Source: Macrostomum lignano (lineage: Eukaryota). Taken from it: a stretch of DNA of 53,472 bases. A program made the position numbers and the translations under genes. Of the stretch, positions 1 through 53,472 are shown one piece after another; positions within the stretch are counted from its first letter, which is position 1; every line of letters starts with the position of its first letter. The stretch lies in the NCBI GenBank assembly GCA_002269645.1, contig NIVC01000828.1:1-53472 (forward strand). The letters run 5' to 3'. The notes beneath the pieces are model-generated. The model was not told the origin of the DNA and searched no databases. It saw nothing but the letters and a program-made list of their open reading frames with translations.

Positions 1-519
1 CGCTCTCCGGAGGCCTGTCCGCAGCCGGAGTCGCTGCTGCACCCTCTGCTAGACTGCCTGGCCACCGTAGCCAGCCTCGGTGGTCCCGACGGTCAGGCCT
101 GCGCCCAATCGGGGCCGTCGCCGACCGTGCTGCAGCTGCTGGCCCGGCTGCCGTTTCGCTACTTCTCCGAGCCCAGCCTGCGGCGCCTTCTGTTCCCTGC
201 CGTGATCGCCTGCACGCTGCACAATCTGCCGCATTTAAATATCCTGGCTGAGGACCTGTCGCCTAGAATGATTGTAGCCTTTCTAGACTCGATCGCGACG
301 GCCTCTGGTGCTGACGATGGCCAGCAGATGACTGTCGACGAGTCAGCCAGGGTGCTGCAGCTGACGGTGCCTCAGTCTCAAATTGGGGAAATTCGCCAAT
401 TCTACTCAGACTTTTTGTGCGCTCCAGCTGCTGCCGGTGCTACTGCCAGTAGTGATAGTGGCAGTGCTGGAACTGCTGCCGAGATTACTGCCGGTGTGCC
501 AGTACTCGCTAATGGTTAG
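1..519 (+). CDS. SCAPER: 3' end of a SCAPER-like gene (S-phase cyclin A-associated protein in the ER), 5'-partial
   Basis: Frame is open from base 1 to TAG at 517-519: ...LLHPLLDCLATVASLGGPDGQACAQSGPSPTVLQLLARLPFRYFSEPSLRRLLFPAVIACTLHNLPHLNILAEDLSPRMIVAFL...VPQSQIGEIRQFY. This matches the recalled SCAPER C-terminal pattern (QSG..PTVLQKLCQLPFQYFSDPRL..VLFPSLIAACYNN..N..ILEQEMS...L..F; FP...WEEARQFF). Confidence 0.85.
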   Translation, partial: RSPEACPQPESLLHPLLDCLATVASLGGPDGQACAQSGPSPTVLQLLARLPFRYFSEPSLRRLLFPAVIACTLHNLPHLNILAEDLSPRMIVAFLDSIATASGADDGQQMTVDESARVLQLTVPQSQIGEIRQFYSDFLCAPAAAGATASSDSGSAGTAAEITAGVPVLANG

Positions 520-572
520 CAGGTTTGCAGTCGGTTTCGAGAACTTCGACCTATGATGAGTTTTTTTCAAAT

Positions 573-2126
573 TCAGATTCTAATGTGAGAATATCTCAGA
601 TTCTAATGTGGGAATATCTCGGATTCTAATGTGGGAATATCTCAGATTCTAATGTGGGAATATCTCAGATTCTAATGTGAGAACATCTCAGATTCTAATG
701 TGGGAATATCTCAGATTCTAATGTGGGAATATCTCAGATTCTAATGTGGGAATATCTCAGATTCTAATGTGGGAATATCTCAGATTCTAATGTGGGAATA
801 TCTCAGATTCTAATGTGGGAATATCTCAGATTCTAATGTGGGAATATCTCAGATTCTAATGTGGGAATATCTCAGATTCTAATGTGGGAATATCTCAGAT
901 TCTAATGTGGGAATTCTAATGTGGGAATATCTCAGATTCTAATGTGGGAATATCTCAGATTCTAATGTGGGAATATCTCAGATTCTAATGTGGGAATATC
1001 TCAGATTCTAATGTGGGAATATCTCAGATTCTAATGTGGGAATATCTCAGATTCTAATGTGGGAATATCTCAGATTCTAATGTGGGAATATCTCAGATTC
1101 TAATGTGGGAATATCTCAGATTCTAATGTGGGAATATCTCAGATTCTAATGTGGGAATATCTCAGATTCTAATGTGGGAATATCTCAGATTCTAATGTGG
1201 GAATATCTCAGATTCTAATGTGGGAATATCTCAGATTCTAATGTGGGAATATCTCAGATTCTAATGTGGGAATATCTCAGATTCTAATGTGGGAATATCT
1301 CAGATTCTAATGTGGGAATATCTCAGATTCTAATGTGGGAATATCTCAGATTCTAATGTGGGAATATCTCAGATTCTAATGTGGGAATATCTCAGATTCT
1401 AATGTGGGAATATCTCAGATTCTAATGTGGGAATATCTCAGATTCTAATGTGGGAATATCTCAGATTCTAATGTGGGAATATCTCAGATTCTAATGTGGG
1501 AATATCTCAGATTCTAATGTGGGAATATCTCAGATTCTAATGTGGGAATATCTCAGATTCTAATGTGGGAATATCTCGGATTCTAATGTGGGAATATCTC
1601 AGATTCTAATGTGGGAATATCTCAGATTCTAATGTGAGAACATCTCAGATTCTAATGTGGGAATATCTCAGATTCTAATGTGGGAATATCTCAGATTCTA
1701 ATGTGGGAATATCTCAGATTCTAATGTGGGAATATCTCAGATTCTAATGTGGGAATATCTCAGATTCTAATGTGGGAATATCTCAGATTCTAATGTGGGA
1801 ATATCTCAGATTCTAATGTGGGAATATCTCAGATTCTAATGTGGGAATATCTCAGATTCTAATGTGGGAATATCTCAGATTCTAATGTGGGAATATCTCA
1901 GATTCTAATGTGGGAATATCTCAGATTCTAATGTGGGAATTCTAATGTGGGAATATCTCAGATTCTAATGTGGGAATATCTCAGATTCTAATGTGGGAAT
2001 ATCTCAGATTCTAATGTGGGAATATCTCAGATTCTAATGTGGGAATATCTCAGATTCTAATGTGGGAATATCTCAGATTCTACTGTGGGAATATCTTAGG
2101 TTCTAATGTGGGAATATCTCAGATTC
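573..2126. repeat. 23-bp tandem minisatellite (ATTCTAATGTGGGAATATCTCAG)n, about 67 copies
   Basis: Directly visible and near-perfect; two shortened units near 911 and 1937. Confidence 0.97.
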
Positions 2127-2714
2127 GTATATTAAACTGTTACTGAGGTATTAAAAAACGAAGAACGATATCTTTGCTGTTTTACTTTAAGTAGTCTGGT
2201 GTGACTCCTAACAAAAGCAACAAGATAATGTGTTAATAGTTATGCGAAAGTTTATTTTACTATATGTTTTTCTTACCGACTTTTAACAATCAATGCTTGT
2301 TGGTAATTTAAACTGGAAAAAGTTTTTTATTTAAAAAATCTTTGCCTATTGAAAGCTCCCGTTTTTATACAAACCAAATTTTCTATATTGGACTCGAAGT
2401 AATATTTTAGCACACACTGCACACACATTCCTTTCTGTTGTTGTTTCGTTCGATTGGCGTTGCAGTTATTCAACTTGTGTGTTCATTATGCATCTACTGT
2501 AGCTGCGTTCTGCTGCAGCCAGTGACAAATCTAACAGTAGCCGCCACTTTACCCTGACAATTGCAGCGGCTGGTGTGATATAAATACAGTGCTTCGTGTC
2601 TATTGCTGCTTTTTGCATTGCTTACTTCTTTAAATTATAACTCTTCTGTTTGTATGGCGCCCTGAGAGCTTTTGGCTTGTTGTATTTTGCTATCGAATCA
2701 GCTTTGAATTTGCA

Positions 2715-2715
<1 letters not shown>

Positions 2716-2747
<32 letters not shown>

Positions 2748-2758
2748 GTGTCTGTCTT

Positions 2759-2801
<43 letters not shown>

Positions 2802-2812
2802 TTCTGTCTGTG

Positions 2813-2853
<41 letters not shown>

Positions 2854-2874
2854 TTCTGTCTGTGTGTCTGTCTT

Positions 2875-2925
<51 letters not shown>

Positions 2926-2946
2926 TTCTGTCTGTGTGTCTGTCTT

Positions 2947-2992
<46 letters not shown>

Positions 2993-3042
2993 ACAGACTG
3001 TCTGTGTGTGTGTCTGTCTGTGTGTGTCTGTCTGTCTGTCTG

Positions 3043-3078
<36 letters not shown>

Positions 3079-3189
3079 ACAGACTGTCTGTGTGTGTGTG
3101 TGTGTGTTTGTCTGTCTGCCTGTCTGTCTGCCTGTCTGTCACAGACTGTCTGTGTGTGTGTCTGTCTGTCTGTCTGTCTTTCTGTCTGC
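2716..3189. repeat. (TCTG)n/(TG)n compound microsatellite
   Basis: Directly visible; explains the CLSV/TDRQ pseudo-ORFs. Confidence 0.97.
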
Positions 3190-3688
3190 CACTATAGCTA
3201 TCAAAAGCACAAACAGATGTACTTTCATATTAAAATGCTTTCTTATCATGTTTCTTAATATTTTATTCAGCACAAAATTATCCGACACATAAAATATATA
3301 TAAGCTTTGTATAGAGCAACTTTTGCGACAAGCAACCTTTGTTCATTCAATATAAACAGTGAATTGTGTTTATCGTCTGGTATCTCATTGAAGCGGCCGT
3401 GTTAATTACTCACTGTGCTCAATAGCGCATCAATAAATGCGGAGTCTGCAGATTGGTTAGCGCCCGTGAATTTTTCCGATTGCTTAAACAACGTTGGTTA
3501 GTTGATACTGGATAATCAAGGCTGGAGGAGGGGCGCCCTGCGGCTTTAGCTAATCTTCTTATTTGCGAATCTTAAGTTAGAGGATAAGGACGGCTGGATG
3601 GGTCGGACCCGTGTGTATTCAGCGGGATTGCCAGTGCAGTTACAGTCTTCCGCTTGCAATGCGGAACTTTCTTGCCCTCTGACGCCCA

Positions 3689-3875
3689 GACAGAGACATA
3701 CAAACATTCATATATAGACAGGCAGACAGACAGACATACAGGCAGAGAGATAGACAGAAACTAAGACAGACAGACAGTCATCGACAGGCAGTCATAGATA
3801 GACACAGACAGCAGGCAGGCAGACAGACACTAAGACAGCCGGACAGGGAATATAAGACAGACAGACTGACTGACT
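3689..3875. repeat. Degenerate (CAGA)n microsatellite
   Basis: cagacagacagac-rich tract, opposite orientation to 2716-3189. Confidence 0.75.
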
Positions 3876-4490
3876 GGCGAAGAGATTGGCTGCAATTTTA
3901 TATCATGTTATTATCATAAAGTTCCCTCATATAAACACGAAGGAAATTGAAGCCTAATCCAAATTTAGTTTATTCAAGACCGAAGCTGCTACACGCAGCG
4001 GTCAAATTTGCCATGTACTCTACGCGTAAATCTGTATAATATGCTGCGCCTTGCATCAGTGATATGAAGTTCGCATCAAGCAGCTATAGTAGAACTGCAA
4101 TTCATTTCTGGCATAGCAACTAATTCTCCGCCATAAATGGTTAATACCGCGCATCTCAGCAGCAGTTTATGCAAATGATTACTTTGCTACCATTGGGAGG
4201 AAACTCGATTTGCCTGGCAAACAAATTTCTCTCTTCCTTGCTCGACTAAGCTGCATTGCCCTCCATCCGCTCAGCAACTTTATCGGCGAGGAACAACGCG
4301 AAAGAGTTTGAATTTGCGATGCAAATTAATGCGAACATTCTAGCTGCATTTAGCAAGCATATAATTGTAGGATCCCCGCATGTATACATGCAATCTACTG
4401 TGTTTCTGAGCTCAGCAGGTTATCAGTTTATTTACAATATTATATAATTACTATTTGGCAATCTGCTTTGCCAGTAAAATAAATTCTGAT

Positions 4491-4682
4491 CTCTACACAG
4501 TATCTGAGGATGGCGTCATTATTCTTTACACAGCATCTGATGATGACGTCATAATCTCTACACGGCATTTGATGATGACGTCATAATCTTTGCACAGCAT
4601 CTGTTGATGACGTCATAAACTCTACACAGCATCTGATGATGGCGCCATAATCACTACACAGCATCTGATGATGGCGCCATAT
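4491..4682. repeat. 32-bp tandem repeat, about 6 copies (CTCTACACAGCATCTGATGATGACGTCATAAT)
   Basis: The ATGACGTCAT palindrome recurs at 4543, 4575 and 4607 (32-bp period). Confidence 0.85.
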
Positions 4683-4816
4683 ATCCTTCAAAGTGTCCTT
4701 CTACATGCTTCAGCTGTTCACCACAAGATGTCATTATAGGAGACAGAACTCGTTGTTTTAACACATTTTCTAAGAAAAAGTTTTTCGTCAACTTCCGGGT
4801 GAAGTCGTTACCGACT

Positions 4817-6613
4817 CTAGTTCCCGCCGGGGACTAAGCTGTAACCCCGACATCGAAGTCGCCTTCTACGCCGACGCCCCAGCACCCGATTTGCCAACAT
4901 GTTGTGCAGCGCGAAGACCAGTGGCTTCGGGCACGTCTCCAAGTCGATCTCGGCTGACCGGCCACCGCCGCTAGTCGATGTCGAATCTTCCAGGCAGCAG
5001 CCGAACTCCAATCGGAGCAACCGTTCGCCGTCGTCCGAGCTCGATTTCAAAGCTTCGAACGGCATCGTCCAGAGAGGCCTGGCGTCGCCTTCGTCTTGGT
5101 CGTCGGTCTCCCCTGGAAGCGACATCCGCAAACCGCCGAGCTCCGCGTCCAACAACAGCCGGCAGCGGCTGCCCTCGAATCGGCAGGGCAGAGTCAGCGC
5201 CTGTCCGCAGGCGGCATCGGCGATGGCCTCGGACAGGGCGGCCGTCCAGCCGGCCAGACTCGCGGCCGATTCGGCCGTGAAGCTCAATGTCCGGACGCCG
5301 AGCGGGGTGCCAGTCCTGGTGGAAAACTGCAACGGCCGCGGCGCTGCTCCGTCTTCGTCGTCGGCAATCGTGAGCAGCAGGCGGGTGAACAGTAGGTCAA
5401 TCCGATGCAGAACCGCGTCAGCAAGACGGCCTTCGACACTGACTGCGGCCGCAGCGTCAGCTGCCGCGGCGGCGTCGGGGAACACGAGCAACTGGTCCTC
5501 GACTAGCAGGCAGAAGACCCAGCGCCAGTCCGGCAGGCCTTTGACGCGACTGGCTGCTGCCAACCGCTCCTTCAGCCAGCCGGCTCGGAGAGGTCCCGCC
5601 GACCTGTCGCTTGTCGCCGCCGCCGCGATCGCCCAGTCGTCGGTCAGGGCTTCCACCGCTGATTCAACGCTACGAAACCAGGCGTCGGCGCCAGCGTCGC
5701 TGGGGGCGCGCAGGTGGCATCGATGGCGACCGCTTGGACTACGGAGCTCCAAGCAGCGCATCGAATCGTCTGGTCCATCGGCGAAGCGGCTCAGTTGGGC
5801 GAGGCGAAGCGGCAGAATTTGGACATCGTCGGCCTGCTTTGCTGTCGTCGGCGGCAGCGCTGGCGGCGGCGGGTGCAGCGTCTGGAGAAGCTTCACCTCG
5901 AGTTCGATGGCGCGGTTGCGACGTCGGCTGTTCCGGCAGGCTCGCTTCAATGATCGGACGGCCTCGTCGTGCGTGGTCGAGCGCAGGTCCTCGTCGTTTA
6001 CGGATAGAATGGCGTCGCCCACCTGCAGGGTACCGGTTCTGAGGGGACGAATGGTGTATTAGTTGGATGGTGGAGGGGTAATAGAGAGATATTACCTATA
6101 TTGATGATTATGATTATGCGTACTTATCAGCGGCCATCCCAGGAAAGATCCGACTAATAACGACTGGCATGTTAGTCTCGCGACCGCCCTTAATGCTAAG
6201 GCCCAGGCCGACACCATCCTCGCGGTCTATCAGAACCAGCCGTTTCTGATACTTTGTTTCAGCTAAAATTGGAGTTTATACCGTCGCGTCGCTTATTGAA
6301 AAAGTCACAATTTCAAACACAGAAGAAACTCACCATTTTTAGTCTTGATTTCGCTCGAAGATTCCTCAGCAAAGTAGTCAATGCTACGAGCTGTAAAATC
6401 GTTCTGAACTTCGTGACTTAACAAAAAATTGTCCAACATAGTGGTTACCCGGTGCCCTTCAGAGTTAGCTAAGGACTCATTTTTAAGCGAGTAGTTATGT
6501 GGTTTCACAACGAGAGCCTCCTTGTAAAGGCTCACCGTGGCTTGTATCCACGAACCAGGCCCTGCGTGAACTTCAAGATTGCCGGTTAGAATTGGCTGCT
6601 CAGAGGATCCCAT
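4817..6613 (-). CDS. Syn1: Alpha/beta-type syntrophin (split PH1-PDZ-PH1b, PH2, SU domain), 3 exons, about 546 aa
   Basis: Exons 6613-6334, 6262-6124 and 6038-4817 have GT-AG boundaries and consistent phases (1641 nt, TAG at 4819-4817). PDZ: GLGLSIKGGRETNMPVVISRIFPGMAAD.TGTLQVGDAILSVN. SU domain: PFEALKSSSDDGERLLRLEFG...EIDLETCPKPLVFALHNML. Confidence 0.93.
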
Positions 6614-7881
6614 TTATTGGTTTAAATACCAGGTATTACTACAAGTATTTTGCTTTATTTTAGCTTATCAATAATTGTATTGTTTAAAACGTAGCTATAG
6701 ATAATATCGGATAGAAAATCTGTATTTCTCGGAAAATTTATAAGTTAAATTAACTCAGCACGATAATTCATTCTTTTAACAAATATATATAGCATAGAAC
6801 GTTTGCACAGAAATAAATATTTTAAAATTGCACATGTGCATTATAGTACATTAAATTTACAATAAATCTTTAATTTTTTGTCAATTTTTATTCAAAATAT
6901 ACAACGACGGTAACGTATTAATTAAATTCAAGGATTTCAACGTCAATTTTAACGTACGATTTCAAGGAAGGACTTTATACATTTGTAAGATGTACATTCT
7001 TACTTATAGATAGTCAAAAGAAAGATGGGTGAATTTATTTTTTTCAGTAAAATTAGATAGATACTTTTGTTTAAAATAGAGAAGACTTTTCTTCTGTATG
7101 ATATGCTCTCGACGAAGGCTCTCCTTGTAACTAATGCATTTATTCCATTTAATAGTTAGGCGTTTAGTTTAAGAGATTATAGTAGCTTAATGCAGTAGTA
7201 AAAACGTGGCTGTAGCTAAAAATTACGTATTTAAGATAGCCTTATTCATTCCTTACTATTTTATAAATTACTTGTAAAGTACAATTGTTAATAAACTATA
7301 AGAACTACAAATAGATACCTACAAATAAACTAAAGAATTCCGAATCGTATCATAATTGAAATATTCAATAAATACGTTTTCCAACGTCAGTGACAAAGCT
7401 ACTTCAAGCTGGGTGCATGTAATTGTCAATAAACTATTTAATATTCGACTCCGGGTGTTTATGAGGCAAGCAAAATCAAGAATTTAACATAATTATAATT
7501 CATTACCTATTTTTGTCGAATAATTGCGTCGAAGTGCAAATTTGCAAATTGTACAGCACACGTATTTTTATTTTTCGAAACATAAATTTTGAAGTGTTGT
7601 ATAAAAATAGTTAAATTAATTCACTTTTTAACAGCATAAAAGTAAGCATCCTCGCGTGGTCCTTGACCTTGCTAATTTAGAAGAAAATTCGAAATTCGAA
7701 ATAAAAATGTATTCGATATTTTTAGGGAGTAGAAATAATTTTAGGTATAAAATTAAATGGTAAACAAAATTTTAATTTAAAGCAAAAAGTTTTCAGTCGG
7801 TTACACGGCATGAATAAACCGCGTACTTTTACATGTTGGCTTAGCGTTGATTGACTTGTTGAGGTTCGTGTGCGTGCAGCT

Positions 7882-8820
7882 TTAGGAGTCTGGCTTGACC
7901 CGCTTGCGGCGCTGTTGAGCCGCCGTCGGCTGCTTCTTCTGCTGCTTGGCGGCCGGCTTTTTTGATGTCGCCGCCTTTGATTTTGCTGCAGCAGCCGGCT
8001 TTTTCTTTGGCTTCTCTTCTTCCTCTTCCTCATCTTCTTCCTCTGCTTCCTCGACATCCTCCTCCATTTCCTCGTCGATGTCTTCCTCTTCCTCCTCCGC
8101 CACACCGTCCTCGCCCTCCTCTTCTGCTTCTTCGTCCTCCTCCTCCTCATCATCTTCGTCGCCACCGCCAATCAGCGACACCACCCGGTGAACCCGGTGA
8201 GTACCGGTTAGCCACACCGGCCCGTCGCCTTCAGCTAGTTCGAACGTGCACGACGACGGCGTCGCGGGCAGACTCGTGGCAGCAGCCTCTTCGAAGCCAC
8301 TGGCAGCCGCATGTACACCGGTCTCCAGCACGAACTCGTGGCCCAGGGCCAGGGTCCGCTGGCTGGCCGGGTCGATGCACAGAATCGGCGTGCCGCTCAG
8401 CGCAGTCAGCAGCTTCTCGTCCGCCTCTTCTTCAGCCCCTGCTGGCTGCTTCTTGGTCGACGATGGTGGTCCCGTGCGCACGGTGACCAGGTGAATACCG
8501 GCGGCCTTGGGCGCCAGAACGCAGCCAGTCACGTGCAGCAGATGACGCGTCACTCCCTCGGTCTCGTCGTCCGCATCTTCCTCGTGAGCGTGGTCCGACT
8601 GCTGCTTCTGATCTTTGCCGTTTTTAGAGTGCTCATCGGGTTTTGGCTCAACTCCGTTGCCATTCTTAACCGCGTGCTCACTTTCCGGTTTCCCATCCGG
8701 GCACCATTCAAAGCGCGGCTGCTCGCGGGTCAACTGGCAGCGCCAGAAGTGCACGGACACTTGCTCAACTCTTTGCTCCTGCATGGCGGCTAGAGTGCTT
8801 AAGTTGAACGCAGAGGACAT
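7882..8820 (-). CDS. Nucleoplasmin/NPL-family histone chaperone, 312 aa, no introns in CDS
   Basis: NPL core motifs FWRCQLTREQPRFEW, LLHVTGCVL, FELAEGDGPVWLTGTH, followed by a long D/E tract and a basic K/R tail (KKPKKK...RRKRVKP). Confidence 0.88.
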   Translation of the reverse strand: MSSAFNLSTLAAMQEQRVEQVSVHFWRCQLTREQPRFEWCPDGKPESEHAVKNGNGVEPKPDEHSKNGKDQKQQSDHAHEEDADDETEGVTRHLLHVTGCVLAPKAAGIHLVTVRTGPPSSTKKQPAGAEEEADEKLLTALSGTPILCIDPASQRTLALGHEFVLETGVHAAASGFEEAAATSLPATPSSCTFELAEGDGPVWLTGTHRVHRVVSLIGGGDEDDEEEEDEEAEEEGEDGVAEEEEEDIDEEMEEDVEEAEEEDEEEEEEKPKKKPAAAAKSKAATSKKPAAKQQKKQPTAAQQRRKRVKPDS

Positions 8821-8940
8821 TGTGCAGCTTTTTGGAGATTGAAGTTTCTAATTGACTAAATTTTAGGTTCAGTCATGTTTATAAATCGATTTGCCATGCC
8901 GTTTTTTTTTGGGGGGGGGGATGGGTTGAAGGCAGATCGG

Positions 8941-9052
8941 CCCTGATTGGCTGCTGAAATTTATCAGTCTATAAAGAAGTCAGAGCGTGCGCGGATTGTT
9001 TTCCACCCCTCCCTCCCCGCCAAATACGTATAGAACCACCCCAGCCAATCAG
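8941..9052. promoter_or_regulatory. Pair of inverted CCAAT (NF-Y-type) boxes upstream of the nucleoplasmin-like gene
   Basis: CTGATTGGCTG at 8943-8953 and CAGCCAATCAG at 9042-9052 are the same 11-mer on opposite strands, about 120-230 bp upstream of the ATG at 8820. Confidence 0.55.
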
Positions 9053-9605
9053 AAAGAGCTTAGACTTTGTCTTTATCAAGGTCAGTTAGTGGAGTACGCT
9101 CGTAATAGTAAGTACACACACACACTTGTTAGCCGGTTTTTGCAAGAAAGATAAAAAGGTTTAATAATTATCTGTTCGTATAATTGAATCAGGTTAGGTT
9201 ACGTATTATTGAATACGTAAATTTACTTTATTAAACTACCTATTAAATTTACAGTCGGAAAAAGTAATTATTGAATACTTTCCAAGGCTAGTTCACACCA
9301 GCATAAGATAAGATCGAGTGGTTGATTTATTGTACACCATGTGATGAAAGAATTTGTGCAACCCTTTTAAAGGCTAAAATAAAACCTTCTAAATGGGACC
9401 TTTATTATTGATCTCGTAGTTTTTCGTATAATATTATCAATCAAGTTAATTTTTCCAAGAAACGCCGTTTTCTGATGATTAGTTAATTCATAAGCTTTCA
9501 AATATAAACTCAACAACATTGATAAGTTGCCACCCTTTGACCCAGTGAGCAGCGTCGATCACCTGGCCAACCATTTTGATATTTGAAAATGCTTGAAAAA
9601 ACAAT

Positions 9606-10250
9606 AAAAAAACCGAGCTTGCTATCTTGGGGATGCTTGCTATCTGGGGGATGCTTGCTGTCTTGGGGATGCTTGCTATCTGGGGGATGCTTGCTGTCTT
9701 GGGGATGCTTGCTGTCTGGGGGATGCTTGCTATCTGGGGGATGCTTGCTGTCTTGGGGATGCTTGCTATCTGGGGGATGCTTGCTATCTTGGGGATGCTT
9801 GCTATCTGGGGGGATGCTTGCTGTCTTGGGGATGCTTGCTATCTGGGGGATGCTTGCTATCTGGGGGATGCTTGCTGTCTTGGGGATGCTTGCTATCTGG
9901 GGATGCTTGCTATCTTGGGGATGCTTGCTATCTGGGGGATGCTTGCTATCTGGGGGATGCTTGCTATCTGGGGGATGCTTGCTATCTGGGTGGATGCTTG
10001 CTATCTGGGGGATGCTTGCTATCTGGGGATGCTTGCTATCTGGGGGATGCTTGCTATCTGGGGGATGCTTGCTATCTGGGGGATGCTTGCTATCTGGGGG
10101 ATGCTTGCTATCTGGGGGATGCTTGCTATCTGGGGGATGCTTGCTATCTGGGGGGATGCTTGCTGTCTGGGGGATGCTTGCTATCTGGAGGGATGCTTGC
10201 TATCTGGGGGATGCTTGCTATCTGGGGGGATGCTTGCTATCTTGGGGATG
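9606..10250. repeat. 18-19-bp minisatellite (GCTTGCTATCTGGGGGAT)n, about 35 copies
   Basis: Directly visible; G-run length varies between copies. Confidence 0.95.
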
Positions 10251-10812
10251 TTTTCTATTTAGGGGGAATGTCTGTTATCTTTGTGAATGCTGTATTTTGT
10301 TGTCTTTCTGCTAATTTTAGAAAAAAAGAAAGAGATTCACAGCAAACATCCTTGTCCGTGACAATTTTACTCGAATAAGGTGATTTATAAAACTGAAGAA
10401 GGAAATGTGCTTAAGAAAAGAAAATGTGCTTTTTTAAATGTTTTCCATGAATAAGTTTTGCTCCTTGCCTATTGAGCGCCCTGAAGAGGGGCACTAGATT
10501 GCTAGTTTTAATTATGAATCAATTACAAAGAAATACTATTTACTCGTACATGTAGATCTAGACCTGAAATATTTAAAAAAATTGACTCATTTTTTTTTCT
10601 CATTGACTCATTGACTCCTGACTCATTTAATTGATTTAAGATTGTCAATCGACCCTTTGAACTTACTCTTGACTTAGGAGCTGGGAGCACCCCTTGAGTT
10701 ACTCTTAATGCTGTTCAATTCACTCCTGACTCCCTGTGTCATATAGCATCCATATTCATAACTTTTGCACTCTTGAACTCCTTAATTAAGAGTCTCGAAA
10801 AAGCATTGACAA

Positions 10813-11288
10813 TCCTAATCCTAGCTTTATCCTAATCCTAGCTTTATCCTAATCCTAGCTTTATCCTAATCCTAGCTTTATCCTAATCCTAGCTTTATCC
10901 TAATCCTAGCTTTATCCTAATCTTAGCTTTATCCTAATCCTAGCTTTATCCTAATCCTAGCTTTATTCAAATCCTAGCTTTATCCTAATCCTAGCTTTAT
11001 CCAAATCCTAGCTTTATCCTAATCCTAGCTTTATCCTAATCCTAGCTTTATCCTAATCCTAGCTTTATCCAAATCCTAGCTTTATCCTAATCCTAGCTTT
11101 ATCCTAATCCTAGCTTTATCCTAATCCTAGCTTTATCCTAATCCTAGCTTTATCCTAATCCTAGCTTTATTCTAATCCTAGCTTTATCCTAATCCTAGCT
11201 TTATCCTAATCCTAGCTTTATTCTAATCCTAGCTTTATCCTAATCCTAGCTTTATCCTAATCCTAGCTTTATCCTAATCCTAGCTTTA
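10813..11288. repeat. 17-bp minisatellite (TCCTAATCCTAGCTTTA)n, about 28 copies
   Basis: Directly visible. Confidence 0.95.
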
Positions 11289-11977
11289 TAGAATAGCACG
11301 GGCCGCTGAGAAAATACTTGACGACCGTCCACTACTGGTTTCGGGTGGAAACTTTATAAGATGTTGCTGCGTGTGGCTATCGCGCGGACAGACAGACAGA
11401 CAGGGGGGGGGGCAAAATAAGAAGAGTGCGCCGGGTTGCAGTTTTTTTACCGAATGACCCATCGCAAGCAATCTCTATCTCTCCATTATTGTAACCAGAA
11501 TCTCTGTCTCCGATTATTCTTTCTCACGTGGTCTTGCATTCTTATATTTTTTTGTCTCACTACGCAGCGATTCGTAGAGGCACTCACTCCTGTTGGACTG
11601 AGGGTTTCAACTCTGCATATGGTTAAGCAAGAAGCTTGAGTTTCCATATTTATGAACAACCCTCAGGGCAGTTCATTTGTCCGGCCCTCATTTCGCTTGG
11701 AGCGAATTCTTTTCTAAGAATATTTTTGAAACTATTGATAGATATATTTCTTGTCTGAACGAATCGACTGTTTTCAAAAGAAAATCGAAATCTAAGATTT
11801 TGTTGGTAGAGCAAGTTTAATTCGACTATAAACTTCTGACAGAGGTGAGTTGAAAATCGGACTGTGCATTATAATGGGCGTCAGCACCACTTAGGTGTCA
11901 GGAGCGCCATTTTAAAGGAGTTATTTTAGTGATGCCTCGATAGGGTGTCAGAAAGGCCACTAAAAATGTATCAGGAG

Positions 11978-12320
11978 TGCCGCTATAAATGTGTCAGGGG
12001 TGCCGCTATAAATGTGTCAGGGGTGCCGCTATAAATGTGTCAGGGGTGCCGCTATAAATGTGTCAGGGGTGCCGCTATAAATGTGTCAGGGGTGCCGCTA
12101 TAAATGTGTCAGGGGTGCCGCTATAAATGTGTCAGGGGTGCCGCTATAAATGTGTCAGGGGTGCCGCTATAAATGTGTCAGGGGTGCCGCTATAAATGTG
12201 TCAGGGGTGCCGCTATAAATGTGTCAGGGGTGCCGCTATAAATGTGTCAGGGGTGCCGCTATAAATGTGTCAGGGGTGCCGCTATAAATGTGTCAGGGGT
12301 GCCGCTACAAGTGTGTCAGG
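11978..12320. repeat. 23-bp minisatellite (TGCCGCTATAAATGTGTCAGGGG)n, about 15 copies
   Basis: Directly visible. Confidence 0.95.
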
Positions 12321-12553
12321 GTCCTTTCAGGGGCTAGTCACAACCGTTCGTTTCAGGGTTGTCACTTGAGGAGATGACACCTAATTTGAGTACCTGGGGC
12401 TCCAAAATGACCCCCTTGGCTAACAAAATCTCTGACGAACAATTCCGTCTATAGCGTGATCATTTGTATGCATCAGGGCCCGTGGGCGGCACCGGTCCTC
12501 CTCCCAGAAGCGAGACTAATTAAATTATGATATTTAATTCTCTCACCTGTCAG

Positions 12554-15500
12554 AATTCAACCTGGCCTCGTTGATAAGTGCAGCAGCACCGAAAGCTGCT
12601 GCCGCTGCAGCCGCCGACGCCTGGTTGTCAGTCCATGCCGGCTCCATCGCCAGCAGCCGGCTGGGCTGCAGTCAGCAGGCCCTACGGAAGCAGGACATCG
12701 ACCAGAAGATTCTGCTGAACCAAATCGACGAGTTGGACGCCAGGCTGTCCAAATTGAACGATGCGGCAGTCAGCAGCGCCTATGCCGAGCGGTTCAACAA
12801 AGCACGGAGCGATGTGGCCAGCAATCAGAGCGCCATTGCCTACCTGCGCCAGATAGCCAGCCTCGAGGACGTCCTGTCTGAGTCGTGTCGCCGGGCTGCC
12901 GATCAGGCCATCGGCTTGTCTCAAGGACAGGCGGCGGCCTCCAGCTTCGACAGCAGCAGCGGCAGGGTGAGTCTGGGGGGGGGCGTCGCCTAGGGGGGAC
13001 TGGGGGGACAAGGAGGATATGCGAATTTGAGCAGCTTTGAGTACATCTCTTCTTTCACTTTGCCCTTGGGGATTTGAGCAGCTTTGAGTACATCTCTTCT
13101 TTCACTTTGCCCTTGGGGATTTGAGCAGCTTTGAGTACATCTCTTCTTTCACTTTGCCCTTGGGGATTTGAGCAGCTGTGAGTACATCTCTTCTTTCACT
13201 TTGCCCTTGGGGATTTGAGCAGCTGTGAGTACATCTCTTCTTTCACTTTGCCCTTGGGGATTTGAGCAGCTTTGAGTACATCTCTTCTTTCACTTTGCCC
13301 TTGGGGATTTGAGCAGCTGTGAGTACATCTCTTCTTTCACTTTGCCCTTGGGGATTTGAGCAGCTTTGAGTACATCTCTTCTTTCACTTTGCCCTTGGGG
13401 ATTTGAGCAGCTTTGAGTACATCTCTTCTTTCACTTTGCCCTTGGGGATTTGAGCAGCTGTGAGTACATCTCTTCTTTCACTTTGCCCTTGAGGATTTGA
13501 GCAGCTGTGAGTACATCTCTTCTTTCACTTTGCCCTTGAGGATTTGAGCAGCTGTGAGTACATCTCTTCTTTCACTTTGCCCTTGGGGATTTGAGCAGCT
13601 GTGAGTACATCTCTTCTTTCACTTTGCCCTTGGGGATTTGAGCAGCTGTGAGTACATCTCTTCTTTCAATCTTGCTTGGGAAATTGAGCAACTTTTTTTA
13701 CTTAATTTCTGTAGAAGAAGAACTCAAAGGCTTGGCCATCACCCCCACAATTCGCATTCAACAGCTAATCAGCAGTGAGGTGTTGCAGACCTGGGAATGG
13801 GTGACTCGGCTCGCCGAGCTGACCCAGCTGCACCTGAAGAACTCGGCAGATTATCACTCGTTCTACCACGACGCCAACGAGCTGGACGGACTGATCAACT
13901 CGCGAAAGCTGACTAACGCTCAAGTCATTGGTTCGATTCCGCCAACAGGACAGCTGAGCTCTATGCAGCGGATGAACACGGTCTTGAGTGTGAGTTTCTA
14001 ACGTGGAGATTGATGCGACTGTAAAGTGGCCAAAGTCCAAGGATTCGGGAGGATCTTCCAAGGATACATAATAACTGTAGGACTGGAAAGTAGCAAATCA
14101 TGGCACCAGGGGCTTTAGCATCAGGGGCTTTAGCACCACGGGCTTTAGCACCAGGGGCTTTAGCACCAGGGGCTTTAGCACCAGGGGCTTTAGCACCAGG
14201 GGCTTTAGTACCAGGGCTTTAGCACCAGGGGCTTTAGCACCAGGGGCTTTAGCACCAGGGGCTTTAGCACCAGGGGCTTTAGCACCAGGGGCTTTAGCAC
14301 CACGGGCTTTAGCACCAGGGGATTTAGCACCAGGGGCTTTAGTACCAGGGGCTTTAGCACTAGGGGCTTTAGCACCAGGGGCTTTAGCACCAGGGGCTTT
14401 AGCACCACGGGCTTTAGCACCAGGGGCTTTAGTACCAGGGGCTTTAGCACCAGGGGATTTAGCACCAGGGGCTTTAGCACCAGGGGCTTTAGCACCAGGG
14501 GCTTTAGCACCAGGGGCTTTAGCACCAGGGGCTTTAGCACCAGGGGATTTAGCACCAGGGGCTTTAGCACCAGGGGCTTTAGCACCAGGGGCTTTAGTAC
14601 CAGGGGCTTTAGCACCAGGGGCTTTAGCACCAGGGGCTTTAGCACCAGGGGCTTTAGCACTAAATGTTTGTGCAATATAGCATATAAAAAGTATTGAACA
14701 GTTATGGAAGTAAAAAATGTTATTATTTTTTCTCCCTATTTTGCAGGACAATTTTTCGAATTTCCTCATGCTATGGCAGCGAGCTGACCAGCTCGTGTCG
14801 CGCAGTCATCGAATTGTCCCGGTTTACCGGCGCAATCAACCGCTGGAGACGCCTCATCCGGGACGTAACATCTTCCGGTTTGATGACGGAGAGGTGAGAG
14901 TGCCATTTGTCGGAGAGTGTTTAGTAGTGTCGGAGAGTGTTTAGTAGTGTCGGAGAGTGTTTAGTAGTGTCGGAGAGTGTTTAGTAGTGCCGGAGGGTGT
15001 TTAGTAGTGTCGGAGACTGTTTAGTAGTGTCGGAGAGTGTTAATTATTGTCGGTGGTGTTTAGTAGTGTTGGAGTGTGTTTAGTAGTGTCGGAGAGTGTT
15101 TAGTAGTGTGGGAGAGTGTTTAGTAGTGTCGGAGAGTGTTTAGTAGTGTCGGAGAGTGTTTATTACTGTCGGAGAGTTTTTAAGAATATCGTCGAATGAA
15201 TTCACTGTTAAAATATTCGATGATGTTTCATAATGTCCTGTAATAAGATTCGAAGAAGGCATGTAGTATCGTACAAGTATTTATCTTGTAGGAGAATGTT
15301 TACACTGTATGAGTGTTTATACGAGAGTAAATGTAGTCTTTATAAGTTTACAAGAGTTTTTTCTGTAAACTCCAACGTTCGTTCGTCCTACAGAACACGT
15401 TGCTGGATTCGGAAGAAGTCGCGGTGCTTGACAATACGAAGCCGTTGACCTGGAAGGTGCGAAAAACTGACGGCACAGTGATGGAGGTGCCCAGCATCTG

Positions 15501-18500
15501 CATCTGGCTGCCGCCACCCGACACAGAGTCTGGGGAAGTGGCTCTCGTGTAAGTGACCTCGGTGATTTGCTCAGATCAGCTGTCACACTCATTTTTTGTT
15601 TGCTCTGTTGTGGGATTGCTCCTAAGATTCTGTAGGATGAGATGCTCTGTTGCGGGCTTGCTCCTAAGATTCTGTAGGATGAGATGCTCTGTTGCGGGCT
15701 TGTTCCTAAGATTCTGTAGGATGAGATGCTCTGTAGCGGGCTTGCTCCTAAGATTCTGTAGGATGAGATGCTCTGTAGCGGGCTTGCTCCTAAGATTCTG
15801 TAGGATGAGATGCTCTGTTGCGGGCTTGTTCCTAAGATTCTGTAGGATGAGATGCTCTGTTGTGGGCTTGTTCCTAAGATTCTGTAGGATGAGATGCTCT
15901 GTTGTGGGATTGTTCCTAAGATTCTGTAGGATGAGATGCTCTGTTGTGGGATTGTTCCTAAGATTCTGTAGGATGAGATGCTCTGTTGTGGGATTGTTCC
16001 TAAGATTCTGTAGGATGAGATGCTCTGTTGTGGGATTGTTCCTAAGATTCTGTAGGATGAGATGCTTTTTGGGTTTGTTCCTAAGATCCTGTAGGACAAA
16101 AGTCATTTGGCTTTTGTCGAATCGGTGACTCGTAACTCTGGATACCATGGTATCTTCTGGGTGGATTAGTCTAGACTAGGAATTCAGAAGGTGAGCTGGG
16201 AGGAGGCGGATGAACCCTGAACGCTAATATATTCATGTGCATGTTTCCTATAACGCGTAACTCTGGATATCGTCTGGGTGGATTAGTCTAGACTAGGAAT
16301 TCAGAAGGTGAGCTGGGAGGAGGCGGATGAGCACTGAACGCTAATATATTCATGTGTATGTTTCCTATATAATGATCCCATTTCATTGGTGTTTATGAAA
16401 TGGGATATTTACTGTCGCACAAGCCATGCGCTGCGCATTCCAGATAGAAAAAAATGTTCTATAGTTCACGTTAGATTACAGAATATGATTGGGCATAGCA
16501 TGTCTGAATTGGAATCACCTCAAGGCGTACTTTGTATCCATGTAATGCATTTCAGCATTCGCAAGAAGTTGTTGAACGCGTGGGCGGCCCTGCTCAGCAA
16601 ATCCAGGGCCTGGCTGGTCAGCTGTTACACCGCCTATTTGCGAAGCCTCGGCCACGGTTCAGTGGTAAGTCCTTGATATTTAGCCAGTAGTGTTTATAAA
16701 TCATGTAGAAAACAACGATTGATACGCTTGGAAATTTCAGCCCGTGTTCTCTAAACTGTTGCCTCAAGTTCGGGAGTTTCTGAACCACCTGGAACGAGCC
16801 TCTGGTGACATCCTGATCGACGTCGAAGGTCGACAGCAGTTGATGAATGCGCTGCGAGTTGTTCGTAATAATCTTGTCGCCTGCGGTGAGCTGCTGAGAC
16901 CACGTGCTCAGTTTTTCATGACAATATTTATCGTTATCGTATCTTTTTCGGATCTGGGTGTGGGTGCCATTTCTGAATGGAACCTGATAGTGAATGTAAT
17001 TTCTGATTATGCATGCCATTTCTGATGGTGAATGCCATTTCTGATGGTGAATGCCATTTCTGATGGTGAATGCCATTTCTGATGGTGAATGCCATTTCTG
17101 ATGGTGAATGCCATTTCTGATGGTGAATGCCATTTCTGATGGTGAATGCCATTTCTGATGGTGAATGCCATTTCTGATGGTGAATGCCATTTCTGATGGT
17201 GAATGCCATTTCTGATGGTGAATGCCATTTCTGATGTTTAATGCCATTTCTGATGGTGAATGCCATTTCTGATGGTGAATGCCATTTCTGATGGTGAACG
17301 CCATTTCTGAATCGGGTCTGATGGTGAACGCCATTTCTGAATCAGATCTGATGGTGAACGCCATTTCTGAATCAGATCTGATGGTGAACGCCATTTCTGA
17401 ATCAGATCTGATGGTGAACGCCATTTCTGAATCAGATCTGATGGTGAACGCCATTTCTGAATCAGATCTGATGGTGAATGCCATTTCTGATGGTGAACGC
17501 CATTTCTGAATCAGATCTGATGGTGAATGCCATTTCTGATGGTGAACGCCATTTCTGAATCGGGTCTGATGGTGAACGCCATTTCTGAATCAGATCAGAT
17601 GGTGAACGCCATTTCTGAATCAGATCTGATGGTGAACGCCATTTCTGAATAGAATCTGATGCCAAGTTGGATTCCTGGTGTGACTGTTCCTTCAGATATA
17701 AAAATTTGTAACCAATAAAAAATCTAGGCCATTTTAAATAAAAGTAAACAGAATAAATTTGCAGCACATTACCTATTAGTAACAGTCTTCAGTGTTAAAC
17801 AACACGCAATAAAATCCCGAATTTCGAATCAGACTCCGAGGAGCAGAGCGCTGTCCGAGAGAGTGAGCTATCGCGACAAAAATCGTTGCTGCAGAAACTG
17901 ATGGACCACCTAAAACACTGGAAGCACCTGAGGGAGCAGGTCGATTTTTCCACCCCGGATCAACGGACTCTGTTGAAAGAGACTACTAATGTGCTGTCGG
18001 CATTCAGCGCTATGAAGTAAGCTTGAAAAAAGCCTTCGCGTTGCTTTCTATCTGGGTAATTGTTTCGGTTGACGAGCAGTCCTATTGTTTCAAAGTTAAC
18101 CAAAGTTGGCTAGTACTAAGCCACCACCTTGCTGCCTTCGAGTAATTCTTAGCATCGAGCTGCCGTAGGAGCTCAAATTCTCAGTAGTTCTCAGTAGTTC
18201 TTAGTAGTTCTCAGTAGTTCTTAGTAGTTCTCAGTAGTTCTCAATAGATCTCCGTAACTCTCAGTAGTTCTCAGTAGTTCTCAGTAGTTCGCAGTAGTTC
18301 TCAGTAGTTCTCAGTAGTTCTCAGTAGTTCGCAGTAGTTCTCAGTAGTTCTCAGTAGTTCTCAGTAGTTCTCAGATAGTTCTCAGTAGTTCTCAGTAGTT
18401 CTCAGTAGTTCTCAGTAGTTCTTAGTAGTTCTCAGATTGTTCTCAATAGTTCTCAGTAGTTCTCAGTAGTTCTTAGTAGTTCTTAGTAGTTCTCAGATAG

Positions 18501-21500
18501 TTCTCAGTAGTTCTCAGTAGTTCCAGTAGTTCTCAATAGTTCTCCGTAACTCTCAGTAGTTCTCAGTAGTTCTCAGTAGTTCTCAATAGTTCTCCGTAAC
18601 TCTCAGTAGTTCTCAGTAGTTCTCAGTAGTTCTCAATAGATCTCCGTAACTCTCAGTAGTTCTCAGTAGTTCTCAGTAATTCTCAATAGATCTCCGTAAC
18701 TCTCAGTAGTTCTCAGTAGTTCTCAGATAGTTCTCAGTAGTTCTCAGTAGTTCTCAGTAGTTCTCAGTAGTTCTCAGTAGTTCTCAGTAGTTCTCAGTAG
18801 TTCTCAGTAGTTCTCAGTAGTTCTCAGTAGTTTTCAGTAGTTCTCAGTAGTTCTCAGTAGTTCTCAGTAGTTCTCAGTAGTTCTCAGTAGTTTTCAGTAG
18901 TTCTCAGTAGTTCTCAGTAGTTCTCAATAGTTCTCAGTAATTCTCAATAGTTCTCCGTAACTCTCAGTAGTTCTCAGTAGTTCTCAGTAGTTCTCAGATA
19001 GTTCTCAGTAGTTCTTAGTAGTCAGTGAGCTTATTATGGCCTCTTAAATTTGTCTATCAAAACTCTTACAGCCAGTTCCAGAGCGACAGCATGTCCCAAA
19101 TAGAAGAGCTTCAGGCTAGAATAGACGAATGGCAGTTCCACAGTCCTCTATCGAGAGCCTCGTCCGCTAGGCAAAGCGATGTTCTGGTACGTAAAAATCA
19201 AGCTCAAAAATATAGATTTTCTGAGGAAACTAAAGCGAAACCAATGAAATTTTATAGGAAGCAGTAGCTTCGCGACTCGACAGAGACGTCAGTAACGAGC
19301 GCAGGCCTGGTTGGGAGGCAGACAGACGTGACATGCTCACGTACAACTTAATGTCGGAGACTGTTCAGCACTCCAGGCTTAGCGAGCACTGGCCCAGCAG
19401 CAAGTCAGTCACAAGCTGCGCCACTCAAACCGACGTGGCGACTGATAGAGATAAAGACAAAGACAAAGACTGGTCAAAGCATGTGGACGCATTTTCAAGC
19501 AACGCCCATCAGAAAAGTGTTCAACCAACGCACAGCGCCGAAACTGTTAGCATAGTTTACAGTTACATTGAAGAAAACGAGGAGGAAGTGAAGGAATATC
19601 TTAGACAGAAGTGCCCTCATCCGATTGTCAACGCAACGTCAGCTGATTGGACAGTAGCCAAAGACGAAGAGTCAACAGATCAGCTGGACAGTCGGCAAAG
19701 CTTCAAGGTTGCGACGTCAAGGCAACCAATGATAGAGACAGTCGGTGTTGATTGTCAAACCGAACTACCGACATTGGCGACGACGGAGCTTCGTTTCGAA
19801 CGAGCTTTTGCCGATGGGAATGCTATTGGTCGCCAGCGCACAATCGAGGCCAGCGTTGCTTGTAAGCCTGCGGATAAATCGCTGACGCGGGACACGGAGA
19901 GCCGATTCGCGATAGATAAAAGCAGCACCGAAACAGCGACAGTAAACTTAGAATACTTTACAAGCAATGTACTGGTCACAACACCGTCGCTCATGGTCAC
20001 CGCAACAGGCACCTTCATTGAAGACGAAATCATCGAAGTGCCAGAAAAAGCAAAACAGCTAAAAGCTGGCGTTCCAAAAGAACCAACCAAATTAATTGAT
20101 GCATGCGTAGGTTTTCAACAGGAAACCGTGGTAGCCGAATGTCAAAGCTTCGTTGAAACACCCTACATTGAAAGTACAGTCCAAGCCAAGAGAACCGTAA
20201 GCGACTCCAGCGTAAGCCATGAAGTCTCCCTAAAAGAAGGTTCAATCAGTATCAGAATGCAACCAAAGTTGTCGGAAGCAGGAACTTTCCTTGAAACACA
20301 GTCTCACGAAAACACCGTGAAAACGAAACGTTCCGTCTGTGATTCCATGATCAGAATCAAAGCCGCGGTAGTTGATAACTGCGTGACTACAAGCCCTCAG
20401 AATTCAGCAAAAAGCTGCGCCAGCTCGCTTGAGCTCGAGTACGAAGCCGCTGGCATACAAGTAAAGCAGGCCGTTTCTGAAATGGGCTCTTGTGAGCAAA
20501 TCCTTACGGCCGACGGGGGCATGAGATACAAGGACGAGCCGAAACTGGAAGCGTGCGCCAGCTCGCTCGAGTTCTCCTTCGAGCATGGCTCGTCTCGAGC
20601 AGCGTCCGTCGTCAAAGAGGCTTCTGTACAAGTCAATCAGCCAGTCGGAGCCATGGGAGCGTTCGACGAAGTGCTCACAGCCGACGGCGGCATGAGATAC
20701 AAGGACGAGCCAAAACTGGAAGCATGCGCCAGCTCGCTTGAGCTCGAGTACGAAGCCGCTGGCATACAAGTAAAGCAGGCCGTTTCTGAAATGGGCTCTT
20801 GTGAGCAAACCCTTACGGCCGACGGGGGCATGAGATACAAGGACGAGCCGAAACTGGAAGCGTGCGCCAGCTCGCTCGAGTTCTCCTTCGAGCATGGCTC
20901 GGCTCGAGCTGCGTCCATCGTCAAAGAGGCTTCTGTACAAGTCAATCAGCCAGTCGGAGCCATGGGAGCGTTCGACGAAGTGCTCACAGCCGACGGCGGC
21001 ATGAGATACAAGGACGAGCCGAAACTGGAAGCATGCGCCAGCTCGCTTGAGCTCGAGTACGAAGCCGCTGGCATACAAGTAAAGCAGGCCGTTTCTGAAA
21101 TGGGCTCTTGTGAGCAAATCCTTACGGCCGACGGGGGCATGAGATACAAGGACGAGCCGAAACTGGAAGCGTGCGCCAGCTCGCTCGAGTTCTCCTTCGA
21201 GCATGGCTCGGCTCGAGCAGCGTCCGTCGTCAAAGAGGCTTCTGTACAAGTCAATCAGCCAGTCGGAGCCATGGGAGCGTTCGACGAAGTGCTCACAGCC
21301 GACGGCGGCATGAGATACAAGGACGAGCCGAAACTGGAAGCATGCGCCAGCTCGCTTGAGCTCGAGTACGAAGCCGCTGGCATACAAGTAAAGCAGGCCG
21401 TTTCTGAAATGGGCTCTTGTGAGCAAACCCTTACGGCCGACGGGGGCATGAGATACAAGGACGAGCCGAAACTGGAAGCGTGCGCCAGCTCGCTCGAGTT

Positions 21501-24500
21501 CTCCTTCGAGCATGGCTCGGCTCGAGCAGCGTCCGTCGTCAAAGAGGCTTCTGTACAAGTCAATCAGCCAGTCGGAGCCATGGGAGCGTTCGACGAAGTG
21601 CTCACAGCCGACGGCGGCATGAGATACAAGGACGAGCCGAAACTGGAAGCATGCGCCAGCTCGCTTGAGCTCGAGTACGAAGCCGCTGGCATACAAGTAA
21701 AGCAGGCCGTTTCTGAAATGGGCTCTTGTGAGCAAATCCTTACGGCCGACGGGGGCATGAGATACAAGGACGAGCCGAAACTGGAAGCGTGCGCCAGCTC
21801 GCTCGAGTTCTCCTTCGAGCATGGCTCGGCTCGAGCAGCGTCCGTCGTCAAAGAGGCTTCTGTACAAGTCAATCAGCCAGTCGGAGCCATGGGAGCGTTC
21901 GACGAAGTGCTCACAGCCGACGGCGGCATGAGATACAAGGACGAGCCGAAACTGGAAGCATGCGCCAGCTCGCTTGAGCTCGAGTACGAAGCCGCTGGCA
22001 TACAAGTAAAGCAGGCCGTTTCTGAAATGGGCTCTTGTGAGCAAATCCTTACGGCCGACGGGGGCATGAGATACAAGGACGAGCCGAAACTGGAAGCGTG
22101 CGCCAGCTCGCTCGAGTTCTCCTTCGAGCACGGCTCGGCTCGAGCAGCGTCCGTCGTCAAAGAGGCTTCTGTACAAGTCAATCAGCCAGTCGGAGCCATG
22201 GGAGCGTTCGACGAAGTGCTCACAGCCGACGGCGGCATGAGATACAAGGACGAGCCGAAACTGGAAGCATGCGCCAGCTCGCTTGAGCTCGAGTACGAAG
22301 CCGCTGGCATACAAGTAAAGCAGGCCGTTTCTGAAATGGGCTCTTGTGAGCAAATCCTTACGGCCGACGGGGGCATGAGATACAAGGACGAGCCGAAACT
22401 GGAAGCGTGCGCCAGCTCGCTCGAGTTCTCCTTCGAGCATGGCTCGTCTCGAGCAGCGTCCGTCGTCAAAGAGGCTTCTGTACAAGTCAATCAGCCAGTC
22501 GGAGCCATGGGAGCGTTCGACGAAGTGCTCACAGCCGACGGCGGCATGAGATACAAGGACGAGCCGAAACTGGAAGCATGCGCCAGCTCGCTTGAGCTTG
22601 AGTACGAAGCCGCTGGCATACAAGTAAAGCAGGCCGTTTCTGAAATGGGCTCTTGTGAGCAAATCCTTACGGCCGACGGGGGCATGAGATACAAGGACGA
22701 GCCGAAACTGGAAGCGTGCGCCAGCTCGCTCGAGTTCTCCTTCGAGCATGGCTCGGCTCGAGCAGCGTCCGTCGTCAAAGAGGCTTCTGTACAAGTCAAT
22801 CAGCCAGTCGGAGCCATGGGAGCGTTCGACGAAGTGCTCACAGCCGACGGCGGCATGAGATACAAGGACGAGCCGAAACTGGAAGCATGCGCCAGCTCGC
22901 TTGAGCTCGAGTACGAAGCCGCTGGCATACAAGTAAAGCAGGCCGTTTCTGAAATGGGCTCTTGTGAGCAAATCCTTACGGCCGACGGGGGCATGAGATA
23001 CAAGGACGAGCCGAAACTGGAAGCGTGCGCCAGCTCGCTCGAGTTCTCCTTCGAGCATTGCTCGGCTCGAACAGCGTCCGTCGTCAAAGAGGCTTCTGTA
23101 CAAGTCAATCAGCCAGTCGGAGCCATGGGAGCGTTCGACGAAGTGCTCACAGCCGACGGCGGCATGAGATACAAGGACGAGCCGAAACTGGAAGCATGCG
23201 CCAGCTCGCTTGAGCTCGAGTACGAAGCCGCTGGCATACAAGTAAAGCAGGCCGTTTCTGAAATGGGCTCTTGTGAGCAAATCCTTACGGCCGACGGGGG
23301 CATGAGATACAAGGACGAGCCGAAACTGGAAGCGTGCGCCAGCTCGCTCGAGTTCTCCTTCGAGCATGGCTCGGCTCGAGCAGCGTCCGTCGTCAAAGAG
23401 GCTTCTGTACAAGTCAATCAGCCAGTCGGAGCCATGGGAGCGTTCGACGAAGTGCTCACAGCCGACGGCGGCATGAGATACAAGGACGAGCCAAAACTGG
23501 AAGCATGCGCCAGCTCGCTTGAGCTCGAGTACGAAGCCGCTGGCATACAAGTAAAGCAGGCCGTTTCTGAAATGGGCTCTTGTGAGCAAATCCTTACGGC
23601 CGACGGGGGCATGAGATACAAGGACGAGCCGAAACTGGAAGCGTGCGCCAGCTCGCTCGAGTTCTCCTTCGAGCATGGCTCGGCTCGAGCAGCGTCCGTC
23701 GTCAAAGAGGCTTCTGTACAAGTCAATCAGCCAGTCGGAGCCATGGGAGCGTTCGACGAAGTGCTCACAGCCGACGGCGGCATGAGATACAAGGACGAGC
23801 CGAAACTGGAAGCATGCGCCAGCTCGCTTGAGCTCGAGTACGAAGCCGCTGGCATACAAGTAAAGCAGGCCGTTTCTGAAATGGGCTCTTGTGAGCAAAT
23901 CCTTACGGCCGACGGGGGCATGAGATACAAGGACGAGCCGAAACTGGAAGCGTGCGCCAGCTCGCTCGAGTTCTCCTTCGAGCATGGCTCGGCTCGAGCA
24001 GCGTCCGTCGTCAAAGAGGCTTCTGTACAAGTCAATCAGCCAGTCGGAGCCATGGGAGCGTTCGACGAAGTGCTCACAGCCGACGGCGGCATGAGATACA
24101 AGGACGAGCCGAAACTGGAAGCATGCGCCAGCTCGCTTGAGCTCGAGTACGAAGCCGCTGGCATACAAGTAAAGCAGGCCGTTTCTGAAATGGGCTCTTG
24201 TGAGCAAATCCTTACGGCCGACGGGGGCATGAGATACAAGGACGAGCCGAAACTGGAAGCGTGCGCCAGCTCGCTCGAGTTCTCCTTCGAGCATGGCTCG
24301 GCTCGAGCAGCGTCCGTCGTCAAAGAGGCTTCTGTACAAGTCAATCAGCCAGTCGGAGCCATGGGAGCGTTCGACGAAGTGCTCACAGCCGACGGCGGCA
24401 TGAGATACAAGGACGAGCCGAAACTGGAAGCATGCGCCAGCTCGCTTGAGCTCGAGTACGAAGCCGCTGGCATACAAGTAAAGCAGGCCGTTTCTGAAAT

Positions 24501-27500
24501 GGGCTCTTGTGAGCAAATCCTTACGGCCGACGGGGGCATGAGATACAAGGACGAGCCGAAACTGGAAGCGTGCGCCAGCTCGCTCGAGTTCTCCTTCGAG
24601 CATGGCTCGGCTCGAGCTGCGTCCATCGTCAAAGAGGCTTCTGTACAAGTCAATCAGCCAGTCGGAGCCATGGGAGCGTTCGACGAAGTGCTCACAGCCG
24701 ACGGCGGCATGAGATACAAGGACGAGCCGAAACTGGAAGCATGCGCCAGCTCGCTTGAGCTCGAGTACGAAGCCGCTGGCATACAAGTAAAGCAGGCCGT
24801 TTCTGAAATGGGCTCTTGTGAGCAAATCCTTACGGCCGACGGGGGCATGAGATACAAGGACGAGCCGAAACTGGAAGCGTGCGCCAGCTCGCTCGAGTTC
24901 TCCTTCGAGCATGGCTCGGCTCGAGCAGCGTCCGTCGTCAAAGAGGCTTCTGTACAAGTCAATCAGCCAGTCGGAGCCATGGGAGCGTTCGACGAAGTGC
25001 TCACAGCCGACGGCGGCATGAGATACAAGGAGGAGCCAAAACTGGAAGCATGCGCCAGCTCGCTTGAGCTCGAGTACGAAGCCGCTGGCATACAAGTAAA
25101 GCAGGCCGTTTCTGAAATGGGCTCTTGTGAGCAAATCCTTACGGCCGACGGGGGCATGAGATACAAGGACGAGCCGAAACTGGAAGCGTGCGCCAGCTCG
25201 CTCGAGTTCTCCTTCGAGCATGGCTCGGCTCGAGCTGCGTCCATCGTCAAAGAGGCTTCTGTACAAGTCAATCAGCCAGTCGGAGCCATGGGAGCGTTCG
25301 ACGAAGTGCTCACAGCCGACGGCGGCATGAGATACAAGGACGAGCCGAAACTGGAAGCATGCGCCAGCTCGCTTGAGCTCGAGTACGAAGCCGCTGGCAT
25401 ACAAGTAAAGCAGGCCGTTTCTGAAATGGGCTCTTGTGAGCAAACCCTTACGGCCGACGGGGCATGAGATACAAGGACGAGCCGAAACTGGAAGCGTGCG
25501 CCAGCTCGCTCGAGTTCTCCTTCGAGCATGGCTCGGCTCGAGCAGCGTCCGTCGTCAAAGAGGCTTCTGTACAAGTCAATCAGCCAGTCGGAGCCATGGG
25601 AGCGTTCGACGAAGTGCTCACAGCCGACGGCGGCATGAGATACAAGGACGAGCCGAAACTGGAAGCATGCGCCAGCTCGCTTGAGCTCGAGTACGAAGCC
25701 GCTGGCATACAAGTAAAGCAGGCCGTTTCTGAAATGGGCTCTTGTGAGCAAATCCTTACGGCCGACGGGGGCATGAGATACAAGGACGAGCCGAAACTGG
25801 AAGCGTGCGCCAGCTCGCTCGAGTTCTCCTTCGAGCATTGCTCGGCTCGAGCAGCGTCCGTCGTCAAAGAGGCTTCTGTACAAGTCAATCAGCCAGTCGG
25901 AGCCATGGGAGCGTTCGACGAAGTGCTCACAGCCGACGGCGGCATGAGATACAAGGACGAGCCGAAACTGGAAGCATGCGCCAGCTCGCTTGAGCTCGAG
26001 TACGAAGCCGCTGGCATACAAGTAAAGCAGGCCGTTTCTGAAATGGGCTCTTGTGAGCAAATCCTTACGGCCGACGGGGGCATGAGATACAAGGACGAGC
26101 CGAAACTGGAAGCGTGCGCCAGCTCGCTCGAGTTCTCCTTCGAGCATGGCTCGGCTCGAGCAGCGTCCGTCGTCAAAGAGGCTTCTGTACAAGTCAATCA
26201 GCCAGTCGGAGCCATGGGAGCGTTCGACGAAGTGCTCACAGCCGACGGCGGCATGAGATACAAGGACGAGCCGAAACTGGAAGCATGCGCCAGCTCGCTT
26301 GAGCTCGAGTACGAAGCCGCTGGCATACAAGTAAAGCAGGCCGTTTCTGAAATGGGCTCTTGTGAGCAAACCCTTACGGCCGACGGGGACATGAGATACA
26401 AGGACGAGCCGAAACTGGAAGCGTGCGCCAGCTCGCTCGAGTTCTCCTTCGAGCATGGCTCGGCTCGAGCAGCGTCCGTCGTCAAAGAGGCTTCTGTACA
26501 AGTCAATCAGCCAGTCGGAGCCATGGGAGCGTTCGACGAAGTGCTCACAGCCGACGGCGGCATGAGATACAAGGACGAGCCGAAACTGGAAGCATGCGCC
26601 AGCTCGCTTGAGCTCGAGTACGAAGCCGCTGGCATACAAGTAAAGCAGGCCGTTTCTGAAATGGGCTCTTGTGAGCAAATCCTTACGGCCGACGGGGGCA
26701 TGAGATACAAGGACGAGCCGAAACTGGAAGCGTGCGCCAGCTCGCTCGAGTTCTCCTTCGAGCATGGCTCGGCTCGAGCAGCGTCCGTCGTCAAAGAGGC
26801 TTCTGTACAAGTCAATCAGCCAGTCGGAGCCATGGGAGCGTTCGACGAAGTGCTCACAGCCGACGGCGGCATGAGATACAAGGACGAGCCGAAACTGGAA
26901 GCATGCGCCAGCTCGCTTGAGCTCGAGTACGAAGCCGCTGGCATACAAGTAAAGCAGGCCGTTTCTGAAATGGGCTCTTGTGAGCAAATCCTTACGGCCG
27001 ACGGGGGCATGAGATACAAGGACGAGCCGAAACTGGAAGCGTGCGCCAGCTCGCTCGAGTTCTCCTTCGAGCATGGCTCGGCTCGAGCAGCGTCCGTCGT
27101 CAAAGAGGCTTCTGTACAAGTCAATCAGCCAGTCGGAGCCATGGGAGCGTTCGACGAAGTGCTCACAGCCGACGGCGGCATGAGATACAAGGACGAGCCG
27201 AAACTGGAAGCATGCGCCAGCTCGCTTGAGCTCGAGTACGAAGCCGCTGGCATACAAGTAAAGCAGGCCGTTTCTGAAATGGGCTCTTGTGAGCAAACCC
27301 TTACGGCCGACGGGGACATGAGATACAAGGACGAGCCGAAACTGGAAGCGTGCGCCAGCTCGCTCGAGTTCTCCTTCGAGCATGGCTCGGCTCGAGCAGC
27401 GTCCGTCGTCAAAGAGGCTTCTGTACAAGTCAATCAGCCAGTCGGAGCCATGGGAGCGTTCGACGAAGTGCTCACAGCCGACGGCGGCATGAGATACAAG

Positions 27501-29453
27501 GACGAGCCGAAACTGGAAGCATGCGCCAGCTCGCTTGAGCTCGAGTACGAAGCCGCTGGCATACAAGTAAAGCAGGCCGTTTCTGAAATGGGCTCTTGTG
27601 AGCAAATCCTTACGGCCGACGGGGGCATGAGATACAAGGACGAGCCGAAACTGGAAGCGTGCGCCAGCTCGCTCGAGTTCTCCTTCGAGCATGGCTCGGC
27701 TCGAGCAGCGTCCGTCGTCAAAGAGGCTTCTGTACAAGTCAATCAGCCAGTCGGAGCCATGGGAGCGTTCGACGAAGTGCTCACAGCCGACGGCGGCATG
27801 AGATACAAGGACGAGCCGAAACTGGAAGCGTGCGCCAGCTCGCTCGAGTTCTCCTTCGAGCATGGCTCGGCTCGAGCAGCGTCCGTCGTCAAAGAGGCTT
27901 CTGTACAAGTCAATCAGCCAGTCGGAGCCATGGGAGCGTTCGACGAAGTGCTCACAGCCGACGGCGGCATGAGATACAAGGACGAGCCGAAACTGGAAGC
28001 GTGCGCCAGCTCGCTCGAGTTCTCCTTCGAGCATAGCTCGGCTCGAGCAGAAGTTAAAGCTAAGAATTCTTCGGTGTGTGTCGATATGTCGAAGAAAGTG
28101 GTTTTGATTGGAAATGGAATTAAGGCTTGTTACATACCAAAAGTTGTGTCATTTGAAGGTTCGCTTTGTTTTGAATCGGTTGAAGTCTCGTGTGTTTTTG
28201 GAAGGAAATACGTGGAATCTTTTGTTAAGGCTCTTCCTGAGCTGCGTGCCACGGGTTGTCACAAAGAATCCTTTACCTCCGACGCTGGTATTCGCTGTTG
28301 TAATAGCAACAAATTTGGATTTTGCGAAGCGGCTTTAGTGGTCCCTGTTCGGGATAGTTATGTTTCTGTCCGAGCTATCACTGATGAAGCCATTGTTAAG
28401 GCTAACTATAGAGTGCTCTCAAAGAACAGCGGATCGTTATGGTTGTTCGAAACCGGAAGTGCTAGCGTAAGAAAGCAGGATCAGGTTTTGATAAGATCTT
28501 CTGGAAGCCACTGGGAGAGTTTTGCCGCTAAGGAAATTTGCAGCACCCATGCCTGCATCGAGGAGTCCAAGGAGTTTCGCGCCGCCATACTGAAATTCGA
28601 CGCCTCAATTGTCCCAAATGAGTCGGCTTCGTTCGTTTCGAGTAGCGGCTGTTGCTACGAGGTGCAGTTAAACAGTATTTTAGTGTCAGTTAAGCCGGAG
28701 ACTGTGTCAGCGCCGCACGCCCGTCTAGAAGCCAGCGTAACAAGACGCGAACGAACCGCATTGGAATCGACCGACTCCGTCAGCAGTGCTCGGACCCAGC
28801 TGGGTGTAACAAGGCGCGAAGGAACTGCATTGGAATCGACCGACTCCGTCAGCAGTGCCCGGGCCCAGCTGGGTGTAACAAGGCGCGAAGGAACTGCATT
28901 GGAATCGACCGACTCCGTCAGCAGTGCCCGGGCACAGCTGGGTGTAACAAGGCGCGAAGGAACTGCATTGGAATTGACCGACTCCGTCAGCAGTGCCCGG
29001 GCCCAGCTGGGTGTAACAAGGCGCGAAGGAACTGCATTGGAATTGACCGACTCCGTCAGCAGTGCCCGGGCCCGGCTGGGTGTAACAAGGCGCGAAGGAA
29101 CTGCATTGGAATCGACCGACTCCGTCAGCAGTGCCCGGGCCCAGCTGGGTGTAACAAGGCGCGAAGGAACTGCATTGGAATCGACCGACTCCGTCAGCAG
29201 TGCCCGGGCACAGCTGGGTGTAACAAGGCGCGAAGGAACTGCATTGGAATTGACCGACTCCGTCAGCAGTGCCCGGGCCCAGCTGGGTGTAACAAGACGC
29301 GAAAGAACCGCATTGGGATCGACTGACTCCGGCAGCAGTGCCCGGGCCCAGCTGGGTGTGCCAATTACGGCCAGGTTGACCTGGAGCCGGACTCCGCGTG
29401 GTTCACAGCTGGATTTGCGCAGCGACGATGGTGTTTTCGAAGGATTTGACTAA
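12554..29453 (+). CDS. Paralog 1: plakin-domain (spectrin-like repeats + SH3) protein with a giant repetitive terminal exon, about 3900 aa; start codon not located
   Basis: Phase-consistent GT-AG exons: 12554-12966, 13765-13989, 14747-14893, 15394-15548, 16556-16664, 16741-16885, 17833-18016, 19072-19186, 19258-29453 (stop TAA; one 1-nt G-run deletion near 25460). QTWEWVTRLAELTQLHLKNSADYHSFYHDANEL and VLDNTKPLTWKVRKTDGTVMEVPSICIWLPPPD match the plakin SR4 and SH3 motifs of desmoplakin/plectin. AATAAA at 29958. Confidence 0.85.
13027..13668. repeat. 47-bp intronic minisatellite, about 14 copies
   Basis: Unit TTGAGCAGCTTTGAGTACATCTCTTCTTTCACTTTGCCCTTGGGGAT. Confidence 0.95.
14101..14661. repeat. 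15-bp intronic minisatellite (GGGGCTTTAGCACCA)n, about 37 copies
   Basis: Directly visible; same family as 40354-41760. Confidence 0.95.
14910..15178. repeat. 20-bp intronic minisatellite (GTCGGAGAGTGTTTAGTAGT)n, about 13 copies
   Basis: Directly visible; begins just after the donor at 14894. Confidence 0.93.
15600..16095. repeat. 42-bp intronic minisatellite, about 12 copies
   Basis: Unit GATGAGATGCTCTGTTGTGGGATTGTTCCTAAGATTCTGTAG. Confidence 0.95.
16127..16367. repeat. Direct duplication of about 115-125 bp (2 copies) in an intron
   Basis: CGTAACTCTGGATA...TCTGGGTGGATTAGTCTAGACTAGGAATTCAGAAGG...ATGTTTCCTA occurs twice in tandem. Confidence 0.85.
17011..17660. repeat. Intronic minisatellite: 19-bp unit (GCCATTTCTGATGGTGAAT) grading into a 30-bp variant (+ATCAGATCTGA)
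   Basis: Directly visible. Confidence 0.93.
18178..19021. repeat. 10-bp intronic minisatellite (TCTCAGTAGT)n, about 80 copies
   Basis: Directly visible. Confidence 0.95.
20410..28048 (+). repeat. Coding tandem array: 24 x 309-bp (103-aa) dimers of a 46-aa A unit and a 57-aa B unit, then 1 full and 1 partial extra B
   Basis: A = LTADGGMRYKDEPKLEACASSLELEYEAAGIQVKQAVSEMGSCEQI; B = LTADGGMRYKDEPKLEACASSLEFSFEHGSARAASVVKEASVQVNQPVGAMGAFDEV. The 309-bp period is confirmed by the ORF-track spacing. Confidence 0.97.
28735..29360 (+). repeat. Coding tandem array: 9 x 69 bp (23 aa, GVTRREGTALESTDSVSSARAQL)
   Basis: In frame at the C-terminus of paralog 1. Confidence 0.95.
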
Positions 29454-29642
29454 TTCGATATGATCAATCATTTGCGAACATTGTATTATATTTTTGTAGC
29501 TTTATTCACCACTTGGATCGAATATCTGGTAACCCGATAATCTTAAACGCTTATCTGTCTGCACTAATATTTCTTTCCTGCTGTTGTGCTGCTAAAGATG
29601 AAACAGTTAGGTTGAAATTGATTCTTGTAAGCTTTTTCAAGT

Positions 29643-29920
29643 GGCAAGCCCTGACAAGTGACAAGTCCTGACAACTGAAAAGCCCTGACAAGTGACAAGC
29701 CCTGACAAATGAAAAGCCCTGACAAGTGACAAGCCCTGACAAGTGACAAGCCCTGACAAGTGACAAGTCCTGACAACTGAAAAGCCCTGACAAGTGACAA
29801 GCCCTGACAACTGAAAAGCCCTGACAAGTGACAAGCCCTGACAAGTGACAAGCCCTGACAAGTGACAAGCCCTGACAAATGACAAGCCTTGACAAATGAC
29901 AAGCCCTCACAAGTGACAAG
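29643..29920. repeat. 17-bp minisatellite (AAGCCCTGACAAGTGAC)n in the probable 3' UTR
   Basis: Directly visible between the stop at 29453 and AATAAA at 29958. Confidence 0.9.
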
Positions 29921-30409
29921 CTTTTACCAAAAAGTTAAATGACAAAATCGTTGATTGAATAAAGCATTCCCGAAATTGATAAAAACTGTAGAATCTATGA
30001 AACAGGGCCTGCGACAATATCAGTAGCCAACGAAGAAGTAAACAGAATTGTATTTTTAGCAGCTGCACTGTTTTTATTTTGAATATTGACTAGATAAAAA
30101 TGATTAAGTCTAACATTCACCTTAGTGTGCCCTGATATTTTTCACCCATCTACTTATAACAAAAGCTTATTAGTGCTTTTTCTAATAACATATTTCTCTC
30201 TTCAGCTTTTTCGTATTTAGTTACTTGATAGCAAATTTATCAAAGTTATGCCTTTGGCGCCAGAATCTAGAATGCCAGCTTAACCTGTGTGACTTTATTT
30301 TTAATAAATATAAAGCCCCTATTGAGCCCATTAAACGACGTGAAGTTCTTAACTTGAAAATTTTTGGAATTTTACTCTTTTTAACTCATATCCCTTTGCT
30401 CCCTTAGCA

Positions 30410-30606
30410 TTGAATCTGCCTCTTTGATCCTTGAATGTGCCTTCAGTATCCTTGAATCTGCTTCCAGTATCCTTGAATCTGCCTTCAGTATCCTTGAATC
30501 TGCCTCCAGTATCCTTGAATCTGCTTCCAGTATCCTTGAATCTGCCTTCAGTATCCTTGAATCTGCCTCCAGTATCCTTGAATCTGCCTCCAGTATCCTT
30601 GAATCC
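30410..30606. repeat. 21-bp minisatellite (CCTTGAATCTGCCTCCAGTAT)n, about 9 copies
   Basis: Directly visible; abuts the mariner relic. Confidence 0.92.
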
Positions 30607-31180
30607 AGAACAAATGCTTCTGCTGGGAGACCTCGCATAACCCGTTCCAACTCGTTACTGACTGAGTTGTCAGCAAGCTGGATGACCGATAACTCTTGTT
30701 TTGCTTTACGAAAGAGCCAGAAGTATCCGGGAGCCAAATCTGGCAAGTACAGCGGATGAGGAAGTACATGGATCAAGTATCTCTCCAGAAAATTCCTCAC
30801 GCTTTCTGTTGAACGGACCTAATCATCGACGGACATTATCCCAATGGAAAACCGTTGCTGCTTGGCCAGGTCAAGATCTTCGTGGACAATCAAGTGGACA
30901 GGTCTGACAGAGAGGCTGAATTCGGCTGCCAATTCCTCCATTTTTACACGACGGCTCGACTCCACTGCTGTCTGAACAGGAGTGATTGTCTGACCGAGCG
31001 TTTGGTCTTCTTCGGGTTGAACTTCCGCTGGCCTTTGGTGCCAACTCCCTCTTTCACCTGTCAAATTAGGTGGCAGTTGCTCGTCTGAGTGGGCTTTGGA
31101 CAGGGCCTCCTTGATTTCCTTCATTGCATAACCTGCTTTGGCCATGTCACACACAAATGCATCAGCTCTATTCATGGTCA
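30607..31180 (-). mobile_element. Internally deleted mariner (Tc1/mariner, DD34D-type) transposase relic
   Basis: N-terminal HTH-like piece (MKEIKEALSKAH...VQTAVESSRRVKMEELAAEFSLSVRPVHLIVHEDLDLAK) and C-terminal piece (VLPHPLYLPDLAPGYFWLFRKAKQEL, compare HPPYSPDLAPxDFWLF) lie in different frames. Most of the catalytic domain is missing and no TIRs were seen. Confidence 0.8.
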
Positions 31181-31511
31181 AGCTGAACTGAGTTTGGCAA
31201 ATCAAGTCAAATTGTGTTAAGCTGAGGAGCTAAGGAGGTCGAAGGAGGTCATTGAATCGAGTTGTGATGAATCCTTGATAAAACTTGTCTATGGTGAAGA
31301 ATGTGGGCTCCCATACCCCCAATATTTTCTATTCTAAAGCCTTCATGTCTATGGAAGATTTTCAGTTTTGTACTTTGTAGGTAGGTCTAGAATACTGAAA
31401 AAATTGGCAATCACTAGGACCACTGCGAAAAAGCAAATGCTGCAGACTTTGATCTCTTTTAAATATAGTCTTTACACTTTTATAAAAATGCTAAAAATTA
31501 AGATTCTACCA

Positions 31512-31794
31512 GGCTGGGGTTGTAGTCTAGTGGTTGGAGCGTTGGACTCACGACTGGAAGGTCGAGGGTTCGATTCCTGACCCACTCAGAACAATTTGTG
31601 TCCTTGACATTGAGCAAAACACTCAACTCTGCATTGCTTCAGTTCACCCAGCTGTAAAATGGGTGCCAGCATTAGCTGGGGTAATTGAGGGTGCGTGTGC
31701 CGACCCCCCAGTCTTTGGACTGAACAGCCGTACGCAGCCTTCAGATGCGCCGCGCAATAGCTGCGGCTGATCAAATTGTATTATATTATAAAAA
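31512..31794 (+). mobile_element. tRNA-derived SINE with a CORE-like central domain
   Basis: A box TAGTCTAGTGG (31523) and B box GGTTCGATTCC (31567). The anticodon stem does not pair. Body TGTGTCCTTG...GAGCAAAACACT...CAGTTCACCCAGCTGTAAAATGGGT, then an AT-rich (TTATA) tail. Confidence 0.8.
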
Positions 31795-32582
31795 TCCTAA
31801 AAATACGCTGGTACCACAATGAAAAAAATGTTCTAACCGGAGCAATCCCGGCATTAAAGCCATGAAATTTCGGGATCCCGACTGATACCAAATCCCTAAA
31901 AATTTCATTCCCTAAATAATCTCAAGATTGGAATGCCTAGGTATGGCACCCTTTGACTTCAATTTTTCCAATGTTTCCCTTGTCTGGTTAACTGTTTACG
32001 GCTGGCTTTAAACCTCGCATCTTTTATTTGCTGCAGTGGCTGCAAACCAGAGTAAATACTGTCTGTCTACAGGAGCTAAAGTGAAGTGTAGAATTGCACT
32101 CATCAACCTGCAAGCTTTAGGAGCTTTTGCTTGGATTTAAACCATGCAGCCAAATACCTTTGGCCGAGTGGGCAGTGCTCACTCTTACCGTTGGTTTTTG
32201 CCAAAATGCTCAAAGTTTTTTCTTCTGCAATTTTCTTTGCCTTTCTACGCCCGTCTTGCAGCAGCTCTGCTGCCCCGCTGCAACCCATAGGAGGGCGATT
32301 GTTGCTTCTTCTTCGTTTCGCCGGCCCTTCGATGCGAATTGAACAATAGCGTTTGCTTATTTTGAAACTTTTATTCTCTCTCTATCTGTCTCTCTGTCTG
32401 TCTCCATCTCACCTGATCCAGCAAGTTGCCCGCGGCATTTTGCTGAGAGCACGTTTCGCCGTGAAGTTTGTGCACCTCTATTGATGTAGACAGCTCTGGG
32501 CTTCAATAGCGTATTTACTCATAGGCAGACTCCGTGGACCAGTGAATACAATAGAGATTTAGCATTTTCTGGTTCGTTTAAC

Positions 32583-32620
<38 letters not shown>

Positions 32621-32924
32621 GAAGTGTGTAGTTGAGCTCAGAGTCTCAGGCGGACAGACAGAATAAAATTGAGAAGCTGGTTCAGAGTCTGTCAAGCATA
32701 AAAGCAGCCTTACCAAGCCCCGAATACAAGGCAAGGCATTAACTTCAATACTAAAAACCCTGCTAACAGTTTCAAACCCTGCAAGCATTCAATTGCAAAA
32801 CAGTTTCAAAAAGGTTCAATTTCTATTAATTTTTTGTGAGGTAAGTTTTCAAGTTATTCCTTACTGAAACGATTTGAAGTTTTGAATTCAGATTATTTAC
32901 ATGCTACACATTGTATATTTAATT

Positions 32925-33600
32925 AGCGCATTATCACATCCTCAGAATGAACCCAGCGCATTGTCACATCCCCAGAATGAACTCCCCAGCGCATTGTCAC
33001 ATCGCCAGAATGGATACCCCAGAGCATTGTCACATCGCCAGAATGAATCCCCCAGAGCATTGTAACATCGCCAGAATGGATCCCCCAGAGCATTGTCACA
33101 TCGCCAGAATGGATCCCCCAGAGCATTGTCACATCCCCAGAATAAACGCCCAGGGAATCGTCACATCCCCAGAATAAACGCCCAGGGAATCGTCACATCC
33201 CCAGAATAAACGCCCAGGGCATTGTCACATCCCCAGAATGGATCCCCCAGAGCATTGTCACATCCCCAGAATAAACGCCCAGAGCATTGTCACATCCCCA
33301 GAATGAACCCCCCAGAGCATTGTCACATCCCCAGAATAAACGCCCAGAGCATTGTCACATCCCCAGAATAAACGCCCAGGGAATCGTCACATCCCCAGAA
33401 TGAACCCCCAGGGCATTGTCACATCCCCAGAATGAACGCCCAGGGAATCGTCACATCCCCAGAATAAACCCCATGGGCATTGTCACATCCCCAGAATGAA
33501 CCCCCAGGGCATTGTCACACTCCAGAATGAACCACAGTGCATGTCGAGCTCCAGAATGAACCACAGTGCATGTCGAGCTCCAGAATGAACCCCCCAGCGC
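32925..33600. repeat. 32-33-bp minisatellite (CATTGTCACATCCCCAGAATGAACCCCCAGAG-like), about 20 copies
   Basis: Directly visible; lies in the probable 5' UTR intron of paralog 2 (donor GTAAGT at 32841, acceptor at 33747). Confidence 0.92.
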
Positions 33601-33760
33601 ATTCCACGCCACAGAAAGAACACTTACCAAATAGTCCCCAGAAGGCAGCCAACAAAGATAGACACGCGTGTTTATCTACCAAAAGCTGTCAATCTTGTAT
33701 CTGAAACGTGAATCAAGAACGCCTCACCGCCTCCATCGCTTTTCCAGCCATTGTCAAACG

Positions 33761-36700
33761 ATGGCTTCGCTGGAGACGCCAGACAATTCCGATGTAATCG
33801 AGGCGGCGCAAGCCTGGCTGACGGCCAACGCTGACGTGATCGCCTCGCCGCGACTGGGCTGCAGCCAGCAAGCCCTGCTGCACCAGAGCCGAACGCAGGA
33901 GTCGCTCCTTGCCAAGATTGCCAGCCTAGAAGAGCAGCTGGCGATCGCTTCATCGTCCGAAGCGCAGAAGCTACTTCTGGAAGATTCGTCCTGCGCGCAG
34001 CAGCTGCAGCAGGCTCGCGGCCAAGTGTCAATCAACAAGGACGCTATCGCCTACCTGAGACAGATCTCCAGCCTTGAAAGCAACCTAGCCGAGTGCTGCC
34101 GCCAAGTGGAGGGCCAGGCCATCGCTCTGTCCCAGCGTGACAACACGGAACTATTGGAGAAAAAGGTGCGAAATACTTAAATAGTGCTTCGTTCAAAATC
34201 CACTCACAAGCTTGACAAGTTTCGAAAAGTATTATAGAGAGTTACAAAGCTCAAAATGCAGAAAGACTCGTACACTTGAGAGATTCAAAAATTCAAATTT
34301 CGTCATTAAGATTTGCTTTATTACCGCTCTCGGTAGCATATCATAAAAACTGGCTTGTTGAACTTGCAAAAAAGCCTGAGCAAAGCACAGAACTACAAGT
34401 AGTGATGACTAGAAAGTCAGAGTCGCATTGAATATATCGATTTTTAGGAGAAAAACCATGCAATAGCTTACATAAGATAACTCCGGTGCTCAGGTGTATG
34501 ATAAATCATTAATTTTTCTTTAACTATTCCATAAAACGTCACTTCCCAGACTTTCTTTTTACTATACAAGAGCTATCAATCCTGCAAAGCGTTTGCTTAA
34601 ACCCAAAACTTCAGCAACTCAGCAAGGAGGTGTCGCAGACCTGGGAATGGGTGACTCGGCTCGGCGAGCTGACCCAGCTGCACCTGAAGAATTCGGCAGA
34701 TTATCAATGGTTCTATCACGAAGCCAACGAGCTTGAAGAGGTGATCAACTCGCGAAATCTGGCTAACGCTCAAGTCGTTGGTTCGATTCCGCCAACAGGA
34801 CAGCTGAGCTCTATGCAGCGGATGAACACGGTCTTGAGTGTGAGTTTCTTCTGTGCTTGCGAAAAAGTTCACGGGATAAATGGGATTAAATTGGATTTCG
34901 TGTCAAAGCGTCAGCAGGCAAATACAGTGGAGGAACGCAGAGGAAGACCAACGGGCCGCTGTCCCTCCATAACTAACTTTTGCCATCTGTTGGATGTGGC
35001 ATACGAGCTGCACTGGCCCAGAAGACAGTGGCAGGGGCGCCCACGAAGACACTGTATATCGCAGCGCCCTTTAGGGGTTGCGGCCTCCTCCAATGCTCAT
35101 GGTCCAGCGAAAAAAAGACAAGAAATATTCACAGAAGGGTTGTGAGTACGAAATCCTCTCACAACCAGAGTTGAGACACGGGCTCACAAAGGGTGTACGT
35201 GTACAAGCAGCCCTTTGACTTTCTTACCTTCAGGCATGTACAACACCCTCTGTGCTTTGGGGGTTGGCCCTGATGGGTGAGAATCCAATAAATAACTTTA
35301 CCATCCACAGTCCTCATCATTATACGTCGGAAACCTTTTTACCTCCACTTGCAATGATGACCTGTAATAGGTGTACTGGTATCAAGGCGTGAAACCTAAA
35401 AAAATATTTCTCTTTTCTTCAGGAAAACTACTCACAGCTGCTGCTGCTGTTACAGCGCACCGACCAGCTGATGTCGAAGAGTCACAGCGTGGTGCCGCTG
35501 TACCGCCGCTGCCAGCCAGTGGATGTTGGCTATCCGGCCAGAAATATTTTCCGTTTCGACGATGGAGAGGTTTGCTTGCTTATGCGTATCTGGGGTCTGC
35601 AGTGTGGGTCTGCAGTGTGGGGTCTGCAATGTTGGGTCTGCAGTGTGACGTCTGCAGTGTGGGTCTGCAGTGTGGGTCTGCAGTGTGGGGTCTGCAATCT
35701 TGGGTCTGCAGTGTGACGTCTGCAGTGTGGGGTCTGCAGTGTGGGGTCTGCAGTGTGGGTCTGCAGTGTGGGGTCTGCAATCTTGGGTCTGCAGTGTGAC
35801 GTCTGCAGTGTGGAGTCTGCAGTGTGGGGTCTGCAGTGGGATATATGCATGTTCCGATGTTCAATCACTATGAATCTTATGCTCATTATGCATCCTATGC
35901 TCACTGATGCATCCTATGCTCACTGATGCATCCTATGCTCACTATGCATCTTATGCTCACTATGCATCCTATGCTCAGTGATGCATCTTATGCTCACTGA
36001 TGCATCCTATGCTCACTATGCATCCTATGCTCAGTGATGCATCTTATGCTCACTGATGCATCCTATGCTCACTGATGCATCCTATGCTCACTATGCATCT
36101 TATGCTCACTGATGCATCCTATGCTCACTATGAATCTTATGCTCACTGATGCATCCTATGCTCACTATGCATCCTATGCTCACTATGCATTCTATTCTCT
36201 CCCACCAGAACACTCTGAACGACTCCGAGGAGGTGACAGTACTGGACAACTCAAACTCATTCAACTGGAAGGTGGCCAAGGCGGATGGAACAGTGATGGA
36301 GGTGCCCAGCATCTGCATCTGGCTCCCGCCGCCAGACACTGAGGCTGTTGAAGTGGCTGTCGTGTGAGTCAGCCTAATTTCCACACCGATTTCCCCAAAA
36401 ATTTTGCATGCTCACCAACGAATGGTTAACTCTTCGTATAACTTTAATGTATAACCAAGTGGACATTAACAGAAAGGATGCAATGAAGGAGTCAATCGAA
36501 AAAAAACATGCCGTAACTTTAGGGACACTAAATTGCTTAGGACATGTGTCCCCAAGACGTTGTCCACTTCTGGATGGTGCGGTAGCTGACTTTGCGGCCA
36601 AGGTCCCATTATCTTGACAACGGGCCCGGGTTGTTTGAAGGTACACGCCAGAGGCGCGGTCGCCACCAGTAACCTGTGCAGGAGTACACCCGGTGAAAAC

Positions 36701-38550
36701 TCCCACAAACGAGACGGAACTCCCGGTCTGTATAACAGACGAAGGTTCTTGACCCAACTGTACTAGAGATGGCCGATTGAGGGACTCCATGCGAGTAATA
36801 CAAGGACAGTCTAGTCCGTGCTGGAAATGAGGATTTTTGCATAGGGGGATCTTCTAGCTGGTAAGCGATAATTCTCGACCAAAATTCCCTCCTAAGCCTC
36901 AAGATCCCGAGGGTGGATAATAGATGACGCCATTTTAATGTCTTTCCAGTTCATATAGATGGATTCAATGCGGCAGGGGGATGAGGAAGTGCAGGTTCCA
37001 GAGCTCTCTCGTGGTGCACATTCTACAGGGACTTATTTAGAAGCACTGTTACTGCTATGATTATTTGATTGGGTTTGGCTCATACTCGGTGATCTCCACT
37101 CTGATCCTCAGCTTCTATTCCATGCCTTGTGACAGGCGCACTCTCTACTCACACTTCATAACACGACTAAGAGCAATGGGGGGAGATTCAAGGGTCGGTC
37201 CAGATAAAAGCTGGGAAAAGTTGCCAGTTCGGGTGCTTTCAGTTTTCAGGGAAGGTTCGGTGTCGCGAGAAAACAGAACTGCAAGAGGGACTGAAACCCA
37301 GCGGACAGGAGAGGGGAAGATGCCGCTCAGGGCTCAAGACAAGCTCCTATTTATAGCCCCGAGATCATGTGTGACGCAAGACCGTGACCTGTCCTTGACC
37401 TCTGTTATCAAGCAACTCTGATGAGGTCACCCGCCAGCCGCGCTATGATTAGAGGAGACATTGGGGTAGGGAGAAGCGGAGAAAATTATTGATTATGGGG
37501 GATTATGTAACAGGCGGGGAAAAGCTTGGGCACATATAGGCGGTCGTAAAGCTGTCACATGATTGACTTCGAACAACAGAAAACAGGTGGGGTTGGTGCT
37601 CGGGGGAGCGGGTGGGCGATAAGCAGGAGTCATTGTGATAACTCATCCCAATGAGTCATCCCAATGAGTCATCCCAATGAGTCATCCCAATGAGTCATCC
37701 CAATGAGTCATCCCAATAAGTCATCCCAATAAGTCATCCCAATTAGTCATCCCAAAGAGTCATCCCAATGAGTCATCCCAATAAGTCATCCCAATGAGTC
37801 ATCCCAATGAGTCATCCCAATGGCTCATCTCGGGGCACAGGTATCACAGAGGAGAAAGGGAGGGTGGATAAAAATTATTGGAGGCCCAGGGCGCTGCTAC
37901 ATTAAATGTAGTGTTTAGAAGTTTTTGAAATAACTTTCTAAGAGTTAGTTCGTCTACCTCGGTGGTCTGGTTCCCGACGTACGCGAGGATCTGCGTCGTC
38001 GCCGCGGGCTTGCCTGGGCTGCCTTCCGCTCTGTGAGGGCGGTCCTGCAGTCTGAGGCCCTTCCGGACCGCCAGAGGGCGGCTTTGTTTCAGGCGGTAGT
38101 CGAAACCGGCCTGCTTTACAACGCCGAGACCTGGACGCTGACAGACTCGCTCGAACATCAAGTCGACGCGGCGCACGCTGGCCTGCTGCGCGCCGCCTTC
38201 AAGATCGGCGACGAGCGAGTCACCAACGCGGCACTCTATCGCCGCGACGGCCGGGCCCGTCCAAGTGACCTGCTGCGCCGTCGGCGACTCCAGCTGGCAG
38301 GCCACATCATCCGCGCCGAGTCGTACTGCCCAGAGCCGGTGCAGGAGGTGCTGCTGCTGACACTGCAGGCACCCTACCGGCGAGGACAGGCGCGCACTCG
38401 GCGTTTCGTCGACTGCCTGCTGGCTGACGCCGGCGCCCTGGACTCTGCCGGCGGAGCGGCCTATGTTCGCACTCTGGCCTTGAGACGCACCCTGTGACAC
38501 TGGAGACTATCCAGTGTACTTTGTTGTTGTTGTTGTTGTTGTTGTTGTTT

Positions 38551-38581
<31 letters not shown>

Positions 38582-41500
38582 GTTGCGGAAGGTGGTCTAG
38601 GGCTGCCTATGCAGGCAGTCCAAGAACCTAGCCACCAGATCGCCATCGGCCAAGTCCTCCAGTTGGTGTAGGTCCGTCGCGTGCCGAGCTCCGGCCAGGT
38701 CCGGACATTCGAGGAAGTGGTCCTTGTCTTCTAAGAGATCGCACCGGAGGCATCTGCTATCCTCCCTAGTGCCTATTCGGTGCTGATAGTACGCCGTAGA
38801 AGGATCGTGACCGGCACGCATTTGAGCTATGGAAACCTGAAGCGCGCGAGGGCGAGCAGGCATCGAGGGGGTCTTGCTGTAGACCCGCTTCAGCCGGTCA
38901 TTCAGGAGAGGCTTATAGTTGATGAGACGGCGTATGCGGCTTCGGGCGGCCTCGATGTCGATCCCTAGAAGGTCCTGGGGGAGCAGACAGGCGTTCTTTG
39001 CCTCGGTGTCCGCTCTCTCGTTACCGGGAGTCCCAGAATGACCTGGGATCCACTGCAGGACCACGTCGGCGTGGCTCTCCACCTGCGTCAGCTTGCGCTT
39101 GAGCGACTCGAGCAGAGGGTTCAGGGAGTGCTGCCGACCTTTGAGCGCCGCAATGGCCGATTGGCTGTCGGTGAGGATCAGGGCAGAGTCCTGCTTAGTC
39201 TCAAGGATGTGGTCCAGGGCGAGGTGCAGAGCTGAGAGTTCAGCTTGGAACGAGCCACACCAGCGCCCGGTAGCAGCTCCCTCAATCCAAACCACCTGGC
39301 CCAAAGTAGGGGCGACTGCCACACAGGCTGCCCCTCCATTCTCCGTTCCTTCGGATGCAGATCCGTCGTTGAAATAGTGGATCTTGCGGTCGCCCCATGA
39401 TTTAATGGTGTCTTCCGTCGCCGACCGCCTGGTCTCTGGCGGATCGTTCCTGGAGATCGGCTGAGTCAGGTGTTCGCAAAGGGTGACCCGATCCTCGATT
39501 CTCGGAAGCCAGGGCTTGTTTCTGATCCAGTTCGATTCCCGGCGTGGGCAATGCAGAATCTGCTCGGATTCCAGCTTGGCTTGATCCCGGATCGGGTCGG
39601 GTCGGTTGTTGTTGTTGTTGTTTTCTAAGAAACAGAGGTTTTCCGGTATTTACGGTAACGTTATTATTTTTTGGCTAGCGACTGGAGCAATGATTTTCGT
39701 CGGAATAATTATTGTACAAACGATTTTTATTACTTTTAACGTAATGACCTCTACACTTCCGTAGTACCTTTTTTAAATTAAAAGTTCCTAACACACAAAA
39801 AACTTTTCTAGAATCCAACGCAAGCTGCGCAACACGTGGGCAAGTCTGCTAACCGAAGTTCAGCAGTGGCTGACGCAGTTCTACTCCGACTATTTGCAGA
39901 AGCTGCTCAGCAATGACACCGTGGTGAGCTGTTTAACGCTGACTAAAATCTGTTTCAAACGAAGTTTCTTTTTAACTATAATAAGATTTTATCAGACAGT
40001 AAGCTCTTCATTGCACCCTTATAGACTGCGGAGCCATCAGCTCAGCTGACATTCCTGAACTTTCTCACCCAGCTGGAGGAAGCCCTCAGTGACGGCCTAC
40101 TGGGAGACGAGGGCCAGCAGCGCAGTCAGCTGGTTGAAGCGGTTCAAGCCGTTCGAGACCGACTCGTGCTCAGTTGTGAGTTATTCATGCTGATAATTAC
40201 GTTTCAAATAATCTACCTAACGGGGATGGGCTTTAAGGTACCAAAGGACTCCAGTAATTCAATCTGAGAATTCAATAAAACTCCAGTTCAAAGAGCACTG
40301 CACGGTATTTTCAATTGAAGAGGCATCCTTCTACGAGTAGTTGAGTGGTCGCCAGCACTAGGGGCTTTAGCACCAGGGGCTTTAGTACCAGGGGCTTTAG
40401 CACTAGGGGCTTTAGCACCAGGGGCTTTAGTACCAGGGGCTTTAGCACCAGGGGCTTTAGTACCAGGGGCTTTAGCACCAGGGGCTTTAGTACCAGGGGC
40501 TTTAGCACTAGGGGCTTTAGCACCAGGGGCTTTAGCACTAGGGGCTTTAGCACCACGGGCTTTAGCACCAGGGGCTTTAGTACCAGGGGCTTTAGCACCA
40601 TGGGCTTTAGCACCGCGGGCTTTAGCACCAGTAGCTTTAGCACCAGGGGCTTTAGCACCAGGGGCTTTAGCACCAGGGGCTTTAGTACCAGGGGATTTAG
40701 CACCAGGGGCTTTAGCACCAGGGGCTTTAGCACCAGGGGCTTTAGTACCAGGGGCTTTAGCACCAGGGGCTTTAGTACCAGGGCTTTAGCACCAGGGGCT
40801 TTAGCACCAGGGGCTTTAGCACTAGGGGCTTTAGCACCACGGGCTTTAGCACCAGGGGCTTTAGCACCAGGGGCTTTAGCACCACGGGCTTTAGCACCAG
40901 GGGCTTTAGCACCAGGGGCTTTAGCACCACGGGCTTTAGCACCAGGGGCTTTAGCACCACGGGCTTTAGCACCACGGGCTTTAGCACCAGGGGCTTTAGC
41001 ACCACGGGCTTTAGCACCACGGGCTTTAGCACTAGGGGCTTTAGCACCACGGGCTTTAGCACCACGGGTTTTAGCACCAGGGGCTTTAGCACCATGGGCT
41101 TTAGCACCACGGGCTTTAGCACCACGAGCTTTAGCACCACGGGCTTTAGCACCAGGGGCTTTAGCACCAGGGGCTTTAGCACCAGGGGCTTTAGCACCAG
41201 GGGCTTTAGCACCACGGGCTTTAGCACCAGGGGCTTTAGTACCAGGGGCTTTAGCACCAGGGGCTTTAGTACCAGGGCTTTAGCACCAGGGGCTTTAGCA
41301 CCAGGGGCTTTAGCACCACGGGCTTTAGCACCGCGGGCTTTAGCACCACGGGCTTTAGCACCAGGGGCTTTAGCACCACGGGCTTTAGCACCAGGGGCTT
41401 TAGCACCAGGGGCTTTAGCACCACGGGCTTTAGCACCAGGGGCTTTAGCACCAGGGGCTTTAGCACCAGGGGCTTTAGCACCAGGGGCTTTAGCACCAGG

Positions 41501-44500
41501 GGCTTTAGCACCAGGGGCTTTAGCACCAGGGGCTTTAGCACCACGGGCTTTAGCACCAGGGGCTTTAGCACCACGGGCTTTAGCACCAGGGGCTTTAGCA
41601 CCACAAGCTTTAGCACCACGGGCTTCAGCACCAGGGGCTTTAGCACCAGGGGCTTTAGCACCAGGGGCTTTAGCACCAGGGGCTTTAGCACCAGGGGCTT
41701 TAGCACCAGGGGCTTTAGCACCACGGGATTTAGCACCACGGGCTTTAGCACCAGGGGCTTTTACACTGGAGACTTTTACACGGGCTTTAGAATTCAATGT
41801 CCAGGTATTAAAAATCACATAGTCGAGAAAACTTTCTGGTCACATTCGCAAACTTTAGGTTTTATAATCTTGAAATTCTAATTCTCTTCAATGCTGTCGA
41901 GTTTTGAGCTATCAGAAGTTAACGGTGAGCTTTTTCGACTTGCTTGCTGAAACGCCCCCACCCCGTTTCATCATTGCAGCGCCGGACCAGAGTTCGACGG
42001 TTCGCTCGAGCGACGCCGTTCTGCTTCGATCTTTGCTTGAGAAGCTGCTTGAGCACATGCGAAACTGGAAATGCCTCAACGAGCAGTTGGAATTTTTCAA
42101 GCGCGACCACAGCGGGCTAACGGAAGAGTCGGCTCAGATGATGACGGCCATTTCTGTCCTACAGTGAGTTCGGGCCAACTCTAGTGGAACTCTTGTGTTG
42201 TTGTGATCACGCTCCAGTCTGTTTGTGATCACGCTCCAGTCTGTTTGTGATCACGCTCCAGTCTGTTTGTGATCACGCTCCAGTCTGTTTGTGATCACGC
42301 TCCAGTCTGTTAGTGAGCACGCTCCAGTCTGTTTGTGATCACACTCCAGTCTGTTTGTGAGCATGCTCCAGTCTGTTTGTGATCACGCTCCAGTCGGTTT
42401 GTGAGCATGCTCCAGTCTGTTTGTGAGCACGCTCCAGTCTGTTTGTGAGCATGCTCCAGTCTGTTTGTGAGCATGCTCCAGTCTGTTTGTGATCACACTC
42501 CAGTCTGTTTGTGAGCACGTTCCAGTCTGTTTGTGAGCATGCTCCAGTCTGTTTGTGATCACGCTCCAGTCTGTTTGTGAGCATGCTCCAGCCTTTTTGT
42601 GAGCACGCTCCAGTCTGTTTGTGAGCATGCTCCAGTCTGTTTGTGAGCATGCTCCAGTCTGTTTGTGATCACACTCTAGTCTGTTTGTGAGCATGCTCCA
42701 GTCTGTTTGTGAGCATACTCCAGTCTGTTTGTGAGCATGCTCCAGTCTGTTTGTGAGCATGCTCCAGTCTGTTTGTGATCACACTCTAGTCTGTTTGTGA
42801 GCATGCTCCAGTCTGTTTGTGATCACACTCTAGTCTGTTTGTGAGCATGCTCCAGTCTGTTTGTGAGCATACTCCAGTCTGTTTGTGAGCATGCTCCAGT
42901 CTGTTTGTGAGCATGCTCCAGTCTGTTTGTGATCACGCTCCAGTCTGTTTGTGAGCACGTTCCAGTCTGTTTGTGAGCACGCTTCAGTCTATTTGTGAGC
43001 ACGCTCCAGTCTGTTTGTGAGCACGCTCCAGTCTGTTTGTGAGCACGCTCCAGTCTGTTTGTGAGCATGCTCCAGTCTGTTTGTGAGCATGCTCCAGTCT
43101 GTTTGTGATCACACTCTAGTCTGTTTGTGAGCATGCTCCAGTCTGTTTGTGAGCATACTCCAGTCTGTTTGTGAGCATGCTCCAGTCTGTTTGTGAGCAT
43201 GCTCCAATCTGTTTGTGATCACACTCTAGTCTGTTTGTGAGCATGCTCCAGTCTGTTTGTGAGCATACTCCAGTCTGTTTGTGAGCATGCTCCAGTCTGT
43301 TTGTGAGCATGCTCCAGTCTGTTTGTGATCACGCTCCAGTCTGTTTGTGAGCACGTTCCAGTCTGTTTGTGAGCACGCTTCAGTCTATTTGTAAGCACGC
43401 TCCAGTCTATTTGTGAGCACGCTCCAGTCTGTTTGTGAGCACGCTCCAGTCTGTTTGTGAGCACGCTCCAGTCTGTTTGTGAGCATGCTCCAGTCTGTTT
43501 GTGAGCATGCTCCAGTCTGTTTGCGATCACGCTCCAGTCTGTTTGTGAGCACGCTCCAGTCTGTTTGTGATCACACTCTAGTCTGTTTGTGAGCATGCTC
43601 CAGTCTGTTTGTGAGCATACTCCAGTCTGTTTGTGATCACGCTCCAGTCTGTTTGTGAGCATGCTCCAGTCTGTTTGTGATCACGCTCCAGTCTGTTTGT
43701 GAGCACGCTTCAGTCTATTTGTGAGCACGCTCCAGTCTGTTTGTGAGCACGCTCCAGTCTGTTTGTGAGCATGCTCCAGTCTGTTTGTGAGCACGCTCCA
43801 GTCTGTTTGTGAGCATGCTCCAGTCTGTTTGTGAGCACGCTCCAGTCTGTTCCTGAGAACGCTCTATATACGTTCTTATAAGTAACTTCTCAATGAATTT
43901 TTCAGGAAAATGCAGGAAGAAAGTGGCAAACAAATGGAAGATCTGCAGACCCGGATGCAGGATTGGAGTCTCTACTCAACTCATTTGACAGAGGTCAGAA
44001 AATCAACAACAGTTTATCAAAGCGTCCAAGTAAGCAGAAAATTTGACTCAATTTAAATTTGGATCAGTTTTGCACATCAAAAACTGTTTTTATTACCTAC
44101 CCATTGATCTACAGCAGCGTGAAAGCCAGTCACTAGCAGTGCAAGTCACCGGGAGCTCGCAGACAGACGGTCAATCGGTAACGAACTCGCAGAGCATGGA
44201 CACCACCGATCTTCTATTCGAAGGTAGAAGAGGCAGCCTTCGCGACAGTCGCGAGTCTGAGTGGTATTCCCTTCTCGAGTCCAGGCCAGTCGACCTAACC
44301 AGCATCCGGGATCTGACAGTCGCCAAGGATCAGGTCCGCCAGCAGCTCAGACGTGCGTCAATGAGCGAGAGCACGCAGACCAAACCGCCCCCAAGGAGTC
44401 CGGTGGGGCTCCTGTCTCCCACTTCGAAATCTGTGCAGGCCGGTTATTCGGAATATCGACAGAACTCTACTCAGGATATTGAGGATCCAGTATTTCGTCA

Positions 44501-47500
44501 GGCTGTGTACAACTACATTCAAGAGTACGAGTCCGAAGTAAAACGCTACCTGCACGAAAATATTCCGAGTCCGATAGTGCACTCTCAGTCCGCGTACGCT
44601 GCTGCGTCGGCATCTGAGGGCCGATCCCAGCTGAGAGTTGACGTCGAAGAAAAGTTAGAGTACTCGGAAACGCGAAAGCTTGCAACGGCCATTTCGAGCT
44701 CCAATGAAAGCGAAGCGAATGCGACTTCAAGCTCAGGCTCCGGCACCGGTGCTGCTGTTGGAAAAACCCAAGCAGTCACGCGCGAGGCTGGCTGTCAAAC
44801 TGCGCAGATACCAATAGCCAGCACAGGTTGCGATAAGCAGAGCGTCATGGCGGAGAGCAAGATTGCCTGCCACCTGCACTATACTGTGCAGAATGATCTG
44901 TTCTGTCTAGAAATAGAAAGCAGCGACTCAGAGACTCAAACAGATCAGTCTGGCCAAACAGTGGAGACGGAAGAGAAACTCATTAAGTACGAAAGCCGGG
45001 TTGATGAGAGAGTCGAAAGACAAAGCGTAGACATCGAGATAAAAATCGAAGAGGAGACAAACCGTAAAAAGCTCATGGCAACTCAACCACCGAGAAAAGT
45101 AGAAGTTCAAGATGCCTGCGTAAAAACGACCTGTGAAACAGAGGAATCGGTTTTAGTTGTTAAGCAACAAATAAAATATATGCAACTGTCTCAGGAGCTA
45201 GTCACTGCCGAACAGGGAGTCAACTGCGTAATCGAAAACCAAATTTCAGATTTTGAGTGTTCATTTGACCTGGAATTTGCGGATAGCAGTGTAAATTGCA
45301 AAACTGAAGAAAAAACTCAGGAAATCAGCACTTGCGAAGTGCACTATGAGAACCACTTTAGTGAAGCCGCTCTTCAAACAGATTCTTTCACAGGCGAAAG
45401 CAGCATCTCCGTAAGCCCAAAACTTGCGTGCATGAGCGTTGAAATGGAAATTTCAACCGAAGATGCGTCTGTTTTATGCAAAGATGAGACAAAAATTCGA
45501 GAGTGTTTCTCCCACTTAGAAAAATCTTATAAGGAAAGCAACACCAAAGCACAGATAACAACGAAAGACGTTTCTGTAACAGCCAAACAAGTCGTCAGCG
45601 AACTGGGATTTGCTGAAGAAGTGCAAAAAATCAAAGCAGTTAACAGCAACGTAAAATTCAGTAACATGCCGAAAATTCTAGAGTGCAACAGCTCGCTTGA
45701 ACTTATGCACGAAAATGCTGGTGTACGAGCACAGCCGACCGTAGATGAGATGGGCGTCTGTGAGCAAGTTATGTTCTCTGATGGTGCCATGAGATTCAAG
45801 GATGAACCGAAGGTCGAAGAGTGCGCCAGCTCGCTTGAGTTGTTGGTCAAGTCAGGCTTCGTTCGTACGAAAACTAAAGTCCAAGAAGCTTCTGTGCAAG
45901 TCAATCAAGAAGTCGGAGAGATTGGCGTATACAACGAGGTACTAAGCGCGAGCGAAAACGTAAGATTCAAGGACGAACCGCAGGTCGAAGAGTGCACCAG
46001 CTCGCTTGAGTTGTTGGTCAAGTCAGGCTTCGTTCGTACGAAAACTAAAGTCCAAGAAGCTTCTGTGCAAGTCAATCAAGAAGTCGGAGAGATTGGCGTA
46101 TACAACGAGGTACTCAGCGCGAGCGAAAACGTGAGATTCAAGGACGAACCGAAAGTTGAAGAGTGCGCCAGCTCGCATGAGCTTATACACAAAACGACTG
46201 GTGTGCGAGCACAGCCAACCGTGGATGAGATGGGCGCTTATGAGACGCTGCTCACATCAGACGGGTCGGTACGCTACAAAGAAGAGCCGAAGCTCAACGA
46301 ATGCGCCTCATTCCTGGAAACGACTGTCTTGAGTGAGTCCATTCGAGTAAGCCAGAGTGTGAACGAAATGGGCTTCTGTGAGATGTTGGAGACATCAGAC
46401 ACGACAATGCGCTACAAAGAAGAGCAAGAAGTGAGAGACTGCGCATCGTTCCTCGAGACATCCGTCATGATAGGATCTGTTCGAGTGAAACAAGAAATAG
46501 ACGACATGGGCGTCTGTGAGATGCTGCTCGCATCAGACGCTTCGGTACGATACAAGGAGGAGCCGAAACTCGACGAGTGCTTCACATTCTCCGAGACCAC
46601 ATTCCTGGAAGGCGCTATCCGAGTAGAGACACTTGTGAAGGAGGCTTCAGTTCAAGTGGAACAGTCAGTCGATGGAATGGGCGTCTGTGAGATGCTGCTC
46701 ACATCAGACGGGTCGGTACGCTACAAGGAAGAGCCGAAACTCGACGAGTGCTTCACATTCTCCGAGACCACATTCCTGGAAGGCGCTATCCGAGTAGAGA
46801 CACTTGTGAAGGAGGATTCAGTTCAAGTGGAACAGTCAGTCGATGGAATGGGCGTCTGTGAGATGCTGCTCGCATCAGACGCTTCGGTACGATACAAGGA
46901 GGAGCCGAAACTCGACGAGTGCTTCACATTCTCCGAGACCACATTCCTGGAAGGCGCTATCCGAGTAGAGACACTTGTGAAGGAGGCTTCAGTTCAAGTG
47001 GAACAGCCAGTCGATGGAATGGGCGTCTGTGAGATGCTGCTCACATCAGACGGGTCGGTACGCTACAAGGAAGAGCCGAAACTCGACGAGTGCTTAACAT
47101 TCTCCGAGACCACATTCCTGGAAGGCGCTATCCGAGTAGAGACACTTGTGAAGGAGGCTTCAGTTCAAGTGGAACAGCCAGTCGATGGAATGGGCGTCTG
47201 TGAGATGCTGCTCACATCAGACGGGTCGGTACGCTACAAGGAAGAGCCGAAACTCGACGAGTGCTTCACATTCTCCGAGACCACATTCCTGGAAGGCGCT
47301 ATCCGAGTAGAGACACTTGTGAAGGAGGCTTCAGTTCAAGTGGAACAGTCAGTCGATGGAATGGGCGTCTGTGAGATACTGCTCACATCAGACGGGTCGG
47401 TACGCTACAAGGAAGAGCCGAAGCTCAACGAATGCGCCTCATTCCTGGAAACGACTGTCTTGAGTGAGTCCATTCGAGTAAGCCAGAGTGTGAACGAAAT

Positions 47501-50500
47501 GGGCTTCTGTGAGATGTTGGAGACATCAGACACGACAATGCGCTACAAAGAAGAGCTAGAAGTGAGAGACTGCGCATCGTTCCTCGAGACATCCGTCATG
47601 ATAGGATCTGTTCGAGTGACACAAGAAATAGACGACATGGGCGTCTGTGAGATGCTGCTCGCATCAGACGCTTCGGTACGATACAAGGAGGAGCCGAAAC
47701 TCGACGAGTGCTTCACATTCTCCGAGACCACATTCCTGGAAGGCGCTATCCGAGTAGAGACACTTGTGAAGGAGGCTTCAGTTCAAGTGGAACAGCCAGT
47801 CGATGGAATGGGCGTCTGTGAGATGCTGCTCACATCAGACGGGTCGGTACGCTACAAGGAAGAGCCGAAACTCGACGAGTGCTTCACATTCTCCGAGACC
47901 ACATTCCTGGAAGGCGCTATCCGAGTAGAGACACTTGTTAAGGAGGCTTCAGTTCAAGTGGAACAGTCAGTCGATGGAATGGGCGTCTGTGAGATGCTGC
48001 TCACATCAGACGGGTCGGTACGCTACAAGGAGGAGCCGAAACTCGACGAGTGCTTCACATTCTCCGAGACCTCATTCATGGAAGGCGCTATCCGAGTAGA
48101 GACACTTGTGAAGGAGGCTTCAGTTCAAGTGGAACAGTCAGTCGATGGAATGGGCGTCTGTGAGATACTGCTCACATCAGACGGGTCGGTACGCTACAAG
48201 GAAGAGCCGAAGCTCAACGAATGCGCCTCATTCCTGGAAACGACTGTCTTGAGTGAGTCCATTCGAGTAAGCCAGAGTGTGAACGAAATGGGCTTCTGTG
48301 AGATGTTGGAGACATCAGACACGACAATGCGCTACAAAGAAGAGCTAGAAGTGAGAGACTGCGCATCGTTCCTCGAGACATCCGTCATGATAGGATCTGT
48401 TCGAGTGACACAAGAAATAGACGACATGGGCGTCTGTGAGATGCTGCTCGCATCAGACGCTTCGGTACGATACAAGGAGGAGCCGAAACTCGACGAGTGC
48501 TTCACATTCTCCGAGACCTCATTCATGGAAGGCGCTATCCGAGTAGAGACACTTGTGAAGGAGGCTTCAGTTCAAGTGGAACAGTCAGTCGATGGAATGG
48601 GCGTCTGTGAGATACTGCTCACATCAGACGGGTCGGTACGCTACAAGGAAGAGCCGAAGCTCAACGAATGCGCCTCATTCCTGGAAACGACTGTCTTGAG
48701 TGAGTCCATTCGAGTAAGCCAGAGTGTGAACGAAATGGGCTTCTGTGAGATGTTGGAGACATCAGACACGACAATGCGCTACAAAGAAGAGCTAGAAGTG
48801 AGAGACTGCGCATCGTTCCTCGAGACATCCGTCATGATAGGATCTGTTCGAGTGACACAAGAAATAGACGACATGGGCGTCTGTGAGATGCTGCTCGCAT
48901 CAGACGCTTCGGTACGATACAAGGAGGAGCCGAAACTCGACGAGTGCTTCACATTCTCCGAGACCACATTCCTGGAAGGCGCTATCCGAGTAGAGACACT
49001 TGTGAAGGAGGCTTCAGTTCAAGTGGAACAGCCAGTCGATGGAATGGGCGTCTGTGAGATGCTGCTCACATCAGACGGGTCGGTACGCTACAAGGAAGAG
49101 CCGAAACTCGACGAGTGCTTAACATTCTCCGAGACCACATTCCTGGAAGGCGCTATCCGAGTAGAGACACTTGTGAAGGAGGCTTCAGTTCAAGTGGAAC
49201 AGCCAGTCGATGGAATGGGCGTCTGTGAGATGCTGCTCACATCAGACGGGTCGGTACGCTACAAGGAAGAGCCGAAACTCGACGAGTGCTTCACATTCTC
49301 CGAGACCACATTCCTGGAAGGCGCTATCCGAGTAGAGACACTTGTGAAGGAGGCTTCAGTTCAAGTGGAACAGTCAGTCGATGGAATGGGCGTCTGTGAG
49401 ATGCTGCTCACATCAGACGGGTCGGTACGCTACAAGGAAGAGCCGAAACTCGACGAGTGCTTCACATTCTCCGAGACCACATTCCTGGAAGGCGCTATCC
49501 GAGTAGAGACACTTGTGAAGGAGGCTTCAGTTCAAGTGGAACAGTCAGTCGATGGAATGGGCGTCTGTGAGATGCTGCTCACATCAGACGGGTCGGTACG
49601 CTACAAGGAAGAGCCGAAACTCGACGAGTGCTTCACATTCTCCGAGACCACATTCCTGGAAGGCGCTATCCGAGTAGAGACACTTGTGAAGGAGGCTTCA
49701 GTTCAAGTGGAACAGTCAGTCGATGGAATGGGCGTCTGTGAGATGCTGCTCACATCAGACGGGTCGGTACGCTACAAGGAAGAGCCGAAACTCGACGAGT
49801 GCTTCACATTCTCCGAGACCACATTCCTGGAAGGCGCTATCCGAGTAGAGACACTTGTGAAGGAGGCTTCAGTTCAAGTGGAACAGTCAGTCGATGGAAT
49901 GGGCGTCTGTGAGATACTGCTCACATCAGACGGGTCGGTACGCTACAAGGAAGAGCCGAAGCTCAACGAATGCGCCTCATTCCTGGAAACGACTGTCTTG
50001 AGTGAGTCCATTCGAGTAAGCCAGAGTGTGAACGAAATGGGCTTCTGTGAGATGTTGGAGACATCAGACACGACAATGCGCTACAAAGAAGAGCTAGAAG
50101 TGAGAGACTGCGCATCGTTCCTCGAGACATCCGTCATGATAGGATCTGTTCGAGTGACACAAGAAATAGACGACATGGGCGTCTGTGAGATGCTGCTCGC
50201 ATCAGACGCTTCGGTACGATACAAGGAGGAGCCGAAACTCGACGAGTGCTTCACATTCTCCGAGACCACATTCCTGGAAGGCGCTATCCGAGTAGAGACA
50301 CTTGTGAAGGAGGCTTCAGTTCAAGTGGAACAGTCAGTCGATGGAATGGGCGTCTGTGAGATGCTGCTCACATCAGACGGGTCGGTACGCTACAAGGAAG
50401 AGCCGAAACTCGACGAGTGCTTCACATTCTCCGAGACCACATTCCTGGAAGGCGCTATCCGAGTAGAGACACTTGTGAAGGAGGCTTCAGTTCAAGTGGA

Positions 50501-53472
50501 ACAGTCAGTCGATGGAATGGGCGTCTGTGAGATGCTGCTCACATCAGACGGGTCGGTACGCTACAAGGAAGAGCCGAAACTCGACGAGTGCTTCACATTC
50601 TCCGAGACCACATTCCTGGAAGGCGCTATCGAGTAGAGACACTTGTGAAGGAGGCTTCAGTTCAAGTGGAACAGTCAGTCGATGGAATGGGCGTCTGTGA
50701 GATGCTGCTCACATCAGACGGGTCGGTACGCTACAAGGAAGAGCCGAAACTCGACGAGTGCTTCACATTCTCCGAGACCACATTCCTGGAAGGCGCTATC
50801 CGAGTAGAGACACTTGTGAAGGAGGCTTCAGTTCAAGTGGAACAGTCAGTCGATGGAATGGGCGTCTGTGAGATGCTGCTCACATCAGACGGGTCGGTAC
50901 GCTACAAGGAAGAGCCGAAACTCGACGAGTGCTTCACATTCTCTGAGACCACATTCCTGGAAGGCGCTATCCGAGTAGAGACACTTGTGAAGGAGGCTTC
51001 AGTTCAAGTGGAACAGTCAGTCGATGGAATGGGCGTCTGTGAGATGCTGCTCACATCAGACGGGTCGGTACGCTACAAGGAAGAGCCGAAACTCGACGAG
51101 TGCTTCACATTCTCCGAGACCACATTCCTGGAAGGCGCTATCGAGTAGAGACACTTGTGAAGGAGGCTTCAGTTCAAGTGGAACAGTCAGTCGATGGAAT
51201 GGGCGTCTGTGAGATGCTGCTCACATCAGACGGGTCGGTACGCTACAAGGAAGAGCCGAAGCTCAACGAATGCGCCTCATTCCTGGAAACGACTGTCTTG
51301 AGTGAGTCCATTCGAGTAAGCCAGAGTGTGAACGAAATGGGCTTCTGTGAGATGTTGGAGACATCAGACACGACAATGCGCTACAAAGAAGAGCTAGAAG
51401 TGAGAGACTGCGCATCGTTCCTCGAGACATCCGTCATGATAGGATCTGTTCGAGTGACACAAGAAATAGACGACATGGGCGTCTGTGAGATGCTGCTCGC
51501 ATCAGACGCTTCGGTACGATACAAGGAGGAGCCGAAACTCGACGAGTGCTTCACATTCTCCGAGACCACATTCCTGGAAGGCGCTATCCGAGTAGAGACA
51601 CTTGTGAAGGAGGCTTCAGTTCAAGTGGAACAGCCAGTCGATGGAATGGGCGTCTGTGAGATGCTGCTCACATCAGACGGGTCGGTACGCTACAAGGAAG
51701 AGCCGAAACTCGACGAGTGCTTCACATTCTCCGAGACCACATTCCTGGAAGGCGCTATCCGAGTAGAGACACTTGTGAAGGAGGCTTCAGTTCAAGTGGA
51801 ACAGTCAGTCGATGGAATGGGCGTCTGTGAGATGCTGCTCACATCAGACGGGTCGGTACGCTACAAGGAAGAGCCGAAACTCGACGAGTGCTTCACATTC
51901 TCCGAGACCACATTCCTGGAAGGCGCTATCCGAGTAGAGACACTTGTGAAGGAGGCTTCAGTTCAAGTGGAACAGTCAGTCGATGGAATGGGCGTCTGTG
52001 AGATGCTGCTCACATCAGACGGGTCGGTACGCTACAAGGAAGAGCCGAAGCTCAACGAATGCGCCTCATTCCTGGAAACGACTGTCTTGAGTGAGTCCAT
52101 TCGAGTAAGCCAGAGTGTGAACGAAATGGGCTTCTGTTGAGATGTTGGAGACATCAGACACACAATGCGCTACAAAGAAGAGCTAGAAGTGAGAGACTGC
52201 CGCATCGTTCCTCGAGACATCCGTCATGATAGGATCTGTTCGAGTGACACAAGAAATAGACGACATGGGCGTCTGTGAGATGCTGCTCGCATCAGACGCT
52301 TCGGTACGATACAAGGAGGAGCCGAAACTCGACGAGTGCTTCACATTCTCCGAGACCACATTCCTGGAAGGCGCTATCCGAGTAGAGACACTTGTGAAGG
52401 AGGCTTCAGTTCAAGTGGAACAGTCAGTCGATGAATGGGCGTCTGTGAGATGCTGCTCACATCAGACGGGTCGGTACGCTACAAGAAGAGCCGAAACTCG
52501 ACGAGTGCTTCACATTCTCCGAGACCACATTCCTGGAAGGCGCTATCCGAGTAGAGACACTTGTGAAGGAGGCTTCAGTTCAAGTGGAACAGTCAGTCGA
52601 TGGAATGGGCGTCTGTGAGATGCTGCTCACATCAGACGGCGTCGGTACGCTACAAGGAAGAGCCGAAACTCGACGAGTGCTTCACATTCTCCGAGACCAC
52701 ATTCCTGGAAGGCGCTATCCGAGTAGAGACACTTGTGAAGGAGGCTTCAGTTCAAGTGGAACAGTCAGTCGATGGAATGGGGCGTCTGTTGAGATGCTGC
52801 TCACATCAGACGGGTCGGTTACGCTACAAGGAAGAGCCGAAACTCGACGAGTGCTTCACATTCTCCGAGACCACATTCCTGGAAGGCGCTATCCGAGTAG
52901 AGACACTTGTGAAGGAGGCTTCAGTTCAAAGTGGAACAGTCAGTCGATGGAATGGGCGTCTGTGAGATGCTGCTCACATCAGACGGTCGGTTACGCTACA
53001 AGGAAGAGCCGAAACTCGACGAGTGCTTCACATTCTCTGAGAACCACATTCCTGGAAGGCGCTATCCGAGCTAGAGACACTTGTGAAGGAGGCTTCAGTT
53101 CAAGTGGAACAGTCAAGTCGATGGAATGGGCGTCTGTGAGATGCTGCTTCACATCAGACGGGTCGGTACGCTACAAGGAAGAGCCGAAACTCGACGAGTG
53201 CTTCACATTCTCCGAGCACCACATTCCTGAAGGCGCTATCCGAGTAGAGACACTTGTGAAGGAGGGCTTCAGTATCAAGTGGAACAGTCAGTCGATGGAA
53301 TGGGCGTCTGTGAGATGCTGCTCACATCAGACGGGTCGGTACGCTACAAGGAAGAGCCGAAGCTCAACGAATGCGCCCTCATTCCTGGAACGACTGTCCT
53401 TGAGTGAGTCCATTCGAGTAAGCCAGAGTGTGAACGAAATGGGCTTCTGTGAGATGTGGAGACATCAGACAC
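33761..53472 (+). CDS. Paralog 2: plakin-domain protein with a giant repetitive exon, more than 3600 aa, 3'-partial
   Basis: Exons 33761(ATG)-34165, 34615-34839, 35423-35569, 36209-36363, 39812-39923, 40025-40175, 41980-42163, 43906-44029, 44115->53472. Intron phases are the same as in paralog 1 and four exons have identical lengths (225, 147, 155, 184 nt). Frameshifts occur at about 50630, 51142 and repeatedly after 52130. Confidence 0.85.
35590..35840. repeat. Degenerate (GGGTCTGCAGTGT)-based intronic minisatellite
   Basis: Directly visible. Confidence 0.88.
35865..36190. repeat. 18-19-bp intronic minisatellite (TGCTCACTGATGCATCCTA)n
   Basis: Directly visible; ends about 18 nt before the acceptor at 36208. 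Confidence 0.9.
37128..37559 (-). mobile_element. Candidate solo LTR (432 bp)
   Basis: Termini TGTGACAG...CTGTCACA form a perfect 8-bp inverted repeat with TG..CA ends; TATAAATA on the minus strand at 37355-37348. No TSD or recognisable PBS. Confidence 0.35.
37642..37821. repeat. 13-bp minisatellite (GAGTCATCCCAAT)n, about 14 copies
   Basis: Directly visible. Confidence 0.92.
37944..38583 (+). mobile_element. 5'-truncated RTE-clade LINE (RT C-terminus), with 3' hairpin and (TTG)n tail
   Basis: Frame FVYLGG...REDLRRRRGLAWAAF...LLYNAETWTLT...RRRRLQLAGHIIR to TGA 38497. Hairpin ACACTGGA-gacta-TCCAGTGT at 38497-38517. TTG tract about 38520-38583. TTTCTAAGA at 37935-37943 and 39622-39630 is a candidate TSD. 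Confidence 0.85.
38584..39604 (-). mobile_element. 5'-truncated I-group non-LTR retrotransposon (RNase H + C-terminal CCHC)
   Basis: Open frame ...KPWLPRIE...IHYFNDGSAS...SFQAELSALHLAL...LILTDSQSAI...LQWIPGHSGTPGNERADTEAK...CLRCDLLEDKDHFLECPDL...; stop at 38597, then a (CAA)n tail on the minus strand. Confidence 0.88.
40354..41760. repeat. 15-bp intronic minisatellite (GGGGCTTTAGCACCA)n, about 94 copies
   Basis: Directly visible; same unit and orientation as 14101-14661. Confidence 0.96.
42200..43850. repeat. 22-bp intronic minisatellite (GCTCCAGTCTGTTTGTGAGCAT)n, about 75 copies
   Basis: Directly visible; fills almost the whole intron 42164-43905. Confidence 0.96.
46246..53472 (+). repeat. 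Coding tandem array of 46-aa D and E units and a 57-aa C unit, arranged (D-E)-Cn
   Basis: C = LLTSDGSVRYKEEPKLDECFTFSETTFLEGAIRVETLVKEASVQVEQSVDGMGVCEM; D = LLTSDGSVRYKEEPKLNECASFLETTVLSESIRVSQSVNEMGFCEM; E = LETSDTTMRYKEELEVRDCASFLETSVMIGSVRVTQEIDDMGVCEM. E-to-E spacings of 1131, 789, 447, 1302 and 1300 bp equal 276+171n. Confidence 0.95.

Follow-up and report, generated by a model that had tools for sequence, protein, structure and literature searches.

The window analyzed here spans 53,472 nucleotides (bases 1-53472) of scaffold NIVC01000828.1 from the Macrostomum lignano Mlig_3_7 assembly and holds two paralogous genes on the same strand, A and B, whose two models we reconstructed by hand (Table 1). 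Each gene is made up of eight small exons followed by one giant exon, all introns are of the GT-AG type, and an unrelated gene on the minus strand lies upstream of paralog A. In GenBank, the genes of the window are represented by the unnamed hypothetical proteins PAA76339.1, PAA76340.1, and PAA76341.1, which carry the UniProt name "Desmoplakin SH3 domain-containing protein." A preliminary description of this DNA, which recognized the architecture in no described protein, thus went too far, given that the genes had already been deposited and named.

The first exon of paralog A starts within a codon, of which it holds two bases, and lacks an in-frame ATG, so that a further exon upstream is possible. 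Its CTG at 12562-12564 aligns with the ATG of paralog B, and the exon sequence is also present in a second genomic copy (L002). The giant exon of paralog A runs through a linker, a repeat array with 48 complete units that start with MRYK, a unique C-terminal region, and nine 23-aa repeats to its TAA stop codon. The giant exon of paralog B has a NAGNAG acceptor, used at 44115 in the protein P0005 and at 44118 in P0003, and extends past the end of the window, which adjoins a scaffold N gap; in another genomic copy, this exon has still not ended after more than 10.7 kb. We rejected an apparent third copy beyond the gap as a separate gene, since the same giant exon restarts there at 99.7% identity, indicating scaffolding redundancy. 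Two long minus-strand open reading frames within the array of paralog A (20404-25443 and 25272-28034) were also rejected as genes and attributed to the repeat periodicity, because the array of paralog B has none and the transcripts lie on the plus strand.

Table 1. Features of the two plakin-related paralogs in the window
Feature	Position	Strand	Remarks
Paralog A (Mlig007606 type), exon 1	12554..12966	+	acceptor tctctcacctgtcag directly before the exon, donor gtgagt directly after it
Paralog A, exon 2 (225 nt)	13765..13989	+	spectrin-repeat helix, about SR4; aligned with SR4 of plectin and desmoplakin
Paralog A, exon 3 (147 nt)	14747..14893	+	end of SR4 and start of SH3 domain; contained in protein P0001
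Paralog A, exon 4 (155 nt)	15394..15548	+	plakin-type SH3 core; Pfam SH3_10 over residues 237-301
Paralog A, exon 5 (109 nt)	16556..16664	+	identical splicing in P0001 and P0013
Paralog A, exon 6 (145 nt)	16741..16885	+	supported by P0001
Paralog A, exon 7 (184 nt)	17833..18016	+	supported by P0001
Paralog A, exon 8 (115 nt)	19072..19186	+	followed by a 71-nt intron; junction ...SDVL/EAVASR... in P0001 and P0013
Paralog A, giant exon (10,196 nt)	19258..29453	+	conceptual 3,398 aa, pI 4.6; TAA at 29451-29453
Paralog A, repeat array	20412..28050	+	Tandem Repeats Finder: 309-bp period (57-aa + 46-aa units), ~24 copies, 99% identity
Paralog A, giant-exon frameshift	25459..25462	+	G5-to-G4 deletion; other units have GGGGG or GGCGG
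Paralog A, nine 69-bp (23-aa) repeats VTRREGTALESTDSVSSARAQLG near the C terminus	28737..29359	+
Paralog B (Mlig031564 type), exon 1	33761..34165	+	starts with ATG (MASLETPD); splice acceptor 13 nt upstream
Paralog B, exon 2 (225 nt)	34615..34839	+
Paralog B, exon 3 (147 nt)	35423..35569	+
Paralog B, exon 4 (155 nt)	36209..36363	+	SH3 core; Pfam SH3_10 over residues 235-299
Paralog B, exon 5 (112 nt)	39812..39923	+	agrees with P0005
Paralog B, exon 6 (151 nt)	40025..40175	+	TAEPSAQLTF segment found in P0005
Paralog B, exon 7 (184 nt)	41980..42163	+
Paralog B, exon 8 (124 nt)	43906..44029	+
Paralog B, giant exon (at least 9,358 nt)	44115..53472 and beyond	+	cut by the scaffold gap
Paralog B, repeat array	45651..53472	+	starts with diverged 46/57-aa units, followed by 171-bp (57-aa) units amid 276-bp blocks (two 46-aa units)

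The two genes are paralogs. Their exon ends follow the same phases (0,0,0,2,0,1,2,0), four exons are identical in length (225, 147, 155, and 184 nt), and the encoded heads of 497 aa (A) and 501 aa (B) are 51% identical, with 47% identity in exon 1 and 82% amino acid identity in exon 2. The rebuilt models thus agree with the preliminary description of two same-strand paralogs with eight matching small exons, four of them equally long, that encode about 500 aa. Its giant exons of homologous 46/57-aa repeats were also recovered at the lengths given in Table 1, but as assembled they are not single open frames. Conservation between A and B is confined to exons, with the exception of one minisatellite that is common to both, and it bears the mark of purifying selection: the head has a dN/dS of 0.34 and its core (exons 2-4) one of 0.22, while the 46- and 57-aa tail units, homologous between the paralogs at 39-56% identity, give values of 0.16-0.42. 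A comparison of paralog B with its homeologous copy yielded 0.30 for the head and 0.39 for the linker. Purifying selection was not seen in the unique C-terminal region of paralog A, where ∼10 nonsynonymous versus 1 synonymous changes separate the homeologs, a count based on only ∼12 substitutions.

Both genes are transcribed, and head and tail are joined at the RNA level. The GenBank BOX15_Mlig models derive from a genome-guided RNA-seq transcriptome, and five proteins (P0001, P0013, P0005, P0010, and P0003) match our hand-built exon junctions, including the one from exon 8 to the giant exon, which transcript-based GenBank and UniProt models join in both paralogs. It was on this junction between the plakin exons and the giant exon that the preliminary description had staked its reading in advance, and the reading withstood this check. 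P0005, P0008, and P0010 begin with the exon 1 sequence of paralog B, and every transcript-based model of this paralog starts with MASLETPD. A practical lesson of the locus is that assembly frameshifts and the scaffold gap have truncated or split the protein models available in databases; PAA76339.1, for example, terminates at a stop codon created by the frameshift of paralog A. Protein databases lack the true products, whose length is about 3,900 aa or more. Exact-sequence look-ups of P0001 and P0003 returned no record, and we found no literature on flatworm or Macrostomum plakins or on these gene identifiers. As for expression, transcripts of the repeat cluster Mlig000934 from the sister copies g3, g4, g9, and g11 (the window copy being g7) have been assigned to the "Non-Specific" class for their distribution along the body and occur already in head fragments, which fits expression in somatic tissue throughout the body, as judged from these sister copies.

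The head encoded by the small exons is of plakin type. Pfam SH3_10 (PF17902) matches the two heads with E values of 2.7e-11 and 3.6e-12, above the gathering score, and the full 65-position profile is covered each time at 43.8 bits in A, 46.6 in B, and 42.8 in a third paralog described below (cutoff of 22.8). The only significant PDB matches to the head are desmoplakin SR3-SR6 (3r6n) and plectin SR4-SR5-SH3 (3pe0), with E values of 1.3e-9 and 5.7e-9 in the sequence search and agreement from the profile search. The flanks of the SH3 domain align with SR4/SR5 of plectin and desmoplakin, so that SH3_10 is embedded in spectrin repeats as is typical of the plakin family. An AlphaFold model of the head places helices on either side of an SH3-like strand block, and Foldseek ranked 3r6n (E value of 7.6e-8) and 3pe0 as its best matches; the model itself is weak (pLDDT of 56.7, TM of about 0.2) and was used for secondary structure and the ranking of matches only. 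The plakin SR4 and SH3 signatures noted earlier are thereby borne out. Given that the head aligns over its full length with the four-repeat desmoplakin fragment and, at 497-501 aa, falls short of the about 900-1000 aa of a complete plakin domain (SR3-SR9), it is a partial plakin domain that comprises about four spectrin repeats (SR3-SR6), with SR5 carrying the SH3 insertion. Homologue searches with the head of paralog B and with a profile of three paralogous heads retrieved three M. lignano fragments only and no outgroup plakins.

The head is followed by an acidic, poorly conserved linker of 420-510 aa, in which a spectrin repeat was not detectable and only one short motif is conserved (VY.YI.E.E.EVK.YL...P.PIV). 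The tails are acidic as well (pI 4.3-4.6, 16-20% Asp+Glu) and contain about 3% Cys; the conserved positions of their repeat units include R-[YF]-K-[DE]-E, C, and G. Pfam scans of the tails detected no CH, spectrin, plakin-repeat (PF00681), EF-hand, or GAR domain, and those of the linkers, the arrays, and the C terminus of paralog A revealed no canonical plakin tail module, i.e., no coiled-coil rod, plakin-repeat domain, or spectrin rod with EF-hand/GAR, as had been described for paralog A. We rejected Pfam matches to the arrays (Tdi1_C, CBM_21, DUF6736, and others) as artifacts of summing over repeats, because none contains an individually significant stretch, and dismissed PDB sequence and profile matches of the repeats to PilF and survivin as being at chance level. 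Among 1.84 billion representative proteins, an exhaustive HMMER search gave five matches to the tail, all from M. lignano, and thus no relative outside this species, in line with the earlier suggestion that the tail is lineage specific. A database search with the unique C-terminal region of paralog A found no match; with the deposited model ending at the frameshift, this region has no database entry. Taken together, these searches mark the tail as an apparent orphan module, specific to the lineage as far as sequence comparison reaches, whose repeat arrays are kept homogeneous by concerted evolution.

A third locus of the family (L004) is located on another scaffold, where six of the nine exons (1, 2, 4, 7, 8, and giant) were found by tblastn, with a length of 225 nt for exon 2, the linker motif, and a stretch of 24-aa repeats that exceeds 16 kb. 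We define the family by eight small exons with the above phases that encode an SR-SH3-SR head, and by a giant exon with a VY.YI.E..EVK.YL motif and short acidic repeats, all of which are found in A and B. An alignment of the 24-aa with the 46/57-aa units reached 9.7 bits, compared with at most 6.8 in 1,000 shuffles, so that a kinship of the two unit types is weakly supported at the sequence level.

How does this family compare with known plakins? Plectin, desmoplakin, and the gigantic isoforms of Drosophila Shot combine small exons for the plakin domain with a giant tail exon, and in vertebrate plakins that lack the actin-binding domain, numerous small exons generally code for the head, with one or two very large exons for the tail. 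The layout proposed earlier as new is therefore familiar, and the novelty lies in the tail module, not in the arrangement of exons. Desmoplakin, envoplakin, and periplakin resemble A and B in having an N-terminal plakin domain with an SH3 domain inside a spectrin repeat and no CH domains. In contrast to these proteins, A and B possess only about half of a full plakin domain (about SR3-SR6) and, in place of a detectable coiled-coil rod, plakin-repeat domain, and linker, an orphan 46/57-aa repeat; the structural alignment with desmoplakin shows only about 15% identity, so that nothing points to orthology. Epiplakin likewise consists mostly of tandem repeats from one exon, with near-identical units due to recent homogenization, but it is built from plakin-repeat domains without a plakin head, whereas A and B have the head and repeats unrelated to plakin repeats. 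The names Nesprin-1 and AMOTL1, automatically assigned by UniProt to A0A1I8H8D0 and A0A1I8GZB3, were rejected; both entries are short fragments over exon 8 and the linker, and the likeness is limited to that of large proteins rich in helices and repeats. Pfam scans gave no CH, spectrin, KASH, or angiomotin match, and the C terminus of paralog A (...RSDDGVFEGFD) has no transmembrane, hydrophobic, or KASH segment.

Outside vertebrates, plakins are usually described as the product of a single spectraplakin gene, and spectraplakins are, to our knowledge, the sole plakin type described in invertebrates. Drosophila Shot, Caenorhabditis elegans VAB-10, and MACF1/dystonin share with A and B a plakin domain followed by a ∼10-kb tandem-repeat exon. 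Unlike them, A and B lack CH domains, PF00681, a spectrin rod, EF-hands, and GAS2/GAR, and the family occupies three separate compact loci instead of one complex gene. The giant exon of paralog A ends in a stop codon, which would close the gene in place of onward splicing, and paralog B starts next; the 3' end of paralog B lies beyond the scaffold gap. At the N terminus, where spectraplakins have a tandem CH actin-binding domain, paralog B starts with MASLETPD in an exon homologous to exon 1 of A, and the plus-strand open reading frame fragments of at least 28 aa in the 3.7 kb upstream of A (8821-12553) and the 4.3 kb upstream of B (29454-33760) match no Pfam family, CH included; the preliminary description had already noted this start and the lack of CH domains in paralog B.

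On balance, we somewhat favor the reading that A and B are tandem, transcribed, protein-coding members of a plakin-derived family known so far only from M. lignano and that their products act as cytolinkers. The plakin head would dock the protein to a membrane or junction complex, as its counterparts in plectin, BPAG1e, and desmoplakin do. The giant repeat tail would take the place of the usual rod, plakin-repeat, or spectrin-GAR modules and could serve as a very long spacer or bind a cytoskeletal or cortical structure through a multivalent surface. We infer this role as an anchor of junctions or the cytoskeleton, together with the binding partners and the tissue that it would involve.

An unlikely alternative is that the protein is real and its tail is no filament linker but a disordered, acidic bulk or matrix component, e.g., part of a dense intracellular web, of cation-binding or cross-linked material, or of a condensate, which the plakin head merely positions. 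The composition of the tails, the lack of known filament-binding domains in the Pfam scans, and the extreme homogenization of arrays whose unit number and length vary between paralogs, as is typical of material-like repeat proteins, all agree with such a component. AlphaFold also produced no usable model for six repeat units (pLDDT of 26), which leaves no binding mode to be argued from structure; low values are, however, expected for any orphan repeat with an alignment of two paralogs, so that disorder is unproven. Against mere bulk, the purifying selection on the units and their conserved positions suggest a specific structure or specific contacts.

We consider it still less probable that the window holds, in one or both copies, decaying pseudogenes or redundant duplicates of neopolyploid origin, whose transcription may continue although full protein is no longer made. 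The case is stronger for paralog A, since it has a CTG in place of the ATG of paralog B, and the identical CTG in the second genomic copy indicates that this codon is real. A search upstream revealed no exon that combines an ATG with a strong phase-1 donor, and a spliced leader joined at the acceptor at 12554 would bring its terminal AUG into the wrong frame. The CTG has nevertheless retained the A(-3)/G(+4) context of the ATG in paralog B and is compatible with non-AUG initiation. The excess of nonsynonymous changes in the C-terminal region of paralog A is also in keeping with decay, as are the frameshifts in both giant exons, at which GenBank proteins terminate. The giant exon of paralog B is open from 44115 to 50633 and contains at least five frameshifts after 50629. 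However, in A and at the contig end the reading frame is broken by 1-bp indels with few accompanying substitutions; a G run is involved only in the G5-to-G4 case of paralog A, on the two sides of which about 2,069 and 1,337 codons are still open. Toward the scaffold gap the indels become denser, and we read those at the window's end as an unpolished contig end, which the N gap bore out. In the second genomic copy, the frame changes at positions other than those in A, and the first and last segments share one frame. This is the pattern of unpolished PacBio arrays, and the giant-exon frameshifts look like long-read indel errors; dN/dS values of 0.2-0.4 throughout also speak against decay.

Spectraplakins employ alternative promoters and giant optional exons, and the mid-codon start of exon 1 in A and the missing end of the giant exon in B and its other genomic copy would suit a head and giant exon that are optional parts of a larger gene of this type, as in the gigantic plakin-repeat-exon isoforms of Shot, with CH exons upstream or spectrin/GAR exons downstream lying elsewhere, but this is very improbable in view of the stop codon that closes the giant exon of A, the own ATG of B 4.3 kb further on, with which all its transcript-based models begin, the upstream regions without a CH match, the unrelated minus-strand gene before A, and the compact plan common to three separate loci.

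At no fewer than three compact loci, this flatworm retains only the SR3-SR6/SH3 part of the plakin head, coupled to orphan repeat arrays of several thousand residues. Should these proteins be cytolinkers, the plakin head would be a reusable docking module, and their tails would offer a new type of repeat to study. It is conceivable, if rather doubtful, that a protostome lineage independently evolved non-spectraplakin plakins by keeping the ancestral head and swapping the tail for a new module of ∼23-aa units, which would form a new filament-binding or elastic element of a Macrostomum-specific cytoskeletal structure; candidates are the intracellular terminal web of the epidermis and the reinforced anchor cells of the adhesive organs. 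Given that RNA interference, in situ hybridization, and stable transgenesis are available in M. lignano, the question is directly testable in this organism, and if independent evolution is indeed what took place, these loci, at least three in number, would show in a genetically tractable system how cytolinkers can acquire new tails.

Exon models of the tandem forward-strand paralogs A and B were rebuilt with splice sites set by eye from the DNA and then checked computationally, and their repeat units were compared. The preliminary description, of two paralogs with eight small exons each (the head) followed by a giant repeat exon (the tail), proved accurate. Introns are GT-AG, the end phases of the small exons are 0,0,0,2,0,1,2,0 in both genes, and a short last intron precedes the giant exon. 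Cross-translation of A against B gave only short conserved blocks with unrelated sequence between them. A tandem repeat scan showed minisatellites to be abundant in the window; the introns of A and B mostly hold differing ones (periods of 10 to 47 bp), while one 15-bp minisatellite, GCACCAGGGGCTTTA, fills both A intron 2 (14103-14660) and B intron 6 (40354-41761). B intron 4 also contains a retroelement fragment, an RNase H ORF (Pfam E 2.2e-11) with an RVT_3 match on the reverse strand (38597-39322). A similar insertion is probably behind the name “RNase H domain-containing protein” of A0A1I8I886, an older UniProt model of a third paralog.

Features of paralogs A and B and of neighboring genes
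Feature	Position	Strand	Details
Exons 1-4, A/B		+	413/405, 225/225, 147/147, 155/155 nt
Exons 5-8, A/B		+	109/112, 145/151, 184/184, 115/124 nt
A giant exon	19258-29453	+	10,196 nt, TAA at end
B giant exon	44115 to window end	+	at least 9,358 nt
Open 3' end of a gene	127-519	+	
Syntrophin-like exon	4817-6022	-	PDZ end, PH domains, syntrophin C-terminal PH; E 4.5e-20
Acidic protein, faintly nucleoplasmin-like	7882-8820	-	also upstream of the A-type copy on scaffold NIVC01003798.1

The giant exons open with an acidic, poorly conserved linker of 420 to 510 amino acids, in which a motif of about 25 residues (VY.YI.E.E.EVK.YL...P.PIV) is common to all three paralogs. Arrays of 46- and 57-amino-acid units come next, the longer unit being the shorter one with an 11-residue insertion. 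The A array alternates 57 and 46 amino acids in about 24 double units (99% identical) and is followed by a unique region of 240 amino acids, nine 23-amino-acid repeats, and the stop codon; in the B array, diverged units come first, and further on 57-amino-acid units are interspersed with 46+46 blocks. Given that A and B units are 39 to 56% identical, with a dN/dS of 0.16 to 0.42, the units are homologous and their forward-frame protein sequence is under constraint. Two antisense ORFs in the A array (20404-25443 and 25272-28034, reverse strand; 1,679 and 920 amino acids) were set aside as by-products of a stop-free repeat period, and the B array has no equivalents. In the unique C-terminal region of A (28014-28736), for which no covering database protein was found, about 10 nonsynonymous changes and 1 synonymous change, too few to interpret, separate the window from two further genomic copies (L002 and L003), in contrast to the constrained head and linker.

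The conceptual A tail comprises 3,398 amino acids, with a pI of 4.6, 16.5% Asp+Glu, and 2.8% Cys. It had been described as devoid of canonical plakin modules and as lineage specific, and both statements hold: none of the canonical tail modules tested for was found, a Pfam scan of the tails gave not one individually significant stretch, PDB searches returned nothing, and all five proteins matching the first 1,200 amino acids of the B giant exon, in an exhaustive HMMER search of 1.84 billion representative proteins, are from M. lignano. AlphaFold reached a pLDDT of only 26 on the repeats, and the tail might be no linker but a disordered component of bulk or matrix material, although we consider this rather unlikely for units conserved between paralogs.

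As assembled, the frame of the A giant exon is broken by a G run one G short (25459-25462), with about 2,069 codons open before the shift and 1,337 after it and the repeats unchanged in the shifted frame. In the B giant exon the frame holds through 44115-50633; further on, 1-bp indels build up, with almost no substitutions among them, and crowd together towards 53472. From 52137 to the contig end, 1-bp insertions and deletions are dense and substitutions few. Position 53472 is the contig end, and an N run of about 1.5 kb starts right there (15075-16579 of L001, the scaffold stretch running past the window). The contig beyond it (L001 16580-22178) restarts at B intron 8 and the giant exon and is 99.7% identical to window 44055-49650 over 5.6 kb, so that the scaffold places two overlapping or allelic contigs of one exon in tandem; an extra gene copy was therefore rejected in favor of scaffolding redundancy. 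GenBank “genes” across the gap region add products of 406 and 1,826 amino acids. In L002, the second genomic copy of A (98 to 99% identical), three frame changes lie at positions different from that in the window, and the first and last segments share a frame. The underlying assembly, Mlig_3_7, was built, according to its authors, with Canu from PacBio data and underwent Illumina polishing; it is annotated with an RNA-seq transcriptome assembled under genome guidance (PMC5730564). Taken together, the lone G loss in A, the B indels near the contig end, the restart after the gap, and the differently placed breaks in L002 suggest unpolished long-read errors in near-identical arrays, not ancestral disabling mutations. 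Two identical 1-bp deletions in the B array (CC to C in TATCCGAG, at 50629 and 51141, 512 bp apart) may represent either a genuine mutation that unequal crossing-over duplicated or a systematic error.

A good acceptor precedes exon 1 of A, whose first two bases belong to a split codon. The exon lacks an in-frame ATG but is otherwise a conserved open frame. At the position of the B ATG it carries a CTG (12562-12564) with the same A(-3)/G(+4) context, which is also present in the second genomic copy (window 12554-12566 is identical to L002 8217-8229). A search for an upstream ATG exon for A found none, and the AUG in which the M. lignano spliced leader ends (sequence in PMC8629364) would fall out of frame at the exon 1 acceptor. 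The GenBank model of A begins at a Met in exon 2, since exon 1 offers no in-frame ATG. Initiation may use a non-AUG codon or an unannotated upstream exon. Pseudogenization, which would chiefly concern A with its broken frame and missing ATG, is improbable given the constraint on head and repeats.

The five HMMER matches, like the proteins clustered with them, are BOX15_Mlig models from GenBank or entries in UniProt. Three models lie on NIVC01000828.1: PAA76339.1 runs from A exon 2 into the array as far as the stop that the frameshift in the window creates, PAA76340.1 contains the B head and 395 amino acids of the giant exon, and PAA76341.1 is a piece of the B array. The deposited models match the rebuilt junctions, including that of exon 8 with the giant exon, and two NAGNAG variants of the B giant-exon acceptor are in use. 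Because the GenBank models derive from RNA-seq, the proposed splicing of plakin exons to the giant exon is upheld, even though short-read transcripts collapse the arrays. The positional RNA-seq data of Brand et al. 2020 (PMC7336406), in the rows for Mlig000934.g3, g4, g9, and g11 (repeat-cluster transcript copies, sisters of window copy g7), class these as “Non-Specific,” with reads already in head-only fragments. These sister-copy rows hint weakly at expression in body-wide somatic tissue rather than expression confined to gonads or tail.

The heads of A (497 amino acids) and B (501 amino acids) are 51% identical, with a dN/dS of 0.34 overall and 0.22 in exons 2 to 4. Pfam SH3_10 scores over threshold, with the whole profile covered, in all three paralogs, and the only significant matches among all PDB sequences are desmoplakin 3r6n (SR3-SR6; E 1.3e-9) and plectin 3pe0 (SR4-SR5-SH3; E 5.7e-9), reaching about 1e-10 by profile. 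The AlphaFold head model, for which three sequences were aligned, is weak (pLDDT 56.7) and shows an SH3-like strand block between long helices; its best Foldseek match is again 3r6n (E 7.6e-8, all 490 columns aligned), followed by 3pe0. On these matches, the head, for which SR4 and SH3 signatures had been reported, is a partial plakin domain comprising roughly four spectrin repeats and a correctly positioned SH3; a full-length plakin domain was not found in the A and B proteins. Actin-binding CH domains are lacking from the heads, as initially stated for B, and no Pfam family turned up in forward-strand ORF fragments from the stretches upstream of A (3.7 kb) and B (4.3 kb), leaving it very improbable that these compact genes belong to a larger spectraplakin-type transcription unit. 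Eleven residues of B exon 1 (LLLEDSSCAQQ; 33 nt, 33966-33998) are missing from all deposited B-type proteins (P0005, P0008, and P0010) but present in the window and in exon 1 of L003, which is equally long; the missing stretch lacks GT-AG ends and may reflect an allele, a transcript-assembly artifact, or noncanonical processing.

The tandem pair recurs on two further scaffolds (L002 and L003), as expected for a neopolyploid genome. Homeolog exons are 97 to 100% identical and the surrounding sequence, including introns, about 92%, with a dN/dS of 0.30 in the head and 0.39 in the linker. In L003, the B giant exon exceeds 10.7 kb, is still open-ended, and runs into a second long array of 46-amino-acid units only (26345-34526; MGVCEMLQTSVGSVRYKEELEVRECASFLETSVMVGSVRAKQDVED) that the window lacks; the complete B protein is therefore longer and more elaborate than would appear from the window alone. 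The third member, Mlig024865 (PAA91320.1, A0A1I8I886), lies on another scaffold; tblastn with its protein recovered six of nine exons in conserved order, exon 2 again being 225 nt. Its giant exon (>16 kb) is full of 24-amino-acid repeats, VRFKEEIAVTGSGCFRETSYNESR, whose R-[FY]-K-[DE]-E and Cys pattern, shared with the 46/57-amino-acid units, suggests a statistically weak homology.

The nearest known proteins are plakins without an actin-binding domain (desmoplakin, envoplakin, and periplakin) and spectraplakins with giant repeat exons. A and B share the hallmark SH3 within spectrin repeats but lack the full-length plakin domain and every canonical tail module tested. The claim of a new architecture therefore stands in part: small head exons with a giant tail exon also occur in known plakin genes, and databases already contain the genes as hypothetical proteins, cut short or divided by assembly problems, although a literature search found no paper on them. 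What is new is the tail module and the presence of several such compact genes within a protostome.

Characterized plakins use the SR-SH3-SR head to dock onto junctional or membrane complexes. By analogy, the A and B heads would dock the protein to such a complex, the giant tail would take the place of filament-binding modules, and its acidic repeats may form a long spacer or multivalent binding surface. We therefore favor a cytolinker or scaffold; architecture, homology, constraint, and transcription are established here, whereas function, partners, and tissue are inferred. The genes make up a real and orderly lineage-specific family, and the organism is a tractable model, but no long-standing question is touched.

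Follow-up and report, generated by a model that had tools for sequence, protein, structure and literature searches.

What kind of protein is encoded by the giant repetitive exons of this Macrostomum lignano locus, and what would their repeats be for? The window analysed here (the whole stretch of 53,472 nucleotides of contig NIVC01000828.1) contains two tandem paralogous genes, paralog 2 lying 15 kb downstream, and all the features given with coordinates below lie on the + strand. The original prediction proposed that the repeats hide a module of 11-12 aa resembling the motifs bound by the dynein light chain LC8 (DYNLL), which would make the protein an extremely multivalent, LC8-dimerised rod or, alternatively, a cross-beta or solenoid structure.

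In both paralogs, exons for a plakin domain of the desmoplakin/plectin type (SH3_10) precede a giant exon with repeats of 46 and 57 aa. In gene 1, the upstream exons encoding this domain (spectrin-like helices plus SH3_10) extend over 12622..19186, according to tblastn with P0001, P0002 and P0003, with blocks at about 12622-12924, 13753-13998, 14738-14893, 15391-15549, 16557-16664, 16741-16884, 17799-18017 and 19061-19186, and a closing GT donor at 19187. The corresponding exons of gene 2 occupy 33761..44029, as located by tblastn with P0002 (92-100% identity), which is the NCBI model BOX15_Mlig031564g3, 100% identical and at the same NIVC01000828.1 coordinates as the window. Pfam detects SH3_10 at E 9e-11 in the gene 1 model P0003 and at E 8e-12 in gene 2, phmmer against the PDB matches the plakin part to desmoplakin (3r6n, E 1.2e-9) and plectin (3pe0, E 4e-9), and AlphaFold secondary structure has long helices after the SH3 strands. 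The spectrin-like repeats and embedded SH3 domain by which the plakin family is recognised are thus present, an N-terminal arrangement shared with plectin, desmoplakin, epiplakin and the invertebrate Shot/VAB-10. Judged from this domain, the gene product is considered cytoplasmic.

A very long repetitive tail on one giant exon also has parallels in the plakin family, with near-identical tandem copies in epiplakin. However, the Macrostomum tail differs from that of other plakins in having neither 38-aa plakin repeats (PF00681) nor a predicted helical coiled-coil rod: Pfam finds no plakin repeat or spectrin match in the giant exons even at E<=1, and sequence and profile searches against the PDB return no match, so that these exons contain no recognisable rod or plakin-repeat region. 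The gene models also show no calponin-homology domains.

The giant last exon of gene 1 (19258..29453, about 3,398 codons) follows an acceptor AG at 19256-19257, where P0003 splices ...RQSDVL onto EAVASRLD, and ends in a TAA stop at 29451-29453. Its unique N-terminal part includes the TQT anchor TSCATQTD (19411..19434), DCQTE (19741-19764, from the translation) and a conserved motif, VYSYIEENEEEVKEYLRQKCPHPIV (19555..19629), recognised by alignment and BLASTP, which in each paralog starts 43 residues past the Q of TQT and whose first part is predicted helical (AlphaFold helix 379-403 in P0005, pLDDT 55-58). The array itself, where units of 57 aa (171 nt) and 46 aa (138 nt) alternate, was located at 20482..28100 by TRF and by the starts and spacings of its units, and is followed by a unique Cys-rich C-terminal segment of about 210 aa (28101..28736, from the translation), in which no domain is recognisable (sub-threshold Pfam matches only, none in NCBIfam), and, at the C-terminus, by a 23-aa (69-bp) repeat, VTRREGTALESTDSVSSARAQLG, present nine times (28737..29359; TRF and translation). 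The giant exon of gene 2 (44115..53472) runs past the end of the window and consists of a unique part (44115-45611) and, from 45612, an array of the same 46- and 57-aa units.

A single frame runs through the gene 1 exon, from 19258 to the stop, once one missing G is restored at 25456..25462, where the run GGGGG is reduced to GGGG in a copy of 308 bp instead of 309. Gene 2 shows 1-bp frameshifts after about 50636 and 51150 and many indels in 52265-53374, and its NCBI gene models are broken apart where the frameshifts fall. These frameshifts (gene 1 has one, gene 2 several) could be taken as real lesions of pseudogenes, in a decaying or neutral sequence whose long ORF would stem from an amplified stop-free satellite unit. 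An antisense ORF of 1,679 aa also spans the array, and therefore ORF length alone proves nothing. However, all the frameshifts examined are of 1 bp, the one in gene 1 falls within a G run, and P0003, modelled independently for this gene, is shifted at another G run. This pattern is typical of long-read assembly errors, and the deletion at 25456-25462 is probably such an error. In addition, the architecture is common to both paralogs, and the dN/dS of the repeat unit is 0.20-0.44 between diverged unit types and between paralogs, with dS saturated. From these ratios the array is judged to be coding and under purifying selection, and we regard decay as very unlikely.

The repeat units are built with striking regularity. 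Adding 11 residues to the 46-aa unit gives the 57-aa unit, every spacing measured between unit starts in the two arrays is 138 or 171 nt, except across frameshift or indel sites, and even diverged unit types (33-67% identity) align without gaps. In paralog 1, TRF resolves 24.1 copies of a 309-bp period (46+57 aa) with 99% identity, and this DNA identity identifies the repeat as recently amplified. An exhaustive search with a profile, covering 1.84e9 representative proteins, returned two matches only, both of them these paralogs, and the unit has no match in Pfam, NCBIfam or the PDB; in these searches, the 46/57-aa unit behaves as an orphan, found only in these two Macrostomum genes.

Whether the unit hides a shorter module was examined through its internal periodicity. 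No peak at lags 11, 12 or 13 appears by substitution-score or hydropathy autocorrelation, contrary to the proposed 11-12-aa module. A circular BLOSUM test on diverged types of the 46-aa unit gives z=0.3/1.1/1.1 at lags 11/12/13, and at lag 11 the 57-aa unit reaches z=1.7. In the hydropathy autocorrelation, the values for lags 11/12 are z=-0.5/0.5 and 1.2/-0.6, and the hydropathy spectrum stays between z=-1.0 and 0.4 at periods 11-12. The consensus [DE]x[GAS]xx-hydrophobic, put forward as the signature of the module, occurs at chance level (3 per 103 aa against 1.8 +/- 1.2 in shuffled sequences, p=0.26). Only lag 22 stands out in the gapless circular BLOSUM test (z=3.8, family-wise p=0.008), being weaker elsewhere (p=0.085 in a gapped half-versus-half profile test; hydropathy z=2.2-2.5), which would place the sub-period of the units at about 22 aa rather than 11-12. 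The diverged flanks, predicted to keep the same short period, are degenerate copies of the unit (HMM i-E 9e-9 and 1.5e-7); the copies ahead of the array, at 20098..20481, match the unit profile in hmmsearch at i-E 9e-9, 8e-4 and 1e-21.

A sub-period of this length could correspond to two short elements that alternate along the unit, as ABAB in the 46-aa and ABABB in the 57-aa form, a reading that is borderline on the present alignments. Element A would be the one bearing Cys (GxCExLL / ECxSxLE), and element B would follow [DE][GA][GAS][VIM][R/Q][VY]; in the 57-aa unit, the additional 11 aa match the HMM's last strand a second time. At the centre of element B, R predominates: it is constant in B1, whereas Q is constant in B3 and found in B2 of paralog 1 only (CAA vs CGA). 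Conservation is spread over the unit, including its hydrophobic columns, with maxima at R15, K17, E19, C25 and E30; the most conserved stretch is the RYK-EPK-EC-S-LE centre, and the element equivalent to GIQV is among the least conserved.

This leads to the proposed LC8 sites themselves. The strings on which that proposal was built are indeed there: 24 GIQV and 25 SVQV in paralog 1, 30 SVQV in paralog 2 (counted across the frames that 1-bp indels interrupt) and, in the unique parts, ATQTD and DCQTE (paralog 1) and STQTK, GCQTA, ETQTD and LQTD (paralog 2). As [TVI]-Q-[TV] anchors, these amount to 24 IQV and 25 VQV in gene 1, 30 VQV in gene 2 and three TQT in unique parts. However, the 49+30 Q sites of the arrays are not independent, having arisen from three or four founder units as near-identical copies. 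GIQV and SVQV are B elements that happen to have Q instead of the commoner R, and their high count therefore reflects common descent plus amplification rather than many independently maintained sites, and copies of one short repeat element are weak evidence for a ladder of LC8 sites.

Such a ladder would comprise 25 or more elements in gene 1 and 30 or more in gene 2, each 57-aa unit binding LC8 dimers through KEASVQV[N/E], perhaps together with the upstream TQT, so that two chains would be zipped in register and form a beads-on-a-string rod of great length; VVKEASVQVNQPV and LVKEASVQVEQSV are the candidate peptides. The sites were scored with matrices rebuilt from published lists of binders and non-binders (PMC6607443 Table S4), which are not the original LC8Pred, and validated binders were scored leave-one-out for comparison. 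In the array, EAAGIQVK falls at the bottom of both matrices (1.0 bits, flank score -4.67), and its Q is replaced by R in all paralog-2 46-aa units and in the corresponding element of every 57-aa unit (CAA vs CGA/CGT). KEASVQVN/E is more ambiguous: its flank classes (+3.9/+5.25) lie above 91-100% of known binders, but its PSSM scores of 4.5/7.6 bits fall within the lowest 3-8% of validated binders and under the median of non-binders that contain the anchor (8.8 bits). Its anchors, VQVN and VQVE, are those of the validated ATMIN (ISTGVQVN) and GKAP (QSVGVQVE) sites, yet position -2, S in the array, is G in each of the five validated [IV]QV binders. The hexapeptide E-A-S-V-Q-V is invariant in every 57-aa unit type of both paralogs, across synonymous changes, and may be a real binding motif, even though conservation peaks at the centre of the unit rather than at the Q element.

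The best candidates are found in the unique parts. TSCATQTD, the best in gene 1, reaches 16.5 bits (above 73% of validated binders), and SDSETQTD, in paralog 2 (44922..44945), is the top-scoring 8-mer of the window with 18.7 bits (above 89%). The TQT of TSCATQTD aligns column for column with that of MSESTQTK (44361..44384), its positional equivalent in paralog 2, whose flanks are poor (3.8 bits and -2.97), and xQT[DE] occurs five times in the unique parts against 0.3 expected. None of the three TQT sites (CATQT, ESTQT, SETQT) has K or R at -3, so the ELM pattern LIG_Dynein_DLC8_1, [KR].TQT as quoted in PMC3125787, is absent.

Compared with known LC8 clients (ASCIZ/ATMIN, GKAP/DLGAP1, Nup159, KANK1), the arrays share recurrent hydrophobic-Q-hydrophobic anchors, with Q-to-Q spacings (46-103 aa) inside the range of multivalent clients (11-156). 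KANK1 offers a precedent for LC8 making a rod out of a repetitive chain, even from many weak non-canonical sites (PMC12803091), the Macrostomum sites being putative ones, and the plakin domain places the protein in the cytoplasm, as this reading expects. Nevertheless, half of the sites, those with GIQVK, score as non-binders, and the GIQV tetrapeptide shared with the nNOS site KDTGIQVD is embedded in flanks that differ at all informative positions (A/A for D/T at -4/-3, K for D at +2). By definition, LC8 motifs are found where the chain is disordered, and a high density of charge disfavours them (PMC6607443). The sites of known clients are in polar disordered linkers, whereas those of Macrostomum are within hydrophobic-rich, length-invariant units that conserve Cys and aromatic residues and are strongly acidic (net charge of -9 per 103 aa, pI 4.45). 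The indirect tests point in both directions; with the missing lag peak added, we consider an LC8-zipped array improbable, and the cross-beta or solenoid reading is equally unproven.

The question of fold bears on all these readings. The AlphaFold2 models of the repeats, made from a shallow alignment, are not confident (mean pLDDT 24 in one run and 20-29 in another) and contain no predicted helices. The confident globular fold that would have contradicted the original prediction was thus not obtained, with the shallow alignment limiting what this says. The plakin domain of the same protein, with the same shallow alignment depth, reaches pLDDT 40-58, and therefore the repeats may be disordered on their own. 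The low values suit LC8 binding, and equally a disordered polyanionic spacer or entropic spring of the PEVK type, with neither fixed structure nor LC8 role, in which some other short motif, for instance the highly conserved [VM]R[YF]K[DE]EPK[LV]xEC, might reside. Such a spacer would agree with the acidic charge and with a short central motif as the most conserved stretch. However, the length of the unit is invariant, with no indels between units just 33-50% identical, the hydrophobic columns are conserved (29-37% hydrophobic residues), and unit FoldIndex values are not negative (0.00-0.10), so this alternative is unlikely, if still to be taken seriously. The unique N-terminal parts have FoldIndex values of -0.06 to -0.20, with -0.13 around TSCATQTD (pLDDT ~22) and -0.20 around SDSETQTD.

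The reading we favour, with moderate confidence, is that of a Macrostomum-specific plakin cytolinker with an amplified structural repeat tail on a giant terminal exon, the repeats being most likely a lineage-specific structural tail. In this protein, the plakin domain would be followed by about 360 residues, probably disordered, bearing the positionally conserved TQT and the short conserved helix, and then by the 46- and 57-aa units in a very long acidic array, which recent unequal crossing-over would have expanded while purifying selection holds its frame. We infer that the array may be a regularly built structural rod or spacer, probably strand-rich, taking the place that in other plakins belongs to a coiled-coil rod or a plakin-repeat tail. 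A junction-binding plakin domain would in this way be kept distant from the C-terminal end of the protein.

The window holds two paralogous genes arranged in tandem on the plus strand, as placed by tblastn of the gene models. Gene 1 starts with a series of small exons (~12622 to 19186, tblastn), followed by a 71-nt GT..AG intron between 19186 and 19258 and by a giant exon running from 19258 to the stop codon at 29451-29453. Gene 2 has upstream exons from 33761 to 44029 (tblastn) and a giant exon that begins at 44115 and continues beyond the end of the window. In protein searches, the giant exon of gene 2 was 100% identical to NCBI BOX15_Mlig031564g3, which maps to the same coordinates on NIVC01000828.1 (GCA_002269645.1), and it also matched a UniRef entry named "SH3_10 domain-containing protein". 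The upstream exons code for a plakin domain: Pfam SH3_10 was detected at E-values of 8e-12 and 9e-11, and a phmmer search against PDB sequences matched the plakin-domain structures of desmoplakin (3r6n) and plectin (3pe0) at ~1e-9. Since the gene carries this domain and no plakin repeats or plakin rod were detected in it, it belongs to the plakin family but has a tail of a new kind. When the plakin domain was the query of a word-indexed search, Macrostomum proteins were the only matches, and no literature was found on the gene identifier or on plakins in Macrostomum. The gene 2 fragments P0006 and P0007 bear the names 'AMOTL1' and 'Nesprin-1' in UniProt, which were set aside as automatic-looking labels with no evidence of real homology; AMOTL1 is, coincidentally, a validated client of the dynein light chain LC8 (DYNLL). 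Upstream of gene 1 lies an unrelated neighbour, a syntrophin-like ORF of 401 aa on the minus strand (4820-6022), matching the Syntrophin C-terminal PH domain (E 4.5e-20), PH_17, PH, and part of a PDZ domain.

The tail is dominated by a tandem array which, in gene 1, consists of 24.1 copies of a 309-bp unit with 99% identity, each coding for a 57-aa unit plus a 46-aa unit. The start-to-start spacings of the units measured in both arrays are all exactly 138 or 171 nt, except across frameshift or indel sites, and even the diverged unit types align without any indel. An exhaustive profile search of 1.84 billion representative proteins found no relatives of the unit outside the two paralogs, the only two proteins matched being models of these genes, and neither sequence nor profile searches gave any Pfam, NCBIfam, or PDB match above threshold for the repeats and the C-terminal part. 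Gene 1 ends in a Cys-rich unique segment of ~210 aa (28101-28736) followed by a ninefold 69-bp (23-aa) repeat (VTRREGTALESTDSVSSARAQLG; 28737-29359), both likewise lacking any database match. The most conserved stretch of the 46-aa core shared by the units (unit columns 14-30, in the units within 20482-28100 and 45612-53472) is [VM]R[YF]K[DE]EPK[LV]xECxSxxE, with invariant Cys and Glu, rather than the Q-bearing element, and it is a candidate functional motif or structural turn.

The original prediction had described an 11-12-aa module in the giant exon. Lag tests were confined to diverged types of unit to keep the trivial periods of 46, 57, and 103 from dominating, and used circular column-versus-column BLOSUM62 scores against a null of column shuffles. 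For the 46-aa unit, lags 11, 12, and 13 had z values of 0.3, 1.1, and 1.1; for the 57-aa unit, lag 11 had z=1.7; and the sole peak surviving correction was lag 22 (z=3.8, family-wise p=0.008). Hydropathy autocorrelation per unit showed no signal at lags 11 and 12, its best lag also being 22 (z 2.2-2.5, short of the family-wise cut-off of ~3), and periods of 11-12 carried no power in a hydropathy spectrum computed on 355 aa from diverse units. A hydropathy peak at 2.2 aa (z=19.6), considered as a sign of beta-strands, was a repeat harmonic that vanished per unit (lag 2, z ~0). The proposed loose consensus [DE]x[GAS]xx-hydrophobic turned up about as often as chance predicts (3 versus 1.8 +/- 1.2). 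By the refuting condition set with the original prediction, the module is thus unsupported as a period. The diverged flanks are degenerate copies of the same unit. What can be seen is that the 57-aa unit is a 46-aa unit lengthened by an extra 11-residue copy of its last element, a duplication that is not significant alone (p=0.16-0.64). The unit can alternatively be read as two alternating elements, A with a Cys (GxCExLL / ECxSxLE) and B ([DE][GA][GAS][VIM][R/Q][VY]), in the order ABAB in the 46-aa unit and ABABB in the 57-aa unit, a reading that is only borderline, the half-unit similarity being not significant in a gapped test (p=0.085).

Both giant exons contain 1-bp frameshifts (25456-25462, ~50636, and ~51150), the final 1.1 kb of the window (52265-53374) is rich in indels, and the NCBI gene models are broken at these points into products of 885, 406, and 1826 aa; P0003, an independent model of gene 1, ends at a different G-run frameshift. 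Such breaks are what a decaying sequence would present. The gene 1 frameshift, the one inspected at base level, arises where a G run has lost one G (GGGGG to GGGG at 25456-25462, in an array copy of 308 bp instead of 309), and once it is allowed for, the giant exon of gene 1 is a single frame. Errors in long-read assembly, and not pseudogenisation, are the probable source of the frameshifts. An antisense ORF of 1,679 aa also crosses the array on the minus strand (20404-25443), only because the 309-bp unit has no stop in that frame, so ORF length says little in tandem arrays. The dN/dS between unit types is 0.20-0.44, with dS saturated, so the array frame is coding and under constraint; we regard decay as very improbable. 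The introns and the intergenic DNA are crowded with long, highly regular minisatellites with units of 10-47 bp in up to 94 copies (573-2126, 9617-10267, 13025-13690, 14103-14660, 18178-19022, 40354-41761, 42201-43864, and others), and one 15-bp unit, GCACCAGGGGCTTTA, fills introns in each of the paralogs (14103-14660 and 40354-41761).

The strings earlier proposed as LC8 sites are present as counted: gene 1 has 24 GIQV and 25 SVQV, together with ATQTD (19411-19434) and DCQTE (19741-19764), and gene 2 has 30 SVQV, counted over all the frames broken by 1-bp indels, together with STQTK, GCQTA, ETQTD, and LQTD. An anchor of the kind found in LC8 clients thus exists. GIQV and SVQV are B elements of the unit. 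In B1 (xVRYK) the centre residue is always R, and in B3 (SVQV) it is always Q, whereas in B2 it is Q (GIQV, codon CAA) in gene 1 only, and R (CGA/CGT) in gene 2, across its three 46-aa unit types, as well as at the equivalent place in all 57-aa units. No residue of LC8 motifs is more conserved than the glutamine (PMC6607443), and at half of the claimed sites Q and R are interchangeable. E-A-S-V-Q-V, by contrast, is invariant in four of four 57-aa unit types across both paralogs, with synonymous codon differences, and is under selection.

Two simple matrices for LC8 motifs, distinct from LC8Pred, were rebuilt from Table S4 of PMC6607443, which supplied 79 binders and 32 non-binders that contain the anchor. 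With the amino-acid matrix, validated binders had a leave-one-out median of 14.6 bits (10th percentile 9.6) and non-binders a median of 8.8, the five validated G[IV]QV binders falling at 4.0-12.0; EAAGIQVK scored 1.0, KEASVQVN 4.5, and KEASVQVE 7.6, against 16.5 for TSCATQTD, 18.7 for SDSETQTD (44922-44945), and 11.4 for VTGSSQTD. The second matrix, contrasting binders and non-binders by flank residue classes, gave KEASVQVE a value of +5.25, higher than any binder; KEASVQVN reached +3.9 and so outscored 91% of the binders, whereas EAAGIQVK (-4.67) lay below 99% of them. Judged by these scores, GIQVK looks like a non-binder, and SVQV is ambiguous as a predicted site: its flanks are good but its anchor is uncommon, and its position -2 is S, whereas every validated [IV]QV site carries G there. 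No site of the locus matches the ELM pattern [KR].TQT. The Q-to-Q spacing of 46/57 aa, once considered as an argument against LC8, was dropped as such: known multivalent clients span 11-156 aa, so spacing argues neither way. As a caution for genome scanning, dozens of motif matches in a 99%-identical array amount to no more than one or two independent observations. On balance we lean against LC8 binding across the array, and a ladder built on the SVQV elements, for which the flanks and the invariance of the element would speak, seems unlikely to us.

In the unique regions, by contrast, two or three sites resemble ordinary LC8 motifs and are candidates. TQT occurs three times in the unique parts (0.35 expected) and xQT[DE] five times (0.30 expected), the latter pattern having been picked after data inspection. 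ATQTD of gene 1 and STQTK of gene 2 (44361-44384) share one alignment column, both TQT lying exactly 43 residues upstream of a conserved VYxYIxExExEVKxYL..PxPIV motif (19555-19629 and 44505-44579), the first part of which is predicted helical, in a region where the paralogs have otherwise diverged. LC8 commonly aids dimerisation where its motif sits in a disordered segment just upstream of a short helix. This conserved TQT, outside the array and in a probably disordered segment before a short helix, is the best LC8 candidate of the locus. Dynein-light-chain families are reportedly expanded in some parasitic flatworms (PMC4265353), and EF-hand/DLC-like fusions occur in trematodes (PMC12347358); these make the LC8 idea worth a wet-lab test but are no evidence for this gene.

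AlphaFold2 gave no confident model, either for 412 aa of the most diverse units (7-row alignment; mean pLDDT 24, pTM 0.16) or for P0005, a model with SH3, spectrin helices, unique region, and first repeats that served as folding control. On the 4-row alignment of this control, the plakin part reached a pLDDT of only 40-58 with correct secondary structure, so these runs have little power; the conserved short motif came out as a helix (55-58), the TQT region at ~22, and the repeats at 20-29. Even so, with alignments of equal depth, the repeats have clearly lower scores than a domain known to fold, as would be expected of a polyanionic spacer that is disordered and may carry another motif. The composition of the units points the other way (29-37% hydrophobic, FoldIndex 0.00 to 0.10, against -0.06 to -0.20 for the unique N-terminal parts), and indel-free, strictly spaced units are unusual for disordered linkers; we hold such a spacer to be doubtful.

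The explanation to which we give somewhat better than even chances is that of a lineage-specific structural repeat tail on a plakin-type cytolinker, which would have been amplified recently by unequal crossing-over and in which the LC8-like strings would be one recurring element of the unit. What is new here is an orphan repeat within a known gene family of the plakin type. A bolder version, which we consider quite unlikely, is that the invariant KEASVQV[N/E] of every 57-aa unit (at least 25 copies for gene 1, at least 30 for gene 2) and the conserved upstream TQT are working weak LC8 sites, which would give these two plakins a higher LC8 valency than any known client, by a wide margin; with the plakin domain as its anchor, a ladder on the micrometre scale would then form as LC8 zipped two chains together, a new way of building a cytolinker rod. 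The locus shows a plakin-type cytolinker in which a lineage-restricted repeat of recent amplification takes the place of the usual rod or plakin-repeat tail, and it exemplifies the evolution of giant exons through tandem amplification, here in a minisatellite-filled genome. If the repeat forms a regular strand-rich rod, it would be a new structural module, and if the SVQV elements bind LC8, the KANK1-type principle that "LC8 makes rods" would be taken to extreme valency.
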